IMG/VR virus record: IMGVR_UViG_3300029305_009146
Origin: an uncultured virus (IMG/VR IMGVR_UViG_3300029305_009146)
Lineage: Duplodnaviria; Heunggongvirae; Uroviricota; Caudoviricetes
Length of the DNA stretch: 30,507 nucleotides
Direction: 5' to 3' (one strand)
In this document: one piece after another, positions 1 to 30,507 of the stretch
How the letters are laid out: each line of letters opens with the position of its first letter
Position numbering within the stretch: the stretch's first letter is position 1
Notes under the pieces: generated by a model
Seen by the model: only the letters and a program-made list of their open reading frames with translations
Told to the model about the DNA's origin: nothing
Databases searched by the model: none
Program-made: the position numbers and the translations under genes

Positions 1-406
1 CCGAGGCATCCCAGTTCATGTACATTTCACAGTCCATGATTTTTTCAATTTCCCCATCGGTAAAAGCATATTTAATTTGTCCCTCCGGCGAAACATCAAT
101 AAAGAGCTTACCGTGATTGTTACTCGGAGACCAGAATACATAGTCCTCGAAATCCTGACTATAGTCCACTTCCCTATGTTCTTTTATCAAGTCAGAGCTG
201 ATAACAATATCCTTCATATCAAAATTGACATCAAGAATCCGATTAAGCTTTGGAATATCGATGTACTTGTTATCTCTCAACCACTCTATTGTCCATCGGC
301 AGCGGCTTATCATGCGCTCTGCATAACACCAACCGTTATCTCTGGCCGCAAGGTGAATATTATTACCATTATTTACCCTTACATAAAGTTGGCTTCTCTC
401 GCTCAT
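1..406 (-). CDS. Hypothetical protein, running off the left window edge (MSERSQLYVRVNNGNNIHLAARDNGWCYAERMISRCRWTIEW...)
   Basis: Translated by hand. Open from ATG at 406 to the window edge, with SD AAAGGAG 7 nt upstream and the conserved motif at 444. Absent from the ORF track because its stop is outside the window. Confidence 0.8.
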   Translation of the reverse strand, partial: MSERSQLYVRVNNGNNIHLAARDNGWCYAERMISRCRWTIEWLRDNKYIDIPKLNRILDVNFDMKDIVISSDLIKEHREVDYSQDFEDYVFWSPSNNHGKLFIDVSPEGQIKYAFTDGEIEKIMDCEMYMNWDAS

Positions 407-443
407 AAACATTCTCCTTTCAAATATAGGAATCACTATATTT

Positions 444-456
444 GTTAAGGGAAAAA
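444..456 (-). promoter_or_regulatory. Conserved upstream motif copy 1 (TTTTTCCCTTAAC)
   Basis: Plus strand gttaagggaaaaa, between a terminator and the next RBS. Confidence 0.75.
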
Positions 457-471
457 TATTGAAATAAAGAA

Positions 472-499
472 AAGAACCATGCTTTTACACATGGTTCTT
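472..499 (-). terminator. Intrinsic terminator downstream of the VanX-like gene
   Basis: Inverted repeat aagaaccatg/catggttctt followed by a T-rich tract on the minus strand. Confidence 0.75.
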
Positions 500-517
500 A
501 GCAAAGCTTTAATATTG

Positions 518-1237
518 TCAGAACAAAGGGAACGTGTCCGGCAAATCATGTTTTAAAATTCCGGCATAGAGAACCTTTTCTTTTTTGAAATATCCCCAAA
601 ACTTCGTTCCGTAATCATAATGCCACCATTCGGACGGGAGATTGGTGAACCCCGCAGAAAGCATTGCGTTATAAAGCAATCTACGGTTATCTCTCACCTC
701 TTCGCATTCATCAAACACCTCAAAATGATTTGACCACGCTCTGTTTGTAAAATCATCAAACAGGGTTCCCATGTTTAACGCATAGCCAGAATCCGTTATG
801 ATTGTTAAATCTACTGCGCCACCAGTATTATGCAGGGACGGGTGAGTTATATCATAACTAGGCTTACTTACAAAAAATGATGTTAACTTATCCAGCTCTT
901 CATCGTCTACTGCCGGATGGTCCGCCTTTACCTGCGCCCTGTAGTATTTCCAGAGTCGCTCCTGTACCTCTACCGGACGATACGCATCGTAGATTTTGAA
1001 CCTGAACCCTTTTGGTAATGAATCTTGTGCTATTTTTAATCGTTCAACTACTCCGACACGAGCATAACAATCTTTGAGTGCTCCGGCAATTCCCATTTTG
1101 TAATACTGGGATTCGCATACAAAGCCCGCTTGTGATAGTGATACGAGCGGCTCTTCAACACCTTTTACCTCATAACTGTGAATAGATGGAAACTCCACTG
1201 TTGGTATCGAGGTAGTTAAATCAATGTTATTACTCAT
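518..1237 (-). CDS. D-alanyl-D-alanine dipeptidase (VanX/DdpX, peptidase M15D family)
   Basis: Motifs YDAYRP..VQ, SLHNTGGAVDLT (SxHxxGxAxD zinc motif), MGTLFDDF, NRRLL..AM..AGF and EWWHYDYG. Confidence 0.9.
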   Translation of the reverse strand: MSNNIDLTTSIPTVEFPSIHSYEVKGVEEPLVSLSQAGFVCESQYYKMGIAGALKDCYARVGVVERLKIAQDSLPKGFRFKIYDAYRPVEVQERLWKYYRAQVKADHPAVDDEELDKLTSFFVSKPSYDITHPSLHNTGGAVDLTIITDSGYALNMGTLFDDFTNRAWSNHFEVFDECEEVRDNRRLLYNAMLSAGFTNLPSEWWHYDYGTKFWGYFKKEKVLYAGILKHDLPDTFPLF

Positions 1238-1256
1238 AATAACCTCTCCTTACTTT

Positions 1257-1652
1257 TTATTTTTCTAAAAAATCTTGTTCTTTTGTGTCAATCTCGCTAA
1301 TGACGCCTTGTAAAGACTGAAGTTTACGTTCCATTTCCTTTTGGATTTCCCGCAATCTATCTGCCAGAAGCTCCTTTGCAAGCTCTGCGTTTGGTGAATC
1401 AAAAACAACACAAAAACATTCGTTGTCTCCAAAAACACGTCCAAAGTGTTCTTTTGTTATTGTACATCCTTGAAAGCCCGGCAAGTTCCGTGAACTTTCT
1501 GTTAACCGATATTTCCCGTCTTTCAAATACATATTGTGAACTTCCTCTATATAGCGAAGCTTTTCCGGTTCTTTAGTTTGAGCGTCTTTTGTATAACCAT
1601 AAAAATACAACTTTTTTATATTATCTTCATACATCCATGAATAGTCCCTCAT
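1257..1652 (-). CDS. Hypothetical protein with a C-terminal coiled coil
   Basis: ORF with SD AAAGGAG; likely start MRDYSW at 1652. Confidence 0.7.
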   Translation of the reverse strand: MRDYSWMYEDNIKKLYFYGYTKDAQTKEPEKLRYIEEVHNMYLKDGKYRLTESSRNLPGFQGCTITKEHFGRVFGDNECFCVVFDSPNAELAKELLADRLREIQKEMERKLQSLQGVISEIDTKEQDFLEK

Positions 1653-1687
1653 AAACATTCTCCTTTCAGATATGGCGCCTTTCTATT

Positions 1688-1700
1688 GTTAAGGGAAAAA
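1688..1700 (-). promoter_or_regulatory. Conserved upstream motif copy 2
   Basis: gttaagggaaaaa between the terminator (~1708-1735) and the RBS. Confidence 0.75.
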
Positions 1701-1739
1701 ATAAAAAAAGAACCATGCTTTTACACACGGCTCTTTATA

Positions 1740-2486
1740 TTATCGTTCCACGTCATTTTGTTCCCTGCGTTTCGCCTGCAATGTGGATAAAATATTATCC
1801 AAGTTATCAGAATTAAGTACATCTTTGTACTCTTCTTCAAAATCAACAAGCAGCTCCTTGGCTTCTTTTTCGCCTCTCATTATTTCTAAAAAGTAAGCTT
1901 GTAAATCCTCAAGAGCTGTCGCTTTTTCAATAAACTCTATCGCTTCCTTTGAAATGCAATCCCAAGAACCATACAGATTAATCGTGGCTTCTTTTATTTT
2001 ATCTAGCGATAATGGAGTGTTTGTGTTTTCGTGATAAACAAGCACTCCAAGGATATCTGACCGGTCATGTTTATATGCTCGAAAAGAGCGTAATTTCATT
2101 GCAACCAAGTATTCCCCGGAGATTATACGAACATTCAATACTCCGGAAAATGTTTTATAGTGCCTTGAATATTGTGCAATTTTCGGAGAGTATGACGATG
2201 TTTTTACAAAATTGTTGTTAAGCCATCCGTTCGGCAACCCATACATATCGCCTACAAAGTTGATTGCAGTCTTCATAGAGGCATTAGCACGAATATCTGC
2301 ATCAACATCGGTTGTCATTTCCCGAAAGTCATATCCGGCTAAAATGGCAGCGCCGCCAATCAACACAATTTCAGCATCAGCATACTTCCCGTATTCCTTT
2401 TTGTATGCCTTTCCAAGCTCTTGAAGGTATAGAATTAAATTTTCCTTCGTAAATTCCCGAGTGTTTTCATCTGTTTGGTTAAACAA
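1740..2486 (-). CDS. Nucleotidyltransferase-fold protein (DUF6036/AbiEii-like), putative toxin
   Basis: LIGGAAIL...REMTTDVD and GWLNN..., LVAMKL..FRAYKHDRSDI; overlaps the upstream HTH gene. Confidence 0.75.
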   Translation of the reverse strand: MFNQTDENTREFTKENLILYLQELGKAYKKEYGKYADAEIVLIGGAAILAGYDFREMTTDVDADIRANASMKTAINFVGDMYGLPNGWLNNNFVKTSSYSPKIAQYSRHYKTFSGVLNVRIISGEYLVAMKLRSFRAYKHDRSDILGVLVYHENTNTPLSLDKIKEATINLYGSWDCISKEAIEFIEKATALEDLQAYFLEIMRGEKEAKELLVDFEEEYKDVLNSDNLDNILSTLQAKRREQNDVER

Positions 2487-3048
2487 CTTCTCTCACCTCC
2501 GCTTCTGCGATATTATGGCGGGAAAATTCCGGAATAGCTCTTGCAAGAGCTTCCGCTTTCGCCATTTCATTTTTCATTATAGTGCAAGTTGCTATTACGC
2601 CCTGAGAAAAAACAGTTTCTGTTAGCTTCATTTTTCGTAAGTAATCGTATTTACGACAAAGTTCCACCTTGTTAATGCGGCTCACATAATCAACCATAGC
2701 CAACATATATAAGCATTCCAGATACCATTCTTTTTCATAATACTTGGTTATACTATCATCTGTAAGAACCTTAATTAAGAATTGAATATCACCAAGTTCT
2801 TTTAATTGATGACACACATTGCTTTTATAATTTTCAAAACTGCATCTTTTTTCGAAGAACGGAGCCAAGAGCTTATCCATAGAAATCCCCAGTACAGACG
2901 CAATCCTATAGACGGTTTCTGCAGAACACTTTTTTAGACAAGTCCTTCCGGAACAAATATCGTTTATTGTCGCATATGGTAGACCGCTTAGTTTAGAGAG
3001 TTTGTACATCGACATATTTTTTTCTTTGAGAAGTCTGTTAATATCCAT
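2479..3048 (-). CDS. XRE-family HTH transcriptional regulator, putative antitoxin partner
   Basis: N-terminal LLKEKNMSMYKLSKLSGLPYATINDICSG HTH; operon with the nucleotidyltransferase. Confidence 0.8.
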   Translation of the reverse strand: MDINRLLKEKNMSMYKLSKLSGLPYATINDICSGRTCLKKCSAETVYRIASVLGISMDKLLAPFFEKRCSFENYKSNVCHQLKELGDIQFLIKVLTDDSITKYYEKEWYLECLYMLAMVDYVSRINKVELCRKYDYLRKMKLTETVFSQGVIATCTIMKNEMAKAEALARAIPEFSRHNIAEAEVREVV

Positions 3049-3069
3049 AGAACCACCTCCTTATATATT

Positions 3070-3098
3070 ATTATATCGGTGCACCGACATAATGTCAA
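3070..3098 (-). promoter_or_regulatory. Consensus sigma-A promoter TTGACA-17-TATAAT with a palindromic operator TCGGTGCACCGA (3076-3087) in the spacer
   Basis: Minus strand reads TTGACA ttatgtcggtgcaccga TATAAT, then AAGGAGG and the ATG of the HTH gene. Confidence 0.9.
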
Positions 3099-3109
3099 GA
3101 AAAACTTTG

Positions 3110-3853
3110 TTACATAGCTGATTCGAAACCTCTTTTATTTTGTGCTGCATTGATACGTTTATTCTTCCATTCCTTGCTCTTTAAAACGAAAGAGCGGTAA
3201 GTTTCATAATCCGGCAAGTCAATGTACTTTCCGTTATACACATCAAAGCAGGCCTCTCCCCGAGCCATTTCGTATTCGTTTGCGGAAACCACAATATAGA
3301 TGACATTTCCTTGGTTATACTCAAAAATAGCGTTAAAGAGGTCTTCTTTGATATCGACAATATTGTCAACACTAAGACCGCTATCTACAGCATCAAGAAG
3401 AATCCATCGCTCATTCGGAATACATGGTTCCTCTACAACATCTCCGTCCAATTCTCTCATCGCCTTGGCTAAACGGCGAAACTTCTTATCCTTTGGGTCT
3501 TCTCCGGTTTTGATAAACTGACCCAGCCGAGAAGCAAGTTTTTCCATGTTTAGAACAATATTCTCCCCTTCAGAAGAAGCCATGGCATTTGCCATAAAAG
3601 AAAAATCCCCGTAAAAGCAAGCCTCAGAAACAGATTTATGTCCGCCATCCTCCAGATTATTGAAAAGGATACACGGAATGTTTTCTTTTTTAAGATTATC
3701 TTCAATTTGGTGAAGCAAGGTAGTTTTACCGACGCCGTTACATCCAACCAGAACTGTAACTCCGGGTTCAATTGCAATGTGCTTTGTCTTGTATAACTTT
3801 TCACCAGTGCCGTAGTAATCTTTATGTAACTGAAAAGTTCTTCCCATAATCAT
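3110..3853 (-). CDS. ABC/AAA-type P-loop ATPase without a membrane partner
   Basis: Walker A GCNGVGKTT, signature-like SSEGE, Walker B/D-loop ILLDAVDSGLS. Confidence 0.8.
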   Translation of the reverse strand: MIMGRTFQLHKDYYGTGEKLYKTKHIAIEPGVTVLVGCNGVGKTTLLHQIEDNLKKENIPCILFNNLEDGGHKSVSEACFYGDFSFMANAMASSEGENIVLNMEKLASRLGQFIKTGEDPKDKKFRRLAKAMRELDGDVVEEPCIPNERWILLDAVDSGLSVDNIVDIKEDLFNAIFEYNQGNVIYIVVSANEYEMARGEACFDVYNGKYIDLPDYETYRSFVLKSKEWKNKRINAAQNKRGFESAM

Positions 3854-3863
3854 TTTCTCCTTA

Positions 3864-4187
3864 TTATGCGGATTTCTTCAGCTGATACACGTTTCCACGA
3901 ATATGCTCGTGTTCTTTTTCTGCTAAAATCCTGTTCCAGAACTTAACCGCAGAATCACTGTGTGTAGCGATGCAAAAGCTGATATTCTTTTTGAATAGTT
4001 CTATTACATGCTCAAGAACTTTTCTTGCATGACCACGTCTTCTAAACGGTGCCTTTATCCCGATATGCCGAATAAAAACATCCTTCTCGTTGATGGTAAT
4101 ATCCAGTTCGCCGATATATGCATCGTTATAAAGGATATCATAATCAACCATGTTGTCAGTTTGTCGAACAGCTTTTAATCTGTACAT
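3864..4187 (-). CDS. GNAT family N-acetyltransferase
   Basis: IRHIGIKAPFRRRGHARKVL acetyl-CoA motif A and SAVKFW motif B; start MYRLK after SD AAGGGAG. Confidence 0.8.
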   Translation of the reverse strand: MYRLKAVRQTDNMVDYDILYNDAYIGELDITINEKDVFIRHIGIKAPFRRRGHARKVLEHVIELFKKNISFCIATHSDSAVKFWNRILAEKEHEHIRGNVYQLKKSA

Positions 4188-4218
4188 AAAAAATCTCCCT
4201 TCACATTTGCACACTTAT

Positions 4219-4231
4219 GTTAAGGGAAATT
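4219..4231 (-). promoter_or_regulatory. Conserved upstream motif copy 3
   Basis: gttaagggaaatt, about 16 nt from the SD of the GNAT gene. Confidence 0.75.
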
Positions 4232-4248
4232 TTAGGGGTAAAATAAAA

Positions 4249-4272
4249 AAGAGCCGGCATATACCGGCTCTT
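4249..4272 (-). terminator. Intrinsic terminator ending the long small-gene operon
   Basis: aagagccgg-catata-ccggctctt hairpin with a poly-T tail on the minus strand. Confidence 0.8.
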
Positions 4273-4283
4273 AATGCCTGTTT

Positions 4284-4424
4284 TTATCGGGTTTCCATAC
4301 CAAACTCCTCCAATATGTCATCGATTCGCATCTCAAGCATATCGGCGAAGCTTGTAAATACATTCTTTGACAGAGACTCCAAAGAATCCGGGCCTGTACA
4401 GATGAGAATATACTTGATTAATTC
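4284..4424 (-). pseudogene. Start-less reading frame (ELIKYILICTG...EEFGMETR*), probably the frameshifted C-terminus of the 4418-4921 gene
   Basis: 46 open codons fill the gap to the terminator. Removing one GA from AGAGAGGAGAATTA fuses the frames as ...RQEREELIKY... Confidence 0.5.
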
Positions 4425-4921
4425 TCCTCTCTTTCTTGCCGCTTTTCCATTTCTTTTGTCATGAGTGCATCTGCAATCTTTGTCAGATGATAAATTCGTT
4501 CCTTATCATCGAGAAAAGAACCGTCTCCGGCAAAGGCTTCGGTGTCATATACGCATTCTCCGCCTACGTCCGGATATTCTGCGTACAAGGAACCGTGACG
4601 AAGCCGCACATAACCAACCTGTTCCCCGGCAGCGGTAAACACGTCATACCGCTCCGGGCAGGGAGAACAAGTACACTTAAAGAACAAACCGGAAATATGT
4701 AAATTTCTTGGACCATTACCACGGTAGTCATATTTTGTCTCCTCGTAGAGCTCGTTCTCTTTTTCTTTGAGGATATTCTTCATCTTTTGCTCCATCATCA
4801 CTACTACATTTATGAACGTCTTATGACCTTCAACAGTACGCATAGCTTGAGCTTCGTCTCTCATTTCTTTTACGAGTTCATCAAAGGCATCTTTGACAGC
4901 ATTGTGTTCACCCCTCGTCAT
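4418..4921 (-). CDS. Hypothetical protein (CTCSPCPERYDV...GYVRLRHG)
   Basis: Likely start MTRGEH at 4921 with a GGAGGA SD; overlaps the upstream gene. Confidence 0.7.
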   Translation of the reverse strand: MTRGEHNAVKDAFDELVKEMRDEAQAMRTVEGHKTFINVVVMMEQKMKNILKEKENELYEETKYDYRGNGPRNLHISGLFFKCTCSPCPERYDVFTAAGEQVGYVRLRHGSLYAEYPDVGGECVYDTEAFAGDGSFLDDKERIYHLTKIADALMTKEMEKRQEREEN

Positions 4922-5411
4922 AATCCATTTCCTCCTCCTCTTCCAGTTCAGCAAGAACCAGTTCCACACTTCCGGTAACTTCGATGATTATACTGTTTGT
5001 TTCGGGTACTGCTCCGGCAACAGAATAATCAACATCGGACAAGAGTGGACTTCCAACCAGGCTTTCAGAAAGGTAATCCATGAGCTCTTCGATATCGAAG
5101 TTTACCATTTCTGATACATGAACCAATACCTTCCCGGTAACAAAACCGTTCTCATCCATGTTTTCACGGATTTCCCGCACGGACATCGGATGCATACGAT
5201 ACTCCGGCTCATCTTCTTTAAAATGCACCACCTCTCCGGCGACCTCCATGTGGTCGAGTGTAACCTGGTAAGTGGTAACATCCCAATCCTTGCACTTCCC
5301 AGACTCAATGGCTGCATTCTTCATATCTTCTGCAATCTTCTGTGAAGACGCACATTCAATTTGAGTTTCCCTATTCACTTCCATCTCTACAATATAAATC
5401 TTGTCTCTCAT
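4908..5411 (-). CDS. Hypothetical acidic protein
   Basis: Likely start MRDKIY after SD AAGGAG; tightly packed in the operon. Confidence 0.7.
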   Translation of the reverse strand: MRDKIYIVEMEVNRETQIECASSQKIAEDMKNAAIESGKCKDWDVTTYQVTLDHMEVAGEVVHFKEDEPEYRMHPMSVREIRENMDENGFVTGKVLVHVSEMVNFDIEELMDYLSESLVGSPLLSDVDYSVAGAVPETNSIIIEVTGSVELVLAELEEEEEMDYDEG

Positions 5412-5425
5412 GATTATTTTCTCCT

Positions 5426-5644
5426 TTACTCTTTGTGCATTTCCTCTTCCCAATCCAGCGTCACCTTCGGTTCGTCCTTATACGAGCCGTTAATGTGCTT
5501 TCGGATAATCTTTGCCTTTAAATCTTCGCCGGCTTCTTCATAAGCGTCTGCAATGAAGTTGGCATAGGCAAGGAACTTTTCATCATCACCCTCCAGATGG
5601 GCAGAAATTAAGATTCCAATAGTTGAAGCGTTGATGCATTTCAT
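5426..5644 (-). CDS. Small helical protein resembling the N-terminal domain of S8-protease-associated (IetA-like) AAA ATPases
   Basis: ATGA overlap with the upstream gene; pattern LIxAHxxGDDxxF..A..IA.....G....A..IR recognised from memory. Confidence 0.55.
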   Translation of the reverse strand: MKCINASTIGILISAHLEGDDEKFLAYANFIADAYEEAGEDLKAKIIRKHINGSYKDEPKVTLDWEEEMHKE

Positions 5645-5943
5645 TCTCGTTCTACCTCCCCCACCTTTTCTTTTTCTGCCGGCTTTCTCTTCATATACTC
5701 CCGATAGTTTTCTACATACTCCGGTACCGGTTTATCATTCAGATGATACTCCTGTAGATTCTCAGCCTTTCCCAAGAACTCTGCATCGGACTCCTTTATC
5801 CCGTAGAGTTCAAACTTCTTTTCAAAATCAAGCAAGGACACATATGCCATTTCTTCCGTATCTACAATGCATACAATCGGCATTTCTCTACCATTTGCGT
5901 TGTAGGTTTTTACCTTTACAATATCTCCATTTTCGTAATTCAT
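5641..5943 (-). CDS. Hypothetical protein
   Basis: SD AAGGAGG; ends GEVERE. Confidence 0.7.
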   Translation of the reverse strand: MNYENGDIVKVKTYNANGREMPIVCIVDTEEMAYVSLLDFEKKFELYGIKESDAEFLGKAENLQEYHLNDKPVPEYVENYREYMKRKPAEKEKVGEVERE

Positions 5944-5957
5944 AAAAACATCCTCCT

Positions 5958-6446
5958 TTATCTATCTTTATCAGTCTCTATCTGCGGAAACTCTTGTCCG
6001 TGGCATTGGCACCAGTCCCACAGTGCGTCATATTGTGCTTGGGTTAAGCACTTATTTTCCCAATAGCCATCGCGGACTCTTACTCCCCACATAAGTCCGC
6101 CGGAAGCTCGTACCCAACCGAGCTTTTGAATTCTGTCGCCGGGCCACATTACATCTGTCTCTCCATATAGGAGTTCAAGCAATTCTTCAGCTCTGTTTTC
6201 ATGTGCTTCTCCGTCGTAACATTTGCCATCCGGGGATATCCAGATATTTGGCCAGCGTGGCGTCACTTCTAACGGACACCACCCGGTTTTTGCAGTAAGC
6301 TCATGCCAGTCTTTATACTCTCTGACCTCGGACTCTTGCAGTTCTTTTTCTGTGATATCGTGCCATCCACCGGCAAAGCACCATACTTCCATTTTCTCAC
6401 GGTCAAACTCCCACCATTCTCCTTTGGAGTTTTTTACGAAAGTCAC
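5958..6446 (-). CDS. Hypothetical Trp-rich protein (WISPDG...H motif)
   Basis: GTG start with SD AGGGAG; packed in the operon. Confidence 0.7.
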   Translation of the reverse strand: MTFVKNSKGEWWEFDREKMEVWCFAGGWHDITEKELQESEVREYKDWHELTAKTGWCPLEVTPRWPNIWISPDGKCYDGEAHENRAEELLELLYGETDVMWPGDRIQKLGWVRASGGLMWGVRVRDGYWENKCLTQAQYDALWDWCQCHGQEFPQIETDKDR

Positions 6447-6450
6447 GCAA

Positions 6451-6714
6451 TCACTCCCTCTCTATGTCGTCGTATCCTTCTTTTTCTTCCTTGGATGCGG
6501 CCGGGTTTGTATACCCTTCACTCTCCAAATGTCTTATAAAATCCGTAATGTCTGAACGGCGTACCACCTCAACCGACATATCGCTACGATAGTCATAAAA
6601 CGGATTTATGTATGTTTCGTAGGTTTTTGTATCATTGTGCACCAGAAGATTAAAATGGTTTGCACAGCCTCGCTCTTGCCAGTTTTTATCCAGCCAATAC
6701 AAGTGAAATGTCAT
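6451..6714 (-). CDS. Hypothetical protein
   Basis: SD AAGGAGG; ends DDIERE. Confidence 0.7.
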   Translation of the reverse strand: MTFHLYWLDKNWQERGCANHFNLLVHNDTKTYETYINPFYDYRSDMSVEVVRRSDITDFIRHLESEGYTNPAASKEEKEGYDDIERE

Positions 6715-6725
6715 AGTCCGCCTCC

Positions 6726-6965
6726 TTATCTCTCGTCATGTTCTCGGTCTTTTTCCCACTGAGAAACCTGTTTGGCTATGCTTCTGTATCGTTCTTCGTG
6801 TCTGTACAAAAGCTCGTAAAACAATTCCTCTGGTAAAAACTCTTCGAGAAGGTCAACATCAACACGATTAAGATGCGTAAACCTTTTATCATAACTGTTG
6901 TAATTACATTCAATACAAGTACCACAGACAAAACCCTGCGTATTACCACATACCGGACAAGCCAT
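6726..6965 (-). CDS. Small zinc-ribbon protein
   Basis: CPVC...CGTCIEC; SD GGAGGA; ends HDER. Confidence 0.7.
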   Translation of the reverse strand: MACPVCGNTQGFVCGTCIECNYNSYDKRFTHLNRVDVDLLEEFLPEELFYELLYRHEERYRSIAKQVSQWEKDREHDER

Positions 6966-6976
6966 ATTCTTCCTCC

Positions 6977-7498
6977 CTATCTCTCGTCGTGCTCAAAACT
7001 AAACAGCTCTCCTCTTACAAGTTTCTGGTTCCACTCGCCAATCTCGTTCCGACGGTTATTTTCCGTAATGCTATCTGCCGGCCTACCGTTTTCCATGTAC
7101 TGAAAATGAGGAATTTCCTTTTTGTCCTCACGCAAAAATTCAATTTCCTTCTCACATTCTGTGGCATATTGCCATTCGGCATCAAGCGAATATCGTACAA
7201 CAGTTTCTCCGCTCGGTCCGACAAAAGCGTTGGTATAGGTAAAACCATCAAGGTCATACTCTTTCATAAAGACAGCAACTTCCGCCCTGCGGTTGAATCC
7301 TGTTTCGATACGGACAACAGAACCATCCTCCGGGTAGTTCCATTCATCGTTTTCATAAAGCGGCTCCCAAATATTGCTCCGGATAACATCTGCCGCAACA
7401 TCAAAAGCGTGTTGTATTTCAGAGGTAACACCGTGCATTGATGTCAATGCTTCCAGTGCCGATTTTAATTCCTTGTTTGAATATTTGGTATGGTTCAT
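6977..7498 (-). CDS. Hypothetical protein
   Basis: Likely start MNHTKY at 7498 (ATGA overlap, SD GGAGGT); ends HDER. Confidence 0.7.
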   Translation of the reverse strand: MNHTKYSNKELKSALEALTSMHGVTSEIQHAFDVAADVIRSNIWEPLYENDEWNYPEDGSVVRIETGFNRRAEVAVFMKEYDLDGFTYTNAFVGPSGETVVRYSLDAEWQYATECEKEIEFLREDKKEIPHFQYMENGRPADSITENNRRNEIGEWNQKLVRGELFSFEHDER

Positions 7499-7881
7499 CG
7501 TTCTACCTCCTGTTCTTTGTTTGTTGTCGCCAGCGGAATTCTCCCCATCTCGGAAGAGAGCCATTCTTTTACATCGGCGTCAAAAATCTTCTCTCCGAAT
7601 TTTTTGACAAAACCGGATGCAGTGAATTCCTGCATACGGCGAATCACATAACAGGCTTCCTCTTTCGATAGACTGGCAAGAGAAATAGTCATAATAGAAT
7701 CATCTTTCCCCATTATTCTTGCGCCCATAGCAAAGTGAGCTTCCAGTCCGACGAGTTTATCATATTCTCCGACCTTAAGCAGAATATCATCTTCCCGGTC
7801 AATAAGTACCGCCGGGTTCTTCATAGGGACATTACTGTACCCGTTAAACAATTCTCCGTATTGCACATAAAAATGGTCCAT
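7495..7881 (-). CDS. Hypothetical protein
   Basis: SD GGAGGT; ends EQEVER. Confidence 0.7.
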   Translation of the reverse strand: MDHFYVQYGELFNGYSNVPMKNPAVLIDREDDILLKVGEYDKLVGLEAHFAMGARIMGKDDSIMTISLASLSKEEACYVIRRMQEFTASGFVKKFGEKIFDADVKEWLSSEMGRIPLATTNKEQEVER

Positions 7882-7882
7882 T

Positions 7883-8176
7883 TTATCGTTCTACCTCCTG
7901 CCCTTCTCTTTGCTCAGGTTTTATACGTCCGAGAATAAAATCTTCAAACGGAACAGCCTCACCACGTTTTACATACCATTCCATCACTCTATCCATAGCG
8001 ATGGCGTGTTTTTCTTTTACTTCCAAAGTCTCATAAAACAAGTCACAAAGGACATTGTTTTTTACCAGCTCTGTCACATCCTCGTTACCCCGGAATACAC
8101 GGAAGTCGTACTCCTTCCCTTCCTCGTATTCGAACCAGTATTTACTGTGCTCCATGATAAGTGTTTTCTTTGCCAT
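7883..8176 (-). CDS. Hypothetical protein
   Basis: Likely start MAKKTL with SD GAGGAGG; ends GQEVER. Confidence 0.7.
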   Translation of the reverse strand: MAKKTLIMEHSKYWFEYEEGKEYDFRVFRGNEDVTELVKNNVLCDLFYETLEVKEKHAIAMDRVMEWYVKRGEAVPFEDFILGRIKPEQREGQEVER

Positions 8177-8192
8177 ATTATTTTCCTCCTCT

Positions 8193-8459
8193 TTAGTCAA
8201 ACGGCATTTCTGCCAAATCGCCCTCGTACTCCTTCTCAATGATGTCTTCCAGTGCCACGAATACATCACACTCATTTCTTCCGTCCCAGACTACAATGCC
8301 GTCATCCGCAATATCGCGGAGAAGTACATTATAAAGCTCGTTTGTGGTTCCGTCATTATCCATACGCCAGCACAAGGAATCAATGATGTTCCCCGGGGCG
8401 TATTCCTCGCCATTCATGTAAAAGACCTTAAACGTTTCAATGCTTGCCATATCAATCAC
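8193..8459 (-). CDS. Small, very acidic hypothetical protein
   Basis: ORF in the operon with a GAGGAG SD; D/E-rich. Confidence 0.65.
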   Translation of the reverse strand: MIDMASIETFKVFYMNGEEYAPGNIIDSLCWRMDNDGTTNELYNVLLRDIADDGIVVWDGRNECDVFVALEDIIEKEYEGDLAEMPFD

Positions 8460-8814
8460 GCTCCTCTCTCCTCTATCGCTCCAAGTCGTTTTCTTGTTCG
8501 ACTTGTTGAGCGCTTTCTAATTCTTTGTTCATCATAAACTCGATACATTGAACCTTGCCGCGAATTACTACATTTGACAGATTTTCTTTCGTCACGACTC
8601 TGGCTTCCAAATTTCCGGATTCTTCTATCAACTCATCAATGATATGATGATATTTTTCATAGCCATATTCCGTGAACCAGCACCGACTATCTACGCCAGG
8701 ATTACTCTTATACCACTTGGGTTCTTTAAGAAACCTTGCAAAGTATCGTCTTTGGTCCGGGTTTAAAACGGCAAATATTCCAACATACTCGCCGTTTTTC
8801 TTTGCTTCATATCT

Positions 8815-8990
8815 TTGACACTCCCCATATCTAAAGAAGGGGGATTCTTTCTAGCTGCCATTGTGTGGCTGGACAGTCCGTTTCCGGCAGCCCGCACTGA
8901 AAGGTTCGGGTGTGCCATCACCCATCATAGGGCAGAGCATATAGCTCCCTATGCAGTATGTCCGACATTACTGTCGCCAACATACTCAGT
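8815..8990 (-). ncRNA. Predicted TnpB omegaRNA (reRNA) scaffold; 5' boundary approximate
   Basis: Inferred from the established TnpB architecture (tnpB 3' end to the right end); the guide would continue into the flank at 8814-8795. Confidence 0.55.
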
Positions 8991-10085
8991 TGAGTCGCAG
9001 ATGTTTCTGGCGCCCAACAGGTCTCGGTGTGTATGGTATCCGCAGGTACACCGGTAGTCCCGGTCGTCCGCGTGGTGAACGCTTCCACATTTCGGGCACT
9101 TCTGGCTCGTGAAGGCGGGATTTACATACAGCACTTTGATGCCTGCAAGCTTTGCCTTGTATTCTATGTACATGGCAAGTCGGTAGAAGCTCCATGTATG
9201 CAGGCTGTGGTTGTTTTTACGACTTTGTCTTGTCGTGGAACGGATATTGGATAACTGCTCCAGTTTGATGACCTTTACGCCATGAGCCATGGCAGTTTCA
9301 ATGATGTCCCGGCTCAGCTTATGGTCCAAGTCCTTCATAATCCGCTGTTCTTTATCATTGATGCGCTTAACTGCTTCCGGGTGCTTCGACTTTTGAAGCT
9401 TCTTACGCAGATACGCATAATGCCGGCGCATATACTTGTTCCGGCGGCCGTTTCCGTAGAATCGGACACTTCCGTCAGAGCAGTAGGATACCGCAGGGCA
9501 TTTGATGCCAAGGTCCACACCCATGACAGAACCATCATCTGTGAATTCCGGTTCCGGAAACTCGTAGACAATCTGTGCAACCATGTGGTTGCCCTTAACA
9601 ACAAGCCTCATGGTGCCAAGCTTGGCAGAAGACAGAAGTTCTTTCTGACGCTCCGTCACTTTCGTGGCTACGGAAATACGCTTGGCCTTTCCACAAACCA
9701 TGACCGGGAACTCAATGCGGTCCTCAAGGAGGCGAAAGTTCTGGTTATTGATATAACAGCACGGTTTCCGGAGTGTTGGAAGGCTTGGCGCTGTCACCCG
9801 GATATCCAGACCACGCTCCATCAGTCGGCGGTTCTTAAGAACGGCCTTACGGCAGAACTTATAATGCTTTGTCACGATGGACTTTGCATCCCGAATACAC
9901 TGGTTCTTTAGTGCCGACGGAAGGTCCGCAGCCACATCCTTGGAAGTGAGTTTCACAATGGAGATGCCTTTTGTTGCATCAGAAACAAGCCCGTTCACCG
10001 TAGCGATATATGTTTCCATCGTGGCGGATAGAATCTTTTGCTGTTCTTTTGTGGGGTACAGCTTAATGGTTTCTGATAACTGCAT
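8949..10085 (-). CDS. tnpB: RNA-guided endonuclease TnpB
   Basis: TIKLYPTKEQ N-terminus; RuvC residues GVDLG, IKLEQL and HRDLLGARNI; zinc finger TSQKCPKC...CTC; likely start MQLSET at 10085. Confidence 0.93.
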   Translation of the reverse strand: MQLSETIKLYPTKEQQKILSATMETYIATVNGLVSDATKGISIVKLTSKDVAADLPSALKNQCIRDAKSIVTKHYKFCRKAVLKNRRLMERGLDIRVTAPSLPTLRKPCCYINNQNFRLLEDRIEFPVMVCGKAKRISVATKVTERQKELLSSAKLGTMRLVVKGNHMVAQIVYEFPEPEFTDDGSVMGVDLGIKCPAVSYCSDGSVRFYGNGRRNKYMRRHYAYLRKKLQKSKHPEAVKRINDKEQRIMKDLDHKLSRDIIETAMAHGVKVIKLEQLSNIRSTTRQSRKNNHSLHTWSFYRLAMYIEYKAKLAGIKVLYVNPAFTSQKCPKCGSVHHADDRDYRCTCGYHTHRDLLGARNICDSTEYVGDSNVGHTA

Positions 10086-10243
10086 TGGAATCCCGAGCCT
10101 CCTTTTCTTTAAGAATGAGAGAAAGTATCCGCAAAACAACTGTGTGTATGCAGGGAGTAACAGTTGACGCCCTTATATCCCCATGGCTAAAGCGAGGAGC
10201 TTTACGGACTACTTCTGTAATACACCCTTTAACCTCCTTAGCG

Positions 10244-10624
10244 CTATCGTTCCATGCCCTCCTCAATCTCAGCGAACTGCTCTTCTAAATACTCGATATC
10301 ATCCAGCAGAGTCCCTATATCGTCATACAAACAGGAAGCATCGCACTCTGCCTCATCATACACTACCGTCAGTTCCGGAAGAGTTTTGCCGTAAAATCTG
10401 TCTTCGGTCTCTGCACGGTCGTACATATCCCGGTATGCCGTGAGGAGTGTCTTAGCACGGGAGATTGCAGCAAAGACATCATCCCTACGGACTTTATCCG
10501 CCTCTTCAAGAGCAGAAATTGCCATCTTAAAGGCGTGTGCCGCCGATGCATCCTTTGAAAAGAAATACGGTTGCTCATCATAATACTTCAATATCTCTAC
10601 TGCTTCTTTTTTTGTCATATTCAT
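10244..10624 (-). CDS. Hypothetical phage-like protein (MTKKEAVEIL...AFKMAISALE)
   Basis: SD AAGGAGG; ends EEGMER. Confidence 0.7.
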   Translation of the reverse strand: MNMTKKEAVEILKYYDEQPYFFSKDASAAHAFKMAISALEEADKVRRDDVFAAISRAKTLLTAYRDMYDRAETEDRFYGKTLPELTVVYDEAECDASCLYDDIGTLLDDIEYLEEQFAEIEEGMER

Positions 10625-10641
10625 ATTCGTTCTTCCTCCTT

Positions 10642-10905
10642 TTAATAAACATCCATTGTATTGAGTACACCAGTTACCAATGCATAATCAATCGGTCGGT
10701 TTAAATGCCGACAGTGAGTAAAATACTCTTCAATCCACCGGGCGACCACTATTATATGCGCAATAATATCTTCCGGTACAGACCCTCTGTATTGCTTCGA
10801 AGTATGTACAATCGTCTCCATACCATTCGGAGAAACATCTCCGTCACTTTTCATATCTTCTAAAAGCAAAAACTTTACTTTTTGAACATACTCGCCGGTT
10901 CTCAC
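10642..10905 (-). CDS. Hypothetical protein
   Basis: GTGA overlap with the upstream gene; in-frame KEEERI* follows its stop codon. Confidence 0.6.
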   Translation of the reverse strand: MRTGEYVQKVKFLLLEDMKSDGDVSPNGMETIVHTSKQYRGSVPEDIIAHIIVVARWIEEYFTHCRHLNRPIDYALVTGVLNTMDVY

Positions 10906-11177
10906 TCCCGCTCTTCCTCCTTATCCTTGGGTAAAGCCAGCAAAGGCCTCCTAATGACATCGATTGCTGTATCCAAGGCATCTTGATACCAGAATAATGT
11001 GGTCGCATCAAGCGCCACACAATGTTTTTCCTCTTCCAGCTCCTCTACCTTAGCCTCTATATCATAGGCGGTAGGGATACTGTCTATTACAGCTTCGATT
11101 TCATCGTCAAACTCTGCCTCTCGTAACTTATCCAAAATGTCTCGTCTTTTTAAAACATCAGCATCAATCAATCGCAT
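10902..11177 (-). CDS. Hypothetical phage-like protein (MRLIDAD... type)
   Basis: MRLIDAD...IDSIPTAYD pattern common in Clostridial phages and mobile elements; ends KEEERE. Confidence 0.7.
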   Translation of the reverse strand: MRLIDADVLKRRDILDKLREAEFDDEIEAVIDSIPTAYDIEAKVEELEEEKHCVALDATTLFWYQDALDTAIDVIRRPLLALPKDKEEERE

Positions 11178-11185
11178 ATCTTTCC

Positions 11186-11989
11186 CTACCTTTCCATATC
11201 TTCCTTCTCGGCCTGCAGATTTTCAAGCATCTCCTCTATCTTATCCAAATGCGCCTCGTCCATTGGTCTTCCGCCACGATTGAGCATTAGGAAGTATTTA
11301 AGTCTTGTTTCCCTGTCTGTATTGTTGACTTCTGCGTAATCGGCACTGTGTTCTAAAAAGGTGTTTTTGTCTTTTGCCGACAAATCGTTATAATAAACGC
11401 CCTGATACGGAAGTTTATTCTCGTAAAAAGCCATTAATGTAGTAAGACGCTGCTTTCCGTCTAACATTTCATAGCTTACTTCACGCTCCAGCCACTCTTC
11501 ATTATCTAAATGTATAAAGGCAAATTTTCCGATATCAACATTGTTGAACACGCTCCAGAGGAGCTTTTGCTTGTCTTCATCGTTCCATACAAGTCCACGC
11601 TGGTATTCCGGCTCAAAATCAACGCCAAAATGATAAGCAATGTGAAGGACACTCTCAATAGTCGATGAATTAAAATGCAACCTTACATCTTCATTTTTTG
11701 TAAAATTGGTTTCTCCCTTGGTAAACGGTCTTACATCCATCCAAGAACACACATGGCAGACTTCTGCGTCCTTAGAGGAAGTGTGTCTTATACAGCGGAG
11801 CACATAGGCTCGGCCGTCGTATAAAACTTCTTCTACGGTAGCGTCCTTTAATCTTCCACACGCCACTTTATCACCGACATTAAACTGATAGGACGGCTCC
11901 GGAATAAAGGGCAGCTCTCTTTCAATAAAGCTTATTCCTCTTTTCTTTTCTTGCTCCCATAATTCTTCTTTGGTTATTTCTTTTTTCAT
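11186..11989 (-). CDS. DUF262 (ParB-like/GmrS) domain protein with an N-terminal SH3-like extension
   Basis: PEYQRGLVW, MLDGKQRLTTL and FLMLNRGGRPM motifs; no HNH/DUF1524 domain. Confidence 0.85.
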   Translation of the reverse strand: MKKEITKEELWEQEKKRGISFIERELPFIPEPSYQFNVGDKVACGRLKDATVEEVLYDGRAYVLRCIRHTSSKDAEVCHVCSWMDVRPFTKGETNFTKNEDVRLHFNSSTIESVLHIAYHFGVDFEPEYQRGLVWNDEDKQKLLWSVFNNVDIGKFAFIHLDNEEWLEREVSYEMLDGKQRLTTLMAFYENKLPYQGVYYNDLSAKDKNTFLEHSADYAEVNNTDRETRLKYFLMLNRGGRPMDEAHLDKIEEMLENLQAEKEDMER

Positions 11990-12112
11990 GTTGTCTCTCC
12001 TTTGTTTTATAAGTCCACTAATCGTCCAGTTTCAAAACATCCATTGCATCATCAACGGAGATGCCAATGTCGTAACACCGATGAATTTTCTCGACAAATC
12101 GCCTCTATATCT

Positions 12113-12125
12113 GTTAAGGAAAAAA
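12113..12125 (-). promoter_or_regulatory. Conserved upstream motif copy 4 (heads the ~7.8 kb operon)
   Basis: gttaaggaaaaaa after the terminator at ~12146-12169. Confidence 0.72.
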
Positions 12126-12169
12126 ATCATAAACAGAAATAAAAAAAGAGGCGCTCGCCTCTCTTTTTT

Positions 12170-12670
12170 TTATTCTATCCATCCTGATATTTCGTTATAA
12201 TATTTTGAACCTTCGAGCCTGCCCGCCACAACATCCGTATATGCCTCCGGGATGACCAGCAAATCCCTGGTTTTGTATTCTTTTCCGCAGAACCACGCTG
12301 CAATATCCGGTTCCATATGCATAGTAAAAAAGACCGGAGAATCTACTTCGTCTGATGTAAGAACGATAAGCTCTTCCTCAGAACAACGAGTTGTTCTTCC
12401 ATCTACCCGAAAAACATAATATTCTTTATCATTATATTCTGTACGCAGAAATTCACCTTCTGCGATTTCTTCGGTTTTGCAGGCACTTGACACACAATAT
12501 TCTGTCTCTTCTGTAATCATAGGGATAACAGCTTCACTAAAGACAACAATTGAAACCCAGAACACAACAAGCCCAACAAAAAAACCATAAAACGAATCAT
12601 CCACACGCTTCGTAAAAAACACAAAACACATAAGCGCGATTACAATAGCAACATAAACACAGCCCGGCAT
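12170..12670 (-). CDS. Hypothetical membrane protein with two N-terminal TM helices
   Basis: Two hydrophobic stretches; SD AAAGGGGG. Confidence 0.7.
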   Translation of the reverse strand: MPGCVYVAIVIALMCFVFFTKRVDDSFYGFFVGLVVFWVSIVVFSEAVIPMITEETEYCVSSACKTEEIAEGEFLRTEYNDKEYYVFRVDGRTTRCSEEELIVLTSDEVDSPVFFTMHMEPDIAAWFCGKEYKTRDLLVIPEAYTDVVAGRLEGSKYYNEISGWIE

Positions 12671-12714
12671 GCTTAATATCCCCCTTTGTTAAAGTTAATT
12701 ATGCTTCTATTACA

Positions 12715-12727
12715 GTTAAGGGAAATT
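12715..12727 (-). promoter_or_regulatory. Conserved upstream motif copy 5
   Basis: gttaagggaaatt. Confidence 0.75.
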
Positions 12728-12746
12728 TTGAGGTGTTTTTCATTTT

Positions 12747-13397
12747 TTATATCAATTCTTTTTTGATTTCTTCTATAACCAGATTCAATTTCTCATAACA
12801 GACGGTCAATTGCTTTACTGTCTCCAAGGGGAGCTTTTCTCCGGAGGAGGTTACATACACCTCTCCGGAGTATGTAATTCGCGCAGAGGGACAGAGTGTT
12901 ATCTTTGTTACATTCCACGCCCTCCACAGTTTTTGTTCCGTCAGATGCCGTTCATCATGTGTTTTATACCATTCTTTTTCCTGTTCCAAGCACCAGAGAA
13001 GCTGGCGATGAAAGCATTCGTCGGCAAGGTCTGGGTAAATGTCGCCTCTCCCGGGGAGTTCCAGCTGAACAAAGCGTTCCATCCCGAAAAACACATATTT
13101 TCCGTGCCATACCTTGTCATCTACCAATTTTTTACTATCGTTATTCCTGAGCCATTTTCGCAAAGAGTTCGTCCACACGCACCCGAATTTATCTTTAGGA
13201 AGCTGTTCCTTGTCCGCGGCGTATTTATCCAAAAGAGCCAGCATATAAGACAAATTGCCTTCATGGAAACTATCCACAAAGGCAATCTTATCCTCTCGTA
13301 TTGTTGTTTTTTCGCACAGAAACACTGGCTCTTTTCTGGAAGAGCTTTTGCTTTCCATATAAAGTCTTAACTCCTCTACGTTCCACAGAAACACCAA
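12747..13397 (-). CDS. Hypothetical protein
   Basis: 216-aa ORF, TTG start with SD AAAGGGG. Confidence 0.65.
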   Translation of the reverse strand: MVFLWNVEELRLYMESKSSSRKEPVFLCEKTTIREDKIAFVDSFHEGNLSYMLALLDKYAADKEQLPKDKFGCVWTNSLRKWLRNNDSKKLVDDKVWHGKYVFFGMERFVQLELPGRGDIYPDLADECFHRQLLWCLEQEKEWYKTHDERHLTEQKLWRAWNVTKITLCPSARITYSGEVYVTSSGEKLPLETVKQLTVCYEKLNLVIEEIKKELI

Positions 13398-13409
13398 GCA
13401 TCAACCCCT

Positions 13410-13523
13410 TTAGCGCTCGTATACAGGCTCCAACTCCCCTCGAATCATACACTCATTTACACTCATGACAAACTCATTGATGCGGTCATAATCCGGATTC
13501 TCCGGCAAATCCGTGTCTTCTTT
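13410..13523 (-). pseudogene. 3' remnant of a gene (KEDTDLPENPDYDRINEFVMSVNECMIRGELEPVYER*), resembling the C-terminus of Pol-beta-type nucleotidyltransferases
   Basis: Start-less frame of 37 codons. The TxLPxxPDYxxIxEFxxxVNE pattern is recalled from Clostridial nucleotidyltransferases. Confidence 0.45.
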
Positions 13524-13555
13524 TCATACATTATATCACAAAGTTTCCTGATATT

Positions 13556-13568
13556 GTTAAGGTAAAAA
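13556..13568 (-). promoter_or_regulatory. Conserved upstream motif copy 6 (variant TTTTACCTTAAC)
   Basis: gttaaggtaaaaa after the terminator at ~13580-13611. Confidence 0.65.
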
Positions 13569-13612
13569 TTGGTAATAAAAGAAAGAGGCCGCTATGCAGC
13601 CCCTTTCTTTTT

Positions 13613-16600
13613 CTACTCTTTTTCAACTAGCTCCGCTTCCTTGTCCTCATGATACTGTTTGATGCAGTCTTCAAAGGTCATTCCGCGATACTTAATGGAT
13701 GCGCCGATGCATTCATTCATTGTGTTCTTATTTGGGAACAGGAAGGAGTTACAGTGATTCAGTGCCTCCCTGAGCTCTTTTATCTCGTCCGGTGTCTTGC
13801 CTTCAAGATATTTGATGTTTGCTACAATCCCGACAAGGTGCTCGGATGTCGCATTATCGACATCCCCCTTTTTAAGCTTGAACGCGGATTCTAATGTCTG
13901 CCCCGGATAAAGGCGAGCCATTAAATCGTTCAGTTCACTTAAGACATTTTTCTTTGCATACATCTCGATATACGCTTTAATGTCCTTCTCCTCAAGGAAA
14001 TCCGCATTCGGGAAGCCTTGTTCGATATAAAAGTCTTTTCCCGGATATGCCTTAGCAAACTGCTCTTCCAGCTCTTTGATAAGTTTATCCTTTCTAGCTG
14101 TTCTCTTTACCAGACTATCCAAGGATACGCCGCTTGCCTTTGCTTTGTTCTGCTTTGCAGCCAGCTGGGCTTTCTTCTGGCGAATGAAGTATTCGTTGAA
14201 ATCCACATCCATGTCTTTACCAATGGCACTGTAGCAGTTTCTGAGATACTGGTTTATAACACGGCCTTCCTTTTCGTTATTATATGCCGTATAATCACCG
14301 GTTACATACAGCTCTTTTCTTGCACGGGTAAGGGTTACAAATAGTAGACGTCTGCGCTCTTCCACTTCCTCGTCGTCTCTTCTGAGAACATGGTAGCGTT
14401 CACCATCAAACTTGGTCACAGAACAGTATACATGGTCCCACTCAAGGCCTTTTGACGAATGCGCGGTGGTAAGAACAACACCATCGTATTTCGCTTCCTT
14501 CTTAAAAGCGGATTTTTGCCCATACATCTCAAAATCATGCAGGTAGCGGTAGAGGTCGGCAATCGTGTTTCTTCTCTCCACCTTTTCAAGGAAGGATTGA
14601 AATACCTCATCCTCTTTGTCCGGGTCAAGCTGGTTTACGATATCCATGAAGCCCTGTTTGGTTTGCGGAGTCGCTTCCAGTTCAATCTTAAAATCAGTAA
14701 TGAGTTTATCAAGCTCCTTATCCGTGTAATTTGCCAACAGCGTGTTTCCGGAGTAAATATTGAGAAGCTCTAAGATTCCGGCAGTTGTTCCATAGTGGTA
14801 GGAATCCCCGAAACTCAGAACAGCTTTTACTTTACTGTTTTCAATGTACGGCTCCGGGTTCATGAGAACCACAGGGATATCTTTCTTGGCCAAAATATCA
14901 GCCATTTTTTGAAGTTCATACTTTGTGTAACCAATGAAACAGATATCGGAGGTGCGAACACCGTCTTTTACCTTTTTCTCAATCTCGTTGGCAATGTATT
15001 CATATTCTTCGTCCTGAGAATAAAATCCCTGAACAATTGGTATTATACCGGGTGCTTTTGTCGGCACAAGGTCCTTTTCCACACGGCGAACATTCATCGC
15101 GTTGATTCTGTTTGCCATCTTTATAATCTCCGCCTGGCTACGGTGGTTTTCAAGCAGGTAATAGTCCTTGCCGGCGCCGAAGTAATTGAAGAAGTCAATT
15201 AAATACTCCGGAGAGGTATTTCGGAATGAAAAAATAGCCTGAGAATCGTCACCTACAGCAAGGAAAGACTTAAACTTCGGAGTATTAATCATCTCCTGCA
15301 AAAGCTTGATTTGTGGCAGGTCGGTATCCTGGAACTCATCAACTACGATATGCCGAAAGCCCATCTTGTCGAACAAGGTCGGGTCAGACTTAAGCAAATC
15401 AAACACCATAAGGAGCTGGTCATCGTATTCTACAAGGTTTCGTGCCTTTAAAAGGTTACAGAAATCCTCGTATGCCTGGAACAAGACAGTAATTGAAGGC
15501 TCGCTCAAATGTTCAATCTTATGATTGAGTCTTGTCCACCCGTTTTTCTTAATCTGGGCAAAGGTTTCTACCGCGCTCCAGAGCGCACCCTTTGCACGCG
15601 CCATATTCATAGTGAAGTTGAGGTAATCCCACTCGGAAATTGGGGAATACTTGTCTAAAATCTCCTTGATTACACCGCACTTGGTTTCGTCGTCAATAAC
15701 ATCCGGCGGCGCAAGGAAACCAAGTTCCATATAGCGCTCCTCCAGAATCTTCTGGCAAAAACTGTTGAAGGTGGCAGATGTGATACGTGAGGTGTCCACA
15801 TCAAGACCAAGCTCCGCACAATATGCCTGAATTCGCTCCGTCATCTCAAGCGCACCGGAATTGGTAAAGGTGAGAAGACAAATATCATCCGGTTCTGCTC
15901 CGTTCATAAGCAGGTTTACAATGTTCATTGCTACAACAAGCGTTTTACCGGCGCCGGCACCGGCATTGATTCTACCAACACCCTCGTTGTGTGCAATCGC
16001 TTCTTCCTGTGCATCCGAGAGCATGATATCGGCAACCGGCTTTACGCTCTTCGGTTCTTCACTCGGCTTCTTACTGCCGATATAATGACAGATATTGTTC
16101 TGCGGACAGCTTACGCAGTCATCCGGAGAACACTCCGCTGTAAGGTTCTTATACTCCCCTTCAAAAAACGAATCACGGGCCGCATCATAAATTTGTTCAT
16201 GGTGTTTTTTTGTGGCTCTCTCGTCATAATAATCCATGGTCGCAATAGAACCCTTACCGGTATCGGACGGGCCCTTCAAATGATAATAGGAAGAGGAAAT
16301 CTTTGTAGCGTTCGGGAACATCTTCTTCGCCCAAAGACTCATGGCGTAGAGTTCCAAAGATTCATTGCTGGACTTTTGCGTTCCCGGGCTCGAGGTCTTT
16401 ATCTTGCAAACCTCCACATTGTCGCCATTTACGGTATAGAAATCAAAATTCGGGATAACATCCTCTCCAAATAAGTTCACAACCTCATTACCTCTCGGGA
16501 ACTGCAGAACACGTCCCTCGCTTGCCACATAGCGGCGGATATACCGGTCATAGGACTCCAGCACCCGCTCCTTCTGGGTACGGTTTTCGAAATTATGTCC

Positions 16601-16783
16601 TTTTTCTTCCAGAACCTTTTCAAGCTCAGCAGATACATTCGCAATTTTCTCTCCTTTTAACATACGAAGAGTTACTGCTTTTACCGCGCCGGATACCAGC
16701 GCATGATTGCTGGTGGTAGAGAGGTCAATATTTCTTCTTCTTAAACAAGATGACATTTTATTAAGTTCACTTGCTTTTCTCAT
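13613..16783 (-). CDS. UvrD/PcrA-family SF1 helicase with an N-terminal PD-(D/E)XK-like, Cys-cluster domain
   Basis: LSDAQEEAI, AGAGAGKT, LLTFT, VVDEFQDT, VGDDSQAIFSFR, LENHRS, TAHSSKGLEW and EERRRLLFVTLTRAR; N-terminal FDFY..VEVCKIKT, ELYAM and CxxxxCxxCxxxxxC. Confidence 0.9.
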   Translation of the reverse strand: MRKASELNKMSSCLRRRNIDLSTTSNHALVSGAVKAVTLRMLKGEKIANVSAELEKVLEEKGHNFENRTQKERVLESYDRYIRRYVASEGRVLQFPRGNEVVNLFGEDVIPNFDFYTVNGDNVEVCKIKTSSPGTQKSSNESLELYAMSLWAKKMFPNATKISSSYYHLKGPSDTGKGSIATMDYYDERATKKHHEQIYDAARDSFFEGEYKNLTAECSPDDCVSCPQNNICHYIGSKKPSEEPKSVKPVADIMLSDAQEEAIAHNEGVGRINAGAGAGKTLVVAMNIVNLLMNGAEPDDICLLTFTNSGALEMTERIQAYCAELGLDVDTSRITSATFNSFCQKILEERYMELGFLAPPDVIDDETKCGVIKEILDKYSPISEWDYLNFTMNMARAKGALWSAVETFAQIKKNGWTRLNHKIEHLSEPSITVLFQAYEDFCNLLKARNLVEYDDQLLMVFDLLKSDPTLFDKMGFRHIVVDEFQDTDLPQIKLLQEMINTPKFKSFLAVGDDSQAIFSFRNTSPEYLIDFFNYFGAGKDYYLLENHRSQAEIIKMANRINAMNVRRVEKDLVPTKAPGIIPIVQGFYSQDEEYEYIANEIEKKVKDGVRTSDICFIGYTKYELQKMADILAKKDIPVVLMNPEPYIENSKVKAVLSFGDSYHYGTTAGILELLNIYSGNTLLANYTDKELDKLITDFKIELEATPQTKQGFMDIVNQLDPDKEDEVFQSFLEKVERRNTIADLYRYLHDFEMYGQKSAFKKEAKYDGVVLTTAHSSKGLEWDHVYCSVTKFDGERYHVLRRDDEEVEERRRLLFVTLTRARKELYVTGDYTAYNNEKEGRVINQYLRNCYSAIGKDMDVDFNEYFIRQKKAQLAAKQNKAKASGVSLDSLVKRTARKDKLIKELEEQFAKAYPGKDFYIEQGFPNADFLEEKDIKAYIEMYAKKNVLSELNDLMARLYPGQTLESAFKLKKGDVDNATSEHLVGIVANIKYLEGKTPDEIKELREALNHCNSFLFPNKNTMNECIGASIKYRGMTFEDCIKQYHEDKEAELVEKE

Positions 16784-17319
16784 CGGTCAAAATCCTCCTT
16801 CTGATGCACAAGCGCATCTTTTTCTCTCAGTGTTTTGATAATCAGTTTTGCAATTTTTTCCGGGCTGTCGTTTTTGTCGATTCTAAGGCCGTTCCAGGTT
16901 CCCTTAGTCCCGTTAATTCCATTCATAAATTTGATTCCTGTTCCTCCGGCCGCTTCCCATTCGCGAAGGTTTGGGGTATAATCATCTATCAAAATATCAT
17001 TTGGTTTTATTCCGCCGGGTACATACTTTGTCTTATTTATTCCACACGATGAAAAAATTCGGTTATGGCGAGGAATTTCCGGAAGTTGCTCGTCAACCCA
17101 TGAGTTCTTTTCCTTTAACGCATATTTGCTGTCCTGCAAATAATGGGAATTAATAAAGCCTTCCACTCCTTCGGATGTAATAACAGCTCTAAAGGCAAGA
17201 ACAAGAGCATCGTGTGCTTTTAATGTACGAAAATAACCCTCTTCATATAAATCTTCAAAGGCAGTCACGGGCTTCCACTCTGCGAAAGACCCGTCCATAT
17301 CGCCAAAAAGTCGTCCCAT
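16780..17319 (-). CDS. HAD-superfamily 5'(3')-deoxyribonucleotidase (NT5C-like)
   Basis: FGDMDG (DxD) and ILIDDYTPNLREWEAAGGTGI; ATGA-coupled to the helicase. Confidence 0.85.
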   Translation of the reverse strand: MGRLFGDMDGSFAEWKPVTAFEDLYEEGYFRTLKAHDALVLAFRAVITSEGVEGFINSHYLQDSKYALKEKNSWVDEQLPEIPRHNRIFSSCGINKTKYVPGGIKPNDILIDDYTPNLREWEAAGGTGIKFMNGINGTKGTWNGLRIDKNDSPEKIAKLIIKTLREKDALVHQKEDFDR

Positions 17320-17348
17320 AAAAATTCTCCTTTCTTTTACATATTACT

Positions 17349-17361
17349 GTTAAGGGAAATT
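17349..17361 (-). promoter_or_regulatory. Conserved upstream motif copy 7
   Basis: gttaagggaaatt, about 15 nt from the SD; terminator at ~17381-17410. Confidence 0.75.
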
Positions 17362-17418
17362 TTCTTTATTGAAACAAAAAAAGAGCCGTGCAAAATGCAC
17401 GACTCCTTTTCTTTTTGG

Positions 17419-17997
17419 TTAGACAAGCTGCGAAAGAGCGAAGCCTCTATGAGTCTTCCAAGTCTGCTCCTTTCCGGCGTTTTCTCCGCGCTCCGGAGTA
17501 AAAGTGCTTTCGGAACTCTCAAAGTTTCCGTTTGTAACAAAGATGTAGCGAGCGTCTGCTTCATCAGCCTTGTTAAAAAAGAAAGAGTTGAGAATCACGG
17601 TCGCATTCTCACCGCTGGAGAACTTCACGGAGAAGTACTTCTTGTTGGTCTCCTTTGTGGTCTTTTCTTCTACGTTCTTGAAAGAACAGGAAGAATAAAT
17701 ACCAATCGGGTCAGCGAGGCCCTTGGTTACGTTAAAGCCCTTAATCGGACCAACTTCCGGAACCTCTACCATGCGCAGAACCTCGATTTCTCCGTCGGAA
17801 AGCATCTTCCCGACAACAAGAACCTCGTTCCGTTCCGTATCAATGACATTGCCGGATAACTTAATATCCCGGAGATGGATACCCTGTTCCTGAGACCAAT
17901 ACTCAATCTGAAGAGTATCCGACGCAGTTAAGGTTCCCAGTGCAACACAGGCATTGTCATTCTTTCTTACATAAAGCTTTCTTACAAAGTTACTCAT
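17419..17997 (-). CDS. Hypothetical beta-rich protein (possible OB-fold)
   Basis: SD AAAGGAG; monocistronic, with its own motif copy and terminator. Confidence 0.7.
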   Translation of the reverse strand: MSNFVRKLYVRKNDNACVALGTLTASDTLQIEYWSQEQGIHLRDIKLSGNVIDTERNEVLVVGKMLSDGEIEVLRMVEVPEVGPIKGFNVTKGLADPIGIYSSCSFKNVEEKTTKETNKKYFSVKFSSGENATVILNSFFFNKADEADARYIFVTNGNFESSESTFTPERGENAGKEQTWKTHRGFALSQLV

Positions 17998-18051
17998 AAT
18001 AATCTCTCCTTTTCGTGATTAAAAATTAGGCACTATTGCCTTTGTACTGTT

Positions 18052-18064
18052 GTTAAGGAAAAAA
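18052..18064 (-). promoter_or_regulatory. Conserved upstream motif copy 8
   Basis: gttaaggaaaaaa; terminator at ~18080-18104. Confidence 0.72.
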
Positions 18065-18111
18065 TTTTTTAAAAGAGAAAAAGAGCCGGATAAACGACTC
18101 TTTTAAAAAAA

Positions 18112-18909
18112 TCACATATATTCGGTAACTTCTTTTGTTCCTCTGTTATAAGTAATCATATTGCAATCATTCGGGTTTATAATGTAAAATTCTCCGTACC
18201 TTTCTTTTAAATACTGCTCGCACTTTGTATATGCCTCCTGTATGCATCGAGCACCTCCGGACTCCAATGCTTTTACAATCTGTGTCAAACATGTCCCAGA
18301 ACGGTATCTTGGGGCAATAAATGCTACTTCGTTCAAATCTACCCGGGATAAAAGCTCTTCGATGCGCTTTTTGCACCGCTCTCCTTCTTTTTTGTTTTTT
18401 GCGGACATTTTTGCATTTATCCAACACTCTCTTATATACCGAAAAAGTCGTTCGATGAGGATAATGCACGCGCTTATAACAAGCGGAGCAAGGAACAATA
18501 CCGCGATTGCTAATGACTGTGCTTTAAATTCATCCATTCCTGCGGCAATTTTTTGTTTCCGTACAATGTTTGAGAGCCACATACAAAAATGTCCATACCA
18601 TTTATAAAACGGTCCGGTAAAATAGCGTTCTGTCGATAAGCCCAGGTCGGCACCAAGAGCAAACAATATGTAATTAACCACTACAAAAATAAAAGCCAAA
18701 AACTTACTTGTTTTTATTGTGATTTCCAGTTTTCTTAAATTTTCCGCCTGACGAAGATTATATTTTCCGGTCCTGCCCAGTTCCACAACCTCCATAAGCG
18801 GGACAGACACTCTCTTTGTTTTATCGATAATTATCCGTTTTTGCTCTGGGCTTAGCATGGTAAAAGTGTTTATCTCAAACGGCAGTCCCGGTCCTACTTT
18901 GGTATCCAT
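18112..18909 (-). CDS. Hypothetical membrane protein with two TM helices
   Basis: Likely start MDTKVG with SD AAGGAG; hydrophobic FLAFIFVVVNYILFALG and LAIAVLFLAPLVISACIILI. Confidence 0.7.
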   Translation of the reverse strand: MDTKVGPGLPFEINTFTMLSPEQKRIIIDKTKRVSVPLMEVVELGRTGKYNLRQAENLRKLEITIKTSKFLAFIFVVVNYILFALGADLGLSTERYFTGPFYKWYGHFCMWLSNIVRKQKIAAGMDEFKAQSLAIAVLFLAPLVISACIILIERLFRYIRECWINAKMSAKNKKEGERCKKRIEELLSRVDLNEVAFIAPRYRSGTCLTQIVKALESGGARCIQEAYTKCEQYLKERYGEFYIINPNDCNMITYNRGTKEVTEYM

Positions 18910-18964
18910 ATGAACTTTCTCCTTAGCGTGATTATAAAAACAAGAATAGCATAAAAGGCAAAAA

Positions 18965-18992
18965 AATACAAGAGGACCATGCCTCTTGTATT
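18965..18992 (-). terminator. Intrinsic terminator
   Basis: aatacaagagg-accatg-cctcttgtatt hairpin. Confidence 0.75.
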
Positions 18993-19000
18993 TGTAGATT

Positions 19001-20266
19001 TTACTTTTCCCGTAAACGAATTGCATTGACCTTTTTTTGTTTGTCAAAAGCAAGATTCATTTGCAGAGAACCACTGTAATATTCATAAACATCTTCCGTT
19101 TCATAAGAAAGGGAGAAATGTGGTTCTCCATATAATTCAGATAATTCGTTGCCTGTCATATTAAGGCGCCCCCCTCCGGAGACAGACACGGGGCTCTTGG
19201 ATGGAGTTTTAGACTCTATTGTGATGTCAATAATCGCCCCGCCTGCTAACGACGTTGTATCTGCAGTCTTATTTTTTACAGTAACCTGCACTTCACAATC
19301 CGGATACTGTGTGTTTTCCAGACGTATCCCTTTTACCGTCTTTCCGGTATTTAGTACCGTTGTAAAATCATATTCCTTGTTTTTTATTTCCCATCCCAGA
19401 TTTAACATCTGTTCAAGTTTTTCTCCCAGCTTATGTACCGAACTACCAAAACAAAACTCCATGTCAGTCCAATCAGAAGAAACAGTCCCGCCCACGGGGA
19501 TGTATTCAATAACATCTCCCGGGAGTGAGGTTTTACCCTCGGTTTTAATTGTCTCATGGGAATCTTCATTGTCTGTCAAGTCTTTAGGAAGGTCCAAAAT
19601 TGTATCTTCGTTAAACTTGGCCGGGACAATTGCAAAACTGACCCCGCGTTCGGTACTTTCCATCAATAAAGATGTGAGCGTATAGGTGTTTTTGTTCAGA
19701 ACCATAGTATAAGAAACGGTATCCTGGTTTCCGAACACGCGACACAGGGAAGTATTAAACACTTGGTCTTTTGGTAAAGAAAAATATTCTTTCAAGTCCT
19801 GATAAAGTCCGGTTCCTTTTAATGTATAGTTAGACTCATCCTCTTCCATTGTTACGTTGGCAAAAACTTCATCAAAGCTTAATGCAGACACAGAAATAAA
19901 CCCGTTTTTTTCTTCACTTACTGTCTCCGTCCACTTGTTTGAAAGTGCGTCGTGAGTATAAACAAGCGTTTTTGTGTTGCTGACGTCTTCAAACCATTTT
20001 TTTAATGACGTTGTTTCATCACCGGAAACTGTGGTTCCGTAATAATAACGGGTCTGAGGGTCTGCCTGTACCCGGACTTGAAGTTCGCTTTCGGCGTCTT
20101 TAACGGTGATTGTTCCTTCCGAGTATCCGTTATATTCCTGTTCAAAAAAATACGAAAGAACATCCTGCGCGGTAAGAATCTCCGGGGCTTTATTCTTGTT
20201 CAAGTAAAAATATGCGCCGCCGCCAAGCAGGCAAAGCACTACAACAATGATTAAGAGTTTTTTCAT
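19001..20266 (-). CDS. Exported or membrane-anchored protein
   Basis: N-terminal MKKLLIIVVVLCLLGGGAYFYL signal/anchor; beta-rich acidic body. Confidence 0.75.
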   Translation of the reverse strand: MKKLLIIVVVLCLLGGGAYFYLNKNKAPEILTAQDVLSYFFEQEYNGYSEGTITVKDAESELQVRVQADPQTRYYYGTTVSGDETTSLKKWFEDVSNTKTLVYTHDALSNKWTETVSEEKNGFISVSALSFDEVFANVTMEEDESNYTLKGTGLYQDLKEYFSLPKDQVFNTSLCRVFGNQDTVSYTMVLNKNTYTLTSLLMESTERGVSFAIVPAKFNEDTILDLPKDLTDNEDSHETIKTEGKTSLPGDVIEYIPVGGTVSSDWTDMEFCFGSSVHKLGEKLEQMLNLGWEIKNKEYDFTTVLNTGKTVKGIRLENTQYPDCEVQVTVKNKTADTTSLAGGAIIDITIESKTPSKSPVSVSGGGRLNMTGNELSELYGEPHFSLSYETEDVYEYYSGSLQMNLAFDKQKKVNAIRLREK

Positions 20267-20368
20267 ATAAGCCTCCCTTTTAAAACAATGAATAATTAAG
20301 AACGAATAGTGGACAATGAGGTTATCCTAATTGTTTGTTTTCCCTTATTTATTCTTAATTGTTCTATT

Positions 20369-20381
20369 GTTAAGGAAAACA
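20369..20381 (-). promoter_or_regulatory. Conserved upstream motif copy 9
   Basis: gttaaggaaaaca; terminator caggagatgg/ccatctcctg at 20395-20421. Confidence 0.7.
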
Positions 20382-20484
20382 AAAATACAAAAAACAGGAG
20401 ATGGTGATTACCCATCTCCTGCTCTGTTTTCGCGCAATGGCTTTTCTGCTCATATTTTACTTCTCCGCAGCGGAGAATTTTTCC

Positions 20485-21246
20485 CTAGTTAAACGGGAGC
20501 TCCTCATCAATACCATCCGGGATGTTCATGAAACCATCACCGGAGGAGAGCTCTTCCTCTACTGCCGGAGCCGGCTTGGTGTTTTCCTTTACCTCAACGA
20601 AAAGTCTCTCAAGGTCCATCTTGTTGATGCCCATGTGGCTTACATTGCGGTAGGTTCTGCCGTTACGGGTAGAGGTATACTCATCGCCCGGTCTGGTAAG
20701 GATGGTTGCGTAAATCTTGGTCTCAACCTCCTTGCCGTCCTTGGTCTTGGTCTCATTAAGACCGGAAAGTCTCTTCTGAACCTTCTCAATGGCATCCGGC
20801 TGATTGTCGGAGTTGTAAACCTTGATTCTGTGGGAAACGTACTCATCACCCTGTTTAACAGAGATAGTGACGTCAAAGTGCGGCTTCTTTGGCTTGCCTT
20901 CCTTGTTGAGGCGCGGGGAGCCGTCCTCCTCCTTCTCCTCGTAAAGTCTTGCATCGCTGATAAAACCGGTTACGATTGCAGCACCCTCAAGCTCAAAGTA
21001 ATCGTTGCCGTTCATTACCTTATTTGCATTCACAGTGTTTGCGCCGCCTCTGAAGCCGACCGCAGTAATGTTGTAGCCAACCTTGATGCCTTCGGTTTCG
21101 GAAAAGTTGCTCTTAACATTAACGTCTTCTTTGTGTTCGCCGTCCTTGTCGAAGTAGGTAACCTCAACAACCAGCAATCCGTCCTTTACTTCCTTAACCT
21201 TACCGGAAATCACATTGAGTCCGGTGTTCTTGCTCTGATACTTCAT
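20485..21246 (-). CDS. Single-stranded DNA-binding-like protein with a canonical SSB acidic tail
   Basis: C-terminus GDGFMNIPDGIDEELPFN; beta-rich body; start MKYQSK after SD AAAGGAG. Confidence 0.7.
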   Translation of the reverse strand: MKYQSKNTGLNVISGKVKEVKDGLLVVEVTYFDKDGEHKEDVNVKSNFSETEGIKVGYNITAVGFRGGANTVNANKVMNGNDYFELEGAAIVTGFISDARLYEEKEEDGSPRLNKEGKPKKPHFDVTISVKQGDEYVSHRIKVYNSDNQPDAIEKVQKRLSGLNETKTKDGKEVETKIYATILTRPGDEYTSTRNGRTYRNVSHMGINKMDLERLFVEVKENTKPAPAVEEELSSGDGFMNIPDGIDEELPFN

Positions 21247-21305
21247 GATATCATTCTCCTTTTCATAAAAATTCACCCAAACAGGCGTATTATTGGTACG
21301 AAACA

Positions 21306-21318
21306 GTTAAGGGAAAAA
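21306..21318 (-). promoter_or_regulatory. Conserved upstream motif copy 10
   Basis: gttaagggaaaaa upstream of the SSB-like gene. Confidence 0.75.
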
Positions 21319-21363
21319 TTTTTAAAAAGAAACTTTTTGAAAGAAATTTTATTTTGCCTTTAA

Positions 21364-21376
21364 AATTTCCCTTAAC
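21364..21376 (+). promoter_or_regulatory. Conserved upstream motif copy 11, on the plus strand
   Basis: aatttcccttaac upstream of the only credible plus-strand gene. Confidence 0.78.
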
Positions 21377-21439
21377 GTAAACAGAAGCATATTTAACAGA
21401 GAAGAGCGGCTAAATATACCAACAAAGGAGCCGTTCAGT

Positions 21440-22141
21440 ATGATTAGTAATGAAATTCTGTTGCCATTTGAAGAACTCATTTTAAAGAAGCGAGGTGGTT
21501 CGAAAACCCTAAAGACGTTGGAAGAAAACAAAGAGATGGTCTTATATATCGCGAATGACATTTTGGGGCTATCTGAGGAGGAATTCCGGGCGTTGTATTC
21601 TACGGAATTTAATGCCAAGTACCACATAACAAAGTACGTTGCACAACTTTTAAAGCTGGCAGACGAAGAAGCGCTGGTGGGGTCGAAACGCTCCAAAGAC
21701 TATATTTTTGGAACTCTCTACACCGGTGGCGAAAAGACCGATATGCAAAAAGAGATTATTCGTCTTTTAAACAATGATGATGAATCAACAAAAAAACATT
21801 TGGAGCGTATCAAAGACATTAAAAAAAGAGACGGAATTATTTTTCGGTATTTGGAATGGTTGTTTGATGCGGTTATGGAAATGGATACGATTTCTAAAAG
21901 GATTCAATTTCTTAGCCGTGCAAAAGAGCTTAAATTTGCAGAACGCATTCCTTGCTTTGCGTTAATAAACACGCATTATTTCTGTCTGCTTGACTTTTAT
22001 TTTTACAATCTCCCCAGGGAGACTCAGTATGAATATTACGGAGAATATCTGTATGCGCGTAAAAATATCCCGGAGGGCTTTGAAGTGTTGTGCTTTGCGA
22101 TGGAAGATAATCCGCAAGCGATGAAAATTTTAAAAGGATAA
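21440..22141 (+). CDS. Hypothetical helical protein
   Basis: SD AAAGGAG; fills the gap between divergent and convergent genes; ends at a bidirectional terminator. Confidence 0.8.
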   Translation: MISNEILLPFEELILKKRGGSKTLKTLEENKEMVLYIANDILGLSEEEFRALYSTEFNAKYHITKYVAQLLKLADEEALVGSKRSKDYIFGTLYTGGEKTDMQKEIIRLLNNDDESTKKHLERIKDIKKRDGIIFRYLEWLFDAVMEMDTISKRIQFLSRAKELKFAERIPCFALINTHYFCLLDFYFYNLPRETQYEYYGEYLYARKNIPEGFEVLCFAMEDNPQAMKILKG

Positions 22142-22148
22142 AAGCAAA

Positions 22149-22179
22149 AAAAAGAGACGGTATTAAACCGCCTCTTTTT
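22149..22179. terminator. Bidirectional intrinsic terminator
   Basis: aaaaagagacgg-tattaaa-ccgcctcttttt between convergent genes. Confidence 0.75.
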
Positions 22180-22184
22180 CGTTG

Positions 22185-22826
22185 TTATGATACCTTGTGG
22201 AATGGAGACCCATAACTTGCCAAACGGCTTCCTGCATATAACAGGGCCGCCTTCTGTTTATCCATGCCGCTATACTTGCTGGTGAAGGCGTTAAACTTTG
22301 CCAGCTCCTCGGTAGCGAGCTTGTCAAAATATGCAGCCTCCGCAGAACGAGAGCTCATATGCGTCATCATTCCGGTCGGACATTCCATCTCTCCCTCATA
22401 GGAGTTGTGCTGCGGTTTACCGTTCTTCTTTTCGTAATACTTCGGAACGGAACCGTTTCCAAAGCCGTCACCGCCACGGATAAAATCCGAGTAGACTTCC
22501 TTCAACCAATATGTAAGAAAAGTACTGCCGAGGCAGGTCTTCTGTTCACCGGTTGCTTCATCAAGCGTGTACGGCGAGTATGCCGGCAAACGCATGATGA
22601 CTACAGTCTTGAGGGACTGTTCCAAGTCCTCGATATCCTGGAGACGATAGTTGGAAACCTTTAACAGTTTTGCGTCGGTGCAATATTTGGTAATGATTTT
22701 TGCCATTGCTTCCAGCGCAAGTTCGACTGCGGCACTGGTCTGTCCGCTGTGATACAGTTCGTAAATGCGAAGCCATTTTTCCATGGTTTCTTCCTGATTA
22801 ATTGTGTCGTTTGTCCTATACTTCAT
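22185..22826 (-). CDS. Divergent sigma-70-family-like protein (region 2 recognisable, region 4 HTH apparently missing)
   Basis: LYHSGQTSAAVEL..., DIEDLEQ...YSP, STFLTYWLKEVYSDFIR and SVPKYY parallel sigma regions 1.2-2.4 (EDLxQ..FDP..FSTYAxWWIR..I..VP); start MKYRTN after SD AAAGGAG. Confidence 0.6.
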   Translation of the reverse strand: MKYRTNDTINQEETMEKWLRIYELYHSGQTSAAVELALEAMAKIITKYCTDAKLLKVSNYRLQDIEDLEQSLKTVVIMRLPAYSPYTLDEATGEQKTCLGSTFLTYWLKEVYSDFIRGGDGFGNGSVPKYYEKKNGKPQHNSYEGEMECPTGMMTHMSSRSAEAAYFDKLATEELAKFNAFTSKYSGMDKQKAALLYAGSRLASYGSPFHKVS

Positions 22827-22880
22827 AAGACCTGCTCCTTTCGTGATTAAAATTGGATATAAAAATCCCATACATATATA

Positions 22881-22893
22881 GTAAAGGGAAAAA
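22881..22893 (-). promoter_or_regulatory. Conserved upstream motif copy 12 (variant TTTTTCCCTTTAC) ahead of the sigma-like gene
   Basis: gtaaagggaaaaa; hairpin gaaaagtatc/gatacttttc at ~22937-22966. Confidence 0.65.
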
Positions 22894-22977
22894 TTTTTTA
22901 ATAAATATATTTTATGCATGGTAAATTTTTCCTATAGAAAAGTATCCCATTTCTGAGATACTTTTCCATAAGACTTT

Positions 22978-25900
22978 TTAGTTGTTTGGCCAAGGGAATT
23001 TTTCTTTTTCTTTGTCGGTAATCCATGTACCTTCATCGATTTCGCTGGCGGTAATCGCTTTTGTGAATCTGGTATCCAACTCATCAATTCCGATGGTGTA
23101 AATACTACAGTCCGGATTGTTTGGATTGCTGTCGATGATAAGACATTCGTTTTCGTCCACCATGCCAAGATATATTCCGAGCTTTTCGCGCTCCGGATTA
23201 ATAAGGATTGCACCCGGTCTCATATGGTCATATTGGTTTGCAACTCCGGCGACTTCCTGCCACATAAGGAACTTTAAGTCTTTCACTGTTTTCTTTGCTT
23301 TCTTTTCGTAAAAATCAAAGTCCGGATATGCACCTCCGTTCACACCTATCAGAAGTGTGTTGACAAACCGCAACGAGTTTTGAGAAGTTGTCCGGTCGTC
23401 GTTATAAGTTATAACTCCGGCATTATTAATTACAGCGTTAAGTATCTTAATCGAACGCTTAGATGTGTCGTTCAGATTGATGCCATACTTTGCCGTAAGA
23501 TTGTTTTTAAACTCTTCTTTTTCCGCTTTATTCAGTGTTCCCATTGTGTCTTCGTTGAAGAATACATCGAACTCTTCCCAGTTCTCAACACCTTCAAGGT
23601 ATCCGTCTGCTTCTGAGCCAATCATGCTCTTAATATCTTCGAGGTCAGAGGCACTCAGTACATTGTAGGAGTTCGGGAATTTTTCCAAAACATAATGCTC
23701 ATCAAAACCTCTTGCGTAATCCGCGCTCGTAAACTTATCAATTCCTTCGATTGTAAGTTCGCCAGAGGAGCTACCGGCGTTCATTTCTCCGAATACGTCT
23801 GCCCAATATTCCTTCCAGCCATCCGTTTCGGTTATATTGTTCTTTTCGTAACGTTTTGTTGCGTCCTTGTTATCCGGATATGCACTAAATTCATCTTTTT
23901 CGATTCGATGGCTTGGATGGAAAGAAGAATAATTTCCACCAAGAGAGCGGTCAATATCAAGCGCTGCAAGACCTTCTACACTGTCTGTGTAATAAAGGTC
24001 AACCACCGGATAAATAACTCCCGGACAGTGTCCCTGACAGGTGTAAGTATAATTGGTATTGTAACAACCTGGTTCCTCTTCACTCTTCCATTCCTCGTGT
24101 GTATGGGAACAGTTATATGTCACATTGTAAGACCACGGGCAACTGGAGGTGTGCTCATGGTTCTGACCACAATGGTAGGTTATTTTTTTGTCATAACCGC
24201 CGCACCCATAGTAATTATGGATGTGTCGTTTCCCATCCGGCATAATTTCCCCTTGACTATAACCGCAGTTCCATTCGTACTCATAGCTATAGCAATACGT
24301 ACAGTCATGCTGACAATTGAGGTCACCTTTGGAAGGAGTTGTAATGAAATAATTGCACTCACCAAACTCGTCCTTAGGATAATTTCCATATCCCGTAGTT
24401 TCAGCATGTGTATATATGTTTTTGCACTCACTTAAATTGGTGTGAGGCTTTATTGTATAGCTGTACGAATTTGGTGTCTGGATTGTGTGCGCTTTAATCC
24501 AGAGGTTGAACATCTGCGCTTTTGCAAGACCATACAAATCACCGTCAATTTCGTCAGCCATGTACCGATGACGCATAATTCCGAAGTACGGCACCATAGA
24601 GCCGAGCATATTGTCGGTTTTCTTGTAATTGCCATATCCGGTATAGGATACATAGTAATTACCGATTTGTGCCGAATCTGCAATTTCCGAAATTACCAGA
24701 GTTCCATCGCCGTATTCTTGGGAATAAATCACACGGCTTTGCGCATAAGAACTGTTTGCGTTATCGATTGCGTCCTTGTAATAAGAGACACCGTCTTTTT
24801 TTGCCATATCCATAAAACTCTCTTTGATTTCTTTCATATCGGCAACAAGGAGCTGGCCGTAATTGGTGTCATCGGCAAACGCAAAGGTGAAAAAGGATGC
24901 AATCGCTCCTACCACAATCATAACAAGACACAAAACAACGTATACAACCAAAAATCCCAGTCCTGCCATACCCAGGTATTTAATCAACACCTTCTTTATG
25001 TTGGCAAAAATATCAAAAATCTTGTTGTAGAGTGCGAACGGTGCCTTTGCAATCTTCCCTGCCACTCCGCCGACCGCTCCGGTGAACTTTTTAAAACCGT
25101 TACCGAAGCGCGCCATCATTACGCCAAGTGCGGAAGAAGACACCTGCTCCCACTTACGTCCAAGATAGCTGTCTCTTCTTCTTTGGTGGCGGACATCTCT
25201 TTTTTGTTTACGGTTGTTAAGTTTTTTTTCTTTTTTATCCAGACGTGCCTGCAGTCGGTCGTCTTTCCGCTTAGTACGGGCCGCGTTGCGCTCGTTTCGG
25301 GCGTCTCTTTTCTGAGAACGAAGACTCGCCTGCCCATCATGTTTTTGGCGATATCTTGCTTCCTTGCGGTCAAAGATGTCGTCTTTACGCTTGGTCTTTA
25401 GAGCATCACGTTTTCCTCTTGCCTCTTCCAGAGATGCCTTATTGCCGCTCCGTTTTGCGTTGCGGACATTTTTATCTTCTTTAAAGATTTCTTTTCTGGT
25501 CTTTTTATCCCCTTTGGCAATGGTTTTAGAGTCTTTAATTGCGCTTTTTGCGTTTTTAAGAGAACTTTTGGCGTCAGAAACTTTCTGCGCATCAATCATA
25601 CCAATAGCTCCTGCCGCAGAAACTGCGCCGGATGCTACCGTTACGCCTGCATTTGCAACAGCATGCGCTGCGATTTTAATATTATCAATACCGGTAAGTG
25701 TCGCGCGGTATGCAGTAGCTGCGGTTTTTGCGGTTACTTTTACTGTGTTCTTTGAAAAGGCCAGACCGGTTTTAGCATCGTCATTAAGAACGGCAGTCCC
25801 AACCCGGTTCATTTGCCCTTTTCTTATTTGCTCCGAGCGCTGATGTGCTGTCGTCTCGCCAACCACACCAATTTTTTCACAGATTTCATTGTATTTTTCT

Positions 25901-26970
25901 TCGTCCACTTCAATAGCGTGGCCTTTTTTGTCTGTAAATCTGCGGACGTCCTTCATTTTTTTGGTTTTGCCATCGGCTTCATACACGATATCCCCGTGAG
26001 TATCCCTTACCGGGACCTTATGAAGCTTTTTTAGTTCTTTCATTTGGGATTTGCTACCGGTAAAATCTTCAATACCGATACTTCGAACCGTCTTTAAGCG
26101 TATAAACTCCATATCGTCGGCTTTTACTTTTTTCTTTCCGCCACTCATGATGGAATCGAACAGCTCTTTTTCTCTCACAGCGCTTTTTGCCGCCTCCATC
26201 TCGGAAGACCCGAGCTTGACCTTTTCACTATAAGTACCAGAGAGTAACCCGGAACTTGTAATATCCCGAGAAAGTGTCATTACATCAAGAGTGTTGTCGC
26301 TTTTACAGGTGACCCCCTTTTGTCCAAACAGCATAAGTACTGCTTTTTTATCTTCGGTCGACTGCGTATTTAAAAACTGATTTAAAACTCCGCATTCTTT
26401 TTCATCAAAATGAATCGGGGTGGTCTCATAAAAACCAAAGTTTGCAACAGACTTTATCTGTGCCTCATTCAATCCTTGAATTTTTGTAGCCTGCTCAAAA
26501 GACCCAACAACATCCCGATTGAGGATGTTATTGGACACAAGAAATTCTGCGCCTCCGTTTTCTACGAACTTATCATAAGCTGCGGCATTCTGGGAACGTA
26601 CATAATTGCCGCTGGCAAGCGTTAAAAGGGCGGCCGTCTTCTCCATTTTTAAAATACCGTCATGAACATCGTTTTGCTGGCGATAAGTTCCCTCCGCAAC
26701 AAATTGTCCGGCAGCTTCTTTTAATCCTCCGTCTACTCTTTGACCTCCAGGGAGTTCAAAGCGGCCGTCAGAGAAATCTGCCGCTGTGTTTAATGCCTTA
26801 GCAGAGGTCATTGCCATCTGCTGTGAAACAGGAACATCACTCTGCTGTTGTTGAGAAGCAGACTGGTTTTTATTAAGGTCTCTTTCGTCAATCTGCATGC
26901 CATCGGCAAAGACGTTCCCTTTAAGAGAACCCATGCCACCCTGTCCGTTGTAGTTTATGTTGTCCGCCAA
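22978..26970 (-). CDS. Large conjugation-associated membrane protein with a basic region, TM helix, Cys/His-rich segment and degenerate C-terminal NlpC/P60-like domain
   Basis: Position downstream of VirB4; TM GLGFLVVYVVLCLVMIVVGAIASFF; C-terminal MRPGAILI...KLGIYLG...LIIDSN. Confidence 0.65.
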   Translation of the reverse strand: MADNINYNGQGGMGSLKGNVFADGMQIDERDLNKNQSASQQQQSDVPVSQQMAMTSAKALNTAADFSDGRFELPGGQRVDGGLKEAAGQFVAEGTYRQQNDVHDGILKMEKTAALLTLASGNYVRSQNAAAYDKFVENGGAEFLVSNNILNRDVVGSFEQATKIQGLNEAQIKSVANFGFYETTPIHFDEKECGVLNQFLNTQSTEDKKAVLMLFGQKGVTCKSDNTLDVMTLSRDITSSGLLSGTYSEKVKLGSSEMEAAKSAVREKELFDSIMSGGKKKVKADDMEFIRLKTVRSIGIEDFTGSKSQMKELKKLHKVPVRDTHGDIVYEADGKTKKMKDVRRFTDKKGHAIEVDEEKYNEICEKIGVVGETTAHQRSEQIRKGQMNRVGTAVLNDDAKTGLAFSKNTVKVTAKTAATAYRATLTGIDNIKIAAHAVANAGVTVASGAVSAAGAIGMIDAQKVSDAKSSLKNAKSAIKDSKTIAKGDKKTRKEIFKEDKNVRNAKRSGNKASLEEARGKRDALKTKRKDDIFDRKEARYRQKHDGQASLRSQKRDARNERNAARTKRKDDRLQARLDKKEKKLNNRKQKRDVRHQRRRDSYLGRKWEQVSSSALGVMMARFGNGFKKFTGAVGGVAGKIAKAPFALYNKIFDIFANIKKVLIKYLGMAGLGFLVVYVVLCLVMIVVGAIASFFTFAFADDTNYGQLLVADMKEIKESFMDMAKKDGVSYYKDAIDNANSSYAQSRVIYSQEYGDGTLVISEIADSAQIGNYYVSYTGYGNYKKTDNMLGSMVPYFGIMRHRYMADEIDGDLYGLAKAQMFNLWIKAHTIQTPNSYSYTIKPHTNLSECKNIYTHAETTGYGNYPKDEFGECNYFITTPSKGDLNCQHDCTYCYSYEYEWNCGYSQGEIMPDGKRHIHNYYGCGGYDKKITYHCGQNHEHTSSCPWSYNVTYNCSHTHEEWKSEEEPGCYNTNYTYTCQGHCPGVIYPVVDLYYTDSVEGLAALDIDRSLGGNYSSFHPSHRIEKDEFSAYPDNKDATKRYEKNNITETDGWKEYWADVFGEMNAGSSSGELTIEGIDKFTSADYARGFDEHYVLEKFPNSYNVLSASDLEDIKSMIGSEADGYLEGVENWEEFDVFFNEDTMGTLNKAEKEEFKNNLTAKYGINLNDTSKRSIKILNAVINNAGVITYNDDRTTSQNSLRFVNTLLIGVNGGAYPDFDFYEKKAKKTVKDLKFLMWQEVAGVANQYDHMRPGAILINPEREKLGIYLGMVDENECLIIDSNPNNPDCSIYTIGIDELDTRFTKAITASEIDEGTWITDKEKEKFPWPNN

Positions 26971-26988
26971 TGGTTACACCTCCTTTTA

Positions 26989-27567
26989 TTAAAAAGCTCC
27001 ATCAAGCACAGAAGTATCGGTCTGTTCGTTCAGATACCGCTCTTCTTCCATCTGGCGCATCATGTTGCCGATTTCCTCAGAGAGGTATTCGTTTCTTGCC
27101 TCTGTTACCTGCAATGAATCTGCGTGCACCAGCATCCGAATGATGTTTAACCCGTCTGCATTCGGCACATCTGCTGTAAGATAAAACAGGAATGGGTTTA
27201 TCAGGTTGACAGCAAGAAGCCGGTCATTTTCAACGCTTTCGTTTTCTAAAATATTCAGGTAGAATATGCTATCTTTGTCCGGATACTTGTTTTGGTTTTC
27301 CCTGAAAAATTGCAGATATCCCCAAAAGAGCTTAAGCTCCGGTTCGTGATAGGAACGGAACATGACGTCAACCACATACCAGTCCGGGTTCTTCGGGTCC
27401 AGCGATAATTTTAATGCCGGTTTTTCAGTGGTGTGAACCGGTTCTTTGTCTGGGTCATGATTCTCATCTGCTACATAACATTGATATGACATCGTGACCT
27501 TGGTCGGGCCATCCTCTTTATATCCATTCATTCTCTTGCATACTTCACAAAGTTCTTCTCTGGTCAT
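26989..27567 (-). CDS. Hypothetical protein
   Basis: SD GGAGG; operon with the 1330-aa gene. Confidence 0.75.
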   Translation of the reverse strand: MTREELCEVCKRMNGYKEDGPTKVTMSYQCYVADENHDPDKEPVHTTEKPALKLSLDPKNPDWYVVDVMFRSYHEPELKLFWGYLQFFRENQNKYPDKDSIFYLNILENESVENDRLLAVNLINPFLFYLTADVPNADGLNIIRMLVHADSLQVTEARNEYLSEEIGNMMRQMEEERYLNEQTDTSVLDGAF

Positions 27568-27628
27568 GTAAATTCCTCCGTGTTTTTAATATAGAATTAA
27601 GACTGAATGCCTTAATTATCCTTATAGG

Positions 27629-27641
27629 GTTAAGGGAAAAT
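27629..27641 (-). promoter_or_regulatory. Conserved upstream motif copy 13
   Basis: gttaagggaaaat; terminator aaaagggctg/cagccctttt at ~27654-27680. Confidence 0.75.
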
Positions 27642-27691
27642 TTTTTCAAAAGAAAAAGGGCTGCATGATACAGCCCTTTTGTTTTTGTAAA

Positions 27692-30115
27692 TTACGCAAC
27701 TTCTCCTGCCTTGGTAGACATAATCTTATACAGCCTTGTGTTCTCCGGGAATACATCCTTAAACGGAATGGTTTGTTTACCGGTGTACAGAAGTCCGCAT
27801 CCGGCGTCCACGTTTGTAATGTGCTCCAAATCGCCATCGCTCAGATTCAGCAATTCTGCAAGGTTTGCTCGGTCGATTGCTGACTGGTTTAACATCATAA
27901 CGAAACTTGTCGTATTGATGATTGCACGTGCCGCCGGTGAAAGAAGTAAATCTTCCACGTTCTGGGTGATACCAGTCGGAACGCCCCAGAACTTACGAGC
28001 TCGCTTCCAAATGCTCTTTAAGAACTCTGCGGAAGACGGGCTGGAAAGCAACAAGTGGAACTCGTCCACATATGCCCAAGTCCAAAGGCCCTTGGTACGG
28101 TTAGCAACCATTCGTGTCCAGATATCGTTCAAACAAATCTTAAGTGCCAGGTCACGTAAGTTGGTTCCGATATCCTTAATGTCATACACGATAAAGCGTG
28201 CATTTACATCAACATTAGTGTGATGTGCAAAGGTATCGAAGGAACCGGTAGTATAACGCTCCATGACAATCGCAAGGTTATGTGCTTCCGGCTGAGACTG
28301 CTCTAACAGCATATTGAAGAGGTTCTGCAACGTCGGACAAATGCTTCGGTCAATAGTCTTCTTCTTTCCGTCCGGTCCCGGAGGAAGCGCGTCAAGCGCC
28401 TGCAGATAATCCGCATAAATCTGAATAATGCAACGGTCTACAATGGACTTTTGTACCGGAGTAAGCTGCGCATTGTGACCAAGCATGGTCTCAAGTAAAC
28501 CGCCGATGAAGTCGGACTTCAAGGAAATCGGATTTCCATCGGAGTCGAACGTGGTGTCAATATCAAGGTCCATGGGATTAAGATAAACACCATTGCCGGG
28601 AGCAATCTTTATTACGGAACCTCCGAACTCCCGAGCAAGTTCCGTATACTCTCCGTCCGGGTCCACGACATATACCTGCGCGTTGGTATTAAGAACTGTA
28701 TTTACAATTTCTCTCTTTGCCGAGAAAGATTTACCGGAACCCGGAGCACCAAGGATAAGTCCATTGTAGTTTTGCTTATCGGGCCCGATACGGTTGTATG
28801 CAATAATGGTTTTATTTACTGCGTTTACGCCGTAGTAGTAACCACCTTTGTCAAACCTGGAAATTTCGTTAAACGGCATAAAGATTCCAAGGCTTTCCGT
28901 CGTGAGCGGGCGCTTGGTAAACGTCTTGTTGGTACCAAACGGCAGGGAACCGAAGAATCCGCGTTCCTGTTGCATGGACAGCACTTTAAATCCGCATAAA
29001 TACTTGGATGCAATATTACGGATAACTTCCTTCTGCTCTTTTAAAGTTTCCGGGTCGTCTGCAAAATGAGACATTGTTAAGCTAAAGAAAAACAGTTTTT
29101 GGTCACGGTTAGACATATCTTCCTGTAACTCATCAATCTGCGCCTTTGCGTTCTTTAAATCGATGGAAATAAAGCTTGGGTCGTATCCGTTCTTGAGTGC
29201 GCGTTTCTGTGCCTCGATAACATCGGAAGTGATTGCGATTCCCTGGTTACGGATAAGCTTAATCGCATCTTCCTGCGGAATCGGGATAATCTGGACCTTA
29301 ATGCAGCTCTCAAAAGAGAGTTCTGTAAGCTCCGCAAGGAAATTGGTATTGAGCCAGTTTGCAATATTATCGAGATACAACGCCTGCCCATAACGGTCAC
29401 CAATCATAAAATTGGTAGCGTTGAACTTCATCGGAGCAGCAATCAAATCCTTTGTAGTTAAGCCCTGTTTTCTTACTGCCTTCCAGTTGATGGAAGTCTT
29501 ACCGTTTTCATCATGCTCAAACAAATAGTTGGTTGCGGTTCCGTTCATAATATTGTGGAACAGTTCCAATCTGGAATCCAGTGTGAGAGCTGAAACCCCT
29601 TCTTTGGACATGCGTTTGAAGTTACGCAACAACTCTTCGTCAATATCAATGAAACGCTTCATAGCCTCATCTACACCTTTAGCAGTGAGTGCGTATGTAA
29701 AATATTTTTCCGAAGTAATGGAATTTTTGGAATTCCGAACCTTGTCTCCTAAAATCTCGGTAAGTTCGGTTCTGAACGTATCCAGTTCATCGCCCTTTTG
29801 TTCCGGCGCAATCTTTTTTAACTTTGCAACCGGGTCCTCCGGGGTATTAATAAAATTGAACGAAAGAACATCATTTGATGCAAGCGCGTTCAAAAAAGCC
29901 TGATATGCTTCATAAATGGTTTCTTGTCCATCCTGAGACAGTGTTTTGAAGGTTGTATCATTAAAATGATACGTTTTGGAAAAGAGACCATCGTACTCCT
30001 GAAATACGCCGTTTTCATAGCACTCCTTATATGGGAGGCTGCTCTGTGCATTCTTAGGAATCGGCATCGGGTCTTTTTTTGTTTTCTTTTTATCGTTTCG
30101 ATTTTTGACCATCAC
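27692..30115 (-). CDS. virB4: VirB4-like conjugal transfer ATPase (TraE/PrgJ type)
   Basis: AQSSLPY, YYGVNAV, NGLILGAPGSGKSFSAKRE, VDPDGEY, YVDEFH and WKRARKFWGVPTGITQNV. Confidence 0.93.
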   Translation of the reverse strand: MMVKNRNDKKKTKKDPMPIPKNAQSSLPYKECYENGVFQEYDGLFSKTYHFNDTTFKTLSQDGQETIYEAYQAFLNALASNDVLSFNFINTPEDPVAKLKKIAPEQKGDELDTFRTELTEILGDKVRNSKNSITSEKYFTYALTAKGVDEAMKRFIDIDEELLRNFKRMSKEGVSALTLDSRLELFHNIMNGTATNYLFEHDENGKTSINWKAVRKQGLTTKDLIAAPMKFNATNFMIGDRYGQALYLDNIANWLNTNFLAELTELSFESCIKVQIIPIPQEDAIKLIRNQGIAITSDVIEAQKRALKNGYDPSFISIDLKNAKAQIDELQEDMSNRDQKLFFFSLTMSHFADDPETLKEQKEVIRNIASKYLCGFKVLSMQQERGFFGSLPFGTNKTFTKRPLTTESLGIFMPFNEISRFDKGGYYYGVNAVNKTIIAYNRIGPDKQNYNGLILGAPGSGKSFSAKREIVNTVLNTNAQVYVVDPDGEYTELAREFGGSVIKIAPGNGVYLNPMDLDIDTTFDSDGNPISLKSDFIGGLLETMLGHNAQLTPVQKSIVDRCIIQIYADYLQALDALPPGPDGKKKTIDRSICPTLQNLFNMLLEQSQPEAHNLAIVMERYTTGSFDTFAHHTNVDVNARFIVYDIKDIGTNLRDLALKICLNDIWTRMVANRTKGLWTWAYVDEFHLLLSSPSSAEFLKSIWKRARKFWGVPTGITQNVEDLLLSPAARAIINTTSFVMMLNQSAIDRANLAELLNLSDGDLEHITNVDAGCGLLYTGKQTIPFKDVFPENTRLYKIMSTKAGEVA

Positions 30116-30483
30116 TTAACTCCTTTATATTTTCTGCTTGGCTTTATTTCTGCCTTTTTGTTCTTTGTCAGGGCTTTGTCGGCCGCAAACTTTGTCTCAT
30201 AGTTGCGGACCGGCGGACTTAGAAAGTTGTCCTTTATGATGATGTACGCCATTTTTTCAAACGGTTCGTCATAAATTTTCATAAAGCCGACAAGAAAGAA
30301 CGGCAGAATGACAAGAAAGGATAAACCCATGCGAAGTGCATCAGAAGCGCCGGACAAAGCAAAATATACGCCAACACCAAGTGCCACACCGGGAGCGGCA
30401 CATCCGATTTCTCTTGCACTGAACGGGCCGATAAACTTTGATTTGTGCTTCAGTATGTTTTTAGGCATTTCAGATTCAATCAT
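30112..30483 (-). CDS. prgI: PrgI family protein (VirB3-like)
   Basis: MPKNILKHKSKFIGPFSARE plus two TM helices and PFEK; overlaps the virB4 start. Confidence 0.85.
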   Translation of the reverse strand: MIESEMPKNILKHKSKFIGPFSAREIGCAAPGVALGVGVYFALSGASDALRMGLSFLVILPFFLVGFMKIYDEPFEKMAYIIIKDNFLSPPVRNYETKFAADKALTKNKKAEIKPSRKYKGVK

Positions 30484-30507
30484 GTAGGCGTCCTCCTTTC
30501 TTATGCA

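What the first reader, a model, noticed from the sequence alone, without database searches (positions are those of the whole stretch)
1740..17319. Shared C-terminal tail (acidic-x-hydrophobic-[ED]-R) on about 14 unrelated proteins
Seen C-termini: QNDVER (1740), FGMETR (4284), GEVERE (5641), ETDKDR (5958), DDIERE (6451), EHDER (6726 and 6977), EQEVER (7495), GQEVER (7883), ENDLER (8473), EEGMER (10244), KEEERE (10902), KEDMER (11186), EPVYER (13410) and KEDFDR (16780); looser DFLEK and ELVEKE. Codons differ (GAA CGA, GAG AGA, GAG AGG, GAA AGG, GAG CGC, GAC CGA), and the tail also occurs on last-in-operon genes (1740, 4284), so an overlapping SD cannot explain all cases. It is absent from the membrane/exported proteins, VirB4, PrgI and TnpB. 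Established: several T4SS substrates use C-terminal charged signals. Inference: an appended sorting tag, such as a conjugative translocation signal delivering cargo to recipients, or a degron or docking motif.
Basis: partly seen in the sequence, partly recalled or inferred. Interest (0 to 1): 0.8.

Follow-up and report, generated by a model that had tools for sequence, protein, structure and literature searches.

The report
Shared Glu-Arg tail on conjugative-element proteins
About a third of the proteins encoded in this stretch of a gut-type Gram-positive conjugative element end in the same few residues (acidic, any, Glu, Arg), a tail that recurs on unrelated soluble proteins of related elements but not on host or phage proteins, and that most plausibly works as an address label for the DNA-transfer machine.

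Summary
13 of 36 curated genes end in [DE]-R or E-R-E (12 of 20 between 4.4 and 17.3 kb; 0 of 10 in the T4SS half). Shuffling the last 10 residues gives 1.2 on average.

Gene overlap does not explain it:
- Only 6 of 13 tails hold the next gene's SD or start.
- 28 of 80 DUF6036 homologues from metagenomes carry the tail, mostly before terminators, with varied Glu and Arg codons.
- 56 tight junctions in control loci have none.

The tail is specific to conjugative and mobilizable elements of Clostridia: 24 of 402 ORFs in 20 ICE regions, against 4 of 375 host and 4 of 218 phage ORFs. It sits on at least 28 unrelated soluble families, including relaxases, ParB, ArdC-like, primase-like and polyvalent proteins. 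Consensus: charged run, [DE] at -4, x, E, R-COOH.

Best reading (about 0.4): a recruitment or translocation tag read by the coupling protein or an adaptor. This is untested. The main rival is an expression or stability cap: a universal pre-stop Arg/CGA bias is published, and CGA is over-used here.

Earlier notes of this scan describe the same terminal-Arg tail (e1-2645653) and other such tails on other DNA.

The parts
1740..2486 (-). DUF6036 nucleotidyltransferase gene, tail ...EQNDVER; followed by a terminator, no downstream gene
   Evidence: Pfam PF19502; tail and downstream sequence; terminator at 1736-1707; 48 of 120 database homologues and 28 of 80 metagenome homologues carry the tail
5641..5943 (-). 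100-aa unknown protein, tail ...GEVERE; its stop overlaps the next start (ATGA) and the SD GGAGG lies in codons -6/-5
   Evidence: no Pfam hit
5958..6446 (-). 162-aa unknown protein, tail ...ETDKDR; the SD of the next gene begins right after the stop
6451..6714 (-). 87-aa unknown protein, tail ...DDIERE; here the tail codons GAG AGG GAG are themselves the likely SD of the next gene (GTG 4 nt after the stop)
6726..6965 (-). 79-aa unknown protein, tail ...REHDER; SD after the stop; the junction is repeated at 6956-6994
   Evidence: repeat D8
6977..7498 (-). 173-aa unknown protein (start taken at the ATG that overlaps the upstream stop), tail ...FEHDER
7495..7881 (-). 128-aa unknown protein, tail ...KEQEVER; ATGA overlap with the next gene
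   Evidence: repeat D9/D20
7883..8176 (-). 97-aa unknown protein (start set from homologues), tail ...GQEVER; relatives P0001 (EEQEIER) and P0002 (KEQEVER, with a different C-terminal half) keep the tail, P0003 does not
8473..8850 (-). Open frame ending ...ENDLER; start unclear, lies directly downstream of the TnpB insertion
10244..10624 (-). 126-aa unknown protein, tail ...EEGMER
10902..11177 (-). 91-aa unknown protein, tail ...KEEERE; GTGA overlap with the next gene
11186..11989 (-). DUF262/GmrSD_N (ParB-like) protein, tail ...KEDMER; only the two closest homologues (80% and 73% identity) and one distant homologue carry a tail
   Evidence: Pfam PF03235; the AF2 model puts the tail at the end of helix 245-266
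16780..17319 (-). NT5C-like 5'-nucleotidase protein, tail ...KEDFDR; ATGA overlap with the UvrD-like helicase gene
   Evidence: Pfam PF06941; 17 of 150 family representatives carry the tail
4284..4502 (-).
13410..13523 (-).
27692..30483 (-). VirB4-like ATPase and PrgI genes of the Gram-positive type IV secretion system; no tail. The coupling-protein gene is not in the window
   Evidence: Pfam PF19044, PF12666; C-termini

Best explanation
The tail is a short linear motif selected at the protein level and anchored to the free C-terminus. Its consensus is a charged run, Asp/Glu at -4, any residue (often hydrophobic) at -3, Glu at -2 and Arg-COOH. Many unrelated soluble proteins of Tn1549-like (PrgI/VirB4/PcfB/VirD4-type) conjugative and mobilizable elements of gut Clostridia carry it.

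Shown here: the motif is real, terminus-specific, confined to such elements, absent from membrane proteins, and kept through synonymous codon changes and through insertions in front of it.

Inferred: it is an address label. In the donor it would be bound by the element's type IV coupling protein or an adaptor next to it, such as PcfB/DUF3801. That would recruit DNA-processing, anti-restriction and establishment proteins to the transfer channel for delivery into the recipient with the DNA. On this reading the 12 tailed genes between 4.4 and 17.3 kb are a block of injected 'first-aid' proteins.
For: **1. Terminus-specific excess.**
- 13 of 36 window genes carry the tail, against 1.2 expected after shuffling the last 10 residues.
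- In 20 DUF3801-centred ICE regions of Clostridia genomes, 24 of 402 ORFs carry it against 5.5 expected, with 23 [DE]R at the terminus against 1-7 at other offsets.

**2. Specific to conjugative elements.**
- Host regions of the same kind of genomes: 4 of 375 ORFs (Fisher p = 1.7e-4).
- Five Faecalibacterium phages: 4 of 218 ORFs.
- Six Lachnospiraceae loci of tightly packed small genes: 0 of 178 ORFs.
- ER is the commonest terminal dipeptide of the ICE set, 21 of 402.

**3. Convergent.**
- 77 [DE]R-ended proteins fall into 28 unrelated clusters.
- The cluster-weighted profile shows acid at -4 in 55% (background 13%) and few hydrophobic residues at -4 to -6. These positions were not used for selection.

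**4. Peptide-level conservation.**
- On a tree of 120 DUF6036 proteins built without the last 20 residues, the ER state (46 of 120) needs at least 13 changes. I read about six separate ER groups from the leaf order. Position -3 varies within them (I, V, M, Y, N, T, H, P, R).
- The 26 ER and 2 DR tails among 80 metagenome homologues use both Glu codons and AGA, CGA, CGG, AGG and CGC. Most are followed by terminators.
- The tail stays terminal despite a roughly 100-aa insertion (P0004) and linkers of different length.
- NT5C-domain proteins of 176-3724 aa: ER is the top terminal dipeptide (14 of 150).

**5. Carriers.**
- MobA_MobL relaxases 3 of 4, a PF03432 relaxase group 2 of 2, ParB-like 5 of 10, ArdC-like 3 of 4.
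- Also PcfB/DUF3801, Toprim/DUF3991 and SNF2-methylase polyvalent proteins.
- Papers say F-plasmid T4SS moves ParA, ParB, SSB and PsiB (PMC8406263, abstract and passages). They say ArdC and TraC1 are transferred and that polyvalent proteins are proposed to be (PMC5512222, passages).

**6. Soluble proteins only.** 47 of 348 soluble ORFs against 1 of 168 ORFs with a hydrophobic segment (p = 7e-8; crude ORF calls).

**7. Tails cluster by element.** Counts are L132 6 of 21, L156 4 of 19 and L232 4 of 18. Most loci whose DUF6036 lacks the tail have none.
Against: - **No experiment.** The window's coupling-protein gene lies outside the window, so no reader of the tag is identified.
- **Codon choice is biased.** It is not neutral. 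CGA is the terminal Arg codon in 7 of 13 window tails, against 10% internally (p = 9e-5). CGT and CGC are absent. In 54 other tails CGA is 31% against 9%, and GAA 78% against 53%. This is the universal pre-stop bias published for 1,582 genomes (CGA odds ratio 4.44). That paper links the NNA-before-UGA preference to overlapping start codons and the effect of C-terminal residues on protein level to degradation (PMC7246954).
- **Most window tails precede a close gene.** 12 of 13 are followed by a gene or an SD within about 25 nt, and only one sits at an operon end.
- **Relaxases of one tail-rich lineage lack it.** L132-type relaxases show 0 of 7. Tn1549 itself has 0 of 20.
- **Some carriers look like toxin-antitoxin or abortive-infection parts** (DUF6036 with an HTH partner, HipA-like). 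They have no obvious reason to be exported.
- **The tail is dispensable in one family.** 12 DUF6036 homologues in species-representative genomes have no tail.
- **The tail is modelled as helix.** AF2 places it at the end of a fairly confident terminal helix (pLDDT about 71-92 in the last blocks), not in a floppy tail.
- **Window tails are acidic or neutral.** They lack the positive charge that I recall for Agrobacterium-type signals.
Confidence: 0.4

Rival explanations
1. Expression or stability cap. The tail is an extreme, element-specific form of the general bacterial preference for charged residues and A-ending codons before the stop. It would raise protein yield through cleaner termination, protection from C-terminal proteolysis, or capping of a terminal helix. 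Such help would suit genes that must work at once in a new host.
For: - PMC7246954 (abstract and passages) reports Lys and Arg enriched at -1 (2.32x and 1.76x). Only CGA, AGA and AGG are enriched, with CGA strongest. Charged ends give up to fourfold more protein, and the authors attribute this to slower degradation.
- The same codon signature is seen here.
- In all ORFs of the related loci, the third base of the last codon is A in 37%, against 21% internally.
- PMC13478746 (abstract and passages) reports that leading regions of plasmids are GC-rich and codon-adapted. The tailed block here is the GC-richest part of the window, 0.42-0.47 against 0.38-0.40.
- AF2 puts two tails at the ends of terminal helices. 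That an Arg with an acid three or four residues before it would favour such a helix is my inference.
Against: - The general bias favours Lys over Arg and says nothing about Glu at -2 or acid at -4. Here Lys is not enriched: terminal K is 3 of 36 in the window, and 36 of 402 in ICE against 49 of 375 in host.
- Host genes (4 of 375) and phage genes, including arrays of early genes (4 of 218), show no excess.
- Membrane proteins of the same elements lack it, whereas the published bias also holds for membrane proteins.
- Elements of the same class have none (Tn1549, 0 of 20).
Confidence: 0.25
2. By-product of tight gene packing. The last codons are shaped by the Shine-Dalgarno sequence, spacer and start codon of the next gene, or by repeated junction sequences kept by recombination between modules.
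For: - In 6 of 13 window tails the SD or start of the next gene lies in the last codons. Examples are GGAGGTAGAACGATGA at 5641, 7495 and 7883, and ATGA or GTGA overlaps at 5641, 7495, 10902 and 16780.
- Junctions are repeated: 6705-6743 with 6956-6994, and 7494-7517 with 7882-7905.
- PcfB genes often end GAA CGA TGA, overlapping the coupling-protein start.
- P0002 keeps the tail although its C-terminal half differs. A conserved junction would predict this.
Against: - In 6 further tails the SD begins at or after the stop, and one is followed by a terminator.
- 7 of 28 genes stay tailed when the overlap cases are removed (p = 1.5e-8).
- 28 tailed DUF6036 homologues are mostly followed by terminators or non-coding DNA.
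- 56 tight junctions in four control loci have no tail, though those loci are AT-richer at 26-33% GC.
- 3 tight junctions in the window's own T4SS half have none.
- The SD explains Glu/Gly upstream, not Glu-Arg.
Confidence: 0.07
3. A protein-level tag read by something other than the secretion system. It could be a degron that limits the life of entry-phase proteins. For example, a terminal Arg could be open to arginine phosphorylation and ClpCP; that pathway is recalled and was not tested. It could also be a docking peptide for a common hub, such as the relaxosome, a partition complex or a host factor.
For: - All the evidence that the motif is a terminus-anchored peptide confined to soluble proteins of these elements fits this reading equally well.
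- Carriers include toxin-antitoxin-like proteins, for which controlled turnover makes sense.
- Notes of this scan report different terminal motifs in other element lineages. Tn1549 proteins end [LQ]-E-[LV] in 5 of 20, which suggests a co-evolving reader of some kind.
Against: - No candidate reader was identified.
- The published data say that charged ends stabilise rather than destabilise proteins.
- Which families carry the tail fits transfer better than turnover.
Confidence: 0.18

Closest known systems
C-terminal, positively charged transport signal of Agrobacterium VirB/VirD4 substrates (Vergunst et al. 2005; seen here only as a title in the reference list of PMC8406263; details recalled)
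   Same: - A short signal at the extreme C-terminus of otherwise unrelated soluble proteins.
- Arg is important.
- In the wider set, a basic patch occupies -6 to -10 (35-52% K/R).
- Carriers include relaxases and DNA-binding proteins.
   Different: - The window's tails are acidic or neutral.
- The invariant part here is Glu-Arg-COOH with acid at -4, not a spaced Arg pattern.
- The system is the Gram-positive PrgI/VirB4/PcfB type.
- No transfer assay exists.
Glu-rich 'E-block' signal of Legionella Dot/Icm (type IVB) effectors with a hydrophobic residue near -3
   Same: - An acidic run close to the C-terminus, with hydrophobic -3 in about half.
- Many unrelated cargo proteins per system.
   Different: - No type IVB genes (DotL/DotM) are seen.
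- The terminal Arg is obligatory here.
- The hosts are Gram-positive.
Universal C-terminal Lys/Arg and CGA/AGA/AGG bias of bacterial genes (Weber et al. 2020, PMC7246954, passages read)
   Same: - Arg at -1.
- CGA is the most over-used codon, with A-ending codons before the stop.
- Part of the bias is due to ATGA overlaps.
   Different: - That bias is about twofold, genome-wide, strongest for Lys, and also present in membrane proteins.
- Here terminal Arg is 10 of 36 and 63 of 402 in ICE against 25 of 375 in host.
- Glu is fixed at -2 and acid is common at -4.
- The excess is confined to soluble proteins of conjugative elements.
TraD C-terminal tail binding to TraM in F-like plasmids (PMC8406263 passages)
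   Same: A short C-terminal peptide serves as a docking device within the conjugation apparatus.
   Different: There a single tail on the coupling protein binds one relaxosome protein. Here many cargo proteins carry the tail. The coupling proteins of related elements end in acidic but non-ER tails.

Membership tests
T4SS C-terminal translocation signal (VirB/VirD4 type) | Signal lies in the last ~20-50 residues of soluble substrates | tested here: met
   [DE]R sits at the exact terminus: offsets 10, 3, 0, 1... in the window, and 23 against 1-7 in the ICE set. 47 of 348 soluble ORFs carry it against 1 of 168 with a hydrophobic segment.
T4SS C-terminal translocation signal (VirB/VirD4 type) | Net positive charge / spaced Arg residues in the tail (feature recalled) | tested here: inconclusive
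   The wider set has 35-52% K/R at -9 to -6. The cluster-weighted profile gives only 11-36%. The window's own tails are mostly acidic.
T4SS C-terminal translocation signal (VirB/VirD4 type) | Element encodes a VirD4-type coupling protein that could read it | tested here: inconclusive
   Related tail-rich elements encode one (PF02534 in L132 and L126; 20 aligned). None lies inside the window.
T4SS C-terminal translocation signal (VirB/VirD4 type) | Tail is necessary and sufficient for coupling-protein-dependent transfer of a reporter | not testable with these tools
   This needs a mating assay.
Dot/Icm E-block signal | Type IVB system with DotL/DotM receptor (feature recalled) | tested here: not met
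   Window and related loci encode PrgI, a VirB4-like ATPase, VirD4-like protein and PcfB. There were no IVB families among the Pfam hits.
Dot/Icm E-block signal | Glu-rich stretch with a hydrophobic residue near -3 | tested here: inconclusive
   Acid is 55% at -4 and about 33% at -5 and -6. Hydrophobic residues are 48% at -3 against 36% background.
Universal pre-stop Lys/Arg-CGA bias (Weber 2020) | CGA, AGA and AGG but not CGT or CGC enriched as the last codon | tested here: met
   Window: CGA 7, AGA 3, AGG 2, CGG 1 and CGT/CGC 0 of 13, against internal CGA 10% and CGT+CGC 38%. The wider set shows the same.
Universal pre-stop Lys/Arg-CGA bias (Weber 2020) | Genome-wide, about twofold, Lys at least as strong as Arg, present in membrane proteins too | tested here: not met
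   Host 4 of 375 and phage 4 of 218 against ICE 24 of 402 and window 13 of 36. Lys is not enriched. Only 1 of 168 ORFs with a hydrophobic segment carries the tail.
SD / start-codon overlap artefact | Tail codons coincide with the SD, spacer or start of the next gene | tested here: inconclusive
   True for 6 of 13 window tails and not for 7.
SD / start-codon overlap artefact | Excess vanishes where no gene follows, or when overlap cases are removed | tested here: not met
   7 of 28 remain (p = 1.5e-8). 28 of 80 DUF6036 homologues are tailed, mostly before terminators. 56 tight control junctions have 0 tails.

The most novel reading that the evidence does not exclude
Gram-positive conjugative elements of the gut use lineage-specific C-terminal 'zip codes'. 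Examples are Glu-Arg-COOH here, [LQ]-E-[LV] in Tn1549, and other endings noted elsewhere in this scan. A co-evolving site on the coupling protein or on PcfB would read them. Up to half of an element's soluble proteins would then be injected into the recipient ahead of gene expression. On that reading these elements are effector-delivery systems. Their cargo, including the roughly ten unknown small proteins of this window, could be listed from sequence alone.
Probability: 0.3. Interest if true: 0.85.

Novelty: new variant of a known kind. Interest (0 to 1): 0.7.

Why it matters
No substrate signal is described for the PrgI/VirB4/PcfB-type transfer systems that move most conjugative elements of gut Firmicutes. 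My searches of the held library found none.

A four-residue terminal tag would have several uses:
- It could be read straight from sequence, giving a testable list of proteins sent to the recipient.
- It would point to the unknown small genes of 'leading' blocks as candidate anti-defence or establishment factors.
- It would offer a handle for asking how cargo choice co-evolves with the coupling protein.

If the rival is right, the result is still useful. It would be a clear case of element-specific tuning of the C-terminal context for protein yield.

Tried and rejected
**Searches that found nothing**
- No whole genome is held for the window, so the element could not be compared with its own host. 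Host regions of other Clostridia genomes were used instead.
- Near-identical DNA: none in plasmids or phages.
- Close relatives of the helicase or the DUF262 protein: none in genome contigs or viral contigs.
- DNA search in 113 genomes of the family of G001: only short weak matches.
- Rfam: no family in the window.
- Earlier notes for this genome or for look-alike DNA: none.

It was not repeated, so no binding test exists.

**Ideas considered and dropped**
- Reassigned Arg codons: five different Arg codons are used in the window's tails.
- Paralogy of neighbouring genes: only the 24-39-nt junctions repeat.
- Purine-rich gene ends in general: EK, EE and KK are not enriched as ER is.
- Composition of charged tails: the shuffles argue against it.

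**Limits of the controls**
- A search of the phage collection with the ParB-like protein mostly returned unannotated fragments from human faeces, unusable as a control. Five named Faecalibacterium phages were used instead.
- Gene calls outside the window come from a crude longest-ORF caller. Its spurious ORFs dilute all the rates.

Full report
**What the window is.** Nearly all genes lie on the minus strand.
- The right half (17.4-30.5 kb) holds a Gram-positive type IV secretion module: PrgI, a VirB4-like ATPase, large unannotated proteins and membrane proteins.
- The stretch from 4.4 to 17.3 kb is a run of small unknown genes. It also holds a DUF262/GmrSD_N protein, a UvrD-like helicase, an NT5C-like nucleotidase and an inserted TnpB gene.
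- Left of it lie a GNAT gene, an AAA ATPase gene, an HTH-DUF6036 pair and a VanY-like peptidase gene.
- No close DNA relative exists in the plasmid or phage collections. No whole genome is held.
- The VirB4 protein is about 35% identical to those of Tn1549-like elements fetched later. The element is therefore a separate lineage of that class.

**The observation.**
- I keep 13 tails as robust. I set aside the frames ending at 4284 and 13410, which have no usable start.
- 13 of 36 curated genes end in [DE]R or ERE. That is 12 of 20 in the 4.4-17.3 kb block, 1 of 6 to its left and 0 of 10 in the T4SS half.
- The dipeptide sits at the exact end 10 times and one residue in 3 times. It is almost absent elsewhere in the last 14 residues.
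- Shuffling the last 6, 10 or 20 residues gives 2.2, 1.2 and 0.6 on average, and never more than 7 in 2000 trials.

**Is it a by-product of packed genes?** I read each junction.
- In six cases the next gene's SD or start lies in the last codons. Examples are GGAGGTAGAACGATGA at three junctions and ATGA or GTGA overlaps at four.
- In six cases the SD starts at or after the stop.
- The 1740 gene is followed by a terminator.
- Removing the overlap cases leaves 7 of 28 genes tailed (p = 1.5e-8 at the host rate).
- Four loci with arrays of small genes around DUF262 homologues have 56 junctions of 25 nt or less and no tail. They are AT-richer than the window.
- So overlap explains some upstream Glu and Gly residues. 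It does not explain Glu-Arg.

**Codons.**
Five Arg codons occur, but CGA makes up 7 of 13 against 10% internally, and CGT/CGC are absent against 38% internally (p = 9e-5).
- In 54 non-identical ER tails from related loci, all six Arg codons occur. CGA is 31% against 9%, AGA 26% against 14% and GAA 78% against 53%.
- In all ORFs of those loci, the third base of the last codon is A in 37% against 21% internally.
- This matches a published universal bias. Lys and Arg are enriched at -1. Only CGA, AGA and AGG are enriched, with CGA highest. Part of the bias comes from ATGA overlaps (PMC7246954, passages).
- The codon skew therefore shows a general pre-stop context effect on top of whatever keeps the residues.

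**Homologues.**
- 7883 protein: two of three relatives keep the tail. One of them has a different C-terminal half.
- DUF262 family: 3 of the 120 listed hits carry a tail. These are the two closest relatives and one distant one. One close relative has a roughly 100-aa insertion and still ends ...EEIER.
- DUF6036 family: 46 of the 120 listed hits end ER and 48 of 120 match [DE]RE?. On a tree built without the last 20 residues, the ER state needs at least 13 changes, against about 35 for shuffled labels. I read about six ER groups from the leaf order. Within them -3 varies while ER stays.
- 80 metagenome loci with DUF6036 homologues: 26 end ER and 2 end DR, with consensus [DE][DE]xER. The ER tails use GAA or GAG with AGA, CGA, CGG, AGG or CGC. 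Most are followed by hairpin terminators or non-coding DNA.
- 12 DUF6036 homologues from a sample of 400 Clostridia genomes had no tail.
- NT5C-domain representatives, 176-3724 aa: ER is the commonest end (14 of 150) and 17 of 150 match the tail. Terminal residues are R 46, L 28, I 20 and E 17.

**Where else it occurs.**
- Tails cluster by locus. L132 has 6 of 21, plus several Ala-Arg ends. L156 has 4 of 19. Most loci whose DUF6036 lacks the tail have none.
- L132 is a Tn1549-like element with NikA-like protein, relaxase, PcfB/DUF3801, ArdC-like protein, VirD4-type coupling protein, TrbC-like protein and PrgI.
- I then took 20 regions of up to 20 kb centred on DUF3801 genes in 20 Clostridia genomes, and 20 host regions of 20 kb from ten such genomes.

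| Set | [DE]RE? ends | Terminal Arg |
|---|---|---|
| ICE regions | 24 of 402 (ER 21, the top dipeptide) | 63 of 402 |
| Host regions | 4 of 375 (Fisher p = 1.7e-4 against ICE) | 25 of 375 |
| Five Faecalibacterium phages | 4 of 218 | 20 of 218 |

- Only the ICE set exceeds its own shuffles: 24 observed against 5.5 expected. Host gives 4 against 3.3 and phage 4 against 1.8.
- Carriers are ParB-like (5 of 10), MobA_MobL relaxases (3 of 4), one PF03432 relaxase group (2 of 2) and ArdC-like proteins (3 of 4). PcfB, Toprim/DUF3991, SNF2-methylase polyvalent proteins, DUF5720, DUF6075 and small unknowns also carry it. L132-type relaxases do not (0 of 7).
- Among 516 ORFs of ICE loci and the window, 47 of 348 without a hydrophobic segment carry the tail, against 1 of 168 with one. 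The ORFs come from a crude caller.

**The motif.**
- 77 [DE]R-ended proteins form 28 unrelated clusters.
- Weighted by cluster, acid is 55% at -4 (background 13%) and about a third at -5 and -6.
- Hydrophobic residues are 48% at -3 and 6-11% at -4 to -6, against about 36% background.
- Unweighted, K/R reach 35-52% at -9 to -6.
- AF2 models of the DUF6036 and DUF262 proteins put the tail at the end of a terminal helix, with mean pLDDT 82 and 92.

**How it most likely works.**
- The data show a terminus-anchored peptide motif kept by selection on soluble proteins of conjugative and mobilizable elements.
- The kinds of carrier match proteins that papers report or propose as transferred with the DNA. 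ParA, ParB, SSB and PsiB go through an F-plasmid T4SS (PMC8406263, abstract and passages). ArdC and TraC1 are transferred, and polyvalent proteins are proposed to be (PMC5512222, passages).
- I therefore favour, at about 0.4, a recruitment or translocation tag read by the coupling protein or by PcfB. This step is inference.

**Rivals.**
- The main rival (0.25) is an expression or stability cap. The published bias and its link to protein level support it. So does the report that leading regions are GC-rich and codon-adapted (PMC13478746, abstract and passages). It does not explain the fixed Glu, the missing Lys, or the absence from host, phage and membrane proteins.
- A degron or hub-docking role (0.18) fits the peptide-level data but has no reader.
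- The overlap artefact is at 0.07.

**Other tails.**
- Tn1549 in pMG2200 has no ER tail (0 of 20). Five of its 20 proteins end [LQ]-E-[LV](-E): PcfB, the YodL polyvalent protein, a hypothetical protein, the Cys-rich protein and the relaxase.
- PcfB homologues alternate between ...ELER and ...ELDL-type ends.
- Earlier notes of this scan, read after my own analysis, describe the same terminal-Arg tail on another element (e1-2645653). They describe other shared tails on Clostridia elements too (e1-2151562, e1-745336, e1-1098814, e1-5756209, e1-2674826, e1-4770916). They are unchecked AI notes, not independent evidence.

**In print.** Five searches of the held library returned no description of such a tail or of a substrate signal for this class of transfer system. 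Subscription journals are not covered.

Noticed in passing
window 440-464, 1684-1708, 4212-4250, 12708-12729, 13552-13568, 17342-17363 (minus strand): A conserved box, TT(T)CCCTTAAC, follows each intrinsic terminator. It precedes the next operon's ribosome-binding site by about 20-35 nt. There are six copies, which suggests a shared promoter or operator for the element's operons.
   Followed up: partly
window 4284-4502 and 4418-4969 (minus strand): The frame ending FGMETR has no start codon. It overlaps the last 85 nt of gene 4418-4969 in another frame, just before a terminator. It could be a frameshifted or decayed gene end.
   Followed up: no
window 8473-10246: A TnpB-only insertion (8949-10139) sits between an SD plus GTG that follows the 10244 stop and the start-less open frame 8473-8850. 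It may therefore split a tailed gene.
   Followed up: no
L156:590-12340: Nearly every gene of this metagenome element is followed by the same perfect hairpin, GTGTCCGAATCGGACAC. Four of its proteins end ...E-E-L-E-R with different Leu and Arg codons.
   Followed up: partly
L255 (Tn1549 region of pMG2200) 10339-30435: There are no Glu-Arg tails. Five of 20 proteins end [LQ]-E-[LV](-E): PcfB, the YodL polyvalent protein, a hypothetical protein, the Cys-rich protein and the relaxase. This may be a different tail type.
   Followed up: partly
window 16780-17319 and its family: The NT5C-like domain of this small protein occurs elsewhere inside multidomain proteins of up to 3724 aa. 111 of 150 family representatives end in R, L, I or E.
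   Followed up: partly
L132, L126, L215-L234 (coupling-protein genes): The VirD4-type coupling proteins of these elements end in acidic but non-ER tails, for example EREEEEPS, EVIELDEE and SPEDLDEI.
   Followed up: no
window 4000-11000: The tailed block is the GC-richest part of the window, 0.42-0.47 against 0.38-0.40 in the left flank. Part of this is due to the TnpB insertion.
   Followed up: no

Follow-up and report, generated by a model that had tools for sequence, protein, structure and literature searches.

Does the small sigma-like protein encoded by this element read the promoter-like motif that recurs along it, and does it do so without a domain 4? The initial annotation had suggested so, proposing that a region-2 protein ending in no recognisable helix-turn-helix (HTH) and a 13-copy, -10-only motif form a self-reinforcing transcription system private to a conjugative element. 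We followed this proposal through the window, that is the whole stretch of 30.5 kb. The contig from which it comes measures up to 154.5 kb and may encode another sigma or a partner beyond the window. The mobile nature of the DNA was borne out: the window encodes PrgI (E 1.2e-16) and a VirB4-like ATPase (TraG P-loop, E 1.4e-21) that belongs to the CD1110 family by its plasmid relatives (36-40% identity). The element is thus conjugative and belongs to an uncultured Gram-positive bacterium. The corresponding block of plasmid pSXP-169_2, whose VirB4 is 40% identical, contains no sigma-like gene.

The longest open reading frame at the locus runs from 22185 to 22919 on the minus strand. A ribosome-binding site (GAAAGGAG) lies 8 nt 5' of an ATG at 22826 and supports this codon as the start of the protein, P0001. 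The resulting 213-aa translation contains all of the segments that had been ascribed to it (EDLEQ, YSP, STFLTYWLKEVYSDFIR, SVPKYY and SAEAAY), continues for 48 residues past SAEAAY, where about 50 had been given, and terminates in ...SYGSPFHKVS. The span 22185..22893 originally assigned to the feature does enclose the gene, but its upper end, 22893, falls in the non-coding promoter region. P0001 is flanked by the gene of a 1330-aa transfer protein and by a convergent 233-aa gene without a family match. The latter, which we examined as a possible partner of P0001, has two homologues only, and its model, with a pLDDT of 48.9, is too poor for use. The gene, its 3' boundary and the parts of the protein are arranged as follows.

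22185..22826, minus strand: gene of P0001 (213 aa)
22148..22180, minus strand: terminator-like hairpin (14 pairs and a T-run) directly 3' of the P0001 stop, at the boundary with the convergent plus-strand gene
P0001 residues ~8-127: sigma2-like domain, from the fold match of the model
P0001 residues 117-161: Gly-rich linker (RGGDGFGNG..KY), conserved in the family alignment
P0001 residues 162-206: two-helix hairpin (helices 162-182 and 188-206), from the model

The AlphaFold model of P0001 has a mean pLDDT of 69.9, with values of 79-90 across most of residues 11-50 and 71-110. Among 48,161 PDB representatives, its best fold match is SigB (8x6g_H; Z 9.9, rmsd 2.4, 90 residues aligned). The model also matches sigma32 (Z 9.8), a RpoS region 1.2-2 fragment (Z 9.6, 96 of 96 residues aligned), domain 2 of M. 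tuberculosis SigA (Z 8.8) and chain 7d7d_F of the T4 gp45-dependent activation complex (Z 8.3, rmsd 2.7, 94 residues aligned). Altogether, nine sigma or sigma-complex chains score between Z 9.9 and 8.0 over residues 8-127; helical domains can reach Z 8-10 by chance with this tool, but here the matches all fall in one family. Indeed, 26 of the 27 top rows are sigma-related, the exception being one engineered scaffold, and all of them cover model residues ~8-127. Foldseek likewise listed sigma entries in 50 of 50 rows, at E values of only 0.12-1.0. These matches support the assignment of a sigma domain 2 fold to P0001, as modelled with moderate pLDDT.

P0001 belongs to a family of seven clusters, its own included, in about 15 billion proteins, all of them from metagenomes. 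By sequence, P0001 matches no Pfam family and stays below every Pfam sigma model, and neither PHROGs nor the PDB returned a match to it. With the family profile, the PDB yielded no sigma, and the best match was a cyclophilin (E 0.27). One of the seven members, P0008, does reach Pfam Sigma70_r2 (E 2.6e-5; 24.4 bits against a cut-off of 24) and aligns to FliA over region 2.2-2.4. In an hhalign comparison of the family with five E. coli sigmas, P0001 residues 63-114 pair with RpoS 114-156 (DLIEEGN...FSTYATWWIRQ) at E 0.0023, with a probability of only 12.6%. At the position aligned with the tyrosine of RpoS FSTYATWW, an aromatic residue is kept in seven of seven members. Of the three aromatic positions F103, Y106 and W107 of P0001, the last two vary within the family.

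Beyond region 2, the resemblance to sigma factors ends. The claim that P0001 lacks an HTH held up in Pfam, in the profile comparison with the five E. coli sigmas and in the model. None of the seven family members matches Sigma70_r4 in Pfam, and against the full-length E. coli sigmas region 2 alone aligns. The C-terminal hairpin of the model finds only generic hairpins in the fold search. Language-model neighbours of residues 117-213 include region 3 and region 4 clusters at 0.81-0.84, which is below the level at which such neighbours count, and P0008 weakly matches PF12645 HTH_16 (E 0.021). The six true homologues that we found among 1.84 billion representatives measure 195-216 aa, none of them long enough to make P0001 a truncation. 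In three or four of the members further removed from P0001, the C-terminal residues are ELDI or ELQL.

Further searches left the family at this size. The family alignment recovered no additional members; tblastn with P0001 found no match in plasmids or in 50,697 phage records; genome contigs searched with P0001 and with the VirB4-like protein, and viral contigs searched with P0001, P0008 and P0004, gave no locus. One metagenome locus was rejected as a homologue, being a spurious peptide match within an SNF2-type helicase. Because the family lies below Pfam detection, it would go unannotated wherever it is present.

If P0001 has a sigma domain 2, its region 2.2-like helix is expected on the clamp helices of beta-prime, and co-folding placed it there. 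We folded residues 1-130 together with B. subtilis beta-prime 200-340, as a stand-in for the host subunit, in three runs. The median score was 0.77, against 0.00 for the best of three controls; at the mark used, 116 of 157 solved complexes pass, as do 2 of 215 mismatched pairs, and a pass may reflect memory of solved sigma/beta-prime complexes. At least 85% of the contacts agree between runs, and the partner has a pLDDT of at least 78. The contacts link beta-prime 256-287 to P0001 residues 31-38, 61-78 and 119-125. P0001 is therefore predicted to dock on the clamp helices via its region 2.2-like helix.

The second half of the proposal concerns the motif, AAwwTTTyCCTTAAC, whose 13 sites in the window are given below with the position of the core.

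22881..22891, minus strand: variant TTTCCCTTTAC, 24.7 bits, 54 nt 5' of the P0001 ATG; candidate promoter of the P0001 gene
27629..27639, minus strand: 61 nt upstream of the first gene (192 aa) of the 192-aa/1330-aa transfer operon; terminator-like hairpin upstream at 27680-27654
21306..21316, minus strand: before an SSB-like 263-aa gene, back to back with the plus-strand copy
21366..21376, plus strand: the only plus-strand copy, 63 nt before 21440-22141, the only plus-strand gene of the block
20369..20379, minus strand: 102 nt before a 421-aa gene; terminator-like hairpin upstream at 20425-20391
18052..18062, minus strand: 54 nt before a 192-aa gene (17419-17997); terminator-like hairpin upstream at 18104-18079
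17349..17359, minus strand: 29 nt before an operon of an NT5C-like gene and a UvrD-like helicase
13556..13566, minus strand: copy with one change (TTTACCTTAAC), ~158 nt from the downstream gene, whose start is uncertain
12715..12725, minus strand: 44 nt before a 166-aa membrane-protein gene
12113..12123, minus strand: 123 nt before a GmrSD_N/ParB-like gene; terminator-like hairpin upstream at 12168-12141
4219..4229, minus strand: 32 nt before a GNAT gene; terminator-like hairpin upstream at 4272-4249
1688..1698, minus strand: 35 nt before a 133-aa gene; terminator-like hairpin upstream at 1736-1707
444..454, minus strand: 37 nt before a gene that leaves the low end of the window; terminator-like hairpin upstream at 499-472

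The count of 13 and the variant upstream of P0001 (CCCTTTAC at 22881-22888, minus strand) both agree with what had been reported from inspection. The 11-mer core TTTYCCTTAAC occurs exactly 11 times, against 0.05 expected, and none of 100 shuffles reaches 11. Scored with a weight matrix derived from them, the 13 sites stand well apart from background, at 22.4-29.2 bits against 15.3 for the best of the remaining sites in the window. All 13 are co-oriented with the next open reading frame, including the one plus-strand gene; ten lie 29-63 nt 5' of a start codon that has a ribosome-binding site, and seven just downstream of a terminator-like hairpin. An A follows ~7 nt downstream of the core in ten of the 13, and no conserved block is present at -35 distance from the sites. 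Orientation, spacing and enrichment thus support the motif as a promoter-like element without a -35, as had been proposed.

We considered two other roles for the motif and rejected both. It cannot itself be a -35 element, because several units have only 29-37 nt, ribosome-binding site included, before the start codon, which leaves no room for the remainder of such a promoter. Nor does it resemble a palindromic operator: it has no dyad symmetry, and its asymmetry, strict orientation and placement between terminators and ribosome-binding sites are the behaviour of a promoter. Sigma-70-type promoters are not enriched in the window (38 versus 35.3 and 25 versus 24.1). A perfect TTGACA-17-TATAAT does precede the element's XRE regulator gene, which sets the motif apart as a distinct promoter class. 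The information in the motif, ~28 bits over 24 positions, far exceeds what is expected for one sigma2 domain. This points either to a further component that binds DNA or to copies that share a recent common origin.

Outside the window, the 15-mer matches 113 viral stretches with one match each, which is about chance level; these loci hold no clusters of strong motif sites and, by tblastn, no family members (best E 0.28). In the portions of the literature accessible to us, we found no description of the motif or of the family, and the matches listed for TTCCCTTAAC were unrelated, judged by title and abstract.

How might the protein and the motif work together? In the reading that explains the data best, which we regard as evenly poised, the element supplies the host multisubunit RNA polymerase with P0001 as a promoter-specificity subunit; this subunit would pair a sigma domain 2 with a helical hairpin at the C-terminus and would be devoid of the -35-reading domain 4. 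In the mechanism that we envisage, the region 2.2-like helix (residues ~61-78, EDLEQSLKTVVIMRL) would replace the host sigma on the beta-prime clamp helices, as in the co-folded model. The region 2.3/2.4-like segment GSTFLTYWLKEVYSDF, with F103, Y106 and W107, would then recognise and open CCTTAAC as a -10-type element, and the upstream TTTy and AA positions would serve as an extended -10. Transcription would start ~7 nt further on, at the A that ten of the 13 sites share, and the 13 terminator-bounded units, including P0001's own gene, would constitute one private regulon. P0001 may act alone or with a separate flap-binding or DNA-binding partner. That P0001 reads the motif, and that the loop reinforces itself, we infer from their co-location, from the variant before its own gene and from the analogy to T4 gp55.

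To our knowledge, examples of sigmas that lack the domain for reading -35 come essentially from phages, T4 gp55 being the model case. The closest known systems to P0001 are T4 gp55 and the split sigma Sig7-8 of Tn916. As described in the accessible sections of PMC7892883, gp55 consists of a sigmaR2 domain and a helix-loop-helix, contacts the clamp helices and reads a -10-like element only. P0001 shares with it a small size (213 aa, 185 aa in gp55) and the lack of domain 4, and, as modelled, would also share a sigma region 2-like domain followed by a helical hairpin; its putative promoter class likewise has a -10-type element alone. By contrast, no relationship between the two is detectable by sequence (16 columns aligned by hhalign between the family and gp55, E 0.53); gp55 belongs to a phage and P0001 to a conjugative element; and the motif described here is longer than the T4 late -10-like element and unrelated to it. 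The gp55 hairpin directly continues helix 4, whereas in P0001 a conserved, Gly-rich, low-confidence linker of ~45 residues intervenes. P0001 also lacks a C-terminal clamp-binding tail of the SLDFLY type, and we identified no counterpart of gp33 or gp45 within the window.

Sig7-Sig8 (orf7/orf8) is a sigma activity encoded on a conjugative element of Bacillota, as P0001 would be. According to the text of the Tn916 study available to us (10.64898/2026.10.01.756105), it drives the main Tn916 promoter in a positive loop, and Sig8, the subunit of region-2 type, is described as similar to RsoA. In the same text, the Tn916 factor comes from two small genes side by side, one of which encodes a clear region-4 protein, and there is a single main promoter. 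Here, a single protein of 213 aa has a complete domain 2, the window shows no region-4 gene, and the promoter copies number 13 and are dispersed. Sigma-70 factors of groups 3 and 4 (SigB, FliA, ECF) resemble P0001 in the domain 2 fold, the region 2.2-2.4 alignment and the predicted docking on the clamp. They differ in domain 4, retained even by the minimal sigmas of group 4 and missing from P0001. It is possible, though doubtful, that P0001 is a gp55-style sigma without domain 4 that a conjugative element has adopted, acting alone or with a non-sigma coactivator on a 15-nt extended -10-type promoter (AAwwTTTyCCTTAAC) before every unit.

P0001 could instead be the region-2 half of a split sigma, reading the -10-type core but not alone, with a region-4 or flap-binding subunit that lies outside the window or is too diverged. 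Such systems have precedents: in B. subtilis SigO-RsoA the sigma2 and sigma4 functions reside on separate polypeptides (PMC7826278, in the part available), the accessible Tn916 text documents a split sigma on a conjugative element (10.64898/2026.10.01.756105), and activated transcription by T4 gp55 is described as requiring gp33 placed on the beta flap (PMC7892883, same sections). The high information content of the motif would suit a second reader, and the weak HTH_16 match of P0008 counts in the same direction. The only NCBIfam match of P0001 is the RsoA model (NF041489; E 0.1, residues 40-76), but it scores 12.7 bits against a cut-off of 100; P0001 is ~2.7 times the length of that 77-position model and has no SigO-like neighbour. 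The gene pairs of Tn916 and B. subtilis are adjacent, whereas P0001 sits between the transfer protein and the 233-aa gene. The 52 translated open reading frames of the window gave no Sigma70_r4 or other sigma-like match at E up to 0.01-1, the only HTH in the window belongs to a Cro/C1-type regulator 19 kb from P0001, and a region-4 subunit fits poorly with sites that have no conserved block at -35 distance. We therefore consider a split sigma somewhat unlikely.

The link between P0001 and the motif is one of co-location, and two thirds or more of the contig lies beyond the window. The motif could accordingly be read by another sigma or polymerase from the rest of the element, or by an alternative sigma of the host, with P0001 serving a different set of promoters. 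Ordinary genes of the sigma-70 family are common on conjugative elements of Bacillota, and such genes are reportedly listed for C. difficile elements in one published paper. We judge this quite unlikely, as no other sigma-like gene was found in the 30.5 kb examined, the missing -35 fits a factor without domain 4, and a copy of the motif stands before P0001's own gene. We find it very unlikely that P0001 is a sigma mimic that damps host transcription from the clamp helices, as a decoy or growth-arrest factor, while the motif is the operator of an unrelated regulator. The co-fold would be compatible with a mimic, since it supports clamp-helix binding only, and the residues expected to read the -10 are partly conserved in the family; in the available Tn916 text, overproduction of Sig7-8 kills cells (10.64898/2026.10.01.756105). 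Yet the asymmetric, strictly oriented motif, placed between terminator and ribosome-binding site and lacking a dyad, is at odds with an operator, and the aromatic residue kept in all seven members is at odds with a mere mimic.

How the sigmas encoded by conjugative elements work is only now becoming clear, as the accessible account of Tn916 Sig7-8 illustrates (10.64898/2026.10.01.756105). If P0001 reads the motif, conjugative elements too would use -10-only sigmas without domain 4, insulating their genes from host control. This would explain how the dozen terminator-bounded single units of the element are switched on jointly, and would yield a factor and a promoter that work as a compact orthogonal pair independent of any -35 element. 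If the reading is of the gp55 style, the element in its entirety would form a single regulon that is insulated and activates itself, and would be the first of its kind outside phages.

P0001, the 213-residue sigma-like protein, lies in a locus whose features are:

22185..22919, minus strand: longest open reading frame at the P0001 locus
22180-22148: terminator-like hairpin of 14 pairs, after the P0001 stop codon
21440-22141, plus strand: convergent gene beyond this hairpin

The 213-aa product starts at the ATG at 22826, which has GAAAGGAG upstream at the right spacing, and every string that the initial annotation quoted from the protein is present in its translation. Upstream, a gap of 151 nt lies between the gene and the point where a 1330-aa gene ends. 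The convergent neighbor encodes 233 amino acids, and its structure model reaches a pLDDT of only 48.9. The 1330-aa transfer-region protein (22978-26970, minus strand) has a membrane segment in its middle part and a block rich in Cys and His, and it matches no Pfam family at E 0.01; in related plasmids the equivalent position holds a lytic transglycosylase. At 20485-21276 (minus strand) lies the gene for a 263-aa protein (likely start ATG at 21246) that ends in ...DGIDEELPFN and whose last 32 residues match phrog_18107 (E 1.3e-8). An acidic tail like this one is of the type found on single-strand-binding proteins.

Searches with the P0001 sequence found no Pfam family, no PHROGs entry under E 0.17 and no match among PDB sequences, and the only NCBIfam match was the RsoA model (E 0.1), whose 12.7 bits against a cut-off of 100 rule out membership in that equivalog. 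The family profile found as its best PDB match a cyclophilin (E 0.27), which speaks against an easy assignment. HMMER, run in full against 1.84 billion representatives (E up to 0.001), returned seven proteins, six of which (P0003-P0008; 195-216 aa, E 1e-98 to 4e-5) are true homologues; the seventh, a 2452-aa protein, matches over a 25-residue stretch only and was set aside. All six homologues come from metagenome assemblies and none is named. The alignment of all seven members (A1) shows a conserved W18, an EDLxQSL helix, YxPY, GSTF, a strongly kept RGGDGFGxG..KY loop and SAExxYF. P0008, the most distant member, just passes the Pfam cut-off for Sigma70_r2 (24.4 bits against 24, E 2.6e-5) and also aligns with FliA over regions 2.2-2.4. 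When A1 was compared as a profile with five E. coli sigmas, P0001 63-114 fell on RpoS 114-156 with a pairwise E of 0.0023 and a probability of 12.6%, placing RpoS DLIEEGNLGLIRAVEKFDP..FSTYATWWIRQ opposite P0001 EDLEQSLKTVVIMRLPAYSP..GSTFLTYWLKE. The language-model clusters nearest to the whole protein are unnamed viral proteins 182-205 aa long (0.96), followed by a Sigma70_r2 cluster (0.94).

The AlphaFold model of P0001, built on A1, has a pLDDT of 69.9 overall and of 79-90 across most N-terminal helices. An all-against-all structural search with this model bore out the proposed likeness to sigma domain 2, which took the top of the results: 26 of the 27 best rows are sigma-type, all over model residues 8-127.

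Structural matches of the P0001 model
SigB: Z 9.9
sigma32: Z 9.8
RpoS region 1.2-2 fragment: Z 9.6, 96/96 residues aligned
sigmaS: Z 9.2
pro-sigmaK: Z 8.8
SigA domain 2: Z 8.8
chain F of the T4 gp45-dependent activation complex: Z 8.3
SigW: Z 8.0
ECF sigmas: after SigW
phage AR9 holoenzyme: Z 6.6

Chain F fits gp55, going by its 137 residues. Foldseek gave no match at E 0.001 or better, and all 50 of the matches listed were sigma entries. We then co-folded P0001 residues 1-130 with B. subtilis beta-prime 200-340, a check proposed along with the sigma reading. Three runs scored 0.76, 0.77 and 0.77 against 0.00 in each of three controls, with at least 85% of contacts in common and a partner pLDDT of at least 78; solved complexes reach this mark in 116 of 157 cases and mismatched pairs in 2 of 215, but because sigma/beta-prime complexes have been solved many times, passing it shows likeness and not binding. 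In the modeled pose, the EDLEQSLKTVVIMRL helix (P0001 61-78) packs against beta-prime 256-287, and P0001 is thus predicted to dock on the clamp helices. We regard the assignment of the N-terminal part to sigma domain 2 as well supported and very probably correct.

The remainder of the protein has no recognizable domain 4. A Gly-rich conserved stretch follows domain 2 (residues 120-160, low model confidence), and the C-terminus is modeled as two long helices (162-182 and 188-206) that match generic helical hairpins only (Z 5-6). None of the seven family members has a region 4 or HTH in Pfam, region 2 alone aligns in hhalign against full-length sigmas, and the language-model neighbors of residues 117-213 include some Sigma70_r3/r4 clusters at 0.81-0.84, under the tool's meaningful level. 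Pfam, hhalign and the structure model agree on the missing HTH. The homologues, at 195-216 aa, have the same length as P0001 and do not carry a full region 4; because all are equally long, domain 4 is missing from the family as a whole, and P0001 is not a truncated copy. Homologues with a full region 4 were the refuting case named in the initial annotation, and that case is thereby answered. In three or four distant members the C-terminus reads ELDI, ELDIVL or ELQL, loosely like SLDFLY, the tail with which T4 gp55 binds the clamp; neither P0001 nor its closest relative ends in such a sequence.

The 13-copy motif (AAwwTTTyCCTTAAC in gene orientation, often followed by a.TA..A) held up as real. 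Its core TTTYCCTTAAC occurs exactly 11 times against 0.05 expected; allowing one mismatch and W at one position gives 22 matches against 4.7 (sd 2.2), a number that none of 100 shuffles reached. A 24-column weight matrix of about 28 bits splits the 13 sites (22.4-29.2) from the next best (15.3). Twelve copies lie on the minus strand, as do nearly all genes, and the thirteenth lies on the plus strand, back to back with a minus copy and 63 nt ahead of the one gene in its block that is on this strand, so that all 13 point at the next ORF. Motif-to-start distances are 29, 32, 35, 37, 44, 54, 54, 59, 61 and 63 nt in ten units and 102, 123 and about 158 nt in the other three. A -35 role was rejected: where 29-37 nt, including a strong RBS, remain before the start codon, the motif must be at or adjoining the -10 position. 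At -35 distance from it, no column is conserved except T-runs, which are parts of upstream terminators. Terminator-like hairpins are enriched, with 43 in 11000-30507 (19.6 expected, sd 4.6) and 12 in 1-11000 (8.4 expected, sd 2.7), and seven lie directly upstream of a motif copy. Sigma-70-type promoter matches stay at chance (38 versus 35.3, 25 versus 24.1). Column +13, 7 nt past the motif core, is an A in 10 of 13 sites. In viral contigs the motif 15-mer occurs about as often as chance predicts; it forms no clusters there and is not accompanied by a family member.

Several other elements accompany these units. The only canonical promoter of its quality in the window is a perfect sigma-70 consensus (3070-3098, minus strand; TTGACA-17-TATAAT, 12/12) before a Cro/C1-type (XRE-type) regulator gene (2479-3048, minus strand), which is a candidate master regulator of the element, read by the host; canonical promoters thus occur on the element as well, and the motif forms a class of its own. 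Toward the low end of the window, the terminator-motif-RBS modules 399-499 and 1645-1735 are 87% identical over 38 nt and 93% over 29 nt, suggesting that promoter cassettes spread by duplication. Downstream of the motif at 13556-13566, 13494-13545 (minus strand) holds an extended -10-like TGTGATATAAT and then a hairpin (CGGATTTGCCGGAGAATCCG), with an uncertain start for the next gene; these could be a leader element, or an additional promoter of host type.

The conjugative setting was likewise borne out. The window belongs to a conjugative element of Gram-positive type: its products include a PrgI-family protein (E 1.2e-16) and a VirB4-like ATPase (TraG P-loop, E 1.4e-21) whose best plasmid relatives, annotated 'CD1110 family' and 36-40% identical, come from Clostridium, Paenibacillus, Brevibacillus, Monoglobus, Oscillibacter and Ruminococcus. 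Further genes encode a UvrD-type helicase, a ParB/GmrSD_N-like protein and TnpB. The TnpB/IS605-type gene (8949-10139, minus strand; OrfB_IS605, Cas12f1-like TNB, RuvC-like) and a row of small genes occupy a motif-free stretch (about 4230-12112) that may have been inserted later. A Peptidase_M15 gene of D-Ala-D-Ala dipeptidase type (518-1237, minus strand, E 8.7e-22) is cargo behind a motif-driven unit.

By function, the closest known system is T4 gp55 with gp33, and by setting, Tn916 Sig7-8. As described in PMC7892883, gp55 docks on the clamp helices through its sigmaR2 homology domain, which reads a -10-like element, and it also depends on an essential helix-loop-helix; activation comes from the sliding clamp and from gp33, which sits on the beta flap. 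P0001 has this layout too, but by sequence it is not a member of the gp55 family (hhalign E 0.53), and it lacks a SLDFLY-type tail; gp55 itself reaches only E 0.087 against Sigma70_r2. In the conjugative element Tn916, according to a preprint (10.64898/2026.10.01.756105), Orf7 and Orf8 form a split sigma, both bind RNA polymerase, and they drive the main promoter in a positive loop. In ancestry P0001 is closest to the sigma-70 family but lacks the domain 4 that defines it. A literature search, including one for the motif string, found no description of this family or motif.

P0001 may act alone or as the region-2 half of such a split sigma, paired with a separate region-4 subunit. The promoters have no -35 element, and P0001 is the only sigma-like protein in view, in a window covering no more than a fifth of the longest contig that carries it. 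The motif is richer in information than recognition by a single domain 2 should require, which suggests a second DNA reader, a contribution of the Gly-rich loop or the hairpin, or young copies. Taking both arrangements together, we give at least even and perhaps somewhat better chances to P0001 as the motif reader, alone or as one subunit; that it reads the motif without any sigma-4-like partner seems to us rather doubtful.

The fold, the lack of domain 4 across the family and the occurrence, direction and position of the motif are shown by these results, and the docking on the clamp helices is a model; the reading of the motif by P0001, the start of transcription and the autoregulation are inferred. 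If CCTTAAC is the -10-type element, transcription would be expected to start at the A of column +13. The variant copy before its own gene may let P0001 regulate itself. A protein without a -35-reading part and promoters without a -35 element, in units built of terminator, motif, RBS and gene or genes, fit a private transcription system of the conjugative element.
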